63,453 bases of DNA from a virus (IMGVR_UViG_3300046028_006969:1-63453), one strand, 5' to 3'; counted from the first letter of the stretch, positions 1-63,453 are shown. The notes: generated by a model from the letters alone, not told the origin. A program made the numbers and translations.

Positions 1-796
1 TGCAACATATGTTGCGGCTTTGGTAAAGGGTGAAAACCCTGAAGTTAAGGTTAACGCATCTGTGGCATTCCCATATGATGTGTTGAAGGGACGTATCTCC
101 AATTATGGAGTTACATTCAACAAGACCGAATTGGACTTGATTGAAGCACAATGGAATGCATTGCCTAACTATGTTGGGGATGCAAACATTCTGCCTCTGG
201 TTGACGTATCTGGTTCTATGACCTGCACCGCAAGTAAGACCGGTAAGTTGACTTGTTTGGAAGTTGCAGTCTCTTTGGGATTGTATCTTGCTGATAAGAA
301 CAGGGGTGCGTTCAAGGACACATTCTTGACCTTCTCCGGCAATCCAGAATTGTTGCACCTAAAGGGTGGTATCAATTCTAAGATTGACCAAATGGTTAAG
401 TCCAGCTGGGATATGAACACTGACCTGAACAAGGCCTTTGCAAAAATCCTAGATGTTGCTGTAAAAGGCAATGTAACACAAGAAGAAATGCCAGCAATGG
501 TGTTGATTCTGTCAGACATGCAATTTGATGCCTGCATCAAGCATGATGATTCTGCAATCGAAATGATTGCACGTATGTACGAAGCCTCAGGATACACTTT
601 GCCAAAGGTTGTATTCTGGAACTTGAATGCTTCATATGGCAATGCGCCTGTGAAGTTTGACAAGTCAGGTACTGCACTGGTGTCTGGTTTCTCTCCAGCC
701 GTGGTTAAGCCACTGCTTGCGGGTGACCTAGAAAACTTCACACCAGAATCCGTGATGTTGAAGACCATCATGGACGACCGTTACAAAGTGCTGTAA
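1..796 (+). CDS. DUF2828/Ro60(TROVE)-like vWA-domain protein, 5' truncated by the window edge
   Basis: Frame open from base 2; MIDAS-type DVSGSM, LILSDMQFD, VVFWNL and ALVSGFSP motifs typical of DUF2828. Confidence 0.75.
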   Translation, partial: ATYVAALVKGENPEVKVNASVAFPYDVLKGRISNYGVTFNKTELDLIEAQWNALPNYVGDANILPLVDVSGSMTCTASKTGKLTCLEVAVSLGLYLADKNRGAFKDTFLTFSGNPELLHLKGGINSKIDQMVKSSWDMNTDLNKAFAKILDVAVKGNVTQEEMPAMVLILSDMQFDACIKHDDSAIEMIARMYEASGYTLPKVVFWNLNASYGNAPVKFDKSGTALVSGFSPAVVKPLLAGDLENFTPESVMLKTIMDDRYKVL

Positions 797-802
797 CGCA
801 GT

Positions 803-825
803 GGGCACCGAAAGGTGTCCATTTT
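803..825 (+). terminator. GNRA-loop hairpin, putative intrinsic terminator or processing signal
   Basis: GGGCACC-GAAA-GGTGTCC followed by ATTTT, just after the stop codon at 796. Confidence 0.5.
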
Positions 826-901
826 GAAATACATTGCTGAAGTTGGTTCGGTTTGACAGGGAGATCCAATTGCCTATGTCGTTAGTGTATTTCAAAATGG
901 A
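818..901 (+). ncRNA. candidate structured small RNA with a long terminal stem
   Basis: Perfect 16-bp inverted repeat TCCATTTTGAAATACA (818-833) / TGTATTTCAAAATGGA (886-901), between the vWA gene and tRNA-Leu. Confidence 0.4.
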
Positions 902-904
902 TTT

Positions 905-989
905 GCGAGTGTGGCGTAATGGTAGCCGCATCAGACTTAAAATCTGAGGTCGTAATGGCGTGCCGGTTCGAGTCCGGCCACTCGCACCA
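905..989 (+). tRNA. tRNA-Leu(TAA)
   Basis: Acceptor GCGAGTG/CACTCGC, anticodon arm TCAGA-CTTAAAA-TCTGA, long variable arm, GGTTCGAGTCC T-arm, encoded CCA. Confidence 0.95.
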
Positions 990-1008
990 AAAGTTGTATA
1001 TATATTAT

Positions 1009-1084
1009 AGCAGAGTATGGAAGTGGTTATCCGTCTGGCCTCATAAGCCTGAAATCGCTGGTTCGAATCCAGCCTCTGCATCCA
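1009..1084 (+). tRNA. tRNA-Met(CAT), possibly initiator-type or Ile2
   Basis: Acceptor AGCAGAG/CTCTGCA with 1:72 mismatch, anticodon loop CTCATAA, GGTTCGAATCC, encoded CCA. Confidence 0.9.
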
Positions 1085-1088
1085 TCTT

Positions 1089-1162
1089 GCGGGATTAGTT
1101 TAATGGTAAAATTAGAGATTTCCAATCTCCAGTCATCAGTTCGATTCTGATATCCCGCTCCA
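1089..1162 (+). tRNA. tRNA-Gly(TCC)
   Basis: Acceptor GCGGGAT/ATCCCGC, anticodon loop TTTCCAA, AGTTCGATTCT T-arm, TCCA end. Confidence 0.93.
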
Positions 1163-1178
1163 CTAAAGTGTTTAACCA

Positions 1179-1186
1179 TATAAATA
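1179..1186 (+). promoter_or_regulatory. T4-type late promoter TATAAATA
   Basis: Exact gp55 consensus upstream of the small ORF at 1191. Confidence 0.55.
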
Positions 1187-1190
1187 ATGG

Positions 1191-1310
1191 ATGCACTTTA
1201 ACATAATCATTACATTTAACGACTTATTGTTTTTACTGGGGTGTATACCTCTAGTAATGATATTTTGGGTAATGTTTAAAGACTGGTCAAACGACCGAAA
1301 TAGATACTAA
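1191..1310 (+). CDS. 39-aa single-pass membrane protein (not in ORF track)
   Basis: MHFNIIITFNDLLFLLGCIPLVMIFWVMFKDWSNDRNRY, downstream of a late promoter. Confidence 0.45.
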   Translation: MHFNIIITFNDLLFLLGCIPLVMIFWVMFKDWSNDRNRY

Positions 1311-1921
1311 CCACCTGACGTTACAGCCTTTGCCAATTCATTTTTCTGCTCTCGTTCTCTGTCGTCCTGTTGCTGTCTAAGGATTTTTTGGCGCGCCACA
1401 ACCTTTGCCTCATACGCTTTTTGTTCTTCAGCCATACTATAAAACTGAACACCCATCATAATAAATGCAGTAATAATAGTGCCGCCGGCCAATACATATA
1501 AAGACAGCATTCCGTATTGTGCCATCTTTTCTTTATGTGCTTGTTTGGCTTTTGCTAGTGCTTCTTCACCTTCACGTTTTTCTTGTAATAATCTAGTACG
1601 TTCAGCAATCATCTCCTGCCAAATTTGAGGTTTGCCAAGTTGCCAGTATATCATGTCTTTGAGTGCTCGTTCATCTTCACGCAATTGATTACTACGCATA
1701 GCAAACTCAAGTGCTTGGCGTCCTATTTCAGCATCTGATTTATTTAATGCGCCATGTTTGGCTTTGATACTAGCCATATGAACTTGGTCAGCGGCTTCAA
1801 AGAAATGTCCCACCTGGCCAATAATGCTGTTAACATCTTTGCCCATAGCAATGGCTTGTTTGATGCCACTAATTGCTGATTGTGCAGCAGTGAACGCTAG
1901 ACCAATAGTGATTGGATCCAT
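1307..1921 (-). CDS. hypothetical coiled-coil membrane protein
   Basis: 204-aa ORF with an MDPITIGLA start, one TM helix and coiled coils. Confidence 0.75.
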   Translation of the reverse strand: MDPITIGLAFTAAQSAISGIKQAIAMGKDVNSIIGQVGHFFEAADQVHMASIKAKHGALNKSDAEIGRQALEFAMRSNQLREDERALKDMIYWQLGKPQIWQEMIAERTRLLQEKREGEEALAKAKQAHKEKMAQYGMLSLYVLAGGTIITAFIMMGVQFYSMAEEQKAYEAKVVARQKILRQQQDDREREQKNELAKAVTSGG

Positions 1922-1924
1922 TAT

Positions 1925-2194
1925 TTACCCACCCCTCTTACATATTTCTGGATACAATCTATTAGAGCAATCTTTTTTTGCCCATTCAACACAATCGACT
2001 TTACCCTCTTGCGGTGTATTTGACCATTTCCATCGTATGCAAATTAATACTTCATCTTTTTTCAAAGTGTTGTAAAGTAATATATTTTGATCCGCCTCTA
2101 TTGAGCTACATAGAATGATCGATGTTAGAATGGCCACAAAAATAATTTTAAACATTTCGATAAGTATACCAATAAATTGTTGACAACAGAACAA
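1925..2194 (-). CDS. small secreted Cys-containing protein (true start probably the internal MFKII)
   Basis: Signal-like hydrophobic segment and four Cys in the mature part; co-oriented with 1307..1921. Confidence 0.55.
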   Translation of the reverse strand: MFCCQQFIGILIEMFKIIFVAILTSIILCSSIEADQNILLYNTLKKDEVLICIRWKWSNTPQEGKVDCVEWAKKDCSNRLYPEICKRGG

Positions 2195-2208
2195 AAAAAT
2201 GATATACT
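2180..2208 (+). promoter_or_regulatory. sigma70-type promoter for the replication operon
   Basis: TTGACA-17-TATACT with extended -10 TG. Confidence 0.7.
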
Positions 2209-2227
2209 AACGCATCAAATCAACCAA

Positions 2228-2235
2228 TATTTATA
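2228..2235 (-). promoter_or_regulatory. T4-type late promoter (minus strand)
   Basis: TATTTATA = reverse complement of TATAAATA, upstream of the two minus-strand genes. Confidence 0.6.
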
Positions 2236-2245
2236 AGGAAGTGTC

Positions 2246-2554
2246 ATGGTAATTATTGTTTTAAAATTAATCACAGGCGAAGAAGTTCTTGGAGAAGTAC
2301 AATCCCAAAGTGAAACTGAATGGGTTTTGGAAAATCCTGTAGGTATTGCAGTTGTTCGTGGCCAAAATGGCCAACCTAATGTTGGATTTGCACCTTTTCC
2401 AATCCATGCACCACAAAAACCAGGAAGTGTTGTTGCTTTGGCAAAGAAACATGTGATATACTCTTACGTTCCTGCCGAGGATTTCATTACGAATTATAAT
2501 CAAATCTTTGGTTCTGGTATTGTTCTTCCACCATCAAAACAACTTATCGTTTAA
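2246..2554 (+). CDS. conserved T4-like hypothetical protein (Sm-like fold)
   Basis: LKLITGEEVLGEV start and YNQIFGSGIV end; RBS AAGGAAG; overlaps the gp43 start. Confidence 0.75.
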   Translation: MVIIVLKLITGEEVLGEVQSQSETEWVLENPVGIAVVRGQNGQPNVGFAPFPIHAPQKPGSVVALAKKHVIYSYVPAEDFITNYNQIFGSGIVLPPSKQLIV

Positions 2555-5097
2555 TGCAATTTTATACTAATGTACAATGTTTCGGTAATAGTATTCTATA
2601 CCGAGGCGTAATGGATGGCAAAAGAGTTAAACAAAGAATTGACTATTCACCATCACTTTATATTCGCAGTAAAACTGGCCAGTATAAAACACTTGACGGT
2701 AAAACATTAGAACGTAAACGTTTCGATGACATTAGTGGTGCCCGTGAATACATCAAAGGTTTTAAAGATGTGTCCGGCGCACCTAAAATCTATGGAAACA
2801 ATCGTTATGAGTACGCCTTTATCGGTGAACAGCATAAAGATATGGTCGACTGGGACCAAGATAAAATCGTTATTGGAGTGGTTGATATTGAGGTTGGTTC
2901 AGAGAATGGTTTCCCTGATCCATATCTTGCGAATGAACCTATTACTGCCATCTGTTTGAAATATATTAATGGCCTGACAGTCGTTTTTGGCTGCGGTGAT
3001 TATGTTGTCCAAGGCAACGAAGTCTATATTAAGTGTAAAGATGAATGGACACTTTGCAAAAGATTTCTAAAACAATGGACTAATAATTGTCCTGATGTGT
3101 TGACTGGTTGGAACACCAAGTTTTTCGATATTCCTTATTTGATTAATCGTTTTCGTAAAATTGTTGGTGAAGAAGAAACTAAACTTTTATCGCCTTGGAA
3201 ATATATCACTGAACGTAAGACTATCATCAATGGTCGACCAATGACGGCATATGATATTGTTGGTGTTGCTTCACTTGACTATATTGAACTGTATCGTTGG
3301 TATGCTCCTAATGGTAAGTCACAGGAATCATATCGTTTGGATGCAATTGCGACTGCTGAGGTTGGTGAGACTAAACTATCATATGATGAATACGATAATC
3401 TGCATGAATTGTATCGTTTGAATTATCAAAAGTTTATTGAGTATAACATTAAAGACGTTGAGCTGATTATTAAACTGGAAGAAAAACTAAAACTATTGGA
3501 ATTGGGTTTAACTCTTGCATACGATACCAAGTGTAACTATGAAGATATATTTGCACAGACACGCATGTGGGATGCACTCACTTACAATCGTTTGATGCAA
3601 GATAAGATTGTTGTTCCTCCAAAAGAAACACAAGAAAAAGATGGTATGTTTGCCGGCGCATATGTTAAAGACCCACAAGTTGGACTACATGAATGGCTTG
3701 CATCATTTGACTTGAATAGTTTGTATCCTCATTTGATGATGCAATATAATATCTCACCAGAGACTTTGATTGAACCAGAAGATTACACACAAGAAATGCG
3801 TGATGTTATTTCTTCTGGTATAAGTGTTGATAAATTACTCACTAAGTCAGTTAACTTGTCAAATTTGAGTGGTGTAACAATTACACCTAACGGCCAATTC
3901 TTTCGTACAGATATTCAAGGTTTCTTACCAAAGATGATGGATGAAATGTATCAAGACCGTAAAAAGTTTAAGAAGATGATGCTGAATGCAAAGCAGGACT
4001 ATGAAAATGAAAAAGATGATTCTAAAAAGTATGAGATTGAAAAACGAATTGCTAGACTCAATAATCTTCAGCTTGCAAAAAAGGTTTCTCTTAATTCTGC
4101 TTATGGTGCTTTAGGTTCTCAATATTTCAGATTCTATGACTTGCGTATGGCCTTGGGTGTTACCACTGCCGGTCAATTGTCAATCAAATGGATTGAAAAT
4201 AAGATTAACGGTTACATGAACAAGTTACTGTCGTCAGAAGAAAAAGATTATGTCATTGCTTCTGATACAGATTCAATTTATTTAAAACTTGGGCCTTTGG
4301 TCAACAAAGTGTATGGTGTTGATGGTGTAGTTTCTATGCCGAAGACTAAAGTGATTGACTTTATGGACAAAGTTTGTAAAGACAAGATTGAGCCATACAT
4401 TAACGAATCATACAATGAGTTGGCTGAGTATGTACATGCGTATGCACAGAAGATGCAAATGAAACGTGAAGCATTGGCTGACAAAGGTATTTGGACTGCC
4501 AAGAAGCGTTACATCATGAACGTGTATGACAATGAAGGTGTTCGTTACAATGAACCTGACTTGAAAGTTATGGGTCTTGAAATGATTAAATCTTCCACTC
4601 CCGCCGCAGTTCGTAGTAAGATGAAAGAATCAATTTTAATTATGATCGGCGGCACGGAATTAGACATGCATAAGTTTATTGCAGATTTTAGAAAATACTT
4701 TATTGGATTGCCACCCGAAGATATTTCTTTCCCTCGTGGAATTAATGGCCTAAGTAAGTATTCCGATAGTAATAGTTTATACAAATCTGGAACACCAATT
4801 CATGTTAAAGGTGCAATTCTCTACAATCATTATCTCAAAGAAATGAAGTTAACAAAGAAGTATCCTCTAATCCAAGAAGGTGAAAAGATTAAGTTCTCAT
4901 ATTTGATTATGCCAAACCCATTTAAAGATACCGTTATCTCTTATCCAACACGGCTGCCAAAAGAATTTAACATTTCAAAATATATCGACTATAATACACA
5001 ATTCGAAAAGACTTTTCTGGAACCCATTAAAGTTATTTTAGATTGTATGGGTTGGTCGACCGAAAAACAGACTACACTAGATGACTTTTTTAATTAA
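2554..5097 (+). CDS. gp43: DNA polymerase family B (T4 gp43-like)
   Basis: Exonuclease DIEV; FDLNSLYP, KVSLNSAYG, SDTDS and KKRY motifs; 847 aa. Confidence 0.98.
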   Translation: MQFYTNVQCFGNSILYRGVMDGKRVKQRIDYSPSLYIRSKTGQYKTLDGKTLERKRFDDISGAREYIKGFKDVSGAPKIYGNNRYEYAFIGEQHKDMVDWDQDKIVIGVVDIEVGSENGFPDPYLANEPITAICLKYINGLTVVFGCGDYVVQGNEVYIKCKDEWTLCKRFLKQWTNNCPDVLTGWNTKFFDIPYLINRFRKIVGEEETKLLSPWKYITERKTIINGRPMTAYDIVGVASLDYIELYRWYAPNGKSQESYRLDAIATAEVGETKLSYDEYDNLHELYRLNYQKFIEYNIKDVELIIKLEEKLKLLELGLTLAYDTKCNYEDIFAQTRMWDALTYNRLMQDKIVVPPKETQEKDGMFAGAYVKDPQVGLHEWLASFDLNSLYPHLMMQYNISPETLIEPEDYTQEMRDVISSGISVDKLLTKSVNLSNLSGVTITPNGQFFRTDIQGFLPKMMDEMYQDRKKFKKMMLNAKQDYENEKDDSKKYEIEKRIARLNNLQLAKKVSLNSAYGALGSQYFRFYDLRMALGVTTAGQLSIKWIENKINGYMNKLLSSEEKDYVIASDTDSIYLKLGPLVNKVYGVDGVVSMPKTKVIDFMDKVCKDKIEPYINESYNELAEYVHAYAQKMQMKREALADKGIWTAKKRYIMNVYDNEGVRYNEPDLKVMGLEMIKSSTPAAVRSKMKESILIMIGGTELDMHKFIADFRKYFIGLPPEDISFPRGINGLSKYSDSNSLYKSGTPIHVKGAILYNHYLKEMKLTKKYPLIQEGEKIKFSYLIMPNPFKDTVISYPTRLPKEFNISKYIDYNTQFEKTFLEPIKVILDCMGWSTEKQTTLDDFFN

Positions 5098-5105
5098 GGA
5101 ATAAA

Positions 5106-6140
5106 ATGAGTATATTAGACAAAATTAAAAAGAACAGCAGTATCAAAGATTCTGCAATTCTATCCAAATCAAAATTCTTTACAAATAAAGATATGATTCC
5201 AACAGCCGTGCCGATTATCAATGTTGCTTTGTCAGGAAAACTTGATGGTGGTTTAACTCCCGGACTCACAATGTGGGCAGGTCCATCAAAACACTTCAAG
5301 ACTGCTTTTTCACTATTGATGGCTAAATCTTATATGGACAAATATGAAGATGCTGCACTCTTGTTTTATGATTCTGAGTTTGGTACTCCACAGTCTTATT
5401 TCGATTCATTTGGTATTGATACTGAACGGGTACTTCACACACCACTTACTGATATCGAACAGTTGAAGTTTGATATTATGAAACAGTTGACAGATTTGGA
5501 ACGTGGTGAACACCTCATCATTGTTATTGATTCGATTGGTAATTTGGCTTCAAAGAAAGAAGTTGAAGATGCTTTAGCAGAAAAATCTGTAGCTGATATG
5601 AGTCGAGCTAAACAAGTTAAATCTTTGTTTCGCATGGTTACACCACATTTGAATATTAAAGATATTCCAATGATTGTAGTCAATCACACATACAAAGAAA
5701 TTGGTATGTTCCCTAAGGACATTGTTGGTGGCGGCACAGGTTCATATTATTCTGCTGACAACATTTTCATCCTTGGCCGTCAACAAGAAAAAGAAGGCAC
5801 CGAGATTGTCGGTTACAATTTTATTATCAATGTAGAAAAATCCCGTTATGTTAAAGAGAAATCTAAAATTCCTGTCACTGTATCTTTTGACGGTGGTATT
5901 AGCAAGTGGTCTGGCTTACTTGACATTGCTGTTGAATCTAAGCACGTAGTAAAACCTAGCAATGGTTGGTATTCAAAAGTAAATCCGGAAACTGGTGAAG
6001 TTGAAGATAAAAAATATCGTATAAAAGATACAGATACAAAAGATTTTTGGACTTCTATTTTAGAAGATGAAACTTTTCTAAAATTTGTTGAAGAAAAATA
6101 TAGTGTTACTTCTGGTAATATTATGCAAGAATCAAAATGA
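5106..6140 (+). CDS. uvsX: UvsX RecA-like recombinase
   Basis: GPSKHFKT Walker A, YDSEFG, IDSIGNLAS and DMSRAK motifs. Confidence 0.96.
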   Translation: MSILDKIKKNSSIKDSAILSKSKFFTNKDMIPTAVPIINVALSGKLDGGLTPGLTMWAGPSKHFKTAFSLLMAKSYMDKYEDAALLFYDSEFGTPQSYFDSFGIDTERVLHTPLTDIEQLKFDIMKQLTDLERGEHLIIVIDSIGNLASKKEVEDALAEKSVADMSRAKQVKSLFRMVTPHLNIKDIPMIVVNHTYKEIGMFPKDIVGGGTGSYYSADNIFILGRQQEKEGTEIVGYNFIINVEKSRYVKEKSKIPVTVSFDGGISKWSGLLDIAVESKHVVKPSNGWYSKVNPETGEVEDKKYRIKDTDTKDFWTSILEDETFLKFVEEKYSVTSGNIMQESK

Positions 6141-6427
6141 TTGAAGGTATAGACTACTGTTTCATTTATCCTAAAGACGATAAAGAAACGGCACATATTA
6201 AGATTCTGGTGGGTGAATACAAGGATACCTTATTCAAATATGGTAAGGTATCTTTTAAAGAGTATGCCGATGGGCCCCATTTACTTTTTGCTTATTATGT
6301 GTTAGAATGTCCTGTAATGAAGCCGAAACTTCTGGAGAAGGATTCGGATTTTAAACAATATGCAGGCGATTTGTTGGTGGAATTAATGTCTGCCAATATA
6401 GATGAGGAAATAATTGATGCGACTTGA
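6137..6427 (+). CDS. hypothetical protein in the position of T4 gp40 (head vertex chaperone)
   Basis: 96-aa ORF between uvsX and the helicase; positional inference only. Confidence 0.55.
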   Translation: MIEGIDYCFIYPKDDKETAHIKILVGEYKDTLFKYGKVSFKEYADGPHLLFAYYVLECPVMKPKLLEKDSDFKQYAGDLLVELMSANIDEEIIDAT

Positions 6428-7808
6428 ACAAACAATTTTAAAGCACCTGATTTACTCGGACGAATTTCTTAGAAAAGTTCTTCCATTCTTAAAAGAAGAA
6501 TACTTTTCAGACAGAACAGAAAAAGCAATTTTTAATGAAATTACATCATTCACTAATTCTTACAATTCAACACCGACGATTGAAGCAATTATATTGGCCG
6601 TCAAAGAAAGGCGTGATATCACGGATGTTGAAGTTGAGAAATCAGAAACTTATCTTAAAGAGGTTGAACAATCTAAGTCAGAAATATCCCAGATTCAATG
6701 GCTTGTTGACAAGACCGAAAAATTCTGCCAAGAGAAAGCAATCTACAATGCAGTATTGGGGTCTATTTCTATACTCGATGGGAAAGACAAGACCAACGAT
6801 AAAGGTCAGATTCCCAAGATACTATCGGATGCCTTAGGAGTAAGTTTTGATACATCTGTTGGACACGATTATTTGGAGAATGCCGATGAAAGATATGAAT
6901 TCTATCATAGAAAAGAAGAACGAATTCCCTTTGACCTCGACTACTTCAACAAAATCACCAAGGGCGGCCTTCCTGCCAAAACACTTAATATCGCCTTGGC
7001 TGGTACTGGTGTTGGTAAGTCCCTTTTTATGTGTCATGTTGCTGCCGGTGCTATGTCTCAGGGTCGTAATGTATTGTATATCACAATGGAAATGGCTGAA
7101 GAAAAAATAGCAGAACGTATTGACGCAAATTTGTTGAATGTATCCTTAGACGATTTACAGGATCTTCCAAAAGAAATGTATGATAAGAAAGTTGCTAAGG
7201 TTAAATCTAAGACAACAGGCAAACTAATCATCAAAGAATATCCAACTGCATCAGCTTCTGCAACACACTTTAGAACACTATTGAATGAACTATATCTTAA
7301 AAAGTCTTTTAGGCCTGATATTATTTTTATTGATTATCTCAATATTTGTTGTTCTGCTAGAATCAAACCCGGAGCAAGTATTAATTCCTATACCTACGTC
7401 AAGTCAATCGCTGAAGAACTGCGAGGTCTTGCAGTTGAATTCGGAGTACCAGTTGTATCTGCGACACAAACAACAAGAAGTGGATTTACTTCTTCCGACC
7501 CAGGACTTGAAGATACAAGTGAATCTTTTGGTTTGCCAGCGACAGCTGATTTGATGTTTGCCTTGATTACTTCGGAAGAATTGGAAGAACTGGGCCAGAT
7601 TATGGTCAAACAATTGAAGAACAGATACAATGATCCTACATATTACAAACGATTCACTCTTGGTGTTGATAGAAGTAAAATGAGATTATATGATGTTGAA
7701 CAATCTGGCCAAGATGGATTGGCCGATTCTGGTCACGATAAACCAGTGAATACTTTTGGTGACAGAGAACAAAAGGCTAAAAAATCATTTGATGGTTTCA
7801 AAATATGA
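6417..7808 (+). CDS. gp41: replicative helicase (T4 gp41-like)
   Basis: AGTGVGKS Walker A, IFIDYLNIC, SESFGLPATAD and QLKNRY motifs. Confidence 0.97.
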   Translation: MRLEQTILKHLIYSDEFLRKVLPFLKEEYFSDRTEKAIFNEITSFTNSYNSTPTIEAIILAVKERRDITDVEVEKSETYLKEVEQSKSEISQIQWLVDKTEKFCQEKAIYNAVLGSISILDGKDKTNDKGQIPKILSDALGVSFDTSVGHDYLENADERYEFYHRKEERIPFDLDYFNKITKGGLPAKTLNIALAGTGVGKSLFMCHVAAGAMSQGRNVLYITMEMAEEKIAERIDANLLNVSLDDLQDLPKEMYDKKVAKVKSKTTGKLIIKEYPTASASATHFRTLLNELYLKKSFRPDIIFIDYLNICCSARIKPGASINSYTYVKSIAEELRGLAVEFGVPVVSATQTTRSGFTSSDPGLEDTSESFGLPATADLMFALITSEELEELGQIMVKQLKNRYNDPTYYKRFTLGVDRSKMRLYDVEQSGQDGLADSGHDKPVNTFGDREQKAKKSFDGFKI

Positions 7809-8911
7809 TGTTGTCTAAAGAGGATGCAATTCATTGTGCTAAAGTATTTGAAGATTACTTTGGTAACTTTGAACGCATCGATGATTATATGCGTGACCAG
7901 AAGTTGGCTTCGTTGTCTGAAATGTCAGCGAACCCATTATTCCCAATTGAAGAAGATTTGTTCTCCGATTTCTCAATGCATCCACGAGACATGGATATTG
8001 ATGTTATTGAATGCAATACCAACACATGGGAAACTCTACTGAACATCACATCTTCACATATTAATATTTCACCCGTAGGTCGCCAAATTCGTTTAGGTGT
8101 CAAAGAAAAAAACACAAATAAGTTTCTGGGTTTCATTCGTATTGGTTCTCCTGTTATTAATTGTAGACCACGTAATGAAATGCTTGGCCAGGTCTTTACA
8201 CAGAAACCAGAAACTGCCAAGGCATTCAACAACACCACAATGATGGGTTTTGTTATTGTACCAGCGCAACCTTTCGGTTTCAATTACTTGGGCGGAAAGT
8301 TACTTGCAGGTATCTGTTGTTCCCACCAAGTTAGGAAAATGATTAACAAGAAATATGATATGAACTTGTGTATGTTTGAAACCACAAGTCTCTATGGTTC
8401 ATCCAAATCGTCCTCACAGTATGATGGAATGAAGCCATATATAAGACATAAAGGTGAAACTGAAAGTGATTTTCTACCAATGATGCATGGAAAACCTTAT
8501 GAAGATTTACGTAATTTCGTTGAATCTAAAGTGGGTAAAATTGTTGAAGATGATATATCAAGCAAGAAGTTAAAAACAAGCATGAAAATTATTTCTCTGA
8601 CAAAAGCTGGTTTAAAAGGTACTAAAGAAATCATACGTTTCAATGAAGTGATTGAGAATGCAAAAAATTTGACAGAACAAAAAAGATACTACATATCTAA
8701 CTACGGTTTCAAAAACTTTATTGATGTTGTAAATGGGAAGACTGATGTTTTAGTTAAAGATGAAAACTATGACAAGTTTGAGCTTGAAAATATTATTGCA
8801 TGGTGGAAAAACAAAGCAACTAATCGTTATTTGACATTAAAAGATGAACATAGACTACGAACAGAACTTGAGGTATGGACTTCAGGAAAAGATATTGATA
8901 TTATGAGGTGA
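7805..8911 (+). CDS. DUF4338/DruA-like protein
   Basis: PFGFNYLGGKLLA and ETTSLYGSSKSSSQY resemble DUF4338 (Druantia DruA) motifs. Confidence 0.6.
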   Translation: MMLSKEDAIHCAKVFEDYFGNFERIDDYMRDQKLASLSEMSANPLFPIEEDLFSDFSMHPRDMDIDVIECNTNTWETLLNITSSHINISPVGRQIRLGVKEKNTNKFLGFIRIGSPVINCRPRNEMLGQVFTQKPETAKAFNNTTMMGFVIVPAQPFGFNYLGGKLLAGICCSHQVRKMINKKYDMNLCMFETTSLYGSSKSSSQYDGMKPYIRHKGETESDFLPMMHGKPYEDLRNFVESKVGKIVEDDISSKKLKTSMKIISLTKAGLKGTKEIIRFNEVIENAKNLTEQKRYYISNYGFKNFIDVVNGKTDVLVKDENYDKFELENIIAWWKNKATNRYLTLKDEHRLRTELEVWTSGKDIDIMR

Positions 8912-8914
8912 TGT

Positions 8915-9622
8915 ATGACAGCAACAGTGATTATACCAACAACAGGCGCACCTGAACTCCGTAAAGCACTTGAAAGTGTCCTAACACAAAAATATAACAC
9001 ACAATGTTATGTTGTATGTGATGGTGAACAACATGAAGGTAAAGTTAAAGTCATTACGGATGAGTTTCGCGGCAATCCAAATTTAAAAATAACAACCTTG
9101 CCTATTAATGTTGGTGCCAATGGTTTCTATGGCCATCGTGTCTATGCTGCATTCACACATTTAATTAATACTGATTATGTTCTATATCTTGACCAAGATT
9201 GTTGGTATGAACCTAATCATGTACAATCATGTGTGGAAAGAATTGAAAAAGACAATCTAGAATGGGTGTATTCATTGAGATTGATTACAGATAAACAAGG
9301 TAACTACATCTGTGAGGATAACTGTGAATCTTTAGGTAAGTGGCAAACTTATCATGGACTGAACCATATAGATACAAATAACTATTGCATTCCTACTAAA
9401 ATTGCGATAAGATTAGCATCTGCATGGCACGGAGGCTGGGGGCAAGATAGGGTTTGGTTTCAAACTTTGTCATCCTACTTTAAAAATTTTGAATGCACTG
9501 GTGAGTATACAGTTAACTATCGTGTTGATGGAAATGCTGGATCAGTCAATGCGGATTTCTTTAAGAATGGTAATAAAATAATGGCTGAAAAATATAATGG
9601 AAAATTTCCATGGAAAAAATAG
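8915..9622 (+). CDS. glycosyltransferase family 2
   Basis: ATVIIPT N-terminus, VVCDG, and DxD motif YLDQD. Confidence 0.85.
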   Translation: MTATVIIPTTGAPELRKALESVLTQKYNTQCYVVCDGEQHEGKVKVITDEFRGNPNLKITTLPINVGANGFYGHRVYAAFTHLINTDYVLYLDQDCWYEPNHVQSCVERIEKDNLEWVYSLRLITDKQGNYICEDNCESLGKWQTYHGLNHIDTNNYCIPTKIAIRLASAWHGGWGQDRVWFQTLSSYFKNFECTGEYTVNYRVDGNAGSVNADFFKNGNKIMAEKYNGKFPWKK

Positions 9623-9631
9623 GATATTAAT

Positions 9632-10477
9632 ATGAAAAATTTGATTATAGGAGGTTGTACCAATTATGGAATCAATCAATTAAAACCTTGGGTACTTTCA
9701 GTTAATGAAACAATGCCTGATGCAGATAAAGTAATGTGTGTTGGTAATGCATCCGCTGAAACTAGGAAATGGCTTGTTGATAATAATTTTAAATTGATTA
9801 ATATGCCACAAATGAATGTTCCTGTACATGTTTTGAGATTCCTATCAATCTATGAATATCTAAGAGAACATTGGCAAGAGTATGAATATGTTGTTACAAC
9901 TGATGTGAAAGATGTTTACTTCCAAACAAATCCATTTGTAAAATTGGCAATGACATCATATAAATTATTTGCTGGATCGGAAGGTTTGTTATACAAAGAT
10001 GAACCTTGGGGTAACGATAATCTTATGCAAGCTTATGGACCTTACATTCATGAAATATATAAAAATAACAAAATTTACAATGTTGGAACAATAGGTGGTT
10101 CTTCGGAATATGTAAAAGATTTGGTCTTCAATATATTCACTAATGCAATACATAGACCTATTCCTATTTGTGACCAAGCAGTTTATAATGTTTTAATACA
10201 AACCCAACCATATAAAGATTGTACCTTTTTTGCTGAACAAAGTGATGGCTGGGCATGCCAAGCAGGAACAACTGTTGACCCATCAAAAATTGCCAGTTTT
10301 AGACCTTTTCTAACAGAAGAAGAACCTAAATTTGTAGATGGTTTGGTTAAGACCTGTGATGGTGATACTTTTAGTATTGTACACCAATATGACAGAGTTC
10401 CCGAATGGAAAAGGTTTGTACAAGAAAAGTATGGACAAGATGATGAAACACAATTTTTTACTTATAGGACAACATAA
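9632..10477 (+). CDS. GT-A fold glycosyltransferase-like protein
   Basis: TDVKDVYFQTNPF, YNVGTIGG, DQAVYN and IVHQYDR motifs. Confidence 0.7.
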   Translation: MKNLIIGGCTNYGINQLKPWVLSVNETMPDADKVMCVGNASAETRKWLVDNNFKLINMPQMNVPVHVLRFLSIYEYLREHWQEYEYVVTTDVKDVYFQTNPFVKLAMTSYKLFAGSEGLLYKDEPWGNDNLMQAYGPYIHEIYKNNKIYNVGTIGGSSEYVKDLVFNIFTNAIHRPIPICDQAVYNVLIQTQPYKDCTFFAEQSDGWACQAGTTVDPSKIASFRPFLTEEEPKFVDGLVKTCDGDTFSIVHQYDRVPEWKRFVQEKYGQDDETQFFTYRTT

Positions 10478-11043
10478 TGAGCGACACAATAACTTTTAAT
10501 ACTGAAACGCAGGCTTTTGGTATGCAACATTCAAACAAGTGTTCCGGTCACGGACTTGGTGCTTTTATAAGGGTCATGGAAAATCCAATTGGTTTAGAAA
10601 TTGGTTGTGATATTGGAGATACAAGTAATTTTTTACTTGACTCTAACCCAACACTAGAATTAACTTCAATTGATCCATATGAAAATTATGTTGATTGGAA
10701 TGGAAACCATCTACATCAAAGAGAAGAAATGTATCATGGTGTAATGCAGAGATTGGATGGTTATTCAAACCGTTTTGAATTGATTCGTAGGACATCCGAT
10801 GATGCAGTAGAACTTTTTGTGGATGAATCTTTTGATTTCATCTTTATTGACGGCCTACATACTTACGAACAGTTAACTAAAGATTGTGCGAATTATTATT
10901 CTAAACTGAAATCTGGCGGCATTTTTGCTGGACATGATTTTACAGCAATCGAAGGTGTTAATCGTGCAGCAAAAGAATTTGCTTTACAAGTTGGTAGAGA
11001 AATTCATTTGACTGAAAAAGATGTTTGGTATTGGATTAAATAA
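10477..11043 (+). CDS. class I SAM methyltransferase (Methyltransf_24-like)
   Basis: LEIGCDIG, DFIFIDGLHTYE and GGIFAGHD motifs. Confidence 0.88.
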   Translation: MSDTITFNTETQAFGMQHSNKCSGHGLGAFIRVMENPIGLEIGCDIGDTSNFLLDSNPTLELTSIDPYENYVDWNGNHLHQREEMYHGVMQRLDGYSNRFELIRRTSDDAVELFVDESFDFIFIDGLHTYEQLTKDCANYYSKLKSGGIFAGHDFTAIEGVNRAAKEFALQVGREIHLTEKDVWYWIK

Positions 11044-11060
11044 TTAATGGAGATTTTGAT

Positions 11061-12095
11061 ATGAGTAAAAATGTTTTGATTACTGGAGGTTGTGGTTTTA
11101 TTGCCCACCATGTTATTGATTTGTTTATACAAAAAACAGATTGGAATATTACTACACTTGACCGGTTAGACTATTCAGGAAACTTGAATCGTTTACATGA
11201 AGTTTTAGAAAAATATGATGCACAAACTCGCAAAAGAGTTAACATCGTTTTTCATGACCTAAAGGCTGAAATCAATCCTTTGGTTGGTAACTTTATTCAC
11301 AGAAATGGTAAAATTGATACCATTCTACATCTTGCCGCTTCGTCACATGTTGACCGTTCCATTACACATCCGATGGAGTTCATTAATGATAATACTATTG
11401 GCACAGCGCATTTGCTTGAGTTTGCCCGTAGATTGGATAGTCTGGAAACTTTCTTGTATTTCAGTACCGATGAAATCTTTGGTGCTGCGCCTCCAGGAGT
11501 TGCTTACACCGAGCGCGCTAGATACAATTCAACTAATCCATATTCAGCTTCTAAAGCTGCGGCAGAAGAATTTTGTGTTGCGTATGAAAACACATACAAA
11601 ATGCCTATGATGATTACGCATACAATGAATGTGTTTGGTGAACGTCAGACTCCGGAGAAATTTATTCCTTTGTGTGTCGACCGTGTTCGTAAAAATGAAA
11701 AAATTTACATTCATTCTAACGCAGACAAGACCGAAGCAGGTAGTCGTTTCTATATCCATGCAGCTGATGTTGCAGAAGCTTTATTGTTTTTAATTACAAA
11801 GAAACCACAAACTCCTTCAGATTATGGTCTTGCAAAATGTGCAAAATTTAATATTGTGGGTAAAGAAGAAGTTGATAATTTAACACTTGCTAAACTTGTT
11901 GCTGAAGCTCAAGGTAAAGAACTAATTTATGAAATGCTTGATTTTCACAATTCAAGACCAGGACATGATTTGCGTTATGCACTAGATGGCAGTCTAATGA
12001 AGTCACTAGGTTGGGAACCAACGATTGCATTTAGTGAGAGAATTAAACAAGTAAGTGATTGGTACTTACAGAATACAAGGTGGTTAGAACTATGA
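11061..12095 (+). CDS. rmlB: dTDP-glucose 4,6-dehydratase
   Basis: ITGGCGFIA, HLAASSHVDRS, STDE, YSASK and RPGHDLRYA motifs. Confidence 0.9.
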   Translation: MSKNVLITGGCGFIAHHVIDLFIQKTDWNITTLDRLDYSGNLNRLHEVLEKYDAQTRKRVNIVFHDLKAEINPLVGNFIHRNGKIDTILHLAASSHVDRSITHPMEFINDNTIGTAHLLEFARRLDSLETFLYFSTDEIFGAAPPGVAYTERARYNSTNPYSASKAAAEEFCVAYENTYKMPMMITHTMNVFGERQTPEKFIPLCVDRVRKNEKIYIHSNADKTEAGSRFYIHAADVAEALLFLITKKPQTPSDYGLAKCAKFNIVGKEEVDNLTLAKLVAEAQGKELIYEMLDFHNSRPGHDLRYALDGSLMKSLGWEPTIAFSERIKQVSDWYLQNTRWLEL

Positions 12096-13300
12096 ACGAT
12101 TGTGAAGTAATTAATGAATGTATTGCATGTGGTAGTACAGAACTTGTTCCTGTTTTGGATTTGGGTTCACAACCATTAGCAAATTCTTACAAAAATACTA
12201 AATCTGAACATGAGAATCATTATCCCTTGGCGATTAATCGTTGCAAACATTGCTTTCATGTACAACTAACGCATCGTGTTAATCCTGATCTAATGTACAA
12301 GGATTACTTGTATGTTTCAGGCACAACGAAAACTCAATTAGATTACTTTGATTGGTTTGCTAGATTTGCGGCTGAAAAATATGGTTCAAAACCAATTTCT
12401 GCTTTAGATATTGGTTGTAATGATGGAAGTCAACTAGACTATTTCAAAAAATATGGCCTGTTTACTTTTGGTGTGGACCCAGCAGAAAATCTATATGCAA
12501 CATCATCAAAGAATCATACTGTTTCATGTGGATACTTCACAGGAAAAGAATTTGGTAATAAGAAATTTGATATCATTACCTGCCAGAATGCATTTGCACA
12601 TAACTTCAACCAATTAGATTTATTGGAAAATGTTAGAGAAGTTATGCATGATGATAGTTTATTGTTCGCAACCACATCACAATCTGATATGATTTTGAAT
12701 GGAGAATTTGATACAATTTATCATGAACATCTTTCTTTCTACAACATTAAATCAATTGATGCTCTATGTAAGAGAGCCAATTTAAATTTGGTTGATGTAG
12801 TTAAGAGTCCTGTACATGGAACAAGTTATATCTTTATTATCTCGAAATCAAAGTCTGCACCTGCACACATTTCAAATCTAATTGATCTTGAGGCACAAAA
12901 AGGCCTTTATACAGAAAAGACATATGATGAATATGCAGAAAATTGTTTGAATAACGTTAAAAAGTTTGCTTCAATTATTAGAGATATGAGAAACACTGGT
13001 CTTCTTGTAGTTGGTTATGGTGCACCTGCAAAAGGCAATACTTTAATGAATTTTGCACAAGAAGGTCCAGATTTTATCATCGATGATAACCCACTCAAAC
13101 AGGGAATGTTCACACCAGGAAGTTCTGTACCAATTTTTGGAACTGAATATTTTAAATCTCAGTTTGCTGATGTAGATAAGCTTTGTATAATTCCTCTTGC
13201 ATGGAATTTTTATAATGAAATTAAAATAAGAACAAAGAATATTAGACCTAACAAGAATGATATTTTTGTACGTTATTTTCCAGAATTTAAGGTTGAATAA
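12092..13300 (+). CDS. NDP-hexose C-methyltransferase (Zn-binding Methyltransf_13 + Methyltransf_14)
   Basis: CIACG..LDLGSQPLAN, LDIGCNDG, FDTIYHEH, GYGAPAKGNTL and LAWNF motifs. Confidence 0.88.
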   Translation: MNDCEVINECIACGSTELVPVLDLGSQPLANSYKNTKSEHENHYPLAINRCKHCFHVQLTHRVNPDLMYKDYLYVSGTTKTQLDYFDWFARFAAEKYGSKPISALDIGCNDGSQLDYFKKYGLFTFGVDPAENLYATSSKNHTVSCGYFTGKEFGNKKFDIITCQNAFAHNFNQLDLLENVREVMHDDSLLFATTSQSDMILNGEFDTIYHEHLSFYNIKSIDALCKRANLNLVDVVKSPVHGTSYIFIISKSKSAPAHISNLIDLEAQKGLYTEKTYDEYAENCLNNVKKFASIIRDMRNTGLLVVGYGAPAKGNTLMNFAQEGPDFIIDDNPLKQGMFTPGSSVPIFGTEYFKSQFADVDKLCIIPLAWNFYNEIKIRTKNIRPNKNDIFVRYFPEFKVE

Positions 13301-14028
13301 TGGCGAATCTGATTATATGTCCTGTTGGCATGGAAATGCCTCATGATCCAAGATGGAAAAAAGAAGACCATTGGCGTTGGACAAACAATGACCGTGATTA
13401 TGAAACACTGTTAGTTGTCTATAATGATTTTGTTCCAGAACCAGGTTCATACGACCACATGATCCGAAAAAAAGGACATAAATGGCAACTTGTTAAGGAA
13501 GTGGCTAAAGATATTCCTGTCGGTAAATATAATTACATTGGTTGTGTTGATGATGACTTGATTACTGGATATCAAGACTTTAACAAAGGTTTACAGTTAG
13601 CTCAAACATTCGAATTTCAATACTGGCAACTTTCAATGCCACATGATTCTAGTTTAATTTATCAACCACTATTCAATGATCCTACTTGCGATTTTAGTGA
13701 AAGCAATTTCATTGAAATGGGTTCTTGTTTCTTTACGGAAGAAAAATTCAGATTTTTGGTTGAATTCATCGGCCATTGGGATTTGGAAATTGCATGGGGT
13801 ATTGACAAAACATTCTATGATTTGTTCCAGTGTTCATCACATGTTGTACATTCTGGTATGATTCATCAACCATTTAGAGATAGTTACTACGACAAACAAA
13901 AGGCTATGGATGAAATGAATGATTATTTGTATAACAAATATCCATCTATACTCAAACAACACTATGGCCGTCAATCTAATTTCATTGACAGACAAGAAAC
14001 ATTAAGAAAATTTAAAATACAAGCATGA
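13300..14028 (+). CDS. DUF707-like putative glycosyltransferase
   Basis: KGHKW, DDDL, SNFIEMG and AWGID motifs. Confidence 0.55.
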   Translation: MANLIICPVGMEMPHDPRWKKEDHWRWTNNDRDYETLLVVYNDFVPEPGSYDHMIRKKGHKWQLVKEVAKDIPVGKYNYIGCVDDDLITGYQDFNKGLQLAQTFEFQYWQLSMPHDSSLIYQPLFNDPTCDFSESNFIEMGSCFFTEEKFRFLVEFIGHWDLEIAWGIDKTFYDLFQCSSHVVHSGMIHQPFRDSYYDKQKAMDEMNDYLYNKYPSILKQHYGRQSNFIDRQETLRKFKIQA

Positions 14029-14834
14029 AAAAGTACTTATATTACCACATATACTTGACAGAAGAAACTGGTTGCTGGTATAATCATTTCTTAGAACAAG
14101 TGGTTTCAATTATTGATTGTGGCCTTTATGAACACATGGAGAAAATGTATATTGTTTGTATAGGTAAAAAATCTGAAGTTGAAATGTTTACTGGTATATG
14201 TAATACATTTGGTAAAATTGAAATACTTGAAAAGATTATTTTAGATGATGATGTAGAAGAAAATCTATCATTGCAACATATTTCAAAAATCGATTATCAA
14301 AAGAAAAACATAACTGACGAAACATGGACAATGAAACATTTGCAAGACCATGCAAAACGTGAAGATGCTCATTTCTTGTATTTTCATGCCAAAGGAATTA
14401 CTGTTCCCTGGAGAATGAGAGAAGAAAAAATCTATCAACCATTTGTAAATTATTATTTTTGGAGAAAGTTTCTACAATGGGGTTGTATTGAGAATTGGAA
14501 ACTATGTACAGATAAATTACAAGATAACTCTGCTGCAGGTGTCAACTTTGGTACTTGGCCTGTTCCACACTACTCCGGTGGCTTCTGGTGGACAAAATCA
14601 GAATATGTTAATAAACTTCCAGACATTAAAGAGAATGATTGGTGGGATGAAATGAGAAGAACCACACCATTAAACACTTTTGATTCTAATAGAAATAAAC
14701 CAGAAATGTGGATAGGTTCAAAATTCAATAATGATTTTTTCAATATTGTTAGTCACCCTATCATGCCACCTGTTGGCACACTAGTCCAAAATACATGGCC
14801 TAGATATTGTTATGAAGGAATTGTCAAAAAATGA
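14025..14834 (+). CDS. hypothetical glycosyltransferase-like protein
   Basis: LYFHAKG, HYSGGFWW and EMWIG motifs; lies within the sugar cluster. Confidence 0.5.
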   Translation: MKKYLYYHIYLTEETGCWYNHFLEQVVSIIDCGLYEHMEKMYIVCIGKKSEVEMFTGICNTFGKIEILEKIILDDDVEENLSLQHISKIDYQKKNITDETWTMKHLQDHAKREDAHFLYFHAKGITVPWRMREEKIYQPFVNYYFWRKFLQWGCIENWKLCTDKLQDNSAAGVNFGTWPVPHYSGGFWWTKSEYVNKLPDIKENDWWDEMRRTTPLNTFDSNRNKPEMWIGSKFNNDFFNIVSHPIMPPVGTLVQNTWPRYCYEGIVKK

Positions 14835-15523
14835 AAAATATATTTTTAGTTACATCATGTATGCAACCAACTTTTGGAGTTATTAATCTGGAAGATAGGT
14901 ATAAACAAACATTAGAAACATTTGAAAGTATTAGAAATAAGACTGAAGAATCTTTCATTATGTTTACAGACAGTTCTGTGACTCCAATTGAACAGAGTAA
15001 AATAGACAACATTAAATCAAAAGTTGACGTTTATTTAGATTTAAGTAAAGACCAGCAAGCGCAACAATTTAATACACATGAACAATTAAAGAGTTTTGGT
15101 GAGAACTTTCTTTTATTGTCAAGCATAAATTACTTGAAAAAGGAATATAATTTTGCAAACATGAAAGGTCGTATGTTCAAGCTTGGTGGTCGAAGTAAAC
15201 TCCAAGATAACTTTAATATGAGAGATTATGACAATACAGAAGGCAAATTCATCTTTAAGAAACGTCTGAACAGTTGGATGTCTGTAGAAGTACAGAAACA
15301 ATTTGGTTCCACACACATTTTAGAAACCAGAATGTATTCGTGGTGTCTTTCACTGGTGGATGAATATGAACAGATAATTCTCAAGAACTTTGGTACAATG
15401 AACAAGGGTTTGGATACTGAACATTGTCATTTTCTCAATGTTCCTAAAGATAAACTGATAGAAGTTGATATGTTGAATGTTGGAACCACAATTGCCAGAA
15501 CCGGCGATTATATGTTGGATTGA
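14831..15523 (+). CDS. hypothetical protein (possible GT-like)
   Basis: 230 aa; RYKQTLET and FKLGGR motifs; last gene of the sugar cluster. Confidence 0.6.
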   Translation: MKNIFLVTSCMQPTFGVINLEDRYKQTLETFESIRNKTEESFIMFTDSSVTPIEQSKIDNIKSKVDVYLDLSKDQQAQQFNTHEQLKSFGENFLLLSSINYLKKEYNFANMKGRMFKLGGRSKLQDNFNMRDYDNTEGKFIFKKRLNSWMSVEVQKQFGSTHILETRMYSWCLSLVDEYEQIILKNFGTMNKGLDTEHCHFLNVPKDKLIEVDMLNVGTTIARTGDYMLD

Positions 15524-15587
15524 TGTTTTTCGTCGATATGTATCTAACCGAATATTTCAAAAAGGGTTAATATCAATTAAAAAGTTT

Positions 15588-15595
15588 TATAAATA
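15588..15595 (+). promoter_or_regulatory. T4-type late promoter TATAAATA
   Basis: Exact consensus 50 nt upstream of the ORF at 15638. Confidence 0.75.
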
Positions 15596-15637
15596 ACTTA
15601 TGGTAACCAAAGTGTGTTACAATTCTAAAGGCAGTTA

Positions 15638-16084
15638 ATGAAAACTTTTATATCTTTTCTAAAAGAAGAAGCGGAATCAGAAGGTTCGGCTTTAAAGCAC
15701 ATCCATCACGCAGAAGACCGTCCACTAATGCACGGAGCCGAAGGGTTTGAACACGCGCATGGCGCACTCATGCAAGCACACGAACACATGAAGGCGAAGG
15801 CTAACAATAGTAATTTGACCATGAAATATGATGGTTCACCTGCAATTGTCTTTGGCCACCATCCAAAAACAGGTAAATTCTTTGTTGCTAGTAAATCCGC
15901 ATTCAACAAGACACCAAAAATCAATCACACAGAAAAAGATATTGATAGAAACCATGGCCATGCGCCTGGACTTGCATCAAAACTTAAAGCTGCACTAAAA
16001 CATTTACCTAAAGTGACACCAAAACAAGGTGTATATCAAGGCGATATGATGCATTCCTCAGAGGATTTACACCACCATGACTAA
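15638..16084 (+). CDS. DUF6267-like ligase/nucleotidyltransferase-fold protein, N-terminal part (His-rich)
   Basis: CTS-like MKTFISFLKEE; motif I-like TMKYDGSP; motif III-like VYQGD; 18 His in 148 aa. Confidence 0.65.
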   Translation: MKTFISFLKEEAESEGSALKHIHHAEDRPLMHGAEGFEHAHGALMQAHEHMKAKANNSNLTMKYDGSPAIVFGHHPKTGKFFVASKSAFNKTPKINHTEKDIDRNHGHAPGLASKLKAALKHLPKVTPKQGVYQGDMMHSSEDLHHHD

Positions 16085-16832
16085 AAAAGTATCGTTTACT
16101 CCAAATACAATCACTTACACCGCTAAGGGTGATGAAGCTAAAAATATTGGTGCGTCTAAAGTTGGTGTAGTAGTCCACACAAAATACCATGGTTCAGACA
16201 TTAGTAACATGTCTGCACACCATGATGTAGACCACCACAACTTCAAACAACATAAAGATGTACAGCATCACGGTGCAGAACATGATACTGCAAAAGTTGA
16301 TTATCCAGAACATGCTCAGAGTGAATTCCATAAACACATGGCTGCAGCAAAAGCAATCCATGATACACACGGTGAAAAAATGTATCCTGCGACTGATAGG
16401 CACAGGGGCGAAAATACACATCTAACGACATACATCAATAAGACGGTTGACACTGGAGAAGTTCCTAGTGTCTCAGGATTGAAGAATCACATCAAAACTC
16501 AACACACCAAAATGGCGGATAAAGTTAAAACTGATAAATCCAAACAGACAAAAATTGATGCCGGTAAAGAACATAATTCCCATATTGAGAAAAACAAAGA
16601 GCATTATCAGAATCTTTTGACAATGCATCATCATTTAGCACAAGCTAAGAACACTCTAGTTAAACATCTAGAAGGCCATGAAGGTCACTATGAACATCAC
16701 ATTAGTGGTGTAAAATCTAAACCAGAAGGATTTGTGGTTCATCATACTCCTGAAGGTGGAAAAACTGAACCAACAAAGCTAGTAAATAGAGCAGAGTTCG
16801 CAAGACAAAACAGACTGAAAGTGAGAAAATAA
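16077..16832 (+). CDS. DUF6267-like protein, C-terminal part (His-rich)
   Basis: FTPNTITY, motif IV-like PEGFVV and motif V-like KLVNRAEF; 32 His in 251 aa; +1 frame relative to the upstream ORF. Confidence 0.65.
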   Translation: MTKKVSFTPNTITYTAKGDEAKNIGASKVGVVVHTKYHGSDISNMSAHHDVDHHNFKQHKDVQHHGAEHDTAKVDYPEHAQSEFHKHMAAAKAIHDTHGEKMYPATDRHRGENTHLTTYINKTVDTGEVPSVSGLKNHIKTQHTKMADKVKTDKSKQTKIDAGKEHNSHIEKNKEHYQNLLTMHHHLAQAKNTLVKHLEGHEGHYEHHISGVKSKPEGFVVHHTPEGGKTEPTKLVNRAEFARQNRLKVRK

Positions 16833-17870
16833 ATGATAGACTTACAAAAGAAACTTTATTGGGAAAGAGCCGGTATAGCTTTAGATGAAGAAGGTTTGCC
16901 AATTCTTACTGAAGGCCGCGGCAAAATTTCAGCTTCAGGTGCTGTTGCAGATTCTCATATTAAAAAATATTTAATGCCGCATGTGGGTTCAAAAACTCAT
17001 ACTCATACATTAGCTTCCGAACATGATGATTTACCTAAAGGTTCTCATGTAAAAATTCATGGTGTTGAAAAACATTATAATGTTGTTACAGGAAAACACC
17101 AAACACATGTTCATGTTGAAGATGAAGTTGGTAATCACCACACAATGCTTGCTTCAAAATTACACAAACCAGGTGAAGCTCCAGAAAATAAAGGACATGA
17201 TTATGAGAACAAATTTGTTGCAAGACTAAAACATCATGGCATTATGCCTCACCACATGTCTGGTGCAGGTTCAACTGGTGGTACCGATTTTGCTGTTGAG
17301 AATAAGAAAAAAGGTAAATTTCACGCAGGTTCGGTTTCTGGTGGTTTACTTAACGGTGAAACTAAGAATGGTGTTACTGCCGCAATGGGCCAATTGACAA
17401 TACACCACACAAAAGAAAAAGGTTGGCATGTTGGTGATGCAGCTAAAAAGAAAAGACCAGAATATGCAAAACATATTGAAAAATCTGGTGTTCTTGCTCA
17501 CATGAATAAACATGAACCAAGTCCTGATAAAGCCAGTTCAACTGAATCTGGTCGTGCAAAAACAACTGTAATTAAACATCCAAATTTACATCCAGCTGAA
17601 GGTTATTTAAAAGACCACCATGTACATGTATTACAAGTTGGAGGCCACGGCACTTACCGAGTTGGTGAACATGATGAAACTGGCCACGGTTTACCTAAGA
17701 TTTCAGGTAAAGGTGAATGGAGAATCAGAGAAAAACAAAAAGGCAACAAAACGGCAAGAACCGTTGCTTTCCATCCTGATGGAAAAAAAGGCCTAAACAA
17801 GAGTCATGTCGATTTAGACAGTGATGAACATATGGAAAAATTCAAAAAAACTTTGGGCCACACAAACTAA
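16833..17870 (+). CDS. His-rich protein with a possible PD-(D/E)xK nuclease fold
   Basis: GHDYENK...GTDF...NGETK pattern; LTE protease-type site near the N-terminus. Confidence 0.5.
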   Translation: MIDLQKKLYWERAGIALDEEGLPILTEGRGKISASGAVADSHIKKYLMPHVGSKTHTHTLASEHDDLPKGSHVKIHGVEKHYNVVTGKHQTHVHVEDEVGNHHTMLASKLHKPGEAPENKGHDYENKFVARLKHHGIMPHHMSGAGSTGGTDFAVENKKKGKFHAGSVSGGLLNGETKNGVTAAMGQLTIHHTKEKGWHVGDAAKKKRPEYAKHIEKSGVLAHMNKHEPSPDKASSTESGRAKTTVIKHPNLHPAEGYLKDHHVHVLQVGGHGTYRVGEHDETGHGLPKISGKGEWRIREKQKGNKTARTVAFHPDGKKGLNKSHVDLDSDEHMEKFKKTLGHTN

Positions 17871-19619
17871 ATGAAATCCTTTTTAGAAGTTATACAAGAA
17901 AAAGTAACTGGTGAATCTCACCATGTAATGTCCTTTGGCCGGATGAATCCTCCGACTACTGGCCATTTGAAACTTATTGACAAAGTAAAAGAAGTTGCAA
18001 AGAAACAAGATGCAGAGCACTCTGTTGTTGTTTCTCATTCACAAGATACAAAGAAAAACCCACTGTCGGCTGCTCAGAAATTAAAACACTTAAAGAGATA
18101 TTCTCCAGATACAAATTTTGAGGCGTCTTCTAAAGAGAAACCAACATTCTTACAACATGCAGCTGAATTAAATAAAAAAGGTGTAACACATTTACACATG
18201 GTCGTTGGTTCTGACCGTGTTAAAGAAATGCACGATAAGTTGCACCAGTACAATGGAACACATCCTGGTGCTCTACATAATTTCAAGAAGATAACTGTTC
18301 ATTCTGCTGGTCAGAGAGACCCGGACGCTGAAGGAACAGAAGGAATGTCAGGCACCAAGATGCGTGAACATGCCAAGAATAATGATTTAAAATCATTCAG
18401 AAAAGGTGTTCCCACGCATGTACCTGAACATCATGCAAAAGAATTAATGCACGATGTTCGTAAAGGAATGGGTTTACACGAAGATTACAGTTATGGTCGC
18501 CATAAAGCAATCTTCGTGACTGGTGGTCCAGGTTCAGGTAAAGACATTATTGTCCGTGAATGCATTGCTTCACAAAAGATTGTTGAGCATAATTTCTCAC
18601 AAGTTTTGGATATCTTAAATGATAAACACAAGCTTGCAATGAGGTCTATGAATCCAAAATATGAGTCTGTAAGAACTCGTAGTCCCTTGATTATTAATGG
18701 ACCAGCAGACGATTTGGAAAAGATTGGCCGTATCAAAGAAGAATTAGAAGAACTTGGTTATCAAACAATGATGGTGTTTGTTGATACGACAGATAATGTA
18801 AGTAAAGAAAGAAATACATTATTGTCTAAGATGATGATGGAATCTATTCGCCAAGACAAATGGCAGAAAGCACAAGAGAATGCAGAAAAACTTATAGAAA
18901 TGTTTACAGATTTTGTAAGATTTGATAACTCTGGTGTCTTGGAATCAAAAGAAGAAGATATTACAGAAACTTACAATCTGACAAAAGAGTTTCTATCTTC
19001 CAGTTCTATTATAGAATCTTTGCAAAACGGTAATCGTTTCAAAGGTCTCTACGAAAGTTCTAAGACTAAGATTAAAGTATTGAAAGACAATAATAGTCCA
19101 TTCATGCAGTTTCAGAAAAAGTTAGGTAAGCAAGATGATGTGCGTGACGGTGATGAAAAGTCAAACAGTACATATGCGTTTAGGACTTATGCGGAAGCCA
19201 ATTTCAATAAAGACAAAGAAACTGATAAAAAGAAAACTGCATTATCTGCCGGCCGAGTTGGTGATCCAGGTGGTATTGGTCCAACAATGAATGCAAGAAG
19301 TGGTGGTGGTTCTAGTTCTGCTGGTGCTGGATTAGGCAATCAAACATATAGTGAAGCAGAAGAATTCGACAATAAGAATGTCGCTGCACCAGGTTTGGAT
19401 GCTAAACCAAAAAATGTTAATCCAAATCCACTAGGTGAAAAGAAAAGAATTAAAGGTTTCAAAGAGTCTGTATATTCAGGTGAAACTGGAAATGAAATGG
19501 GAGTTGTGGGTGTTATGGGTGGTGCAATGAATAAAGAACCTCTGGTTATGCCTACAGATAAATACATCAAATCGGGTATTACGATTAAAAAATCAAAAGA
19601 AAAATCAGGAGCAAAATAA
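17871..19619 (+). CDS. cytidyltransferase-like (HxGH family) domain fused to a P-loop kinase-like domain
   Basis: [17 protein letters not shown] and MSGTKMR motifs, then [13 protein letters not shown]; CTS-like [10 protein letters not shown]. Confidence 0.8.
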
Positions 19620-20536
19620 TGTTTACTAAGAATAGTGTTTCACAATCAATGATAGACGCTGTACAGTCTGTTCTAGCTGAAGATAAAAAATTGCTTCTTG
19701 AGCCTGGAAAGAAAAAAGAAGACGCTCCATTTGATGGTCCATACAAAAAACCAGATACAAAACCTGGACACGGTGATGCTTCTAGAGTTAAACATTTAGC
19801 TAAAATGGCTATTCCTAAAAAAGAAGTCAAAGAAGAATTAAAAGGTAATCAACATGAGTTGGACAAGAACCGCAACGGTAAATTGGACAAAAAAGATTTC
19901 CAATTATTAAGAATGAAAAAAGAAGGCCTTGATCCAGTTGGTAAAGAAGATGCAGATATCAATAATGATGGCAACGTAAATAAGACAGATGGATATTTAA
20001 AGAATCGCCGCAAAGCAATTTCTGCTTCAATTAAAAAAGAAGAAGTTGAACTAGATGAGGGTTCAGGCTCAAAAGAAAAACAAAAAACTCCATATAGAGA
20101 TATAAACAGTCCTGAATATAGAGCCGCAGTAGAAAAGCAAAAGCAAAAAATGAAAGACACTGCTGCGGCCCAACCTGGCAAAAAAATGCTATCCAAAATG
20201 AAAAAAGGAATGAAAGAGGAATTTGGTGACGTAAGTGAAGACATTGGTGCAATGCAAAGTGTTGTTGGTGAAAATAAAGGCAAAAAATCTATAAGAGTTG
20301 ATACACTTAAAGGTCCTACAATTTCTAATGATCCTGAAGTTAAGATTGCAAATGCACATTTCAGTGGGAAATCAGCAACATTAAAAGCTGAAGGCAAAGG
20401 TACAGAAACTCCTTCTACTTTTGTTACCGATTCTGCAACACACAGAGAAATCAATAAGGCTGTTAGACCTACATTTAAGAAAATCAAAGAAATGTTAGGC
20501 AAAACAGGAACTTCGGAAGAAAAGAATGAAAAGTAA
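19619..20536 (+). CDS. K/E-rich putative internal head protein with EF-hand-like loops
   Basis: [12 protein letters not shown] and [14 protein letters not shown] loops; many L/V-x-E sites. Confidence 0.6.
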
Positions 20537-22685
20537 AAAAGATGTTATCAAAGATGTTGTAAAACCAACATCTATTTCACCTCGTAGCAGTTTTACTGAC
20601 CCAAATGAACCCTGGTCAGCAAAGGCTAACGTGGCTGAAAACATCACATCTAAGCGTTCAAATCTGTTACAACAATTCTATAAATCTAAAGGTTGGAATG
20701 TTAACTACATTGCCAAAAATAAAAAAGTGTCACAATCTAAAACTGGCGATTTTATCAAATGGAAAAGAGACCACGGAATCTATGAAGAAGACCAAATTGA
20801 TGAAGTCTCAAATGAATTACTAGGTCGTTACAAAACTGCTGCTGGGCAACAAGCTTCTAATCTAGACAAAGCTGGTGGTAGAGAAAACATCCAGAAGGCT
20901 AACAAGCGTTTCTCTGGTATCGTCAAGGCAACCAAGAAACAGTTTGCAAATGATGAGAAGCCTGTGGCAGAAGCCAAAGATGAAGGCGAATACGATTATG
21001 ATACATGGATGAAGAATATCAAAAAACTGCATGGAGAAGTCAAAATAAAGAACCACCCAGATCGGTCTTTAGCTAAAGCCGCATACAATTCTTCAGGAAA
21101 ATATGTTGGTTTCTACGATGCTCACGGAAATTCTAAAGTGCTAACACAAAAAGATTTATTAGAAGATACCCTTGAGCAAGGTGTGGCGGAAGGCTCGTTG
21201 AATGAATCCGATAAATTTACAAGTTGGTATGATTGGAAAGATCAGGCTAAGAGTAGTGGGTATACTATTACGAAAAAAGATGATAAAATTGTATCACTGA
21301 ACAAACAAGGCCAAGTAGTGGGGCATTGGTCCGATGTTGGCAAGTTTCTAAGTGGTAAGGCGCCTCGTCCAAATTTCAAACGACCAGAAGAGCAGGGTGT
21401 GGCGGAAGGCTCGGAACAAGAAAAACCAATCAAGAAAAGTGACTGGTTTGACCCAACTGATATGCGTAGTCCGGAAAAGCAAAAGGCTGCTTACTTGAAT
21501 CACTTGGCTGCTCAGAAACAGAATAAAAATATCAAAGAGCAAGGTGTGGCGGAAGGTTCAACAAATTTAGCATCATTAAGAGCCAAAGCAAGCCAACACA
21601 GCGACAAGATTGATGCTATTGTAAAAGATGGAGGTCGTGTTGGACTAAACGACCCATTGAGCAAACAGTTAAAATTAATACAAGCAAAGATTCAACAAGC
21701 TAAAAAGCAAGTTGTGGTGGAAGCCAAAGATGAAGGCGAATACGATTATGAAGGTGCCATGGCTAAAACACAACTACAAACAATTTGTAGAGCTGCCGCA
21801 GAATTAAAAGATATACTTAAAGATGATGAAAATCTTCCAGAGTGGGTTCAATCCAAAATTACAAAAGCGGAAGATTACATCACAACTTCACTAGATTACT
21901 TAAAATCTACAAACGAATTGGAAGAAGAAATTAATTTAGATGAAGCTTTATCTAAAAATTCAACTGCTTATAATTTTATCCACGATTTTGTTCATTCAGA
22001 TAATCCAAAGTTTGATGGCAAATCTAAAGCACAACGTATGCAAATGGCTCTTGCTGCTTATTATGCAATGCAAAAAAGAAGTAGAACAAAAAATGAAGAA
22101 GTTGAACCTATTGAAGAATTGAATAAAGATACTCTATATTCATATGTTAATAAATCTGAAAAAGACCAAGACAAACAATTTACAACGATTGGTAAAGCTT
22201 TAAAGAATAAGATTGATGCAAAATCTGGAAATGCTGCTGGTCACAAATTTACAAGAAGAAGTCTTGGTATTAATAGAGCAGAAAAACGCCTAGAACAAGA
22301 AGGCGTTGGTGATCCACAAGCTGCAACACAATCACCTGCTGATGGTGCAAATGGTGGAGAAGAAGTTGCACCACGCAAAACCACGAAAAAGATTGTAAAA
22401 GAATTCTACGCACTGGCCCGCAAGGTTCAAGAAGATATGTATGATTGGGAGAAAGACGATAAAGCTGCAAAGCCTTATGGTAAAAAGCCATCAGTTAAAA
22501 AATATGACGGTGTAGAAAACATGGGTGATAATAAGCCAAATGCAAGGTTAATACTAAAAGGTGGTAAAACATTGACTGGTGAACCAAGAGATACCGTTGA
22601 AATTGATCCTATGATGAAGAACCGCAGTAAAATGCCGGATTACAAAAGTATGGATAAAATTAAACAGAAACCACAAGAACAATAA
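20526..22685 (+). CDS. modular putative internal head polyprotein
   Basis: 719 aa with 3x EQGVAEGS, 2x [10 protein letters not shown] and IDE/LEE/LDE protease-type sites. Confidence 0.7.
20970..21751 (+). repeat. 32-bp exact direct repeat pair enclosing three 24-bp EQGVAEGS boxes
   Basis: GAAGCCAAAGATGAAGGCGAATACGATTATGA at 20970 and 21720; GAGCARGGTGTGGCGGAAGGYTCR at 21174, 21390 and 21537. Confidence 0.95.
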
Positions 22686-22719
22686 ATAGATAGAATACCT
22701 TTCTACCCAAGGAGAAAAA

Positions 22720-23343
22720 ATGTCAAACGTATGGAATAAAACCGATACCCCACAAACACCAGGTAACTTTGGACATCCAGAGTGGCCTTCTCAACGCCAA
22801 ACAAGAACAGTAGCACAATTAACTACCGCTAACTCGACAGCCGCAGGCGCAACTAGTATTAAATTTACATTAGCTGCAAATGTTAGCACAGTTGGTGTTC
22901 TAGGCGGATTGTATGTTAATATGGTTAGTGGTGCTGCGGCCGCCAATCTTTCATCAAACGGCACACAAGGCATGTTCTTCTCGAATGTCACAACAAATGC
23001 TGTGTCTGCGGGAAATTTAGTAACAATGTCAGCAGCAACTACAGGAATTATTCCAGAAGGATCAGTAATTGCATTTGATGCAGCTATTGTAAGACCAACA
23101 GGTGAAGTTTCTAATACTTACTTTGCAGACACGGTTCTTGCAACAGATACAAGATTAACTGACGCAAATAATAAAATTGGTGGAGATCCAAATGCAGGCT
23201 GGGTTCATGTCAGAAAGAAAACAAATGGACTAACTGGTGAAGTACGTTACATCAGAGAAACGCTAGTATGTTTGACTGAAGCTTCTTCTACAAATACTGC
23301 CGGTGGAAATACATCTTGGGGTAGAGCATTCGCTAACACTTAA
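22720..23343 (+). CDS. putative virion structural protein
   Basis: A/T/G/N-rich; AGWVHVR...ETLV C-terminal pattern; RBS AAGGAG; ATAAATA upstream. Confidence 0.6.
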   Translation: MSNVWNKTDTPQTPGNFGHPEWPSQRQTRTVAQLTTANSTAAGATSIKFTLAANVSTVGVLGGLYVNMVSGAAAANLSSNGTQGMFFSNVTTNAVSAGNLVTMSAATTGIIPEGSVIAFDAAIVRPTGEVSNTYFADTVLATDTRLTDANNKIGGDPNAGWVHVRKKTNGLTGEVRYIRETLVCLTEASSTNTAGGNTSWGRAFANT

Positions 23344-23358
23344 TGCATTTCCTTTATA

Positions 23359-23748
23359 ATGATTTTTGATGATTTAAACGAAGACAACTTTGTGATGTAT
23401 GCAGTAAAATGTTATACATCACCTAGTTGCTTAATGTCAGAGTTCGAAGGAGACTTAAAAAGAACAAAATACCTAAAAAGGTTATTTCGTAGATATAAGG
23501 CCACTAAGAATATCAAAGAAAGATTAATACTTAATCATATTATACTTTTAAATAATGTTTTTGGTCCTGAAGCGACAACAAGAATATTGTTCTTTCGTAT
23601 AGATGAAAAAGATTATGATTCATTAAAGACATTTTTGTTATTTTTAAATATATTGCCAAAAACAGTAATGGGTATAAGAGGTAAAAACATAGACACCGAT
23701 TTAATATCCGTTGATATGAAAATAGCAGACATACTAAGAAATATATGA
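23359..23748 (+). CDS. conserved T4-like hypothetical protein
   Basis: DLKRTKYLKRLF and ERLILNHII.L.NVFG pattern. Confidence 0.75.
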   Translation: MIFDDLNEDNFVMYAVKCYTSPSCLMSEFEGDLKRTKYLKRLFRRYKATKNIKERLILNHIILLNNVFGPEATTRILFFRIDEKDYDSLKTFLLFLNILPKTVMGIRGKNIDTDLISVDMKIADILRNI

Positions 23749-24257
23749 AAACATTTAGAAGTTTTATAGATGAAAAGGGTAGATGTTGGCCAGGTCATAA
23801 ACCTGTTCCCGGCAAAACTCCTTTTTCTCCTGGCAGTTGTAAAAAAGAAGACCATGTGAAAGAACTTGAAGAAGTGGAAGCAATGTTTGATATTATTGAA
23901 GAACTGGTTATGGAAATTTCAGAAGTACATCATATTGATCCTGAAATTATTTGGGAAGAATTTGCAGATATATCAGACGAAGAACTATATGAGTCGGCCG
24001 CATGGCGCCGCAAAGAAGGAAAAGATCCAAAGGGTGGTTTGAACAGAAAAGGTATTGCATCTTATCGCCGTGAAAATCCTGGTTCAAAGTTAAGTATGGC
24101 AGTGACTACAAAACCATCAAAATTGAAACCAGGTTCTAAAGCAGCAAATCGCCGTAAATCATTTTGTGCTAGAATGGGTGGTATGGAAGGACCGATGAAG
24201 AAACCTAATGGCGAACCTTCACGCAAAGCATTAGCATTAAGAAAGTGGAATTGCTAA
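23745..24257 (+). CDS. putative internal protein (DUF6321-like)
   Basis: CTS-like MKTFRSFIDE; AAWRRKEGK, RRKSFCARM and ALRKWNC motifs. Confidence 0.7.
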   Translation: MKTFRSFIDEKGRCWPGHKPVPGKTPFSPGSCKKEDHVKELEEVEAMFDIIEELVMEISEVHHIDPEIIWEEFADISDEELYESAAWRRKEGKDPKGGLNRKGIASYRRENPGSKLSMAVTTKPSKLKPGSKAANRRKSFCARMGGMEGPMKKPNGEPSRKALALRKWNC

Positions 24258-24634
24258 TGTTTACATTCAAACAATTTGTAATTGAAGCTGATAAAAAAGA
24301 TACGATCATATTGGATATACCTTTGATGATTCGTGTTTTAGAGTTGGCAAGAGAAGATATTAAATCAGATATGGACCTTCATCGTGTTGTTGAAAAATTA
24401 ATAGATATTCGCAATAAAGGTGTTTTGACTATGGATGATTATGATTTTATTGCAAATATCAAAGAAAGTTATATGAAAGAAGACGGCATGGCTGTTGCTG
24501 GACCGACAAATGTAGTTGGTGGCGGAGCTATCGCAGGCACAGGTGGCCAAGGCGGAGAACCTGGTGTCAACTTGAAAAAGAAAAAGAGTGTTATTATGAC
24601 ACCAACATTCAAACGTAGTCCTCCAAAGATGTAG
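24257..24634 (+). CDS. putative internal protein
   Basis: CTS-like MFTFKQFVIEA; LDIPLMIRVLE; Gly-rich tail. Confidence 0.65.
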   Translation: MFTFKQFVIEADKKDTIILDIPLMIRVLELAREDIKSDMDLHRVVEKLIDIRNKGVLTMDDYDFIANIKESYMKEDGMAVAGPTNVVGGGAIAGTGGQGGEPGVNLKKKKSVIMTPTFKRSPPKM

Positions 24635-24635
24635 T

Positions 24636-25088
24636 ATGTGGATACTTAAATGGTTGCCATTTTGGACATTTTATGCAACCATTATTGTTGGGTTGTTAGG
24701 TCTTGCTGCAACTTACCTATTGAGATTCATTCCACTTCCCGCAATCTACATCTATAAAACTCCAATACAATTAATCTCTGTGGTTCTGATAGCCATAGGC
24801 ACATACATGTCTGGTGCAATCTCAAATGAAGAAGCTTGGTTGGCCAGAGTACAAGAACTTGAAGCAAAAGTAGAAGCGGCTCAGGTTGAATCAGTAAAAG
24901 AAAACGTAAAGATAGAAACCAAAGTTGTAACAAAAACACAAGTTATCAAACAGCGTGGTGAAGATATCATACAATATATCGACAAAGAAATTGTCAAGTA
25001 TGATACGAAGTTTTTGCCTGGTGGAGAATGTGAAATTCCAAAAGAATTTATACAGGCCCACAATAAAGCAGCTGAGGCACCAAAATGA
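24636..25088 (+). CDS. inner-membrane spanin (Rz-like)
   Basis: N-terminal TM helices, coiled coil and a C-terminal Cys; directly upstream of a lipoprotein and the endolysin. Confidence 0.7.
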   Translation: MWILKWLPFWTFYATIIVGLLGLAATYLLRFIPLPAIYIYKTPIQLISVVLIAIGTYMSGAISNEEAWLARVQELEAKVEAAQVESVKENVKIETKVVTKTQVIKQRGEDIIQYIDKEIVKYDTKFLPGGECEIPKEFIQAHNKAAEAPK

Positions 25089-25348
25089 AATATTTAATTC
25101 TCTTATTTTTCATCCTATTAACCGGTTGTTCCACTACAGTTCCTATTGTTGCTAAATTTCCCGAAGTGCCGGAACGATTGTTAGTTAAGTGTCCGCAATT
25201 ACAAAAAGTAAATGAAGACGCTAAGTTATCAGACATTGCGAAAACTATTACTAATAATTATACAGAGTATTATACCTGTGCTGTAAAAAATGATGCTTGG
25301 ATTGAATGGTACCAAATACAAAAAAATATATTTGAAGGAATAAAATAA
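25085..25348 (+). CDS. outer-membrane spanin lipoprotein (Rz1-like)
   Basis: Lipobox LLTGC followed by a Pro-rich segment. Confidence 0.75.
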   Translation: MKYLILLFFILLTGCSTTVPIVAKFPEVPERLLVKCPQLQKVNEDAKLSDIAKTITNNYTEYYTCAVKNDAWIEWYQIQKNIFEGIK

Positions 25349-25971
25349 TGGAACTATCACTACAACAATTAAAACAATTACTTCCTAAAAATCCATATGT
25401 TGACCACTGGCATCACGCCTTGGTTCAACTGTTACCAGACTATGAAATTAATACACCCCAACGTGTATCCGCTTTCATTGCACAGTGTTCACATGAATCC
25501 GGTGGGTTTACTGCACTTCAAGAAAACTTGAATTACAAGCCACCAACACTCCGCAAGATTTTCCCTAAGTATTTCCCCGATGATGCAATTGCTAATGAAT
25601 ATTGCTCACGTAAAAATAAACAGGAAGCTATTGCAAATCGTGTTTATGCAAGCCGTATGGGTAATGGTGATGAAGCATCAGGTGACGGATACAAATATCG
25701 TGGTCGTGGACTTATTCAATTGACAGGTAAAGACAATTATAGTTTTTTTGCTGGTTCATTACAAATCTCCGTAGAAGAAGCCGCAGAATATATGGCAACC
25801 TTTGAAGGTGCTGCACAATCAGCTTGTTGGTTCTGGGAAACAAACAACCTAAACCAATGGGCAGACAAAGGTGACATTCTAACATTGACTAAACGCATTA
25901 ACGGTGGAACAATTGGATTGGAAGACAGAATTAAACATTATGAACATGCATTACATGTTTTAGGAGTTTAA
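25348..25971 (+). CDS. endolysin, glycoside hydrolase family 19
   Basis: AFIAQCSHESGGF, ENLNY, YRGRGLIQLTGKDNY and RINGG motifs. Confidence 0.93.
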   Translation: MELSLQQLKQLLPKNPYVDHWHHALVQLLPDYEINTPQRVSAFIAQCSHESGGFTALQENLNYKPPTLRKIFPKYFPDDAIANEYCSRKNKQEAIANRVYASRMGNGDEASGDGYKYRGRGLIQLTGKDNYSFFAGSLQISVEEAAEYMATFEGAAQSACWFWETNNLNQWADKGDILTLTKRINGGTIGLEDRIKHYEHALHVLGV

Positions 25972-25972
25972 T

Positions 25973-26281
25973 GTGAAAGATAAAAAATTGTTGTTGCTTG
26001 GCATCTCTTTAATTTTACTCCCACTTTCGTTAGTAATTTTTGGTGGAGATAGGTTTCGTTATCCCTGTCAGGACCCTGAAAATTGGGATAAACCAATTTG
26101 TCAAAAACCAGCTTGTGATGTAACAAGAACTTGCGTAGAACATGTGTTCAAAGGCCAACGTGATCCTAGATTAGGACCTCCAGAAGAAGCACAGAATATA
26201 TTAGCAAAACAACAATTAAATATGGTAAATACAGCACCAACCTGCCCGCCAGTACAACAAGGAGAAAATTGTGCAAAATAA
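25973..26281 (+). CDS. membrane-anchored Cys-rich protein
   Basis: N-terminal TM, then DRFRYPCQDPENW...C...C...C. Confidence 0.65.
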   Translation: MKDKKLLLLGISLILLPLSLVIFGGDRFRYPCQDPENWDKPICQKPACDVTRTCVEHVFKGQRDPRLGPPEEAQNILAKQQLNMVNTAPTCPPVQQGENCAK

Positions 26282-26726
26282 TGAATCAATATACACAGAA
26301 GAACAATTGATGGCCAGATTGAAATTCTTTATCGGTGTTTGTCTCGCACTAACACTAACAGGAATTGTTTTCGTTGTTCTATATTCAATTATCTTTGTTA
26401 CACAACCATTGAATGCAATTTCTCCAATTGACCAAAAATTCTTTGAGTTGATTATTCCTATTGCTACATTCTTGACAGGCACACTATCAGGTATAATGCT
26501 TGCCGGTAATGATAAAGACTTGAGAGCTCAAGCTTTGACCGCAGCAAATAAACCTCCAGTAGTTTCAGGACCACCACCAAGTTCTCCTACACCTACACCA
26601 ACATTTTCAACACCTAGTTTCTCTACACCAGTAACAAGTTTTTTTGGAAGTGTATCACAACCACAAGTTATTACAGGTTTTGGTGGTAAACCTGCTCCTG
26701 CGCCTGCACCTCAGCCGGAACTATAA
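26271..26726 (+). CDS. 2-TM membrane protein with a Pro-rich tail (holin-like candidate)
   Basis: Two hydrophobic helices; lies in the lysis cassette. Confidence 0.6.
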   Translation: MQNNESIYTEEQLMARLKFFIGVCLALTLTGIVFVVLYSIIFVTQPLNAISPIDQKFFELIIPIATFLTGTLSGIMLAGNDKDLRAQALTAANKPPVVSGPPPSSPTPTPTFSTPSFSTPVTSFFGSVSQPQVITGFGGKPAPAPAPQPEL

Positions 26727-26953
26727 TGAATTTTATAACTAGTATGTTAAATGACGGAACGGACGAATCCGTCAGCAGTAAAAGAGTAATAACCTTCTTA
26801 GCATTTTTAATGTGTGGTATAGCTTTTATTGCTGAGTTGTTTTGGGGTTACAAAGTTTCTCCACAAACATATGACGCTATGATGTATATCGTTATAGCTG
26901 GATTGGGATTTACTGCATCAGAAAAATTTGCTAAAAAGGAACCACTAAAATGA
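26726..26953 (+). CDS. small 2-TM holin-like protein
   Basis: SSKRVITFLAF, two TM helices and a charged C-terminus. Confidence 0.6.
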   Translation: MNFITSMLNDGTDESVSSKRVITFLAFLMCGIAFIAELFWGYKVSPQTYDAMMYIVIAGLGFTASEKFAKKEPLK

Positions 26954-27153
26954 AAACATTAATTTTATCACTTGCATTGTTATTTGGTATAACAACAACA
27001 GTTTATGCAGCAGAAAAAACCAAAGTATGCGTCGATGTTAAAGACAAAGCAGGCCAACCTGTTAAAGATGCTAAAGGTAAAGTGAGACAGAATTGTAAAG
27101 AAATGAAAGTTCATAAAAAATTAGAAGGCACAGCAGTTCCTGTGAAAAAGTAA
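26950..27153 (+). CDS. small secreted basic protein
   Basis: Signal peptide ending VYA; two Cys. Confidence 0.6.
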   Translation: MKTLILSLALLFGITTTVYAAEKTKVCVDVKDKAGQPVKDAKGKVRQNCKEMKVHKKLEGTAVPVKK

Positions 27154-27579
27154 ATGGAAATAGATAATAGTGTAAGAAAATTGGAAGTTGATGTTGGTAT
27201 ATTGAAAACCAAGGTAGAAACAATAACAACATTGTGTAGTAAAATGGATCAAGTCATAGAAAGACTTGTGAATCAGCACGACCAGCAGTTAACAAAGGTT
27301 TACGAAAACATCGACAACCGTAGAAAAGAAACAGATATGGACATTAAAGAACTCCATGATAGAATTGATACCGTTTTGGACAAAGTTCAAATAACTGAAA
27401 AAACTTTATTGGAGGAAATAAAACTACTCCGAAAAGAAATGCAGGAACACAATTCTAAAGAAAAAGAATCCTTGGACAAATTACTCCAATGGAAGTGGAT
27501 GGTTGCCGGTGGCATACTTGTTCTATCATGGTTGATTTCTCACACAAATTTTGATACACTACTAGGCAGTCTGAAATAA
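27154..27579 (+). CDS. coiled-coil protein with a C-terminal TM
   Basis: Heptad-rich; QWKWMVAGG anchor. Confidence 0.7.
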   Translation: MEIDNSVRKLEVDVGILKTKVETITTLCSKMDQVIERLVNQHDQQLTKVYENIDNRRKETDMDIKELHDRIDTVLDKVQITEKTLLEEIKLLRKEMQEHNSKEKESLDKLLQWKWMVAGGILVLSWLISHTNFDTLLGSLK

Positions 27580-27599
27580 CTTAACTTCCTGGTTTTATT

Positions 27600-28601
27600 A
27601 TGAGCGTCTTTATTGACAGAAATTTCCTATTACTACTATCACCAAAATTGCAAAGGTTTTCCAAGAAAAAGGACGACCTCTACAACTTTCGGTGTCCTCT
27701 CTGTGGAGACTCACAGAAAAACAAATCTAAGTGTCGTGGATACGTCTATCGTAAGAAGAATGATTACTTTTACATGTGCCATAATTGTAGTGCATCCACA
27801 TCGTTCTTTAACTTCCTTAAACAAGTGGATCCAAACTTGGTTGAGGAATATCAACTAGAACGATATAAGAATTCGGCAAACACCAATTCTCCTGAACCTG
27901 CGTTTTCAGAATTTAAAACAAAACCAGTTTTTATCAAAACGTTGGATTTACCAACTATCGAATCTTTACCAAACGAACACTTTGCTAAAAGATATGTTGT
28001 TGGTCGAGAGATTCCGAAGAAGATGTATTCGCAGCTTTATTATGCGGATGACTTTAAGGCTTTTGTCGATTCGTTTGGCGTTGAAAAAGATTTAAAAGAA
28101 GGCGATCAACGGCTAATTATTCCTTTCTTTGATAAAGAAGGAAACCTGACTGGATTTCAAGGCAGAGCACTAGGTGAGTCAAAGATTCGTTACATCACAA
28201 TTAAACTAATGGACGATGTTCCACGCATGTTTGGAATCAACCGTGTCAATGAAGAAGAATCTATTTACGTCTTTGAAGGACCTATCGATTCAATGTTCAT
28301 TAATAATTCTGTGGCTGTCGCCAGCTCTGCACTAGAATCAGCCGCAGAATATCTAGATAAATCAAAGATTGTCCTAGTGTTTGATAATGAACCTAGGAAT
28401 AAAGAAATTGTCAAATTGATGGAACATGCAATTGATAATCATTTTAATGTTATTGTTTGGCCTGCAATGATCCAGGACAAAGATATCAATGAAATGATTC
28501 TAACAGGATTTGACATTGAAGAATTGCATGATATAATGGAGAAACACACTTTTGTGAATCTTAGGGCTAAAATGGAATTTGTGAATTGGAAAAAAATATG
28601 A
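27600..28601 (+). CDS. gp61: DNA primase (T4 gp61-like)
   Basis: Zn finger CPLCGDS...CHNC; TOPRIM EGPIDS; DNEPRN; KDINEM. Confidence 0.95.
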   Translation: MSVFIDRNFLLLLSPKLQRFSKKKDDLYNFRCPLCGDSQKNKSKCRGYVYRKKNDYFYMCHNCSASTSFFNFLKQVDPNLVEEYQLERYKNSANTNSPEPAFSEFKTKPVFIKTLDLPTIESLPNEHFAKRYVVGREIPKKMYSQLYYADDFKAFVDSFGVEKDLKEGDQRLIIPFFDKEGNLTGFQGRALGESKIRYITIKLMDDVPRMFGINRVNEEESIYVFEGPIDSMFINNSVAVASSALESAAEYLDKSKIVLVFDNEPRNKEIVKLMEHAIDNHFNVIVWPAMIQDKDINEMILTGFDIEELHDIMEKHTFVNLRAKMEFVNWKKI

Positions 28602-29245
28602 ATGTAAATTTGATTTCGTACTCTCAAGGAGTAGATGGTAAAAACTTATTAGAACAAGTGGCATACGCTGCCCGTGTATCTAATCCAACGAACCAAAACA
28701 ACTCGGAGACTGCTGAGAAGTTGGTTCGATACTTGATTAATAACCAACACTGGTCGCCACTGGAGATGGTCTCCGTGTGCTTGGAGATTGAAACTACAAG
28801 AGACATTGCTCGGCAGATTCTCCGTCACCGTTCTTTTTCATTCCAAGAATTTAGCCAGCGTTATGCTGATGCTTCACAACTTGGTTATGAGTTAAAAGAA
28901 GCTAGACTACAAGATACTAAGAATCGTCAGAATAGCATAGAGACAGATGATGCTCAACTTGCTGAAACATGGAGACAAAGACAGCACCAAGTAATGGATG
29001 AAATTTTGGATACGTATCATTGGGCAATAAACAATGGTATTGCAAAAGAACAAGCTCGCGCAGTTTTGCCTGAAGGTATGACAAAATCCCGAATGTATAT
29101 GAACGGAACGCTCCGCTCTTGGGTACACTATATACAACTCCGAAGCGCAAATGGCACACAGAAAGAACACCGAGAAGTTGCTCTTGCCTGTGCTGCATCA
29201 ATTGAACCAATTTTTCCCATGATTAAGGAGTATGTTAATGAATAG
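28598..29245 (+). CDS. thyX: FAD-dependent thymidylate synthase
   Basis: HWSPLE, RHRSFSFQEFSQRY and EQARAVLP motifs. Confidence 0.96.
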   Translation: MNVNLISYSQGVDGKNLLEQVAYAARVSNPTNQNNSETAEKLVRYLINNQHWSPLEMVSVCLEIETTRDIARQILRHRSFSFQEFSQRYADASQLGYELKEARLQDTKNRQNSIETDDAQLAETWRQRQHQVMDEILDTYHWAINNGIAKEQARAVLPEGMTKSRMYMNGTLRSWVHYIQLRSANGTQKEHREVALACAASIEPIFPMIKEYVNE

Positions 29246-29609
29246 TTCCGATGATGTGAAGAAATTTATGGAAGCTTGTGGTCAAACTGAAACAGGTTTC
29301 AACAAACAAGCAGAACTATATTTTAGATTAATACGTGAAGAATTTGATGAACTTGTAAAAGCATATTTTGAAAAAGATATGGTTGAAATTGCAGATGGTT
29401 GTGCAGATTTAAAATGGGTGATTGAAGGACTAGAACACACACTACAATTACCACAACAAGAAATTTGGAATGAAGTTGCAAGAAGTAATTTAGCCAAGAT
29501 TGACCAAGAAACAGGAAAAGTTTTAAAAAGAAATGATGGAAAAGTATTGAAGCCTGAAGGTTGGACGCCGCCAGATATTAAAAGTATTTTAGAAAATAAC
29601 AAGGAATAA
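29238..29609 (+). CDS. MazG/PRA-PH-like NTP pyrophosphohydrolase
   Basis: LIREEFDE, EIADGCAD, EVARSN and DGKVLKPEGW motifs. Confidence 0.85.
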   Translation: MNSSDDVKKFMEACGQTETGFNKQAELYFRLIREEFDELVKAYFEKDMVEIADGCADLKWVIEGLEHTLQLPQQEIWNEVARSNLAKIDQETGKVLKRNDGKVLKPEGWTPPDIKSILENNKE

Positions 29610-29611
29610 AC

Positions 29612-31414
29612 ATGGAATACATGGGAATAAATATAGATTTGGAAAGAGATAAACTCTTTGATGAATTGGGCATAAAGCGACTTAAAGAGTCCTATATGAA
29701 AGAAAATGAAGAATCGCCGCAAGAAAGATTTGCATATGTATCGACCGCATTTGGAACAGACAATGCACACGCTCAACGATTATATGACTATTCCTCAAAA
29801 CATTGGCTTTCTTATTCAACACCCATTCTTTCATATGGTCGTTCTAAAAAAGGTTTACCAATCTCTTGTTTCCTTAATTTCATTGATGATACAGCGGAAG
29901 GTCTAGTTGATAATCTTTCTGAAACTAATTGGTTGTCTATGTTTGGCGGTGGTGTTGGTATCGGCTTTGGGATACGTTCGGCGGATGACAAATCAACTGG
30001 CGTTATGCCGCACCTCAAAATTTACGATGCATCGTCTTTGGCTTATCGCCAAGGCCGTACTCGCCGTGGAAGTTATGCTGCTTACCTTGATATTAGTCAT
30101 CCAGACATTATTCCGTTCTTAGAAATGCGTAAGCCAACAGGTGATCCAAATGTACGTTGCCTGAATCTACACCACGGAATAAATATTACCGATGACTTCA
30201 TGCAATTGATTGAGAATTGTATGTTGGATGCAAATGCAGACGATTCATGGAATTTAGTTGATCCATATAGTAAAGAGATTCGTGAAACTGTTTCAGCCAA
30301 AAACCTTTGGCAACAGATTCTAGAATTGCGTATGCATACTGGTGAACCTTATATTCATTACATTGATACAAGTAACAAAATGTTACCTAAACATCTAAAA
30401 GATAAAGGTCTAAAAGTACATCAATCAAACTTGTGTTCCGAAATCATATTGCCGACAGATAAAGATAGAACAGCTGTTTGTTGCCTATCATCATTGAATT
30501 TGGAGAACTATGATGAATGGAAAGATGAACCATTATTCCTAAAAGATGTTGCTGAAATGTTGGATAATGTTTTAGATTATTTCATCACACATGCACCTGA
30601 TAGTATTTATAGAGCAAGATATAGTGCTATGAGGGAACGTTCTATTGGTATTGGTGCTTTAGGATTTCATGCTTATTTGCAACGAAATGGAATTGCTTTT
30701 GAAGGTGTTATGGCTAAAGTTGTAAACAACAAAATCTTCAAATCAATTAAGGAAAAATTAGATGAAGCTAATAAAATTTTGGGATCGGAACGCGGAGAAG
30801 CTCCTGATGCTATCGGCACTGGCCAGCGTTTTAGTCATACTATGGCTATTGCTCCAAATGCTTCTTCATCTATCATCATGCGAAATACTAGCCCTAGTAT
30901 CGAGCCTTACCGTGCTAACGCTTACCGTCAGGACACTTTATCAGGATCATTTCTAAACAAGAATCGTTGGTTAGACAAAGTGATTCAGGAACATCTTGCT
31001 GGTGACGGTGAAACAATATCAAGTGACGATTACAATGATATTTGGTCTACAATCATTGCAAACGATGGTTCTGTACAGCACCTAACATGGATGGACGAAA
31101 ATACCAAAGCGGTGTTCAAGACTTCAATGGAAATTGACCAACGTTGGGTGATTGATTTAGCTGCTGATAGACAAGTATACATAGACCAAGGACAGTCACT
31201 TAATCTGTTCTTTAGACCAGATGTTAATATTAAGTATCTCCATGCCATACACTTTATGGCCTGGAAAAAAGGTTTGAAAACTTTGTACTACTGCCGTTCT
31301 GAAAAGATTGGCAAAGCTGATAAAGTTTCAAAGAAAATTGAGCGACAAGTAATCAAAGAAATTGATATGACACAAATTGCTCAAGGAAATGATTGTATAG
31401 CTTGTGAAGGATAA
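29612..31414 (+). CDS. nrdA: ribonucleotide reductase class I alpha subunit
   Basis: SCF, SNLCSEI, VCCLSS, APNASSS, KTLYY and C-terminal CIACEG motifs. Confidence 0.97.
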   Translation: MEYMGINIDLERDKLFDELGIKRLKESYMKENEESPQERFAYVSTAFGTDNAHAQRLYDYSSKHWLSYSTPILSYGRSKKGLPISCFLNFIDDTAEGLVDNLSETNWLSMFGGGVGIGFGIRSADDKSTGVMPHLKIYDASSLAYRQGRTRRGSYAAYLDISHPDIIPFLEMRKPTGDPNVRCLNLHHGINITDDFMQLIENCMLDANADDSWNLVDPYSKEIRETVSAKNLWQQILELRMHTGEPYIHYIDTSNKMLPKHLKDKGLKVHQSNLCSEIILPTDKDRTAVCCLSSLNLENYDEWKDEPLFLKDVAEMLDNVLDYFITHAPDSIYRARYSAMRERSIGIGALGFHAYLQRNGIAFEGVMAKVVNNKIFKSIKEKLDEANKILGSERGEAPDAIGTGQRFSHTMAIAPNASSSIIMRNTSPSIEPYRANAYRQDTLSGSFLNKNRWLDKVIQEHLAGDGETISSDDYNDIWSTIIANDGSVQHLTWMDENTKAVFKTSMEIDQRWVIDLAADRQVYIDQGQSLNLFFRPDVNIKYLHAIHFMAWKKGLKTLYYCRSEKIGKADKVSKKIERQVIKEIDMTQIAQGNDCIACEG

Positions 31415-31418
31415 AAAA

Positions 31419-31664
31419 ATGAAAAGAGTATTAAGATTTACAGCTGAATGGTGTGCTCCTTGTAAAACAATGGCAACTATGTTGGACGAAATTAATTGTG
31501 GTATTCCAATTGAAGTTATAGATATAGATAAATCAATTGAAACTTCAATGGAATTTGGTATTAGGTCTGTTCCAACTTTAGTAATGATGGATGGAAACAT
31601 TCAAATGAAAAGGATGACCGGCATGAAAAAGAAAAGTGATTTGGAAACCTGGTTGAAAACTTAA
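31419..31664 (+). CDS. thioredoxin
   Basis: WCAPCK active site; cis-Pro SVPT. Confidence 0.92.
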   Translation: MKRVLRFTAEWCAPCKTMATMLDEINCGIPIEVIDIDKSIETSMEFGIRSVPTLVMMDGNIQMKRMTGMKKKSDLETWLKT

Positions 31665-32309
31665 ATGAAACCAACTATTGCTGTATTCGTACATCAACCA
31701 TATTGTTCTATACAGTCGGATAATGGAATAATCAAAGCGTTATCTCCAAAATATAACTTCAAAATTTTCACTAAACATGAATTAGAAGATAATTTTTTTG
31801 ATGATGTTGATTGTATTGCAATACCTGGCGGCATCGGCGATGCTAGTAAATTTGATATGTGTTTTTCTGCTAACGGTGAACGCATAAAAAAGTTTATTGC
31901 TGACGGCGGCAAGTATCTCGGTATTTGCATGGGTGCTTATTGGGCTGGTCGAGAATATTTAAATATATTAGAAGATGTTGATGCAGTACAATATATAAAA
32001 CAACCAAATACTTGTACTCACAGACCACATGCAAAAAACCTGTCGGTCATATGGAACAATCAACCTGAAAAAATGTTTTTCTATGATGGATGTGCATTAG
32101 TTGGAGACAACAATAAATTTGAAACTATTGCAACATATTGCAATGGAGATGCAATGGCTATCATTCAACGTAACATTGGGATAATCGGTTGTCATCCAGA
32201 GAGTGAGATACACTGGTATAACTCTTACAGTTGGATGAAAGGTTTATATCATAACGGTAAGCATCACAAATTGTTGCTAGATTTTGTAGATAAATTAATG
32301 AAAAAATAG
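31665..32309 (+). CDS. BPL_N / class I glutamine amidotransferase-like protein
   Basis: PGG, GGKYLGICMGAY and HPE triad. Confidence 0.8.
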   Translation: MKPTIAVFVHQPYCSIQSDNGIIKALSPKYNFKIFTKHELEDNFFDDVDCIAIPGGIGDASKFDMCFSANGERIKKFIADGGKYLGICMGAYWAGREYLNILEDVDAVQYIKQPNTCTHRPHAKNLSVIWNNQPEKMFFYDGCALVGDNNKFETIATYCNGDAMAIIQRNIGIIGCHPESEIHWYNSYSWMKGLYHNGKHHKLLLDFVDKLMKK

Positions 32310-32316
32310 GACGGAT

Positions 32317-33303
32317 ATGATAAAGAAAACAAAACAGGACGTTACACAAGAACGTACATATTTTAAACCATTCAATTATGCATGGGCTTATGATGCATGG
32401 TTAAAACATGAACAAAGTCATTGGTTACATACAGAAGTTCCAATGATGGAAGACACCAAAGATTGGAAGAAAAAACTTACAGTTGAAGAAAAGAAATTCT
32501 TAACTCATATATTCCGTTTCTTTACACAAGGTGATATTGACGTTGCTGGTGGTTATGTTAATAACTATCTACCAAATTTTCCTCAACCTGAAATACGGAT
32601 GATGTTGATGGGCTTTGCTGCTCGTGAAGCCTTACACGTTGCGGCTTATTCACACTTGATTGAAACTTTAGGATTACCTGAAACAACATATAATGAATTT
32701 TCCGAGTATGCTGAAATGCGTGAGAAACATGACTATGTTATGGATATTTCCAAACAAGTTAGTTCCAAATCAAACACCGCAACACAAATTGCTGTATTCT
32801 CTGCATTCACAGAAGGCATGCAATTATTTTCATCATTCATCATGTTATTGAATTTTCCAAGACAGGGTAAAATGAAAGGTATGGGCCAGATTGTTACGTG
32901 GTCGATTGTCGATGAAACACAACATGCTGAAAACATGATTAAGTTATTCCGCACATACATAGGTGAAAATCCAGAAATCTGGAACGATGAGCTTAAATCT
33001 CGTATTTACACCATTGCAGAAAAGATGGTGGAACTTGAAGATAAGTTTATTGACCTAGCTTTCAATTTAGGTGGCATGGAAGGTTTGTCTGCTGAAGATG
33101 TGAAGAAATATATTCGTTACATTGCTGACCGTAGATTAATTTCTTTGAGCTTAAAGGGTATTTTTAAAGTTAAGAAAAACCCACTACCATGGGTTGAAGA
33201 AATGATTAATGCACCAACGCATACAAATTTCTTTGAGAATCGGGCAACTGATTATGCAAAGGGAGCTTTGTCTGGTGATTGGGGTGATGTTTGGGCTAAT
33301 TAA
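32317..33303 (+). CDS. nrdB: ribonucleotide reductase class I beta subunit
   Basis: FFTQGD, REALH, TEG, DETQH and NFFENRATDY motifs. Confidence 0.97.
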   Translation: MIKKTKQDVTQERTYFKPFNYAWAYDAWLKHEQSHWLHTEVPMMEDTKDWKKKLTVEEKKFLTHIFRFFTQGDIDVAGGYVNNYLPNFPQPEIRMMLMGFAAREALHVAAYSHLIETLGLPETTYNEFSEYAEMREKHDYVMDISKQVSSKSNTATQIAVFSAFTEGMQLFSSFIMLLNFPRQGKMKGMGQIVTWSIVDETQHAENMIKLFRTYIGENPEIWNDELKSRIYTIAEKMVELEDKFIDLAFNLGGMEGLSAEDVKKYIRYIADRRLISLSLKGIFKVKKNPLPWVEEMINAPTHTNFFENRATDYAKGALSGDWGDVWAN

Positions 33304-33324
33304 TAACAATAACGGGAGTTAGTA

Positions 33325-33513
33325 ATGAAAAATAAAATAGTATCAGGTGAATGTTTAAGTTGTGAATCAACATATGAAGTTGAATATTATGAAGAACTAA
33401 CCTCACAAGAAATGCCAGAATTCTGTCCATTTTGTGGTGAACCCATCGAAGAATTATCCGAAGAATATATAGAGGATAATGACCTTGATGAAGATGACTT
33501 AAAATGGGAATAA
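33325..33513 (+). CDS. small acidic zinc-ribbon protein
   Basis: CLSC...CPFCG. Confidence 0.75.
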   Translation: MKNKIVSGECLSCESTYEVEYYEELTSQEMPEFCPFCGEPIEELSEEYIEDNDLDEDDLKWE

Positions 33514-33935
33514 ACTGGATATACAATAACTTAAATTTCACAGAAGATTTAATTGGAGATAGTTACGGGTTTGTTTATATGATAACAAACCTAGAGACAG
33601 GTAAAAAATATATTGGTAAGAAACTTTTTTACTTCTCCAAGACAAGACAAGTTAAAGGCAAAAAGAAAAAATTCAAAGTGGTTAGTGACTGGCCAACTTA
33701 CTATGGAAGTAGTGAAGAATTACAAAAAGATGTTGTTCTCTATGGAAAAGAAAAATTCAAAAGAGAAATAATGCATCTTTGTAAATCAAAAGGCGAATGT
33801 AGTTATCTTGAAGCAAAAGAACAATTTGCACACAATGTTATGGAAGGTGATGAATATTACAACAACTGGATTATGGTTAGAGTAAGAAAATCACATATCA
33901 AGGATTACAATGCTAGAATACTTAAAACAATTTGA
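33504..33935 (+). CDS. GIY-YIG endonuclease (EndoII/DenA-like)
   Basis: GFVYMITNLETGKKYIGKK, YYGSS and YYN motifs. Confidence 0.85.
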   Translation: MGINWIYNNLNFTEDLIGDSYGFVYMITNLETGKKYIGKKLFYFSKTRQVKGKKKKFKVVSDWPTYYGSSEELQKDVVLYGKEKFKREIMHLCKSKGECSYLEAKEQFAHNVMEGDEYYNNWIMVRVRKSHIKDYNARILKTI

Positions 33936-34248
33936 AAATGAAAATTATGACACGTTTATGTTTCTTCCCGGAGAAAAAGAAGATGATGTGCATATAGAAC
34001 TAAATGAATTGAAGGAAAAAGGAAAAAAACTTGGCGGTTCAAATTTAGGCGATTGTTATGATATTATCATTTTCAAAGATAAAGACGGTGATGTTGACAA
34101 GTTGGAAAGATTTGACGCAATTTTAATTGAACCATTGGAATATATCTCAGTGTTAATTCCTTTGGATTTTTATGGTGTTTTTTGCAAAAAAACAACAACA
34201 TCTGGTAAACTTATGGATGGAATATTTGACAAATTTCACCAAGTGTGA
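33910..34248 (+). CDS. hypothetical acidic protein
   Basis: 112-aa co-oriented ORF. Confidence 0.6.
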   Translation: MLEYLKQFENENYDTFMFLPGEKEDDVHIELNELKEKGKKLGGSNLGDCYDIIIFKDKDGDVDKLERFDAILIEPLEYISVLIPLDFYGVFCKKTTTSGKLMDGIFDKFHQV

Positions 34249-34254
34249 TAATAT
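34226..34254 (+). promoter_or_regulatory. sigma70-type promoter for rnh
   Basis: TTGACA-17-TAATAT with TG extension. Confidence 0.55.
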
Positions 34255-34280
34255 AGAGTTTTACAACTACTGGATTTATA

Positions 34281-35132
34281 ATGATTCTCGTTGACCTTAA
34301 CCAGGTTTTGTTAGCAGGTTTGATGGCACAAATATCAAACCAAAAAGGAATTAAGTTGGAGGAAAACTTAGTCCGACACATGGTATTAAACATTCTTAGG
34401 ATGCACCTAAAGACGTTCCGCAACGAATACGGAGAAGTTGTACTCTGTTGTGACAACCGTAAATATTGGCGCAAGGAATTCTTTCCATTCTACAAGGCAG
34501 GTCGTAAAGCAACTCGTGAAAAGTCTGCATTAGATTGGCATCTGATTTTTGAATTGTTGACTAAATTCAAAGAAGAATTAAAAGAAAACTTCCCATATAA
34601 AGTTATCGATGTTGAAGGTGCAGAAGCTGATGACATTATTGGTACACTTGCACCAAGATTTGTTGCTCACCAAAAAATATTAATACTTTCCAGTGACGGA
34701 GATTTTCTACAATTACAGCGTTATGGTGCAAACATCAAGCAATACAATCCTGTACAAAAGAAATATATCAAATCTGAGAACCCATCAAATGAACTCAAAG
34801 AGAAAATTATAAAAGGTGATAAAGGTGATGGAATACCTAATGTTCTTTCACCATCTGATTGTTTTGTCCGAGGAGTTAGGCAAACCACAATCAATAAGAA
34901 CAAACTTGATAAATTGATGAGTCAACATTACGGGGAATGGGAAGATGAAAATGCACGTATAGGATTCTCAAGGAACCAAACACTAATTGATTTGATGTTA
35001 ATCCCAGGTGATATCAAAGAGAAAATCATAAATACTTATGATGAAACTAAGCCTGCATCTAAACAAAAGATGTTTAACTATTTTATTCAATATAAACTGA
35101 AAAATTTAATGGAAGTAATTGAGGAATTTTAA
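34281..35132 (+). CDS. rnh: T4-type RNase H / 5'-3' exonuclease
   Basis: ILVD, YKAGR, EADDIIG, SSDGDFLQL and GDKGDGIPN motifs. Confidence 0.94.
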   Translation: MILVDLNQVLLAGLMAQISNQKGIKLEENLVRHMVLNILRMHLKTFRNEYGEVVLCCDNRKYWRKEFFPFYKAGRKATREKSALDWHLIFELLTKFKEELKENFPYKVIDVEGAEADDIIGTLAPRFVAHQKILILSSDGDFLQLQRYGANIKQYNPVQKKYIKSENPSNELKEKIIKGDKGDGIPNVLSPSDCFVRGVRQTTINKNKLDKLMSQHYGEWEDENARIGFSRNQTLIDLMLIPGDIKEKIINTYDETKPASKQKMFNYFIQYKLKNLMEVIEEF

Positions 35133-35554
35133 TGAAAAATATATATGAAGTATTTGACGAATTTGAAACTGCTAAAACAAAGCAACAACGAATGGACATT
35201 ATTGGAAAAAATCTTTCCAAGGTTCTAACCGAAGTATTACAACTAGGTTTTCATCCACAACCAAAATGGTATTTCGATGAAGTTCCTGAAGGTTATGTAA
35301 TAAAAGATGTTCCCGCAGGAATGAGTTATGCAAAACTATCAACAGAAATGCGGAAACTATACATGTTTCAAAAAGGCAATGAAACTGCTGATAAATTAAC
35401 AGATAAAAAGCGTGAGCAACTGTTAGTAGAATTGTTACAAAATCTAGAACCCCGTGAAGCAGAAGTTATCATGGGTATTTTCAGAAAAGACTTTGGCGTT
35501 AAAGGTTTAGATTATAAGTTCGTCAAAGAAGCTTTCCCGGCAATGTTGCCATAG
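35132..35554 (+). CDS. conserved T4-like hypothetical protein
   Basis: KREQLLVELLQNL and VKEAFPAML pattern. Confidence 0.7.
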   Translation: MKNIYEVFDEFETAKTKQQRMDIIGKNLSKVLTEVLQLGFHPQPKWYFDEVPEGYVIKDVPAGMSYAKLSTEMRKLYMFQKGNETADKLTDKKREQLLVELLQNLEPREAEVIMGIFRKDFGVKGLDYKFVKEAFPAMLP

Positions 35555-35572
35555 AAAAAAGGAGTTTAAGAG

Positions 35573-35752
35573 GTGTCAAAATTTGTAGAGAAGTTTCGCA
35601 AAGATAGAAACTACAGTGAAGATCATTATTTCGAAAAAAATCAATACGATAAACGTAAAAAAAGAGAAAAACAAAAAACTTTTACTCGCCAATCGCAATT
35701 TGATGTTATAGAATCTAGTTGGGAAGCAGATTCAAGGAAATTTAGAAGATAA
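35573..35752 (+). CDS. 59-aa basic hypothetical protein (not in ORF track)
   Basis: GTG start after AAGGAG; open to TAA at 35750. Confidence 0.45.
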   Translation: MSKFVEKFRKDRNYSEDHYFEKNQYDKRKKREKQKTFTRQSQFDVIESSWEADSRKFRR

Positions 35753-35753
35753 G

Positions 35754-35804
35754 TGTTGTTTTTATACAACAAACACTTGACAATTTTGAAAAACTCTGTA
35801 AAAT
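35754..35804 (+). promoter_or_regulatory. early promoter with TGTTG-N8-CAACA box
   Basis: TGTTGTTTTTATACAACA, 5 nt, TTGACA-16-TAAAAT. Confidence 0.75.
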
Positions 35805-35828
35805 GTAAATCTTGTACGGAAATATATT

Positions 35829-36173
35829 ATGTTTATACATTGCAGGACTCCCAAATCCAAAAAACGGAAAGTGCCTAAGACACAACAGGCACAATATGAC
35901 GCATGGCTCAAATCCATTGAAGATATGAAGCCCAAGTCATTGAGTAAATATTCCAGCAACTTGTCTATCAAAAGTCCAGTTGTTACGAATGTTTACGTCC
36001 GTGAAACTGCAAAAATCAAGTCACTAGATACAGGACTAGCTGTCGCTATCAAAAAGCCAACAAACGTTTACACAGGAACAATGGTCAAGGGTATTGCTAC
36101 AATGCATAAATCTAACGCCGTACCTGTTTTTACTGATGAACAAGCAAAAGACATATCTAGTATGAGGCGATAA
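35829..36173 (+). CDS. conserved basic hypothetical protein
   Basis: YTGTMVKGIATMHKSNAVPVF motif. Confidence 0.75.
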   Translation: MFIHCRTPKSKKRKVPKTQQAQYDAWLKSIEDMKPKSLSKYSSNLSIKSPVVTNVYVRETAKIKSLDTGLAVAIKKPTNVYTGTMVKGIATMHKSNAVPVFTDEQAKDISSMRR

Positions 36174-36460
36174 TATGAAAAATCTTAAATTTACCGTAAA
36201 ATTAGAACGTCCGCATTGTCGGACTCCCATCAAACCTGTGCAAAAGCACAAAACCGCAAAAAATTTTAGCAGGAAAGTCAAATATCCTGAAAAAGTTGAG
36301 CGGATCACACTCGGAGATTATTAAATGACAGAAAATAATGATACAAAACCCAAATTTACGCCGGAATCACTAAATGAGCTCAACCAAGCGGTTCGCCGTT
36401 GGGCTGTTACAACACAATTTGAGCAGGATTTAGAAAATTATGAAAAACTTAAGCAACAAT

Positions 36461-36655
36461 ATGACTGATTCTACTTGGTCAACAACAATTGAAGATGCTG
36501 GAGACGGATCCGGCGACGGAATTCTAACTTTGCCGCCAGAGTTATGTGAAATGAAAGGTTGGAAAGAAGGAACCGTACTGAATTTAGAAGTTTCTGACGG
36601 AATATTAATTATTACTGAAGTTGATGCTGAAAAACAACAAAGCCTTGACAAATAA
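36461..36655 (+). CDS. AbrB/MazE/SpoVT-like DNA-binding protein
   Basis: GILTLPPELCEMKGWKEGTVLNLEV fits the AbrB swapped-hairpin pattern. Confidence 0.65.
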   Translation: MTDSTWSTTIEDAGDGSGDGILTLPPELCEMKGWKEGTVLNLEVSDGILIITEVDAEKQQSLDK

Positions 36656-36676
36656 ATCTAGTTGTGTTACTATAAT
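36622..36676 (+). promoter_or_regulatory. early promoter with a degenerate box, inside the 3' end of the AbrB-like gene
   Basis: TGATG-N8-CAACA, 5 nt, TTGACA-17-TACTAT. Confidence 0.6.
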
Positions 36677-36700
36677 GATTCTCAGTACACAGGAAGCTAT

Positions 36701-38905
36701 ATGGAACTAATCGAATCCAAATCAATTCTTGCCAAACTAATGGCAACAGAAAATCTACACATTGAACAACGTCATGTTCCGACGGCAAGCTTTGATGTTC
36801 AAAATCGTATCCTTACTATTCCAATTTTGGAAAATGGAATTTCAACATATCTCTATGATTTGTTTCTAGGACATGAAGTGGCTCATGCATTGTGGACACC
36901 ACTTGATGGATTACACAAAGCCCACGAATTAAAATACTCTTTGAGTGTTATGAATGTACTGGAAGATTCCCGTATTGAACGTAAAATCAAAATCAAATAT
37001 CCTGGCATTCGTCAATCCTTCATTCGTGCTTATAAAGAATTGGTCGACCAAGATTTTTTTGGAACAAAAGACCAAGATTTAAATGAATTGAATTTTATTG
37101 ACCGTGTGAATCTATACTGCAAAGGCGGTTCAACAACCGGTATTAAATTCAATGAAGTTGAAACAGACATTCTAAAAGAAATCGAAAACACACAAACTTA
37201 TGATGATGTTTTAGAAGTGTATAAAAAAGTATCCGAATACATGAAAAAAATTGGAGAAAAAGAAGAAGTACAAGAATTTGACCTAAAAAATCTACCCATC
37301 AATTTTAAAGAATCTGATGAAGGTTCTGAACAATCTGATGGCAACATAGAAATCCAAATTCAAGGAAACGGTAAATCAGGAAAAGCCGGCGAAAAAGAAG
37401 AAAAGAAAGAATCCGACGAGAAAAGTGAAAAAGAAGAAAACTCTGGTTCCAATGGAAACGAAAACGGCACTGGAGGAAATTCTGGTTCAAAAGAAGCACC
37501 TGGCACCGGTGGCTTTGGTGGTAAAAAAGAACCTGTTTCTAAAACAGACGAAGCATATCGTCAAAATGAAAACCGTTTGTTCTCAACAAAATCTAAAGAT
37601 GAAATTATCTATGGAAATGTTCCAGATTTAAATCTAGACCACTTTGTTCTTGATTATAGTAAACTGTGGGTTCGTTACGAAAAAGAATGCAAAGAATATG
37701 ATTCGAAGTATAGTTATACTGATTCTAAACATTATGTAAAACAACAAACAGAAATGTTTCTTAAATTCCGTGAAGATTCTAAAAAAGTTGTTTCTTATCT
37801 TGTAAAAGAATTTGAACTGCGTAAAAATGCGGACCAATTAAAGCGTGCAACAGTTTCAAAAACTGGTGAACTGAATATGTCTAAGATTTTTTCTTACAAT
37901 TTTAGTGAAGACCTGTTTAAGAAAATTACTGTTATTCCAGGTGGAAAATCGCATGGACTGGTTATGTTCATTGATTGGTCTGGTTCTATGGTCGATCATA
38001 TCGATAATACAATCAAACAATTGTTGAACTTGGTGATGTTCTGTAAAAAAGTTAATATTCCCTATGAAGTATATTCCTTTACGTCAGAATACGCAGATGA
38101 AAACTGTTATAAATTAAATATGAACGACATGAGACATTCAGCCAAACGTGGTGACATGGTAATGTCTCCATTTAAATTGTTGAATTTGTTATCTAATCGT
38201 ATGCCTGCCACAATGTTTGCAAAAGCTGCAGGAGCACTCTTAGGTTATAAACGTTTAAATCGTTACCGTATTCCAGCTTGGTTCAATCTAGGCGGCACAC
38301 CATTGAATGAATGTATTGTTGCTGCAATGAAAATTGTTCCAAAATTCCAAAAAGAAAACCGACTGCAAGTTGTTAACACTGTATTTCTTACAGACGGCGA
38401 AGCTTCTCAATTTATTGCAATAAGTGACGGAGCTGGTAATTATATAAATGACACATATGCTACTCGTAATAAACGTATTGTGATTCGAGACCCTATTACA
38501 AAAAATGAAGTGATGGTCAATGATCCAAGCAATGAAACCAAACTGACTACAGCATATATTAAATTGTTAAAATCACGCACTAAATGTAACATTGTTGGTT
38601 TCTATATTCTGAGTGGTCGTAATTTTTCTGGAGTTATTCCTAACTTTTATCCGAATATAAAACCACATGAATATGAAAAATTGAAAAAAGACTTTAAGTC
38701 TGACAAGTATTCAGTTGTTACTACTGCTGGCTTTGACGAATATTATTTGATTAGGGCTGAGAACCTAGATACAGATGAAGATAAGGAATTTGAAGTAGCG
38801 GAAGATGCAACCATGCGAAACATTGCAACCGCATTTTCTAAATTTTCTTCATCAAGAAAAACAAGCAGAGTCGTCCTAAACCGATTCATAGAATTAATTG
38901 CATAG
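36701..38905 (+). CDS. CobT-like protein: HExxH metallopeptidase-like domain, acidic linker and vWA domain
   Basis: HEVAH, NVLEDSRIE, DWSGSM, GGTPLNE and FLTDGE motifs. Confidence 0.85.
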   Translation: MELIESKSILAKLMATENLHIEQRHVPTASFDVQNRILTIPILENGISTYLYDLFLGHEVAHALWTPLDGLHKAHELKYSLSVMNVLEDSRIERKIKIKYPGIRQSFIRAYKELVDQDFFGTKDQDLNELNFIDRVNLYCKGGSTTGIKFNEVETDILKEIENTQTYDDVLEVYKKVSEYMKKIGEKEEVQEFDLKNLPINFKESDEGSEQSDGNIEIQIQGNGKSGKAGEKEEKKESDEKSEKEENSGSNGNENGTGGNSGSKEAPGTGGFGGKKEPVSKTDEAYRQNENRLFSTKSKDEIIYGNVPDLNLDHFVLDYSKLWVRYEKECKEYDSKYSYTDSKHYVKQQTEMFLKFREDSKKVVSYLVKEFELRKNADQLKRATVSKTGELNMSKIFSYNFSEDLFKKITVIPGGKSHGLVMFIDWSGSMVDHIDNTIKQLLNLVMFCKKVNIPYEVYSFTSEYADENCYKLNMNDMRHSAKRGDMVMSPFKLLNLLSNRMPATMFAKAAGALLGYKRLNRYRIPAWFNLGGTPLNECIVAAMKIVPKFQKENRLQVVNTVFLTDGEASQFIAISDGAGNYINDTYATRNKRIVIRDPITKNEVMVNDPSNETKLTTAYIKLLKSRTKCNIVGFYILSGRNFSGVIPNFYPNIKPHEYEKLKKDFKSDKYSVVTTAGFDEYYLIRAENLDTDEDKEFEVAEDATMRNIATAFSKFSSSRKTSRVVLNRFIELIA

Positions 38906-38913
38906 GAGTTATT

Positions 38914-39111
38914 ATGTTTGAACTTTGTTATTCTGTCCAAGCAGAAGATAAAAAGAGTGAAGTGCGAAAAGATGCAATGGGTGTATATACTATTGCATAT
39001 TTTGTTAACAATGCTTTTACTCACTCCACCAGGAGTTACGTAAAGGAAGAAGCTGAGAACTTGGCCGATAGATTCGTTGGCCAAGGTAAACCAAGCTTCT
39101 TATCAGAATGA
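38914..39111 (+). CDS. hypothetical protein
   Basis: 65 aa; RBS AGGAG. Confidence 0.6.
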   Translation: MFELCYSVQAEDKKSEVRKDAMGVYTIAYFVNNAFTHSTRSYVKEEAENLADRFVGQGKPSFLSE

Positions 39112-39127
39112 AAGAAACTTGCATTAA

Positions 39128-39931
39128 ATGAAAGTATTAGTTACTGGCGCAGAAGGTTACATTGGTAACCATCTCTGCCAAATGATTCGAAAAACTAGAC
39201 CTGATATTGAAATTTATCGTTCGGTCTGGATGTACACCGACATTCGTAAATCTTATAGTATACTGCGTGAGTGGGCAGGAGAACACTTTGATGCAGTCAT
39301 TCATTTGGCCGCATTGGTTCGTGTAGGTGAATCTGTAAAAGATCCAATAGATTACTATGAAACAAATGTGGATGGCACTTTAAATGTCCTTAGAATACTG
39401 TCGTATAAGAATTTTATTTTTGCATCGACTGGCGCTGCTTCCAATCCTAGTAGTCCGTATGCATATTCTAAACTTATGGCTGAAAGTATTATCAAACAGA
39501 AACTTGGAGAAAATGACTACACCATATTTCGTTTCTATAACGTGATTGGTGCTGACGGTCATCCTGCAACGAATCCTGATGGTCTGTTCTATAATCTAAC
39601 GAATGCTATTACCTCAGGTAGTTTCTCTCTATATGGTACTGATTATGGGACCAAGGACGGTACTGCAATACGTGAGTATGTCCATGTGAATGATATTTGC
39701 AGAGCTATCATCAAAGCCATAGATAACCCAAGTAATTCTATTGAGAACCTGGCCTATGGTGACACACGTACTGTGGGAGAAATTATTGATATTTTTAAAG
39801 ATGTAAACAATGTCAATTTTAAGGTCAATCATTCTCCTAGGAGAGAAGGCGACCTTGCTGAAAATTATTTGAAGAATCCGTCAACCTACATGGAACGTAA
39901 CTATACTTACGAAGAAATGTTAAAACTATAG
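39128..39931 (+). CDS. galE: UDP-glucose 4-epimerase-like SDR
   Basis: VTGAEGYIG, HLAALVRVGES, YAYSK, RFYNV and DGTAIREYVHV motifs. Confidence 0.85.
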   Translation: MKVLVTGAEGYIGNHLCQMIRKTRPDIEIYRSVWMYTDIRKSYSILREWAGEHFDAVIHLAALVRVGESVKDPIDYYETNVDGTLNVLRILSYKNFIFASTGAASNPSSPYAYSKLMAESIIKQKLGENDYTIFRFYNVIGADGHPATNPDGLFYNLTNAITSGSFSLYGTDYGTKDGTAIREYVHVNDICRAIIKAIDNPSNSIENLAYGDTRTVGEIIDIFKDVNNVNFKVNHSPRREGDLAENYLKNPSTYMERNYTYEEMLKL

Positions 39932-39941
39932 AAAGAAAATT

Positions 39942-40202
39942 ATGCTTAAACCTTTGAACAAAAAACTAGTGGTAAAATTAATTGAAAAAGAAACAGTAAC
40001 TGCCGGTGGAATTATTTTGACCCGTGCTGATCCCAGCGAAGCCAATCGCGGTATAGTTGTTTCTGTCGGATCAGAAGTACTTGACATTTCTGTTGGAGAT
40101 GTTATACTCCCTAACTGGAACAAGGCACCGAAGACTAAGGTCGGAGAAGAAACCTTCTACATTGTTTCAGAAGAAGATGTTGTTTTAATATTTGAATCAT
40201 GA
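39942..40202 (+). CDS. groES: GroES-like co-chaperonin
   Basis: LKPLNKKLVV, TAGGIIL, VGDVI and EEDV motifs. Confidence 0.88.
   Translation: MLKPLNKKLVVKLIEKETVTAGGIILTRADPSEANRGIVVSVGSEVLDISVGDVILPNWNKAPKTKVGEETFYIVSEEDVVLIFES
40081..40108 (+). promoter_or_regulatory. putative sigma70 promoter inside groES
   Basis: TTGACA-16-TATACT with TG extension, about 90 nt upstream of the cassette array. Confidence 0.45.
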
Positions 40203-40396
40203 TGAACAAAAAAATTGAAGAACTAGCCTTGCAAGCCGGAGGCTCTCATTTTCCTAGAGTGGGTGGAAAGAACCTAGAAAAGTTCACCGAGTTGATTGTG
40301 AAAGAAACCATGCAGGTTGTGGCCAATAATCTACCGCAGAACACTTACCTTGATGTTGCCGATGCGGTGATAGAACATTTCGCAGTTGAAGAATGA
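40199..40396 (+). CDS. MNERI/EKFAEL/HFGVEE family mini-gene
   Basis: EKFTELIVKE...EHFAVEE. Confidence 0.8.
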   Translation: MMNKKIEELALQAGGSHFPRVGGKNLEKFTELIVKETMQVVANNLPQNTYLDVADAVIEHFAVEE

Positions 40397-40736
40397 ACTT
40401 TTTAGCAATTGATTATACTTTATTGAACTTATTCTCCTTTGTACTGGGGATGCTATTTGCTTCCTCTATGTGGAGAGTACGTGCTTTAATGTTTGTCGTA
40501 CTTTATTTTATGTGTGTTTCTGCTTATTTTGGTGGATTGTATTATATGAAAACTTGAAGGATGAAAATTATGGAAGAAACAGAGAAAAAACCCAATAACG
40601 GTGAAATGATTAAGAAAATTAAGAAACAGAATCCTGGTGTCAAGATTAAAAAGGCGGCCGGTGGCGGTTTCCAGATTATTAATCCACGAGCTCCCAGTTC
40701 TCTACTCAATAGTCTGATTAAACGGTTGGATAATAA

Positions 40737-40988
40737 ATGAACGAACGAATTAAAGAACTTTGGGAACAGTGTAAGACTCCTGATTGGCATCAAGACAATC
40801 CCACTTACGATCACGAAAAGTTTGCCGAGTTGATTATAGAGGAGTGTGCTAGGGAGGTTGAAGTATTTGCACGAAAGTGGTGGTCTATTCATTGCTATAG
40901 CAACAAACACGCGGAGACAACCCGTAAAGCACATGACGATTTTTGTGCATTGCAAGCAGCAATCAGAAGAAGAGGAAAAACGGTATGA
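40737..40988 (+). CDS. MNERI family mini-gene (no 3' box)
   Basis: MNERIKEL...EKFAELIIEEC. Confidence 0.8.
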   Translation: MNERIKELWEQCKTPDWHQDNPTYDHEKFAELIIEECAREVEVFARKWWSIHCYSNKHAETTRKAHDDFCALQAAIRRRGKTV

Positions 40989-41248
40989 CCGAACGAATTC
41001 GACTACTAAAAGAACAGGCTATGGAATGGGTGCCTAATATGGCCGACCCAGATACAAAGATTCGGCTTCTCAATGCAGAAAAGTTTGCCGAGTTGATTGT
41101 CAGGGAATGTGCCAACCTTCTAATGAAACCAGAGTATGTTATGAATCATCCTGAAGAACTTACCGACTACAATCGTGGTTGGGTCAACGGAAGATTGCTA
41201 GGTATTGAACATATTAAAGAACACTTCGGAGTAAAGAATGATCGATGA
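40985..41248 (+). CDS. MNERI family mini-gene
   Basis: MTERIRLLKEQA...EKFAELIVREC...IKEHFGVK. Confidence 0.8.
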   Translation: MTERIRLLKEQAMEWVPNMADPDTKIRLLNAEKFAELIVRECANLLMKPEYVMNHPEELTDYNRGWVNGRLLGIEHIKEHFGVKNDR

Positions 41249-41411
41249 AAATGGATATGAGTGGGAAGTATATTATAATGGCGAGTTGCTCGGTAGATCA
41301 AATACCGAAGGAAGACACCAACTTGTCAAAGAAAAAGTAGAGCATCCAATTGGCATACCGGAGATTGAATTTAAGTTGGTCTTGAAACAAGATTTTGGAG
41401 TTAAAGAATGA
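41238..41411 (+). CDS. 57-aa protein ending in a degenerate 3' box (DFGVKE)
   Basis: Starts at the ATG within the upstream 3' box; ends TTTTGGAGTTAAAGAATGA. Confidence 0.55.
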   Translation: MIDENGYEWEVYYNGELLGRSNTEGRHQLVKEKVEHPIGIPEIEFKLVLKQDFGVKE

Positions 41412-41617
41412 AACCTGTATCAGCCAACGGTGTAAATGGTGTTTTGATAAAAACTCAATCTGGATATATGTTCCGTGTCTACGATGACGAGCATAATTTT
41501 GTAGATTATGATTTACAACATAGTGACTTATCTGTTACAATAACTGATGAGGATGCGTATTTCTATCTTAACTCAGTGTTAGACCACGCACCTGCAACAC
41601 TAGGACATAAAGAATGA
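41408..41617 (+). CDS. hypothetical protein
   Basis: ATGA-coupled on both sides; FRVYD and DYDL motifs. Confidence 0.65.
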   Translation: MKPVSANGVNGVLIKTQSGYMFRVYDDEHNFVDYDLQHSDLSVTITDEDAYFYLNSVLDHAPATLGHKE

Positions 41618-41829
41618 ACCAACAACTAATAGATAAATTTTTACATAAGGCTGGTGCCCTCTTTGGTGCAGAGGGTACCGACTATTCCAGTTTTACATCA
41701 AGCAAGTTCGCCGAGTTGATTGTCCAAGACTATGCCAAGAAAACAATTCAAGGTCTAATGAGCGATCCTGCTTTCGTACAAGCAATGGACGAGTATTATG
41801 AGAACAAATGGGCACACCGTTTTGATTAA
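41614..41829 (+). CDS. MNERI family mini-gene, divergent; 3' box left non-coding at 41830-41848
   Basis: SKFAELIV with an exact middle box at 41704. Confidence 0.7.
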   Translation: MNQQLIDKFLHKAGALFGAEGTDYSSFTSSKFAELIVQDYAKKTIQGLMSDPAFVQAMDEYYENKWAHRFD

Positions 41830-41844
41830 CATCGGAGTTGAAGA

Positions 41845-42006
41845 ATGAAAGATATTGAGATTGAACTATACTGCGACGGATGGACAGTTAAAGTAGACGG
41901 CAAGAGTTTCCGTTGGGATCATAATGACGAAGACATGGGAACAGAGGGCATCAAAAAACTGTTGAAATATCTCGGACATAATGTCACAGTCGAGGAGTGT
42001 TATTAA
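41845..42006 (+). CDS. 53-aa hypothetical protein
   Basis: MKDIEIELYCDGW..., starting at the ATG of the orphan 3' box. Confidence 0.55.
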   Translation: MKDIEIELYCDGWTVKVDGKSFRWDHNDEDMGTEGIKKLLKYLGHNVTVEECY

Positions 42007-42215
42007 TGAACGAACGAATTAAAGAACTTTTAGAAGAGGCTGGTGTAAAATATATCGTTATGCCTTCACCCGCCACAGCATACGAAAAGTTCGCCGAGTT
42101 GATTGTGAAGGAATGTATGGATGTTGCTTACGATCACACACCTAACTCAGAAGAATGCGAATACAAACGGTTGATCCATAACAAGATTAGAGACCATTTC
42201 GGAGTTGAAGAATGA
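42006..42215 (+). CDS. MNERI family mini-gene (all three boxes)
   Basis: MNERIKEL...EKFAELIVKEC...DHFGVEE. Confidence 0.85.
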   Translation: MNERIKELLEEAGVKYIVMPSPATAYEKFAELIVKECMDVAYDHTPNSEECEYKRLIHNKIRDHFGVEE

Positions 42216-42412
42216 ATAGTATACACTTATCAAAAGATGATTTGAATAAAATCCAAGCATTCGTAAACAAATACCCAGCTGCTGAATTCTTTGAATTACA
42301 GGCAGACTCGTCTTCCGGCATTGGCACCATATTACATGTTTCCGTAAATGTAACAAGTGGCGGTGATTGGGTTCAAATAAGAAAAACCATCGTGGACGAA
42401 AGCAGCTGGTGA
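42212..42412 (+). CDS. hypothetical protein
   Basis: ATGA-coupled; SSSGIG motif. Confidence 0.65.
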   Translation: MNSIHLSKDDLNKIQAFVNKYPAAEFFELQADSSSGIGTILHVSVNVTSGGDWVQIRKTIVDESSW

Positions 42413-42583
42413 TGAGAGAATTCTCCACATTCATTATGATTATATTATGGATTGTAGGCCTGGTTGTTGCAAAGGGATTTTGGAGTACATTCTTTGCTGC
42501 AATATTCCCCCTTTACTCCTGGTACCTTGTTGTAGAACATTTTTTATTAAAATATAATCTACTATAATTCACTATAATTCATT

Positions 42584-42880
42584 ATGAAAGCCACAGCTAA
42601 GAAAGAATCTGCGAAGGATTCTGTAAAGGATTCTGCAAAGGATTCTGTAAAGGATTCTGCAAAGGAATCTGCCAAAGATATGGTCTATTTCTGGAACGAT
42701 TCTGAGATAGACGAAGGCACCTATAAGAAGCTCACCGAAGACCACAGACTATGGGTAATCGCAGAAGAAGAAAAATCTGCGGCACATCAAGTGGCCACTG
42801 CGGCTGCTGCGAAAAAAAATTCTGAGGATATAAAGCTGGCCAAGAAAAATCGAAAAGAGGCTCTGAGGGCCAGAAAATAA
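42584..42880 (+). CDS. K/A-rich protein with a tetrapeptide repeat
   Basis: KESA/KDSV/KDSA x6. Confidence 0.6.
   Translation: MKATAKKESAKDSVKDSAKDSVKDSAKESAKDMVYFWNDSEIDEGTYKKLTEDHRLWVIAEEEKSAAHQVATAAAAKKNSEDIKLAKKNRKEALRARK
42602..42673 (+). repeat. 12-bp tandem repeat, six units
   Basis: AARGAWTCTGYN x6, in frame. Confidence 0.9.
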
Positions 42881-42982
42881 AAAAGAGGAGAAAAGAGTTT
42901 CGCCATGGAGAACTTTTTTATAGCACGCACCGCCGGACCGCCAAGCCCTGTCGCCAAGCACTGCTGTTTTTAGCAGTGGGGC

Positions 42983-43011
42983 TTGACCAGCCCCACCACC
43001 TGTGTTATACT
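42983..43011 (+). promoter_or_regulatory. sigma70-type promoter with the -35 in a hairpin loop; antisense to the minus-strand block
   Basis: TTGACC-17-TATACT; GTGGGGCT-TGACC-AGCCCCAC. Confidence 0.5.
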
Positions 43012-43230
43012 GGCCGACTGGCGCTATGCGTCCTGCTGCCAACCACCTGAGCGTCCCAATGCCTTGCCATATTTCTAACCAGACTAACCCGACCGGCTGG
43101 TCCAAAAAGCAGAGTATCCACCATATGCGACCACATTATACTGCCCTCCATACATAGCAATCCATGACCAGTACCACCACAGCTATGAGGTACACTAAGG
43201 TAAATCCTATCCGTTCCATTCGTTCGAGGT

Positions 43231-43413
43231 TCATGTGTTCTTCTCCAGGATATTATGGGAGGCTTGGCGTTTACCGTCTTGCCGGGCTGCGTGACGCTGT
43301 GATTTTGCTGAGGCGTTTGCGGCCTTTTTTGTTCCCCACCGCACGGTTTTGTGGTGGATGTCATCAACCCCAACAGTTCGCCCCTTATTACTGTCTGCTG
43401 TGTAAGCCTTCAT
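43231..43413 (-). CDS. small basic hypothetical protein
   Basis: ATGA-coupled to the upstream cassette 3' box. Confidence 0.6.
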   Translation of the reverse strand: MKAYTADSNKGRTVGVDDIHHKTVRWGTKKAANASAKSQRHAARQDGKRQASHNILEKNT

Positions 43414-43643
43414 TCTTCAACTCCAAAATGTTCTTTGATTCTATCACGAATGTAATACTGCAAGTCACTTACTGATATGTCGGGTAATGCATCAAAAATG
43501 TCGAATACTTTATCGGCACATTCTAGAATAATCAATTCTGCGAATTTTTCTTTATCAAAATCTTCTTGCATTACTTGAGTATTGGCATTCCAGTATTGGC
43601 ATCTAGTAGCCTGTTCAGCAAATTTTTTAATTCGTTCGTTCAT
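43410..43643 (-). CDS. MNERI family mini-gene
   Basis: MNERIKKFAEQA...EKFAELIILEC...IKEHFGVEE. Confidence 0.85.
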   Translation of the reverse strand: MNERIKKFAEQATRCQYWNANTQVMQEDFDKEKFAELIILECADKVFDIFDALPDISVSDLQYYIRDRIKEHFGVEE

Positions 43644-43759
43644 AGAATCTCCCAAGTGATAGCAGTTGAATTCATTGCCTTGCGTGCCTTCCAGTAAGGC
43701 AGTGCCCATGTCACATTCGATTCAACCACAATAAGTCGTTTGTTAAAATATACTTTCAT
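43640..43759 (-). CDS. 39-aa hypothetical protein between two cassettes
   Basis: MKVYFNKRLIVVESNVTWALPYWK..., ATGA-coupled on both sides. Confidence 0.5.
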   Translation of the reverse strand: MKVYFNKRLIVVESNVTWALPYWKARKAMNSTAITWEIL

Positions 43760-43965
43760 TCTTCAACTCCAAAATGTTGTTTAATCTTGTTACTAACATT
43801 CAACGCACATTCATAATAGGATGCGTCATATCCAACACCAGCACATTCTAGAACAATCAGTCCGGCGAAAGTTTCCATCAAGTATTCTTGATATCTACTT
43901 TTATCTTCAAACGTGTTGGCCCAATATTCAGCAACCTTGGCAAGTTCTTTAATTCGTTCGTTCAT
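43756..43965 (-). CDS. MNERI family mini-gene
   Basis: MNERIKELAKVA...ETFAGLIVLEC...IKQHFGVEE. Confidence 0.85.
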   Translation of the reverse strand: MNERIKELAKVAEYWANTFEDKSRYQEYLMETFAGLIVLECAGVGYDASYYECALNVSNKIKQHFGVEE

Positions 43966-43988
43966 TTTTTTTCTTTCTGGAGAGGGGC

Positions 43989-44017
43989 TTGACAACCCCT
44001 GCCAGATATGATACAAT
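43989..44017 (+). promoter_or_regulatory. sigma70-type promoter, antisense to 44024..44314
   Basis: TTGACA-17-TACAAT with TG; -35 flanked by AGGGG/CCCCT. Confidence 0.55.
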
Positions 44018-44023
44018 GGTCGG

Positions 44024-44314
44024 TCAAGCCTTAGCCACTTGCGTTGTGACGGTCACAGCACCAGGTTTGCGAGCAGCCTTGTTAGCTTTCGAACCTGTAA
44101 CGATTGTCTTGGAGAGAAGCTTCTCCAGTTTAGCTTTAGCTTTTTCGATAGCCGTAGCTTTGCGAGCCTCAGCATTTTGAGTCTTGGCCATTTTCTGAGC
44201 CACCCGAAGGAATGCATGCTCTTTAGCCAGGTCGGAGACCTCTTGCTTAAGCAATTTTAGTTGGGTGCGCTTTTCGGCGAGCTTGAGAGCAGTAGCGGTT
44301 TTAGTAGAAGCCAT
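44024..44314 (-). CDS. Lys/Ala-rich basic protein (histone-H1-like composition)
   Basis: RBS AAGGAC; own promoter; strongly K/A/T biased. Confidence 0.75.
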   Translation of the reverse strand: MASTKTATALKLAEKRTQLKLLKQEVSDLAKEHAFLRVAQKMAKTQNAEARKATAIEKAKAKLEKLLSKTIVTGSKANKAARKPGAVTVTTQVAKA

Positions 44315-44344
44315 GATAAAGTCCTTTTGAATTAATAAGATGCC

Positions 44345-44373
44345 ATTATACCAGAGTTTATTGGAAAAGTCAA
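44345..44373 (-). promoter_or_regulatory. sigma70-type early promoter
   Basis: Minus strand TTGACT-17-TATAAT with TG. Confidence 0.8.
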
Positions 44374-44405
44374 GCCCTCTGGGAATACTTGACCAAATTG
44401 GTGTG

Positions 44406-44582
44406 TTAAAATTCGATTATCTCGGCTCTCCAGTAGCAATCAGGGGTACCACCTTCTTCCCAGCTGTTTTTGAACCTTACAGCCTCTTCCTTAGTGGTGA
44501 ATATTTTGGTTTCACAATGCCGCTGGCCAAATTCATATTCAGTAACCACCACCTTGTACAGTTTACCACCGGTGTATTCCAT
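44406..44582 (-). CDS. 58-aa hypothetical protein (not in ORF track)
   Basis: MEYTGGKLYKVVVTEYEFGQR...WRAEIIEF; RBS AAGGA; own promoter. Confidence 0.65.
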   Translation of the reverse strand: MEYTGGKLYKVVVTEYEFGQRHCETKIFTTKEEAVRFKNSWEEGGTPDCYWRAEIIEF

Positions 44583-44612
44583 TTGGTTTCCTTTTCGATT
44601 ATCAATGGTGCC

Positions 44613-44641
44613 ATTGTACCATAGTTTGGCAGGTTTGTCAA
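44613..44641 (-). promoter_or_regulatory. sigma70-type early promoter
   Basis: Minus strand TTGACA-17-TACAAT with TG. Confidence 0.8.
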
Positions 44642-44687
44642 GGGCTTTCTGGAATACTTGACCAATCCGCTGTACTATTCGAAGGGC

Positions 44688-45029
44688 TTGACAGGAGGGG
44701 CTGGATGTGATAGGATGGGGGGTACACTACCTGGCCACCTGAATACTTCAAAAGCTGCGAATAGCTGCAGCTTTTTGAATCATTTTAAAAAATCAGGTGG
44801 CCATATAGTGCCTCTGGATCCCTTCGGGGGGCTTGACAACCACCGTGGTTATGGTATAATGGACCTATTCGAAAGCAGGACTGGGATGGACAAGGAGGCT
44901 GAGCGTACTATTATCGCTGTGAGAATCGATGCCGTTCTGACAATCATTCAAAAAGTCGCAAAGTGTCGCAAAAACGACACCAAAAAGTCTCGGAAAGTGC
45001 TTGACAATGTTCGGATTTTGTGATAAAAT
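44688..45029 (+). promoter_or_regulatory. three tandem sigma70-type promoters
   Basis: TTGACA at 44688 (17, TAGGAT), 44833 (16, TATAAT) and 45001 (17, TAAAAT). Confidence 0.7.
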
Positions 45030-45306
45030 AGTGGATTTTCGGAGCGCCGTGCAATGGACTGACTAGATTCCGCTTAATTGTCAATACCGCGACTATTTTA
45101 TTCAATCATATCCTAAAGATAATCATTCGCATCCACTGCTCCGACAGCTCCTGCGACAATCAGTATTATTATATACTAAGCGTTCAAAATATTACCAATC
45201 AGTCACTTTTTATACACAGCTTATACACAAGTTTTTAATGATATCTATTTTGGCAATCATTCCTAATCCTATTCTATACCAATCCACTACACTATTCCGA
45301 ATGTCC

Positions 45307-45335
45307 TTGACAATTCCTAGGTTCTATGGTATAAT
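45307..45335 (+). promoter_or_regulatory. sigma70 consensus promoter
   Basis: TTGACA-17-TATAAT with TG. Confidence 0.85.
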
Positions 45336-45374
45336 GGACTCTTATTTCAACCACATATAGGAATTATCATTAAT

Positions 45375-45557
45375 ATGATTATGTCATTTTCTGAAGCAAT
45401 GGAAATAGTATCTCAATTCGGTTATGCTAATAAGTCGGAATCATTGATTGGTGCTATCTCGGATATGGAGGACGCATATGATGACCTGTCCTTGAACCAG
45501 ATAGCGGCATATAATTTTATCATTGGTGAATATAATAATATGGCAGAAATGGTTTAA
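45375..45557 (+). CDS. small acidic hypothetical protein
   Basis: Follows a promoter and RBS AGGA. Confidence 0.6.
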   Translation: MIMSFSEAMEIVSQFGYANKSESLIGAISDMEDAYDDLSLNQIAAYNFIIGEYNNMAEMV

Positions 45558-45559
45558 TT

Positions 45560-45880
45560 ATGGATAATAATGATAAACAAAAAATCATGGGAATATTATT
45601 CCGTGATTATACACCTGACCATCGGAAATATACTTCCATTTATAAGGGTGTACCGGTTCAATTAATTAATGAATATAAAAAATTCATCGATTTTACCAAA
45701 TTCTATATTATGTACCGTGGTCCCCGGCGTGGTCGTGGCAATACTACACTCAAGCAGGACGCGGTTCGGGCTGATATCTATGAATATCGGCCACGTGATA
45801 TTATAGCTAAACGTCAGGAACGGACACAATATAATAATTATGTGGTGCAGCGTCGGCGTGGTCTATCAATTGTAAAATGA
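45560..45880 (+). CDS. basic hypothetical protein
   Basis: YKGVP and YRGPR motifs. Confidence 0.65.
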   Translation: MDNNDKQKIMGILFRDYTPDHRKYTSIYKGVPVQLINEYKKFIDFTKFYIMYRGPRRGRGNTTLKQDAVRADIYEYRPRDIIAKRQERTQYNNYVVQRRRGLSIVK

Positions 45881-45945
45881 TATTGGAATTGACGACTATT
45901 GTGGAATTAATAGGTGACCGGTTTGGTCAAGTATCCAAATAGTGC

Positions 45946-45974
45946 TTGACAATTCCTAGGTTTTCTGGTATAAT
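45946..45974 (+). promoter_or_regulatory. sigma70 consensus promoter, near-copy of the one at 45307
   Basis: CTTGACAATTCCTAGGTT...TGGTATAATGG shared with 45306. Confidence 0.85.
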
Positions 45975-46004
45975 GGCACCATCGTTTAGCAAAAAAGGTT
46001 TATT

Positions 46005-46754
46005 ATGAAATTACTCTCCGTCGGCAACCCCAAAACGCTCAAGGGCATGAACCAAGGTTTTATGACCTATATTCAGCACCTGGCACCCGCCACCTTGTCT
46101 GGTCATAATACCTGCCCAAAAGCAACGGCTGGTTGTACCGCGGCATGCCTTAATACTGCTGGTCGCGGTGGTATGTTCAAAAAAGGCGAGAATACTAATG
46201 TAATTCAAAAAGCACGTATTCGCAAAACCAATTTATTCTATGATAATCGGGCAGTATTTTTCGAGCAATTAATTGCTGATATTAAATTGGCCCAAAAGCA
46301 GGCAGCAAAGCAGGATATGGTTCCTGTATTCCGCCTCAATGGCACATCCGATATCGCATGGGAAAAATATGTGGTTCTGGTCGATGGTTTATTCTATAAT
46401 AATATTTTCGAAGCATTCCCTGCTGTCCAATTCTATGATTATACCAAAATTCTTGGCCGCAAGGTTAATAATATTGCTAATTATCACCTGACATTTTCTG
46501 CTGCCGACGGTAACGATTCGGACGTATTAAAAGCAATTGCTCAGGGTTATAATATTGCTGTGGTATTCGGTATCAAAAAAGGTTCGGCAATGCCAGAAAC
46601 CTATCTCGGCATGCCAGTATTCAACGGTGACGAATCCGACCTGCGCTTTCTGGACCCTTCCAATGTGGTTGTCGGTCTATATGCAAAAGGTAAAGCCAAA
46701 AAAGATACTACAGGTTTTGTAAAATATCCGACAATTATGCTGGCAACGGCTTAA
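46005..46754 (+). CDS. Gp88-like Cys-cluster protein
   Basis: CPKATAGCTAACL, RLNGTSD, FYDYTK, NYHLTFS and DLRFLD motifs. Confidence 0.8.
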   Translation: MKLLSVGNPKTLKGMNQGFMTYIQHLAPATLSGHNTCPKATAGCTAACLNTAGRGGMFKKGENTNVIQKARIRKTNLFYDNRAVFFEQLIADIKLAQKQAAKQDMVPVFRLNGTSDIAWEKYVVLVDGLFYNNIFEAFPAVQFYDYTKILGRKVNNIANYHLTFSAADGNDSDVLKAIAQGYNIAVVFGIKKGSAMPETYLGMPVFNGDESDLRFLDPSNVVVGLYAKGKAKKDTTGFVKYPTIMLATA

Positions 46755-46784
46755 TTACCAGCATTATTTAATTAAGGTAATATT

Positions 46785-47069
46785 ATGACAAAGCAAGATT
46801 ATACATTGTATATCTACAAAAAAGATAAACGCACCAAGTCCGGTGAGCGGTTGGTTTCGACCACGGTTTGGCCGGATATGGATAAGGATACAATGTACCG
46901 CACCACGGTAGAATTAAACCCATTATATCCTTCCGCTTTTGGTTATCGCATGGAATATGTGCCTAAAATGGTCACGGTTAAAAACCTAATGACCGGTGCA
47001 GAGGTTCAAATTGAGCACGATACACCTTGGTGTTGCAACCCTGCTTCAGAAACCTATTGGTCGATGTAA
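46785..47069 (+). CDS. conserved phage hypothetical protein
   Basis: VKNLMTG...DTPWCCNPASETYWSM. Confidence 0.75.
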   Translation: MTKQDYTLYIYKKDKRTKSGERLVSTTVWPDMDKDTMYRTTVELNPLYPSAFGYRMEYVPKMVTVKNLMTGAEVQIEHDTPWCCNPASETYWSM

Positions 47070-47090
47070 TTAATTAATAAAGGTAATATT

Positions 47091-47291
47091 ATGATAACTA
47101 TTAAAGAAGAACAGGCATATCAACAATTTGATGCCTTTTTGGGATTTGTTACAATATGCGGTACAGAATTTTATGCTGCTGGAATTCTAAAACAAATTGA
47201 TATAGATTTGTATAATGAAAAATTTGTTGAATTTTGTAATCGTATGGGATATGACTACAATAATTTAGACGGATTACAGGACTGGGATTAA
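47091..47291 (+). CDS. hypothetical protein
   Basis: 66 aa; RBS AAGGT. Confidence 0.6.
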   Translation: MITIKEEQAYQQFDAFLGFVTICGTEFYAAGILKQIDIDLYNEKFVEFCNRMGYDYNNLDGLQDWD

Positions 47292-47294
47292 TAT

Positions 47295-47346
47295 TGTTGT
47301 AATAATACAACACAGCCCTTGACATATCCTTGGATTCTGATATAAT
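47295..47346 (+). promoter_or_regulatory. early promoter with TGTTG-N8-CAACA box
   Basis: TGTTGTAATAATACAACA, 6 nt, TTGACA-16-TATAAT. Confidence 0.85.
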
Positions 47347-47374
47347 ATAGTTTGTTTAATTGATAGAGGTAATT

Positions 47375-47866
47375 ATGGAAAAAGTATTTAATACTGGTAT
47401 TAATCCTGTGCATTCTGGTTTGTATGTGGTCGACCGTGGTGATAAGCTCGGTACTCCGTTTCGCTGGTTCAACGTGGAATCACAGGAATGGTCACGTTGC
47501 GAATATCTAATGGAAGATGTAATGTCAGCAAAGGATGTACCTGGTGCTCTAGGATTCCTGCCTTGGCGTGGTCCTATCAAGGTTCTGGCTAAGCAACCTG
47601 CTACGGTTGCACTGGTTGCAGATACTCCGACTGTCAAGGTAGCAAAAGCACCGAAAGTCAAAGCTGTCAAGGTAGCAAAAGCACCTAAGGTTAAAACTGC
47701 GAAAGTTACACATCCTGATGGTACCATTTTCTTCCGGGAAGACCGTCAGAAATTTATGGCAGTATTTGGTGGTGCACCAGCTGCGGCTCGGCCAACTATT
47801 GAAGCTGCTAAATCTTTTCTGCTTAAAAAAGGTATTGCTGCTGAAAATATCGTTGTAATTGGATAA
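47375..47866 (+). CDS. hypothetical protein with a VKVAKAPK repeat linker
   Basis: 22-bp repeat CTGTCAAGGTAGCAAAAGCACC at 47631 and 47664. Confidence 0.75.
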   Translation: MEKVFNTGINPVHSGLYVVDRGDKLGTPFRWFNVESQEWSRCEYLMEDVMSAKDVPGALGFLPWRGPIKVLAKQPATVALVADTPTVKVAKAPKVKAVKVAKAPKVKTAKVTHPDGTIFFREDRQKFMAVFGGAPAAARPTIEAAKSFLLKKGIAAENIVVIG

Positions 47867-47930
47867 ATAGGTGTGGATCACCACCCACCACAGGTGCATC
47901 CACTCTAATATCTATTACGGAGATACCAGC

Positions 47931-48374
47931 ATGAAATATATATACACTTCGGCCGAATTCGACCAAAAAATGTGTTCCATTTTTAATGTGGATTATGTTG
48001 AAAGAGAAACAACTAGAATACCATTGGAAAAACTAACAACCATAAGTCCACCTAATTTAGGTATTGATATTGGTGTTTTTGGTAAAGATCCTTGGAATAA
48101 AGGTAAAAAAACTGGACCTTTATCTGAATCACATAAAAACGCATTAGCACTTGCTGCAAAATCACATAAAAGAACCGAAGAACATAAAAAAAATAATGCA
48201 CTAGCCCATTGTAAATCTTGGTTAGTAACTGATCCAACCGGCAATACATTTATTATAAAGAATATGAATGAATTTTGTAAAAATAATGGATTATTAACAG
48301 GAAGAATGACATTGGTTAGTCAAGGTAAATATAAACAACATAGAGGATGGACTTGTTCCAAAATTAAAAAATGA
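47931..48374 (+). CDS. NUMOD3/NUMOD1-type DNA-binding protein with no evident nuclease domain
   Basis: PWNKGKKTGPLSESHK and FCKNNGL...KQHRGW motifs; ATAAATA and a hairpin upstream. Confidence 0.7.
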   Translation: MKYIYTSAEFDQKMCSIFNVDYVERETTRIPLEKLTTISPPNLGIDIGVFGKDPWNKGKKTGPLSESHKNALALAAKSHKRTEEHKKNNALAHCKSWLVTDPTGNTFIIKNMNEFCKNNGLLTGRMTLVSQGKYKQHRGWTCSKIKK

Positions 48375-48619
48375 AAACAGCTGATATTAAAAAAGGTATG
48401 CTTCTGCGTATGGCCAATGGTTGGTACGGCATCATGCAGGATAATGGTCGAGGTACAACCCGTGTTGTCGAGGTAAAAGGTTATTATACTGAAACAGGTT
48501 CGGTTTATTCGCATGATATTGTATTGGCCCTTCCTGTGGATGGTGGAATTTGGGAAATTGTAGAGCATACTACAAAAGAGTTGCAGCTAAAAGAAATGAC
48601 AGAAAAATTATTCGCCTAA
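48371..48619 (+). CDS. conserved phage hypothetical protein
   Basis: DIKKG, DNGRG and ETGSVYSHDI motifs. Confidence 0.7.
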   Translation: MKTADIKKGMLLRMANGWYGIMQDNGRGTTRVVEVKGYYTETGSVYSHDIVLALPVDGGIWEIVEHTTKELQLKEMTEKLFA

Positions 48620-48624
48620 AAATT

Positions 48625-49155
48625 ATGTTTGATAAAATCACCAAAAAGTCGCATGATTATCTACAGACTCAATTAGATGAGCTGAAAGAAAATTGTGACA
48701 AAAATCCTGCTGTCGCTGAATTGGTGAATTATATTATTGCCTACAGTGATGAGATGGCTTACTCCAGAAACGATGCTAGTCCTGATGCTGTGATTGGTCG
48801 TGACTTATGCCAGATAATTTGGGAAATTTCAGGTACAGATTTAGGTACTATTGGTAACCAGTTTCATTTTAACGCTGCTTGGGCATACGAACTGAATATG
48901 TTTATTGATAACTATTTCTATAATGATGCAGCCTTTGATTTTGATATTGATGAGCGCAGTGGCATCATTAGATTCAAGGCCGCAAGTGATACAGGTCGCT
49001 GGTTGCAGAACCCATTAATTCTTATTGAGGCTGCAAAGGCTAATCGTATCCGTTATGATAACATGGATCGTTCAACCCTAGAAAATCGCCGGTCTGTGCC
49101 TCAGGTAGACGTTAGCCGAGTTATTGAGTTAGTGACCAAGGATATATTAAAATGA
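48625..49155 (+). CDS. hypothetical protein
   Basis: 176-aa ORF, ATGA-coupled to a cassette. Confidence 0.65.
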   Translation: MFDKITKKSHDYLQTQLDELKENCDKNPAVAELVNYIIAYSDEMAYSRNDASPDAVIGRDLCQIIWEISGTDLGTIGNQFHFNAAWAYELNMFIDNYFYNDAAFDFDIDERSGIIRFKAASDTGRWLQNPLILIEAAKANRIRYDNMDRSTLENRRSVPQVDVSRVIELVTKDILK

Positions 49156-49337
49156 ACGAACGAATTGAACAACTTGCCGAACAGGCTGAAACATGGAATG
49201 CTGATGGAGACAAGTGCGAGGTTGACTTGGAAAAGTTCGCCGAGTTGATTGTGAGGGAATGTATGTCATATATGGAAGATGGTGATATTGACTTTGCCAA
49301 GTTTATGATTAGAAAACATTTCGGAGTTGAAAAATGA
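49152..49337 (+). CDS. MNERI family mini-gene
   Basis: All three boxes; ends HFGVEK. Confidence 0.85.
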   Translation: MNERIEQLAEQAETWNADGDKCEVDLEKFAELIVRECMSYMEDGDIDFAKFMIRKHFGVEK

Positions 49338-49537
49338 AGATAGAAACAACAATGGATCGTGAATTTCCATTTTGGGTTATTGCTGAATATGAACCGGGTC
49401 AGCGAGTTACCAAAGATATGATAACTTTTGATACTGACCGGCCGGATGTACATGTAAACAAGTATGGCGTGGTACTATTCCGTAATACTGTTACGGCACT
49501 AAGGTTGTTGAAAAAAGATTTTGAAGTTGAAATTTAA
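49334..49537 (+). CDS. hypothetical protein
   Basis: ATGA-coupled, 67 aa. Confidence 0.6.
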   Translation: MKIETTMDREFPFWVIAEYEPGQRVTKDMITFDTDRPDVHVNKYGVVLFRNTVTALRLLKKDFEVEI

Positions 49538-49552
49538 TTAAAGGAAAATATT

Positions 49553-50128
49553 ATGCCTAATTGGTGCCAAAACGTAGTTAAAATTTCTCATGCAGATCCA
49601 GTTAAAATGGATATGATTCGTGCAGCTGATAATAAAGATAATTTCTTTAATACATTCATCCCTTGCCCCCAGGACTTGATTGATACTGTGAGTGGATATG
49701 TGCCTGAACAAAAGGCTCTTGAAGCTAAGCAGGCGGCCAATCTTGAGAAATATGGATATACCACTTGGTATGACCATAACATCGCCAAGTGGGGTACAAA
49801 ATGGGACGTGGTACCGCGTATTACTGAAGATAATACAAATCAGATTACAATGACATTTGATACTGCATGGTCACCACCTATTGAATTCTATCGAGCAATT
49901 ATTGAAGAACATGGTTTTGAAATCATGGCCTTCTACAATGAAGAAGGAATGGCATATGCTGGTGTCTTTGATAATGGTCATAATGAGTATTACGAATATT
50001 CTGGTTTAAATTCGGATGAAATAGAAGAATATTTGCCATTTGATTTGAATGAGATGTTTAATATTTCAGCGAATAAGGCAGATTGGGAACAAGAGGAAAT
50101 GGATGAGAACCAACCTGATGAAGAATAA
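49553..50128 (+). CDS. DUF1281/YubB ferredoxin-like domain protein
   Basis: MPNWCQN, WGTKWD and FDTAWSPP motifs. Confidence 0.8.
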   Translation: MPNWCQNVVKISHADPVKMDMIRAADNKDNFFNTFIPCPQDLIDTVSGYVPEQKALEAKQAANLEKYGYTTWYDHNIAKWGTKWDVVPRITEDNTNQITMTFDTAWSPPIEFYRAIIEEHGFEIMAFYNEEGMAYAGVFDNGHNEYYEYSGLNSDEIEEYLPFDLNEMFNISANKADWEQEEMDENQPDEE

Positions 50129-50173
50129 GAATGGCACGATTTTAATCCTGAGTGTTAATATAAGGAAGTAATT

Positions 50174-51193
50174 ATGAGAAAAATGGCTACTATTCGTAGA
50201 ATCAATGCGATTGACCCTATTGCGGGTGCCGATGCTATTGAAGTTGCAACCGTGGATGGTTGGAAAGTTGTAATTAAAAAAGGTGATTTCAAGGTCGGTG
50301 ACCGTGTGGTGTACTGTGAAATTGATTGCTGGATTCCAACTCAATTAGCACCATTCTTGTCTAAGGGCAAAGAGCCTCGTGAGTATATGGGTGTCAAAGG
50401 CGAGCGCCTGCGTACCGTTAAACTGCGTGGTCAATTGTCACAAGGCCTATTGCTGAACCTTGATGATGCATTACCATTCACCAATTCTTTCCAAGATGGT
50501 GATGATGTATCAGAGGTTTTGAATATTGGTAAGTGGGAACTTCCAATGAATGCTCAGCTTGCTGGCATGGCAAAGGGTAATTTCCCGACGGCCATTCCTA
50601 AGACTGACCAAGAGCGTGTACAAAATCTGATTGGGGAAATTAATCTAGCAGTAACCTTAGGTTTTCAATTTGAAGTGACCGAAAAACTGGAAGGTTCTTC
50701 AATGACTGTATATCTTATTGATGATGAATTTGGTGTTTGTTCACGCAATCTAGACCTAAAAGAAACTGAAGGCAATACTTTCTGGTCTGTTGCACGGAAG
50801 GATCGTATTGAAGAAAAACTGCGTGACAACAGATTGAATAATATTTCTATTCAAGGTGAATTGGTTGGTCCTGGTATTCAAGGCAATATCTACAAATTAA
50901 ACTACCCGATGTTCATGGTGTTTGATGTGTACGACATTGAAAATGGTTCTTATTTAAACCCGGATGCTCGGCGTAAACTTATTGCAGATTTGGATTTGTT
51001 GCACGTTCCAGTATTATTGGTTGATAAAGACCTTGGAGTTGGTTCTATTGATGAAATTCTACAATGGGCTGAAGGCCTATCTGTAATGGGTGATATTAAT
51101 GGACCTCAACGTGAAGGCCTTGTGTTCAAACAAAATATTGGCGGTATGACCTTTAAGGCCATTTCAAACAAATATCTATTAGGAGAAAAATAA
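50174..51193 (+). CDS. RNA ligase, DRB0094 family
   Basis: N-terminal GADAIE domain; PKTDQERVQN, motif I TEKLEGSS, QGE, FDV, EGLVFK and KAIS. Confidence 0.9.
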   Translation: MRKMATIRRINAIDPIAGADAIEVATVDGWKVVIKKGDFKVGDRVVYCEIDCWIPTQLAPFLSKGKEPREYMGVKGERLRTVKLRGQLSQGLLLNLDDALPFTNSFQDGDDVSEVLNIGKWELPMNAQLAGMAKGNFPTAIPKTDQERVQNLIGEINLAVTLGFQFEVTEKLEGSSMTVYLIDDEFGVCSRNLDLKETEGNTFWSVARKDRIEEKLRDNRLNNISIQGELVGPGIQGNIYKLNYPMFMVFDVYDIENGSYLNPDARRKLIADLDLLHVPVLLVDKDLGVGSIDEILQWAEGLSVMGDINGPQREGLVFKQNIGGMTFKAISNKYLLGEK

Positions 51194-51469
51194 ATGAGTG
51201 TTAAAAAGACAATTGCAGGAACTATTATGAAAGAATTTAGTTTTTTCTTGGAGGCATATCGGTTTTGTATGACAGCAGGCATATCTTCTGAAAGCATTTC
51301 TCGCCGTGATTGGAAAACTTGGACTGTAAAAGTGCCTACAAAATGATTCTATTATATGTTGGTGCCATTTTATCGGTTTTATTCTTATTAGAATTGACTA
51401 TTGGTATTATTATTACATTATGCATCCAAAGGTGGGGTGTTTATCGTGATTTTATATGGATTAAGTGAC

Positions 51470-51521
51470 TGTTGTTTTAATACAACACATCACTTGACAT
51501 TTATACCAATCCTGTTATAAT
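51470..51521 (+). promoter_or_regulatory. early promoter with TGTTG-N8-CAACA box
   Basis: TGTTGTTTTAATACAACA, 6 nt, TTGACA-16-TATAAT. Confidence 0.85.
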
Positions 51522-51552
51522 AGAGTCTTATTCAGTCAATTAGGAGTTTTTT

Positions 51553-51954
51553 ATGGGTACACGTTCTTTGACCTTTGTTTATGAAAATGGCGCACCTAAG
51601 CCTTTACCGGTTTTGTGTATGTACCGTCAGTTTGATGGTTATCCAGAAGGACACGGCCGGGAATTGTCCCAATTTCTTGGTGGTTTTGTTGCCATTGTAA
51701 ATGGCCTGCGGTTCAATGAAACTCGTAAAGTGGCTAATGGTATGGGTTGCCTTGCGGCTCAATTAGTTGGTCATTTTAAGTCTGAGGCTGGTGGTTTCTA
51801 TTTGTATCCAACCAATTCTAAGGATTGCGGCCAAGATTATGAATATCACATTTATGAGGACAAAATCAAAGTGAAAGTTTCCAACGGTAAAGCCATTTTT
51901 ACTGGTTCTTGGAAAGAATTTACTGATTTTTGTCACACCGCTGATGTTGCGTAA
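51553..51954 (+). CDS. conserved phage hypothetical protein
   Basis: MGTRSLT, YRQFDGYPEGHG and NGMGCLAAQL motifs. Confidence 0.8.
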   Translation: MGTRSLTFVYENGAPKPLPVLCMYRQFDGYPEGHGRELSQFLGGFVAIVNGLRFNETRKVANGMGCLAAQLVGHFKSEAGGFYLYPTNSKDCGQDYEYHIYEDKIKVKVSNGKAIFTGSWKEFTDFCHTADVA

Positions 51955-52006
51955 AAACAACAGCCGTCCCGAAAGTTCTTGACGGGACGGCCCATTGTGT
52001 TATACT
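51945..52006 (+). promoter_or_regulatory. early promoter with TGTTG-N8-CAACA box and a hairpin over the -35
   Basis: TGTTGCGTAAAAACAACA, 16 nt, TTGACG-16-TATACT; GCCGTCCC/GGGACGGC stem. Confidence 0.75.
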
Positions 52007-52030
52007 TGTGGCATTAATTAAGTAATTAAA

Positions 52031-52693
52031 ATGAAAACTTTAATAACCATTACTGTGTTATCCGTGTCTGCAAATTCTGCCCATGCCATTTGGACAGAAA
52101 AAGCTTCAGATTCAGGTATTAATGTTACCCATTGCATACAACCAGGAGTTGATTCTGTTAAATGTATTCGGGCTCTAAAACAAAAACTTGAACCAAAAAC
52201 CATAACACAGAAATCGGTTAAAGTCATAAAACAGAAACCAGTTAAAGATATTCGAACTGTTATATCCAATAACGATATTAAATTGAGTGGTCGTGGAGTG
52301 GATACATCAACAAAAGATATTAGATGCCTTGCATATTCTATTTTTCGTGAGGCCGGTAATCAGAAAGTTGTTGACCAGTATGCAGTTGGCCAAGTCCATG
52401 TGAACCGATTAAAAGAAGGATCATGGGGAAAAACAATGTGTAATGTTGTATATGCTAAAGCACAATTTAGTTGGACTCTAGAATCTAAAGTGGTTGCATG
52501 GTCTAAAAAACAAGAACAACATTTTACTGATATAGCTGAAGGATTATTGGTTGATGGAGTTTATGTCAAGAAATTGGCTTCTAATAAGATTCTACATTAT
52601 CATGCTACTTATGTCAATCCCAAATGGGCAAAGCAAGGGCAAATGGTTGCTAGTGCCGGTGCTCATGTGTTTTATAAAAATGTTCCTTATTAA
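52031..52693 (+). CDS. SleB/Hydrolase_2-like cell wall hydrolase with a signal peptide
   Basis: CLAYSIFREA, VNR, CNVVY..AQFSW, YHATYVNPKWA and HVFY motifs. Confidence 0.85.
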   Translation: MKTLITITVLSVSANSAHAIWTEKASDSGINVTHCIQPGVDSVKCIRALKQKLEPKTITQKSVKVIKQKPVKDIRTVISNNDIKLSGRGVDTSTKDIRCLAYSIFREAGNQKVVDQYAVGQVHVNRLKEGSWGKTMCNVVYAKAQFSWTLESKVVAWSKKQEQHFTDIAEGLLVDGVYVKKLASNKILHYHATYVNPKWAKQGQMVASAGAHVFYKNVPY

Positions 52694-52706
52694 TTAAAGG
52701 ATTATA

Positions 52707-52946
52707 ATGGATTATTTCCTTACTTTTATATCATTATTTTGTATTGATGTTTTTTATACTTATTATTTAAGAGCAATTGCAGAGAGTAAGGCATTGGCCG
52801 CTAGCTCATGGGCAATTGTTGTAACAATATTGGGTGCGTTTGTTGTTATTAACTATACAACGAACCATATGATGCTTATACCTGCTGCTCTTGGTGCATT
52901 TTGTGGTACATATGTTGGAATGAAATTAAGAAAGAAAGAAAGCTGA
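52707..52946 (+). CDS. small multi-TM membrane protein
   Basis: Three hydrophobic segments; GAFCGTY. Confidence 0.7.
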   Translation: MDYFLTFISLFCIDVFYTYYLRAIAESKALAASSWAIVVTILGAFVVINYTTNHMMLIPAALGAFCGTYVGMKLRKKES

Positions 52947-52953
52947 GTAATAT

Positions 52954-53181
52954 ATGAGTGAACGAATTTATCTGTCTAAACGTAATCTATTGACCTTGTT
53001 ATCCAAACTGGATCGGTTTGAACAAGGACAGGAAACCAAGTGTGCTATTATAAAGTATGCTAATCCACTTGACCCATATTGCAATACAATGGATGAAGTG
53101 ATGGTTATTGCAGTACCTGATGAAGCATTATACACCAAACGTAGTGCGGGCAAAATGCATCCATTGGATGAACCAAAATGA
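52954..53181 (+). CDS. hypothetical protein
   Basis: LSKRNLLTLLSKLD motif. Confidence 0.7.
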   Translation: MSERIYLSKRNLLTLLSKLDRFEQGQETKCAIIKYANPLDPYCNTMDEVMVIAVPDEALYTKRSAGKMHPLDEPK

Positions 53182-53438
53182 ATGAACAACTAAGACAACT
53201 TGCAATAAAATCTGGTATTGACATGTATGGTTTAGGCTCTGATAGGGAGAAATGGGAATCCGTTCTTGAAAAGTTTGCCAATTTGATTATAGGTAAATGC
53301 AGTCTTGTCTTATTGGTCAAATCTATGGAATATGCCGATGAAGGATATTTGGCTCAATGCCAATCAATGAATGAAGCTTCAAACTTAATTAGAAATGCTC
53401 TAAAAACCAACGTATCTGTTGTAATAAAACAACAGTAA
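53178..53438 (+). CDS. divergent MNERI family member
   Basis: MNEQLRQLA...EKFANLIIGKC. Confidence 0.7.
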   Translation: MNEQLRQLAIKSGIDMYGLGSDREKWESVLEKFANLIIGKCSLVLLVKSMEYADEGYLAQCQSMNEASNLIRNALKTNVSVVIKQQ

Positions 53439-53478
53439 CCTAAAAAGTCCTTGACTTTCCGTCCCGGACGTGTATAAT
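53417..53478 (+). promoter_or_regulatory. early promoter with TGTTG-N8-CAACA box
   Basis: TGTTGTAATAAAACAACA, 16 nt, TTGACT-16-TATAAT. Confidence 0.8.
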
Positions 53479-53510
53479 TGCCATTTTAACTGATTGATAT
53501 TGGAACTTTT

Positions 53511-54377
53511 ATGTCAAACATTTTTACTATTGGTGATAAGTATGCTGCTGTTATCGACGGCAAAACCGTGAAGCGTTCTAATCGCCGTGCTCTAGAGCGT
53601 ATGCTTAAGCGTACCGATGTTTCGGTGCCTATTGTAGAATCCAAATTCTCTATCAATGAGCGTTTTGGTTTTGTGAAAGATATGGTTACTATGTTGGCCA
53701 ATGGCGACCAAGCGTCCGTTGTTGTTACTGGTCCTGGTGGTCTCGGTAAATCTCATACTGTTTCGGCTGCATTGCGTGATGCAGGTTTCAATGATGTTTC
53801 CGTGCTTGACGAATTGGAAGTTGGTGACAATATTCCTAAGAATTCATACCGTGTAGTAAAAGGTTATTCTACACCCAAAGGTTTGTACCGTACACTATAC
53901 GAAAACCGTAATTCGGTTATCGTATTTGATGATTGTGATTCGGTCCTAAAAGATCCGGTGTCCTTGAATTTGCTCAAGGCTGCTTTGGATTCTTATTCTC
54001 GCCGTATTATTTCATGGCGTGCGGACATCAAAGACGAGGACCTGCCAACTGTCTTTGAATTCAAGGGTCGTGTGGTTTTTATCTCCAATTTATCTTCCGC
54101 ATCATTGGATCAAGCCATAATCACTCGCTCACTAGCGGTTGACCTGACTATGACAGCCAAACAAAAAGTAGAGCGTATGCGTTTCCTGTTGACACAACCA
54201 GACTTCATGGAAGACTTTGCAATGGTTCACAAGACAGAAGCAATGGACCTTGTGGATACTTTGTGTGATAACATTAAAGAATTGTCCTTGCGGACACTCA
54301 TGCAGGTTATTAAGATTCGTAAATCGAATCCTAATGGCAAATGGAAAGATTTGGCTGAATACGCAATTTGCGGTTAA
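53511..54377 (+). CDS. AAA-type ATPase
   Basis: GPGGLGKS Walker A, VFDDCD Walker B and FISN sensor. Confidence 0.85.
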   Translation: MSNIFTIGDKYAAVIDGKTVKRSNRRALERMLKRTDVSVPIVESKFSINERFGFVKDMVTMLANGDQASVVVTGPGGLGKSHTVSAALRDAGFNDVSVLDELEVGDNIPKNSYRVVKGYSTPKGLYRTLYENRNSVIVFDDCDSVLKDPVSLNLLKAALDSYSRRIISWRADIKDEDLPTVFEFKGRVVFISNLSSASLDQAIITRSLAVDLTMTAKQKVERMRFLLTQPDFMEDFAMVHKTEAMDLVDTLCDNIKELSLRTLMQVIKIRKSNPNGKWKDLAEYAICG

Positions 54378-54577
54378 TAGGAAATTATATGTTTTGGACT
54401 ATTGTATTAATTGGTGTTGGTTTGGGTTCAAATAGTGTAACATATGTCGGCCAATTTGAGCAACAAGAAACCTGTGTCAAAGCATCACAAGAGTTTAAGG
54501 CATTAAACAAACAGGCCGTTTGTGTTCAAATACAAAAACCTGATGCTGCGGCATCTGTAAAGAAATAGGAAAGTACT

Positions 54578-54757
54578 ATGACTGAAGAATTTAAAGCGTA
54601 CATTTTTGCATACCTAGACATGGTAAGGGAATCTGGTGCCATCAATATGTTTGAGGGTGCAAGAGTGATCCAAGACGAATTTGGACTCGATAGGCGTACC
54701 TCCAGAGAATTATTGATTGAATGGATGAAACAATTTTCTAAGGATAATGTTGCGTAA
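54578..54757 (+). CDS. 59-aa hypothetical protein (not in ORF track)
   Basis: YLDMVRESGAINMF motif; RBS AGGA. Confidence 0.65.
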   Translation: MTEEFKAYIFAYLDMVRESGAINMFEGARVIQDEFGLDRRTSRELLIEWMKQFSKDNVA

Positions 54758-54800
54758 AAACAACATATACCATTGACATTCCTGCCACTTTGTGTATAAT
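54748..54800 (+). promoter_or_regulatory. early promoter with TGTTG-N8-CAACA box
   Basis: TGTTGCGTAAAAACAACA, 7 nt, TTGACA-16-TATAAT. Confidence 0.85.
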
Positions 54801-54832
54801 TGCCTCTATCAATTCAGTAAATAGGACTTTTC

Positions 54833-55081
54833 ATGCGTACAAAACAATTCATCCAAGGTTTCAATAACAAGCAACGTGTTCGTGCCATTATCAATGGTGT
54901 TGGATTCTATGCGACTGTGCAGGACCTATTGTCTGGGCCATTTTCTGACCAGACGACAGCATTGCACCAAGTATTGCATTCCTTGAATTTAGAAAAATCT
55001 ACAGGTATTGGTACCAGAGTTACGGTGTATAATTATAAAATGGAACAAAAATCTTTTGATATTCAATTGGATTTAGTATGA
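54833..55081 (+). CDS. hypothetical protein
   Basis: Follows a promoter and RBS AGGA. Confidence 0.7.
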   Translation: MRTKQFIQGFNNKQRVRAIINGVGFYATVQDLLSGPFSDQTTALHQVLHSLNLEKSTGIGTRVTVYNYKMEQKSFDIQLDLV

Positions 55082-55401
55082 GGGAAGCATTTACTGAACG
55101 TCAGCAATATTTGATTGCTAAAAATCTAATCAAAGCCGCCACATTGGATATTGAATGTCTGACAAAGGCATCATATCAATATATTTCAGGTTGTTGTGGT
55201 TTTATTGCACATTATGACCGTGAAGGTTTCATTGCATCATATGAAACACCGCAGAATTTGAGGCATGATATATTGCACAATGCAAAGGCCAATCAATACA
55301 ATAATTTTAAACCAAATGATGTAAATTACGATTACTATATGTCGAAGCGTAATGTATATGAAATGGTTGTTGAAGGTATTAAAAATGTATCATATGCTTA
55401 A
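55078..55401 (+). CDS. hypothetical protein
   Basis: GFIAHYDREGF motif. Confidence 0.65.
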   Translation: MREAFTERQQYLIAKNLIKAATLDIECLTKASYQYISGCCGFIAHYDREGFIASYETPQNLRHDILHNAKANQYNNFKPNDVNYDYYMSKRNVYEMVVEGIKNVSYA

Positions 55402-55593
55402 AGAGGTAACTGCCTGGAATATGTCAGGTGGTTCATGTAATCATTTGTATTTGTTTGAAGAAAAACCAAAAGGTAGAACAGCAAAGGCTCTTGGTTATAT
55501 TCGTAGAGGTACTGATGAGGTAGTCAAATTCAAAAATGGTTTGGTTATTGAAATGAAAAATAGGAATTTCATTGAGGTAAAAAAGGTGAAGGT

Positions 55594-55770
55594 ATGAACG
55601 AACGAATTAAAGCCATGCCGTGGGGCGTCAAAGTAGCCGCAGTATTTTTGTTGATATGCTATATTACATTGTTATTTTTGTCGCCAGGGATATCGCTAAT
55701 CCTTAATCTTGTTATTTGTCTGCTTGCTGCCATCAATAGAATCATAGAATACAATGTAAGCGGACATTAA
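55594..55770 (+). CDS. 58-aa membrane protein carrying only the MNERI 5' box
   Basis: ATGAACGAACGAATT fused to an unrelated 2-TM body. Confidence 0.6.
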   Translation: MNERIKAMPWGVKVAAVFLLICYITLLFLSPGISLILNLVICLLAAINRIIEYNVSGH

Positions 55771-55771
55771 T

Positions 55772-55969
55772 ATGAACGAACGAATTGAAAAACTTGCTGA
55801 ACAGGCTGAAGAATGGAACGCCGATGGGGACAAATGTGAAGTCAATCTACACAAGTTCGCCGAGTTGATTGTTCAGGAATGTATTGAACTAAACCGACAA
55901 GAGTTATCGTTCTCTGCATTTGCGAGAATGTTAGACAAGTATGAAGAACATTTCGGAGTTGAAGAATGA
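55772..55969 (+). CDS. MNERI family mini-gene
   Basis: All three boxes exact. Confidence 0.85.
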   Translation: MNERIEKLAEQAEEWNADGDKCEVNLHKFAELIVQECIELNRQELSFSAFARMLDKYEEHFGVEE

Positions 55970-56104
55970 CAGACTATGAATTAGCAGAAACATTGAGAAC
56001 TGCTGCCAGGAGTGCGAGAGATAACATTGCTCTTGAAATGCTGTTGTTGATGGCAGCAGAACGAATAGAACAGTTGAGTGTGGTGCAAACTCCAGGAAAC
56101 TATA

Positions 56105-56311
56105 ATGAACGAACATATTAGACAACCTGCTGAACAGGCACGAAAATACGCAGACGAAAATCGTTCAGGATCCTTTGTGAAATATGACCCTGAATGGTTT
56201 GTTTTGTATAACGAAAAGTTCGCCGAACTAATTGTGCGGCAATGTGCTGAGATTTGTTTGGAAGCGAACGACCATAAAAATATCTTACGATATTTCGGAG
56301 TTGAAGAATGA
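56105..56311 (+). CDS. MNERI family mini-gene
   Basis: MNEHIRQPAEQA...EKFAELIVRQC...YFGVEE. Confidence 0.8.
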   Translation: MNEHIRQPAEQARKYADENRSGSFVKYDPEWFVLYNEKFAELIVRQCAEICLEANDHKNILRYFGVEE

Positions 56312-56538
56312 GAACAGTATGGGTAATTTGTGAAACAGTAGACTTGGGCTATCGCATGGTCAAGGGCTACGATTCGTATGGCAAAGCAAAGGCTGAGTTT
56401 GACCGAATGTATGCCAAAGCCGTTGATGAGAAAGTCAAGGCATTGATGAAACACTGTGATTATACAAAAGAGCAAGGCGAGGATTGGTGTGCAAGTGTCT
56501 CTTTCTATGAATTGGAAAGTGTGGAGATTGAAGAATGA
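56308..56538 (+). CDS. hypothetical protein between cassettes
   Basis: ATGA-coupled on both sides; ends GGAGATTGAAGAATGA. Confidence 0.7.
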   Translation: MRTVWVICETVDLGYRMVKGYDSYGKAKAEFDRMYAKAVDEKVKALMKHCDYTKEQGEDWCASVSFYELESVEIEE

Positions 56539-56762
56539 ACGAACGAATTCGAGAACTTGTTAGACAGGCTGGACTAGATGATGCCGACTTTCCTATTGAG
56601 AATTGGGATAATGTTCCCTTAGCAAAGTTCGCCGAGTTGATTGTGCGAGAATGCGGTGCAGTAATCAATAGTGAAAATTATCGTGAACATTCCAAGGGAT
56701 GGAATGATGCTATTGAATGGGCAGATGGTATGATTAAAGAACATTTCGGAGTTGAAGAATGA
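56535..56762 (+). CDS. MNERI family mini-gene
   Basis: All three boxes exact. Confidence 0.85.
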   Translation: MNERIRELVRQAGLDDADFPIENWDNVPLAKFAELIVRECGAVINSENYREHSKGWNDAIEWADGMIKEHFGVEE

Positions 56763-56874
56763 CCCCAATTGAATATCTACAATCTCTTATTACAGGGATG
56801 GAAATGGGCTCAGAGATTCCAGTGCAATTGTCAGAATTGAAACTTCTAATGGCTCTTATTAAGGCAGATAAAGA

Positions 56875-57123
56875 ATGAACGAACGAATTAAAGCACTGTT
56901 ACTTAATGAAAGAAATATGTTTGTCAATGGGGTAACGGAATCTAATAACAAAATATACATTCACGGTTCAGAAGAAAACTTGGAAAAATTCGCTGAACTA
57001 ATTGTTAGGGAATGTATCAGAATTGTAGAAAAAAACGAAAGTGAGATGCATTACGATAATGGAATGTATCCTGTATATCTTACAGTTTGTGAGATTCGAG
57101 AACATTTCGGAGTTGAAGAATGA
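56875..57123 (+). CDS. MNERI family mini-gene
   Basis: MNERIKAL...EKFAELIVREC...REHFGVEE. Confidence 0.85.
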   Translation: MNERIKALLLNERNMFVNGVTESNNKIYIHGSEENLEKFAELIVRECIRIVEKNESEMHYDNGMYPVYLTVCEIREHFGVEE

Positions 57124-57446
57124 ATGATGTATTCAAATTTAATGAACGTGAGTTGGTAAACATCGAACACGCCGCAAAACCTCAAGCAGGTGATTATTGG
57201 GCAGAACGATTTAGTCCGTGTTTCTTGGTGTTAGAAGCCAATGCTTTTTCTGTGTCATTTTTATCAAAAACAAAAATCGTCAATGGTGATAAATTTTGGG
57301 ATGTATCACATATAGAATCATGCACACCAAAAGAATTCCAACGCCGAGTGTCTTATGGTACAAATGCTGGTACATGGTGTGATTGCACACCCAACTGGAA
57401 GCATGCCAAGGAATATATTGAAGAAGCAAAGGAAATGTTAGTATGA
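57120..57446 (+). CDS. hypothetical protein
   Basis: PQAGDYWAE motif; ATGA-coupled. Confidence 0.7.
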   Translation: MNDVFKFNERELVNIEHAAKPQAGDYWAERFSPCFLVLEANAFSVSFLSKTKIVNGDKFWDVSHIESCTPKEFQRRVSYGTNAGTWCDCTPNWKHAKEYIEEAKEMLV

Positions 57447-57718
57447 AAATTGTAATTAATACTTGTTTTGGTGGTTTTAGTCTGTCTGTAGCGGCACTAG
57501 CTCGTTATAATGAATTGGCTAATACCAATGTTGAATATTATTATGCCATCGAGCGTAATGATCCATGTTTAGTACAGGTCGTTGAAGAACTTGGTGAACA
57601 AGCCAATGATGTTTTCTCTGACCTAAAAATTGTGGATATTCCTGATGGTATTTCTTGGTATATCCAAGAATATGATGGTTTGGAATCTATACATGAAACA
57701 CATAGGATTTGGGATTAA
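57443..57718 (+). CDS. conserved phage hypothetical protein
   Basis: KIVINTCFGGFSLS, RNDPCLVQVVEELG and EYDGLE motifs. Confidence 0.8.
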   Translation: MKIVINTCFGGFSLSVAALARYNELANTNVEYYYAIERNDPCLVQVVEELGEQANDVFSDLKIVDIPDGISWYIQEYDGLESIHETHRIWD

Positions 57719-57790
57719 TATTATCATCGGCGGACACCGCCATCTTATACTATATTATAATGTTGTCAAGGGCTAAATTAAAAATAGTGC

Positions 57791-57819
57791 TTGACAAATA
57801 CCACAATACATGGTATAAT
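57791..57819 (+). promoter_or_regulatory. sigma70 consensus promoter
   Basis: TTGACA-17-TATAAT with TG. Confidence 0.85.
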
Positions 57820-57841
57820 ATAATTTTTAACCGAGGACATT

Positions 57842-57991
57842 ATGGCAAGAACTAAAGATGTATGGGCAGATATTCAGGAAATGGCAGATAATGGCTATGA
57901 CGCTGAAGATATTGCACTGATTATGGAAGTTGATATTAACCATGTTAGGGCTGCACTAGGTCAGCCAGTTGAAGGAGAATCCGATGAATAA
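57842..57991 (+). CDS. 49-aa acidic HTH-like protein (not in ORF track)
   Basis: GYDAEDIALIMEVDINHVRAAL; RBS GAGGA. Confidence 0.6.
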   Translation: MARTKDVWADIQEMADNGYDAEDIALIMEVDINHVRAALGQPVEGESDE

Positions 57992-59159
57992 GAACCAAAA
58001 AGAATTTATTATTGCAGCTACTGAAAAGTATGGTGTTGGCGCAACAGTTACCCGTGACCAAATTTCTGATACAGTAGAAGAATCTGGTTGCACATATCCT
58101 TTTTGGTTGGTAACAAAAGCCGAACACCGTGCTGGTCGTGGTTTATATAAAGTGCCTGTAATTCCAGGTTTCGTACCTGCACCTAAAGTTGAAGAAAAAG
58201 AACTTGCAACAGTTGATTTGTCTGCACAGGTTCTAACATTCCGTCAACCTAAACTTGTAGATGAATCAGATACATCTATTCCTGTAAAGTACCCAGATTA
58301 TGTCCCTTTTGGATTTTTTAAGGACCTACGTAACATTATCCGTTCTAATATGTTCTATCCTGTTTTCGTTACTGGGCATTCCGGTAATGGTAAGACTCTT
58401 ATGGTTGAGCAAGTTTGTGCGGAACTCCAACGTGAATGCATTCGAGTTAACATTTCTATTGAAACTGACGAAAGTGATTTACTTGGTGGTCCTACTCTTG
58501 TTAATGGTAATGTCGTTAATCGTGACGGCCCAGTTATTATTGCAATGAAACGTGGCGCTGTCCTATTGATTGATGAAGTTGACCGTGGTTCAAACAAACT
58601 AATGTGTCTGCAAGGCATTCTTGAAGGCAAACCATATTACAACAAAAAATCTGGTGAATTGGTTACACCAGTTAATGGTTTCAACATCATTGCTACTGCA
58701 AACACCAAAGGTCGTGGTTCAGACGAAGGCAAGTATCTGTCACAAATTCTTGATGATGCATTCCTTGAACGATTCCCTATTACAGTAGAACAAGAATATC
58801 CTGATGTTAAGACTGAAACAAAGATTCTTACACCATTGATTCCTGAACCTGATTTTGTGAATTGTTTGGTGTCTTGGGCTGATACAGTTCGTAAGACATT
58901 CAAAGAAGGCGGCACAGATGAAATTATTTCTACACGCCGTTTGGTTCACATTGCAAAAGCATATACAATTTTCAAAGACCGTATGAAGGCAATTACCTTG
59001 TGTGTCAATCGTTTTGATGAAGAAACAAAGACTGCATTCCTTGACCTGTATACCAAAGTTGATGCAAAAGTAAATGCACCTGAACCTGTTGCACCTATTG
59101 CATCAGACCCCGTGAATGTGAGAGCAGTAGGAACATTTCTTCCAGATTCACCCTTTTAA
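57984..59159 (+). CDS. cobS: CobS/MoxR-like AAA+ ATPase
   Basis: GHSGNGKT, LLIDEVD, ATANTKGRG, AFLERF and ISTRRL motifs. Confidence 0.88.
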   Translation: MNKNQKEFIIAATEKYGVGATVTRDQISDTVEESGCTYPFWLVTKAEHRAGRGLYKVPVIPGFVPAPKVEEKELATVDLSAQVLTFRQPKLVDESDTSIPVKYPDYVPFGFFKDLRNIIRSNMFYPVFVTGHSGNGKTLMVEQVCAELQRECIRVNISIETDESDLLGGPTLVNGNVVNRDGPVIIAMKRGAVLLIDEVDRGSNKLMCLQGILEGKPYYNKKSGELVTPVNGFNIIATANTKGRGSDEGKYLSQILDDAFLERFPITVEQEYPDVKTETKILTPLIPEPDFVNCLVSWADTVRKTFKEGGTDEIISTRRLVHIAKAYTIFKDRMKAITLCVNRFDEETKTAFLDLYTKVDAKVNAPEPVAPIASDPVNVRAVGTFLPDSPF

Positions 59160-59174
59160 TTGAAAGAAAATATT

Positions 59175-59513
59175 ATGGCTACAAATCTTAAAGTACGTAC
59201 AGGCAAACAAAATCGCCACGAAAAAATTACTGTTGTTATGTTGTCAGGTTTACCTGTGTCACCTGATGACATTAAAGCCTGTTTCAAGGGCACAGACCAA
59301 GAGGCAGTATTGTATCGTTTGCCGACGAATATATATAATATCCGACGCGATGGCGGTGTAATCAAAGTGTTCAAAACAGGACGTAATGTAACTGCATACC
59401 AACTATTGAATTTCAAAGAGTTTAACGCACAAGGACGATACATTGGTCGGCCTATTAGTGTTACACCTGTTGTACGTGAGGAAGAATTTACGCAGGAACT
59501 GGAGACTGTTTAA
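59175..59513 (+). CDS. hypothetical protein (possible winged helix)
   Basis: YRLPTNIYNIRRDGGVIKV..GRNVTAYQL. Confidence 0.65.
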   Translation: MATNLKVRTGKQNRHEKITVVMLSGLPVSPDDIKACFKGTDQEAVLYRLPTNIYNIRRDGGVIKVFKTGRNVTAYQLLNFKEFNAQGRYIGRPISVTPVVREEEFTQELETV

Positions 59514-59791
59514 TGTCTGGTTGGAGAAAGCGTCAGATAGTGGATAAAATGGAGGAAAATATGAAGAAAAAAGACCGAAAAAATCTACAATTCCTAATGA
59601 GTTTAGACAAACACTCTATGATGTCCTGGTGGATGCACGCTCCCAAAAATGACAAACTTTATGCAGAAGAACTTTTGGATGCTTACCAAAAAGAGCTTGA
59701 CATTGCCACTACTTTAGTGTATGATGGCCCTATTGATTCAGGATTTCCTGATGCAAAGAAGATACTTAACAAATTTAGAATTAACTCTTAA
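59513..59791 (+). CDS. hypothetical protein
   Basis: DRKNLQFLMSL motif. Confidence 0.65.
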   Translation: MSGWRKRQIVDKMEENMKKKDRKNLQFLMSLDKHSMMSWWMHAPKNDKLYAEELLDAYQKELDIATTLVYDGPIDSGFPDAKKILNKFRINS

Positions 59792-59802
59792 CTGGAACTT
59801 AT

Positions 59803-60075
59803 ATGATGAAACGTGAATGGTTTGAATCCGTACTTAAAAATGAAATCGTTACTATCACCTTTACAAAGAAAGATGGTACTGAACGGGAAATGCGTTGTAC
59901 ACTTAAACAGGATTTACTACCTGTGACTGAGGTTGTTGAATCCACTGAAGAAGATAGACCAAAACGCGCAAAGTCTGAAACATCAGTATCAGTATTTGAC
60001 CTCGATTTAAATGGTTGGCGTGCATTCAGTATTGATTCGGTGAAAACCATTACATTCAATTTAAGTGGAGTGTAA
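59803..60075 (+). CDS. WYL_2/DUF2693-like SH3-fold protein
   Basis: FTKKDGTEREMRCT and VFDLDLNGWRAF motifs. Confidence 0.8.
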   Translation: MMKREWFESVLKNEIVTITFTKKDGTEREMRCTLKQDLLPVTEVVESTEEDRPKRAKSETSVSVFDLDLNGWRAFSIDSVKTITFNLSGV

Positions 60076-60077
60076 TC

Positions 60078-60302
60078 ATGTGGAAAACAGTTGAGGTTGA
60101 CGTTGATGTAGACCTTTCCGATTTTGATGATGAAGATTTGATTGAATCCTTAGAATACCGTGGATATAATGTTAACAAAACAGGATATAAGTATGATGGA
60201 GATAATCGAATTGAAGAATTATACCAAGCAATCAAGCTTGGTAAACCTTATGATGAGTTAGTTAGAAAATTTGTTATGGACTGTACTGGTCGTATTTTGT
60301 GA
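60078..60302 (+). CDS. acidic hypothetical protein
   Basis: VDVDLSDFDDEDLIESLEYRG. Confidence 0.7.
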   Translation: MWKTVEVDVDVDLSDFDDEDLIESLEYRGYNVNKTGYKYDGDNRIEELYQAIKLGKPYDELVRKFVMDCTGRIL

Positions 60303-60310
60303 GGTAAAAA

Positions 60311-61204
60311 ATGAGATTTGCGTTAGGTTCGGATATTCACCTAGAATTTGGTGATATTGAATTAAAAAATACTGAAGATGCCGATGTATTGGTACTTTCT
60401 GGTGATATTTGTGTTGCCAAAGATTTAGCTTTCACTGATAGTATTAGATCCAATAAATGGATGAAGTTTTTTACTCAATGCTCTGAGCAATTTCAGAATG
60501 TTATATACATTATGGGCAACCATGAGCATTATAATGGAGATTTTGCAAAGTCTTATGGTCAATTGAAAACCGCATTGTGCGAATTGCCTAATATTGATGT
60601 TATGGAAAAAGAATCAATTAACTTTGGTGATGTAACTTTTGTTGCAGGTACTCTTTGGACTGACATGAACAAGGAAGACCCTAATACCTTGTATGGCATC
60701 AAAGGTTATATGAATGATTACCGTGTCATTGAAAACAGTGATGCAATGGTTCATTTTAAGCAAATGGTGCCCATGCTGAATGATGATTTTTCTGAAAAGA
60801 AAGATGATAAAGGTAATACGGTATACCAAACAGAATTCCATACACGACCAGGTAAATTTACACCAGAACTTTCTGTTATTGAACATAAAGCAATGTTGCA
60901 ATTTATCCGTGATGTTGTTGACCATAGGCCTGAACATAAGTTTGTGGTTGTTGGTCATCATGCACCATCTAAACAGTCAACAAAGCCAAAGTATGAAAAA
61001 GAAGTAATGGTTAATGGTGCATATAGTTCTGACTTGTCCGAGTTTATCTTGGATCGGCCACAGATTAAAGTGTGGACCCATGGTCATACACATGATAAGT
61101 TTGATTATATGATTGGTAGTACACGGATTGTTTGCAATCCACGTGGATATATAAACTATGAAGATTGTGCAGACAATTTTCAGTTACAATATATTAATGT
61201 TTAA
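60311..61204 (+). CDS. calcineurin-like metallophosphoesterase
   Basis: SDIH, GDI, GNHE, HHAP, HGHTH and NPRGY motifs. Confidence 0.92.
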   Translation: MRFALGSDIHLEFGDIELKNTEDADVLVLSGDICVAKDLAFTDSIRSNKWMKFFTQCSEQFQNVIYIMGNHEHYNGDFAKSYGQLKTALCELPNIDVMEKESINFGDVTFVAGTLWTDMNKEDPNTLYGIKGYMNDYRVIENSDAMVHFKQMVPMLNDDFSEKKDDKGNTVYQTEFHTRPGKFTPELSVIEHKAMLQFIRDVVDHRPEHKFVVVGHHAPSKQSTKPKYEKEVMVNGAYSSDLSEFILDRPQIKVWTHGHTHDKFDYMIGSTRIVCNPRGYINYEDCADNFQLQYINV

Positions 61205-61384
61205 TTATTAAAGGAAAAAAATGAATGATTCAGAAATCAAATTGAGTACAACTCTTGTTAACTCTATTCTACAATACTTAGCTACAAAACCTTTCCAAGA
61301 AGTGTTTCAATTTATTGAAGCAATTCAAAAAGAAGGTAATCCACAACTTGCAGCACTTGCCGCAAAACAAGAATCTAAAAAATA

Positions 61385-62089
61385 ATGAAAATTTATATTG
61401 GTCCTTTTAAAAATTGGGTTGGCCCTTATCAAATTGCAGAAGCACTTTGTTTTTGGGTTAAAGACGTTAAAGATGAATATGGTTTTGAAAGAAAACCTGA
61501 TTGGGTGCATGACTTTGGTACATGGTTGGCCGGTGGTGATAAAAAAGATTCATGGTTGATGAAACTATGTAATTGGATCGAAAGCAAAAAGCACCGCAAA
61601 GTTAAAGTACGCATCGACCCCTATGATACATGGAACATGGATGGTACGCTAGCGTATATCATTCTGCCCATGTTGAAACAACTACAAGCAACTAAGCATG
61701 GTTCACCTTTGGTTGATGATGCAGATGTTCCAGAAGGTCTTAATCTCCGTTCAACTGAAGCACCACCAAAAGAAAATGAATGGGACACTGATGACAATGT
61801 TCATAATCGTTGGCAATGGGTGTTAGCTGAACTTATTTGGACTTTTGAGCAATTGCACAATGACTATGATTGGGAATCACAGTATCATACAGGTGAACAT
61901 GATTTGGTTTGGAAGCCTGTTGATAAAGAAGGCAACGAAGTGCCTAAAGAAGATGCAAAACTGTATCAAATGGAAAAAGGTCCAAACGATACGCATGAAT
62001 GGGATAAAGATGGATATATGGCACACAGCAAGCGTATTGACAATGGTTTGCGTTTGTTTGGTACTTACTATCGCGGTCTTTGGGACTAA
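61385..62089 (+). CDS. conserved phage hypothetical protein
   Basis: DTWNMDGTLA and GLRLFGTYYRGLWD motifs. Confidence 0.8.
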   Translation: MKIYIGPFKNWVGPYQIAEALCFWVKDVKDEYGFERKPDWVHDFGTWLAGGDKKDSWLMKLCNWIESKKHRKVKVRIDPYDTWNMDGTLAYIILPMLKQLQATKHGSPLVDDADVPEGLNLRSTEAPPKENEWDTDDNVHNRWQWVLAELIWTFEQLHNDYDWESQYHTGEHDLVWKPVDKEGNEVPKEDAKLYQMEKGPNDTHEWDKDGYMAHSKRIDNGLRLFGTYYRGLWD

Positions 62090-62092
62090 GTT

Positions 62093-62299
62093 ATGCAATT
62101 GGATTCAAATAAAAAAGGACCTTCATTTCATCCAGGCCAACGTGTCTATGTTGCATCATTAAAAATGCAAGCTACAGTTATTGAACAATTGTTATCATAT
62201 GATTATCCTGAATCATTTTGGGGTAATGTTCGTGTTAGATATGATGACGGCATCGAAGGTGTTTCAAACTCATGGCAACTTATGGCAGTGGTTGAATGA
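62093..62299 (+). CDS. small SH3-like hypothetical protein
   Basis: FHPGQRVYV...VRYDDG. Confidence 0.6.
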   Translation: MQLDSNKKGPSFHPGQRVYVASLKMQATVIEQLLSYDYPESFWGNVRVRYDDGIEGVSNSWQLMAVVE

Positions 62300-62428
62300 C
62301 AGGTGAAGAATTAGAAAAAGTTGGGCAAGAATTGGTTGAAATGTTTGGTGATAAATTACCACATCACCAACATGAACCAATTCGTTTTGCCTACTATCTT
62401 AAACTGTATCGTTATGTGAAGGAAAAAG

Positions 62429-62683
62429 ATGAGCAACGAAATTGACAAAGAAAAACATTCCGAACGCCTACACAAAGAACAAGTAAAGATTGCAAAACAG
62501 GTAAAGATTGCAAAAGCATCTGGTCTAACAGATAAACAAATTCAACCACACAAGTACGCAAAGAAACACGCAATGGATTGTGGCAATCCTGGTTGTATTG
62601 TCTGTGGTAATCCTAGAAAAATATACAAAGAGAAAACAATTCAAGAGAAAAGTTTTGAACAAATGAAGGTGCAAGAAGAATAA
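62429..62683 (+). CDS. basic Cys-motif protein
   Basis: DCGNPGCIVCGNPR. Confidence 0.75.
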   Translation: MSNEIDKEKHSERLHKEQVKIAKQVKIAKASGLTDKQIQPHKYAKKHAMDCGNPGCIVCGNPRKIYKEKTIQEKSFEQMKVQEE

Positions 62684-62922
62684 TGTTTAATGTAATAAAT
62701 TATTTCCAGGCCAAAGAACGCCTCAAAGAATCCATCAAGACTATTGAAATGATGGGTGGTGAAGATGAATGTCAACCCATGTTGTTAGGACAAAGGGATT
62801 TCTTGATGCTTGAGGTTGATTATTACCGTGACGAATTTAAATCAAATTGTTTCTATCTATTGACAGCAACATCCGTTTGTGTTATACTATACTTTATCAA
62901 CAACTATTTTAGGATTTTATGA
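62683..62922 (+). CDS. hypothetical protein with a C-terminal TM
   Basis: 79-aa ORF; contains promoter TTGACA-17-TATACT at 62860-62888. Confidence 0.6.
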   Translation: MFNVINYFQAKERLKESIKTIEMMGGEDECQPMLLGQRDFLMLEVDYYRDEFKSNCFYLLTATSVCVILYFINNYFRIL

Positions 62923-63131
62923 AAACATCTGCAACATTTAAACTATCCAAGTATGCAAAGACTATGATTGCTTTGCTGCCTTTCCATGACAAACAACAAC
63001 GTAATGCATTCAGAAAAAATATGGTTGAAGGTGAATACTATGCTTCAACAGTTGAACGCCAGATGATGGGTGTAAATGCTAAGAGTAAAGACGAATAAAT
63101 AAAAACCTAACCACTAACTTGAAAGAACATT

Positions 63132-63453
63132 ATGAGCACATTTATCGAAGTATTTTCTATTGAAAAAAACACCAAAGTAATTATCAACCTAGACACAATT
63201 CTAGAAATTGCACCACTTAAAGAAGGCGGTTGCAATTTGTTTTTCCCTGATGCAGCAGCAGTTGGTGGTAAAAACTCTATGAAGGTCACAGATTCATATA
63301 CACTATTCAAACAATTCGCATTGGAAACTGTAACACCTGATGATATTGCTGCACGTATTCGCAATATGCCAAAGGTAGAAGTTCAACCTTTTCCTCGTGA
63401 AATTCCTCAAGAAGAAAAACGTGGACCTGGCCGTCCAAAATCTGTTATAGGTA
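63132..63453 (+). CDS. hypothetical protein, 3' truncated; AT-hook-like KRGPGRPK
   Basis: MSTFIEVFSIEK... open to the window end. Confidence 0.6.
   Translation, partial: MSTFIEVFSIEKNTKVIINLDTILEIAPLKEGGCNLFFPDAAAVGGKNSMKVTDSYTLFKQFALETVTPDDIAARIRNMPKVEVQPFPREIPQEEKRGPGRPKSVIG

Follow-up and report, generated by a model that had tools for sequence, protein, structure and literature searches.

Small three-box genes of a lake T4-like phage and the probable recombination of their modules at the boxes

Why should three short pieces of DNA recur almost letter for letter in small phage genes whose remaining segments are unrelated to each other? The genes in question lie in a window (the whole stretch of viral DNA analysed here, 63,453 nucleotides, G+C 36.8%) that represents about 38% of the phage genome, and an initial annotation saw in them a conserved scaffold with variable inserts, spread by recombination at the boxes. 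Exact copies of all three boxes are indeed present where that annotation had placed them and far above chance: the 5' box ATGAACGAACGAATT has 9 exact copies and 12 at up to two mismatches (shuffles expect 0.30), the mid box AAGTTCGCCGAGTTGATTGT 5 exact copies and 9 at up to three mismatches (0.01 expected), and the 3' box CATTTCGGAGTTGAAGAATGA 4 exact copies, five more with one mismatch and two more with three (0.00 expected). They occur almost exclusively within family genes. An HMM built from the copies retrieves 13 ORFs of 61-87 aa from the window, 11 on the + and two on the - strand, much as the initial annotation had counted, and the reading frame is open in every one. The members and the ORFs associated with them are as follows.

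40199..40396, + strand: family member, 65 aa; Thr at the position of the conserved Cys; one mismatch in the 3' box
40393..40557, + strand: cargo ORF starting at a 3'-box ATGA
40737..40988, + strand: family member without 3' box; stop overlapping the start of the member that follows
40985..41248, + strand: family member, 87 aa; variant 3' end
41238..41411, + strand: non-family ORF terminating in a 3'-box-like DFGVKE/ATGA joint
41614..41829, + strand: family member (HMM), own frame without 3' box
41828..41848, + strand: 3' box DNA following the stop of 41614-41829, shifted out of frame (+1); gives GGAG and ATG to ORF 41845-42006
42006..42215, + strand: family member, 69 aa (HMM); structure modelled
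43410..43643, - strand: family member, 77 aa (HMM)
43756..43965, - strand: family member, 69 aa (HMM); modules seen in P0004 and P0013
49152..49337, + strand: family member, 61 aa; N module in common with 55772-55969
53178..53438, + strand: diverged family member without 3' box (HMM)
55594..55770, + strand: chimera, 5' box (MNERIK) joined to a hydrophobic, membrane-like ORF
55772..55969, + strand: family member, 65 aa (HMM)
56105..56311, + strand: family member, 68 aa (HMM)
56535..56762, + strand: family member, 75 aa; modelled as monomer and homodimer
56875..57123, + strand: family member, 82 aa (HMM)
41408-41617, 41845-42006, 42212-42412 and 49334-49537, + strand: further cargo ORFs starting at a 3'-box ATGA
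55966-56121, 56308-56538, 56759-56878 and 57120-57446, + strand: further cargo ORFs starting at a 3'-box ATGA

A clean in-frame 3' box terminates nine of the 13 members; the other four carry a variant box (40985), the out-of-frame box behind the stop (41614) or none (40737, 53178). Within the box GGAG lies seven bases ahead of ATGA, and the Shine-Dalgarno and stop/start overlap that had been read into it are borne out by nine downstream + strand ORFs that begin at the ATGA of the box or of a near-copy. In other phages (L062, L032, L041, L079, L083), homologues of three of these cargo ORFs likewise follow a 3' box. The box would end its own gene and also provide the next small gene with its ribosome-binding site (GGAG) and its start (ATGA).

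The carrier is an uncultured T4-like myovirus of lakes. The window encodes a DNA polymerase, helicase, primase and NrdA of T4 type as well as T4 RNase H, its CobS is nearest to pelagiphage and cyanomyovirus homologues, and the Gp23 capsid protein is found in all four carrier records with a completeness of at least 90% (10 of 31 overall). Among the matches listed, at least half of the sampled words occur in 22 of 24 runs, all labelled lake water metagenome. The contigs of an RNA run show many mismatches against the window. The 13 members sit in early-type operons amid replication and nucleotide-metabolism genes, which would be transcribed from sigma-70-type, early-looking promoters. Seven 12-of-12 promoter matches, all of them consensus matches only, lie on the + strand, and hairpin-plus-promoter units resembling the PeSL cassettes discussed below occur at 47319, 51494, 53451 and 54773. 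Individual sites, again as consensus matches only, are:

54773..54800, + strand: perfect sigma-70-type promoter match heading the operon with the 55.6-57.4 kb array
40081 (11/12), + strand: similar promoter site
47319, + strand: similar promoter site
44373 (11/12), - strand: similar promoter site

The family is large and without a named Pfam, PHROG, NCBIfam or PDB relative. It comprises at least 8176 representatives at 50% identity (E <= 1e-3), with at least 7962 matches among 8000 scored candidates; the window and 80 viral loci (81 sources) hold 335 members, 1-13 per locus, and 30 whole records have 1-12 family matches each. No member matched Pfam above its cut-offs, PHROGs gave a single weak match for one of 10 members (E 0.0046), NCBIfam gave none, the best E in a PDB profile search was 0.093 and Foldseek against PDB returned 0 matches at E <= 0.001 for both models (see below). 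Matches in BFVD and the ESM Atlas are unnamed uncultured-phage proteins of the same family only.

Comparison with these relatives confirms that the N and C variable segments behave as independent modules, so that the separate histories proposed for the two halves stand. The N modules of window genes recur in 61 other proteins, of which one keeps the C module, and their C modules in 48, of which one keeps the N module. The comparison set consists of metagenome assemblies, part of them pre-clustered at 50% or 90% identity, and the pre-clustering overstates mixed combinations; a DNA-derived set of 150 three-box genes from 79 sources (114 N and 115 C clusters) avoids that bias. Here, 11 pairs share both modules, 48 the N module only and 36 the C module only, and ten of the 11 C-sharing cases among the 59 N-sharing pairs are duplicate (identical) contigs. 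Modules up to 100% identical in DNA adjoin unrelated partner modules and unrelated flanks, DNA identity profiles drop stepwise at the boxes, from about 0.95 to about 0.3, and breakpoints fall at all three, each of different sequence, including the mid box inside the gene. Single members illustrate this: the N module of 40737-40988 is found with a different C module in P0046, the C module of 40985-41248 is attached to four other N modules (P0005, P0048, P0052, P0116), and P0004 combines the N half of 43756-43965 with the C half of 43410-43643 next to it. Purifying selection acts on the modules, at a dN/dS of about 0.1 (N modules 0.13, dS 0.63; C modules 0.10, dS 0.96), and the N module common to 49152-49337 and 55772-55969 has at least seven synonymous differences between flanking boxes that are identical.

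An ordinary old family of paralogues, in which the boxes are the conserved core and the variable parts simply diverged without special exchange, would account for conserved amino acids, as expected of boxes that give many modelled dimer contacts. It does not account for identical modules beside unrelated partners and flanks, for the step profiles, for seven four-gamete squares among the module clusters or for the rarity with which partner modules stay together. Nor does it fit the genomic slots. In sister phages (CobS 81-90% aa identical to that of the window) the slot bounded by CobS and the homologue of 55352-55597 contains 0, 0, 1, 2, 2 or 3 members, their module types differing from those of the four members plus chimera that fill it in the window, where chimera 55594-55770 stands at the place at which the first member begins in the sisters. 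Two further slots are occupied in only some of the phages, and a slot with a family member in L187 and L191 contains an unrelated 167-aa ORF (47871-48374, no Pfam match) in the window. Copies are not tied to syntenic positions, in keeping with the mobile behaviour that had been supposed. With module, step-profile and slot data all contradicting it, we consider the old-paralogue explanation very improbable.

To our minds, the same holds for the idea that the repeated boxes made metagenome assemblies chimeric and so produced the mixed combinations. All data are assemblies, and Logan contigs (k=31) often end at boxes, which indicates that boxes disturb assembly graphs. However, exact identity between window copies does not exceed 27 nt (median 15), which is less than a read and less than the last k-mer size that assemblers commonly use. 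Whole members and flanks are moreover spanned, at 0-1 mismatches, by independent contigs of other runs (records 8, 16 and 29, the last of which bridges 49152-49337 intact in one Logan contig), all members retain open frames and 10 identical pairs recur across samples. An assembly origin is therefore hardly credible.

What keeps the boxes alike at the DNA level? Core codons greatly exceed their background (in brackets): CGA 91% (13%), AAG 92% (36%), GCC 83% (22%), GAG 86% (25%), TTG 86% (25%), GGA 96% (22%) and GTT 95% (35%). Across 10949 pairs with unrelated modules and different sources, the fraction of pairs with the same core codon is 0.72-0.97 as against 0.18-0.63 expected, and agreement drops to background toward the box edges. 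This silent-site conservation spans phages of 35-52% G+C. The claim of conservation at the DNA level stands for the cores, with the caveat that the mid box taken whole has an NG86 dS (0.62-0.80) no lower than that of shared N modules (0.63); mid-box silent-site constraint is confined to about six codons (AAG-TTC-GCC-GAG-TTG-ATT, 82-95% per codon versus 22-51% background). Which codon is used depends on its position (AAA at codon 6 and AAG in the mid box; GAA elsewhere and GAG in the mid box), which excludes general codon bias, and RNA structure finds no support as a cause, with a median pairing probability of 0.02 for the only complementary 6-mer pair and an MFE z-score of -0.23.

Alternatively, the demands of the protein and of translation may keep the boxes alike (at the 5' box through the context of the start codon, at the 3' box through the Shine-Dalgarno, its spacer and the stop/start overlap), conservation of the DNA being a by-product and recombination incidental and unselected. 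That the 5' and 3' boxes have the lowest NG86 dS (0.22-0.41), the mid box being less constrained, is in keeping with this, as are the nine ORFs started by GGAG/ATGA and a 3' box kept even out of frame (41828-41848); in part, conservation of the two end boxes is explicable by translation signals alone. Against it speaks the mid box, which is intragenic and carries no translation signal but shows the codon constancy given above, for which neither RNA structure nor general codon bias accounts. We regard the by-product account as possible, if on the unlikely side.

Our preferred explanation, which we hold to be probable, is that a T4-like phage carries 13 three-helix genes whose modules are recombined at the boxes. 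As the comparison shows, the modules are old and purified and are swapped independently of each other and of flanking genes, with breakpoints within boxes, while the same genomic slots gain and lose whole members and small cargo genes. The route may be homologous recombination of the ordinary kind or gene conversion, through the phage UvsX or by replication-coupled template switching; the copies involved would reside in a single genome or in phages that co-infect a cell, and the boxes would supply the 15-27 bp of identity used. Tracts of that length are near the lower limit for recombinase-driven exchange. Silent-site likeness of the cores would then reflect repeated conversion plus translation signals at the two ends, possibly with selection for recombinability. 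The candidate enzyme is encoded in the window:

5106..6140, + strand: UvsX-type recombinase, candidate enzyme for the exchanges (PF21134 E 1.3e-15, RecA E 9.3e-12)

Could a dedicated enzyme (a homing-type endonuclease, site-specific recombinase or similar) use the boxes as its sites? Homology tracts very short for general recombination would suit such a system, and so would silent sites kept, beyond protein need, at position-specific codons over the G+C range above; the family-less ORF 47871-48374 occupies the slot of the L187/L191 member, and with the window at little more than a third of the genome an enzyme may be encoded elsewhere. Breakpoints at three boxes of differing sequence argue otherwise. 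So does the search of 41 of the 46 listed ORFs of at least 160 aa (the other five being one duplicate frame listing and four antisense ORFs), which found no integrase, transposase, reverse transcriptase or known endonuclease family and here agrees with the initial annotation. A dedicated system is thus unlikely in our view. A selfish mini-element, as also suggested, is not favoured because boxes lie almost exclusively within family genes, purifying selection acts on the modules and the ORFs searched yielded no dedicated enzyme. As for recombination at a conserved scaffold, slots are variable, core codons alike and the halves independent; with neither fixed positions, nor diverged silent sites in the boxes, nor agreeing halves observed, that reading holds.

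At the protein level, two monomer models (pLDDT 84.4/pTM 0.72, and pLDDT 86.4/pTM 0.73 for 42006-42215) share one layout of three helices. Boxes are modelled to encode helix 1, helix 2 in the middle (KFAELIVREC) and the final part of helix 3 (HFGVEE), the N-variable segment the loop joining helices 1 and 2, and the C-variable segment the end of helix 2 and most of helix 3. For 56535-56762 the models support a homodimer with box residues in its interface, scoring 0.62 versus 0.01 for the best control (own alignment as input). Among solved pairs of one chain, 20 of 30 attain this mark, and among single chains 1 of 23. Three runs have at least 93% of contacts in common at a partner pLDDT of at least 75. 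F32-F32, I36-I36, C40-C40 and C40/E39-H70 belong to the modelled interface, much of which would be formed by box residues with contributions from the C segment.

As to function, it is tempting to speculate, and we would sooner doubt than assert it, that the genes provide a combinatorial set of small dimeric binders acting early in infection against variable targets of host or rival phages. The effector or anti-defence library of the initial annotation is conjectural. Bolder still, the boxes may be an evolved scaffold, about 20 bp each being kept letter-perfect by selection to shuffle two binding modules plus cargo into a community-wide library of small dimers, possibly metal-bridged via the conserved Cys and His; this we judge rather unlikely. 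If true, 13 paralogues with a common interface could form heterodimers and so widen the repertoire, and the system would parallel cassette-based antigenic variation on the phage side, with host defences or rival phages as its targets.

How does the family relate to known systems? A diversity-generating retroelement is rejected, since no reverse transcriptase was found in the 41 ORFs tested (in a window covering the stated share of the genome) and variation comes in discrete modules with low dN/dS; so are integron-type gene cassettes, with no integrase among these ORFs and exchange also at the intragenic mid box. Antigenic variation at pilE/pilS and vlsE proceeds by segmental gene conversion in which conserved flanks guide recombination of variable cassettes. 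It resembles our case in that cassettes flanked by conserved stretches yield combinatorial protein variants, but those loci have one expressed gene plus silent donors in a cellular genome, whereas every copy here is intact and apparently expressed, and exchange also occurs between different phages.

A second comparison is with the tail-fibre adhesin gp38 of T-even phages, whose glycine-rich motifs lie between hypervariable segments (Trojet et al. 2011, PMC3157838). It too is a small T4-superfamily protein with conserved motifs as core and variable segments as interchangeable specificity determinants, a design that alignments and models recover in our family. It differs in being a single-copy virion adhesin with four segments (PMC3157838); the present family has 1-13 copies in early operons, two segments, helical non-glycine boxes and no tail-fibre link, and neither Pfam nor Foldseek against PDB relates it to gp38 by sequence or fold.

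There is also a likeness to the PeSL cassettes of T4-type phages, promoter-early stem-loop units that are short conserved DNA motifs repeated in hyperplastic early-gene regions and serve as points of homologous exchange between otherwise unrelated sequences, with indels and replacements of small ORFs (Arbiol et al. 2010, PMC2839356; Comeau et al. 2014, PMC4122927). PeSL mini-circles were physically demonstrated (PMC2839356; PMC4122927). Exchange at our boxes is known from sequence comparison; joints in run contigs have sides of 20-37 nt that boxes of other phages can also produce, and a 3'-box/5'-box joint is native at 56538 and 56878. Both kinds of motif carry expression signals, here a ribosome site and start in the 3' box. 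PeSLs are intergenic promoter/terminator units, while our boxes are coding and in frame, lie inside ORFs and coincide with none of the promoter matches. Between related T4-like phages, boxes mark the borders of indels and replacements, as slots and step profiles show, and having three of them per gene, unlike PeSL, allows half-genes as well as genes to be swapped, with a chimeric protein as the product.

Our search of the window recovers all three boxes of this unnamed gene family, i.e. the 5' box (MNERI), the mid box (KFAELIV) and the 3' box (HFGVEE, with its GGAG and ATGA), where the initial annotation had placed them. The 5' box is present in nine exact copies and in 12 with up to two mismatches (0.30 expected from shuffles of the window), the mid box in five exact copies and nine with up to three mismatches (0.01 expected) and the 3' box in four exact copies, five with one mismatch and two with three (0.00 expected). 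A profile built from these copies picks out 13 ORFs of 61-87 aa, 11 on the plus and two on the minus strand, matching the roughly 13 short ORFs on both strands noticed earlier. Irregular forms of the family lie in the same region:

55594-55770, partial form with the 5' box only, fused to a hydrophobic ORF
41238-41411, partial form with a 3'-box-like end only
41614-41829, member with 3' box DNA out of frame directly behind its own stop, which still provides GGAG and the start codon ATG for the ORF that follows

An ORF at 52954-53181 that begins MSERI and carries the 5' box with two mismatches lies immediately ahead of the diverged member 53178-53438; the HMM does not call it a family member. 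The mid box and the 3' box (for example 42087-42106 and 42195-42215) both carry TTCG(CC)GAGTTGA, a 2-nt insertion apart, and this out-of-frame likeness may be chance or the trace of an internal duplication.

Evidence on how these genes evolve comes from the two variable segments between the boxes, the N module (5' box to mid box) and the C module (mid box to 3' box). When the set is limited to genes taken directly from DNA, with 150 three-box members in 79 sources, clustering at 60% identity over 70% of length yields 114 N-module and 115 C-module clusters, with 11 pairs of genes alike in both modules, 48 in N alone and 36 in C alone. Ten of the 11 both-module pairs are 100% identical including their 300-nt flanks and so represent the same phage sampled twice, and the flanks of single-module pairs are unrelated. 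Averaged over module-sharing pairs, identity follows a step function: N-sharing pairs stand at about 0.3 upstream of the ATG, rise to 0.87-0.99 at the ATG, hold that level across the mid box and are back at about 0.3 from 30 nt past the mid-box start, while C-sharing pairs give the mirror image and fall to about 0.3-0.4 directly after the stop. Once database proteins are added, a set biased towards mixed forms because it is pre-clustered, 50 of the 55 multi-member N clusters join at least two C clusters and 48 of 49 C clusters at least two N clusters, with seven four-gamete squares. The N modules of the window's 13 genes recur in 61 other proteins, one of which keeps the C module, and their C modules in 48, one of which keeps the N module; the database protein P0004, for example, combines the N half of 43756-43965 with the C half of the adjacent 43410-43643. 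Step-like profiles and such poor partner retention show that the two halves have independent histories, in line with the recombination at the boxes suspected earlier. Within module clusters dN/dS is 0.13 for N (48 pairs) and 0.10 for C (34 pairs) at high dS, which argues against hypermutation and junk; judged by this sequence measure, the modules are working protein parts. Many matches in 30 other whole viral records cover only profile positions 1-45/57 or 19/37-76, and such half-genes, ending or starting at the mid box, suggest exchange with non-family sequence there too.

Gain and loss of members is seen in sister phages (CobS 81-90% identical), which keep the backbone order (AAA protein, 54578, 54833, 55078, 55352, slot, 57842, CobS) and differ in what occupies the slots, so that, as the initial annotation supposed, copies do not sit at fixed syntenic positions. 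The slot between 55352 and 57842 holds no member in loci L192 and L193, one in L191, two in L187 and L189 and three in L196, all of other module types, and in the window four members occupy it together with a 5'-box chimera and cargo, that is, small non-family ORFs behind 3' boxes. A second slot, bounded by the homologues of 47360 and 48371, is filled by a member in L187 and L191, empty in L189 and L193 and taken up by an unrelated ORF in the window:

47871-48374, 167-aa ORF, no Pfam match

We considered this ORF as a relative of homing endonucleases, with a putative DNA-binding tail of that type, and dropped the idea for want of Pfam backing. The block 48550-49537 with member 49152 is missing from L187 and L191.

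What the comparisons show is a pattern in which modules assort independently, breakpoints fall at the boxes and members come and go at hot slots; the agent of exchange is inferred. The window encodes UvsX, and T4-type phages recombine heavily during replication. Among 41 tested of the 46 ORFs of at least 160 aa none matched an integrase, transposase or reverse transcriptase, upholding their reported absence. Identity tracts between window copies measure only 15-27 nt, a short length for exchange driven by a recombinase, and a dedicated enzyme might therefore be encoded in the 62% of the genome outside the window. Assembly chimeras, which might mimic exchange at repeats, are unlikely because independent contigs span whole members with their flanks (records 8, 16 and 29) and the repeats are shorter than one read. 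Box joints in contigs from metagenome runs were rejected as proof of rearrangement or circles, since their sides are short and family genes of other phages could yield them.

The boxes are conserved at silent sites as well. In 80 viral loci plus the window we count 335 members (1-13 per 20-kb locus), among which exact copies of the 5' box number 154, of the mid box 112 and of the 3' box 95, at loci of 35-52% G+C. Codon choice in the boxes is position-specific and often contrary to background use: CGA for Arg4 reaches 91% (background 13%), the mid box prefers AAG (92% vs 36%), TTC (82% vs 34%), GCC (83% vs 22%), GAG (86% vs 25%) and TTG (86% vs 25%), and the 3' box GGA (96% vs 22%) and GTT (95% vs 35%). 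Over 10949 gene pairs from different sources whose modules are unrelated, the share of same-residue pairs with an identical core codon is 0.72-0.97 vs 0.18-0.63 predicted from background use; the excess vanishes at box edges (Gly13 0.30 vs 0.33, mid-box Val 0.39 vs 0.27, Arg 0.38 vs 0.26). The idea that boxes are less diverged at silent sites than inserts holds for the 5' and 3' boxes, whose whole-box NG86 dS (0.22-0.41 and 0.32-0.34) lies below that of shared N (0.63) and C (0.96) modules, but the whole mid box (0.62-0.80) is not below the N modules, so silent-site constraint there is confined to about six codons. This result runs counter to a simple story. Members 49152 and 55772 have an N module in common that differs at seven or more silent sites, and the boxes flanking it are identical. 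Translation signals partly account for how conserved the 5' and 3' boxes are and leave the mid-box codons unexplained, and RNA structure as a cause was ruled out by an RNA folding test. Outside family genes the boxes are rare (5' box 6/221, mid box 0/226, 3' box 15/187), and one of the six non-family 5' boxes actually belongs to a family gene absent from our member list.

As for the size of the family, a word-indexed search gave at least 7962 matches at E <= 1e-3 (8000 candidates scored) and an exhaustive profile search at least 8176 representatives of 50%-identity clusters (1154 at E <= 1e-10); the 30 whole viral records hold 1-12 matches each. Named relatives are lacking: no family matched above cut-offs in Pfam or at all in NCBIfam, PHROGs returned one weak match for one of 10 members, no match at E <= 0.001 came from a profile search of PDB or from Foldseek run twice, BFVD and ESM Atlas offered only unnamed uncultured-phage proteins of the same family, and source annotations read 'hypothetical protein' throughout. 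A relation to the Sgt2/SGTA dimerisation domain, albeit a recurring match, was too weak to keep (Foldseek probability <=0.38; HMM E 0.89). Searches of cultured phages by megablast (with the region) and tblastn (with two members) brought up nothing relevant, although the tblastn null does not prove absence because this search copes poorly with short proteins whose linkers vary. Among 185,579 species genomes 18 loci (L089-L106) turned up, all on MAG contigs and none in isolates, under diverse bacterial labels (Aquiluna, Rhodoferax, Haliscomenobacter, Bacteroidetes and others), the two Haliscomenobacter-labelled contigs measuring 148 and 183 kb. They are probably phage contigs binned with bacteria, and we draw no host from the labels. 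In the open-access main texts searched, the motif strings appeared in no paper found, and a search by concept met no title or abstract start bearing on such a family.

AlphaFold2 modelling with a 150-row alignment gave similar helical models for 56535-56762 (pLDDT 84.4, pTM 0.72; helices 3-11, 27-44, 47-50 and 54-71) and 42006-42215 (pLDDT 86.4, pTM 0.73; helices 3-12, 23-44 and 53-65), in which a loop made of the N-variable segment connects helices 1 and 2. Prediction with two copies scored 0.62 vs 0.01 for the best control, a mark that 20 of 30 solved pairs of one chain attained, as did one of 23 single chains; these counts hold only roughly given that the two-copy prediction used an alignment of our own. 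At least 93% of contacts were common to the two-copy runs, with partner pLDDT of at least 75, and the modelling supports a putative homodimer. Its predicted interface draws on residues of all three boxes (4-5, 8-9, 31-41, 66-71) plus the C segment (43-63), with predicted cross-axis contacts F32-F32, I36-I36 and C40-C40 and with E39/C40 facing H70 of the other chain. Cys and His co-occur in 195 of 274 scorable members, and together they may form a putative bridging metal site.

Turning to expression, seven perfect matches to a sigma-70-type promoter consensus lie on the plus strand between 39.5 and 58 kb, the operon at 40.2-42.9 kb and the minus-strand pair each begin with a near-perfect match, and a TGTTGT-loop-ACAACA hairpin precedes four of these promoters, giving, in the region that also houses the coding boxes, terminator/promoter units like the promoter-early stem-loop (PeSL) cassettes of T4-type phages:

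47276-47346, hairpin plus strong sigma-70-type promoter
51451-51521, hairpin plus strong sigma-70-type promoter
53408-53478, hairpin plus strong sigma-70-type promoter
54730-54800, hairpin plus strong sigma-70-type promoter

Our units fit the PeSL subclass in which the stem-loop precedes the -35 box (PMC2839356). From 55594 to 57718 members alternate with small unrelated ORFs through overlapping stop and start codons. Nine cargo ORFs start at a 3'-box ATGA, in agreement with its proposed double use as cassette stop and next start, and three have homologues behind a 3' box in other phages too. Contigs from RNA libraries were discarded as proof of transcription for their many mismatches. Between the convergent operons, 42900-43400 is a C-rich plus-strand stretch without convincing ORF, Rfam or tRNA match; two ORF-poor stretches, this one included, gave no Rfam match and folded with z of +2.5 (42900-43400, worse than shuffles) and -0.4.

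The closest described systems that we found are the PeSL cassettes and the motif/segment design of gp38, the T-even tail-fibre adhesin, both from T4-like phages and both, like our family, exchanging at short conserved motifs. The family belongs to neither, since its motifs are coding and number three per gene, its genes are multi-copy and it has no adhesin relation. Short-motif exchange is a recognised source of plasticity in T4-like phages, described so far for intergenic regulatory cassettes and one adhesin; here such exchange takes place inside the coding frame, in an unnamed protein family that is very large, and lets two protein halves some 100 bp apart associate almost freely, with crossover blocks whose silent sites stay constant across phages of 35-52% G+C. 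If silent-site conservation is selected for recombinability, lytic phages would offer a clear example from nature of second-order selection acting on a diversification mechanism, and the family would point to a large untouched pool of small, putative binding proteins.

The carrier is a 63-kb viral record (estimated completeness 38%) encoding a T4-type DNA polymerase, replicative helicase, primase and NrdA, along with T4 RNase H, ThyX, RNA ligase and a CobS with 50% identity to those of Pelagibacter phage HTVC008M and of cyanomyoviruses. Counting the window and the 30 other carriers, a Gp23 capsid gene occurs in 10 of 31 records, including all four with completeness of 90% or more. Each of the 24 runs listed bears the label lake water metagenome, and in 22 of them at least half of the sampled words are present. 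Within the replication module, 7805-8911 encodes a 368-aa protein with a defence-system-like domain, which has hits to DruA of the Druantia system (PF14236, E 4.8e-9) and to phrog_19197 (E 3e-140). Between the helicase and primase genes (8915-20536) runs a series of sugar-modification genes, among them a family 2 glycosyltransferase, several methyltransferases, a GDP-mannose-dehydratase-type epimerase and a cytidylyltransferase.
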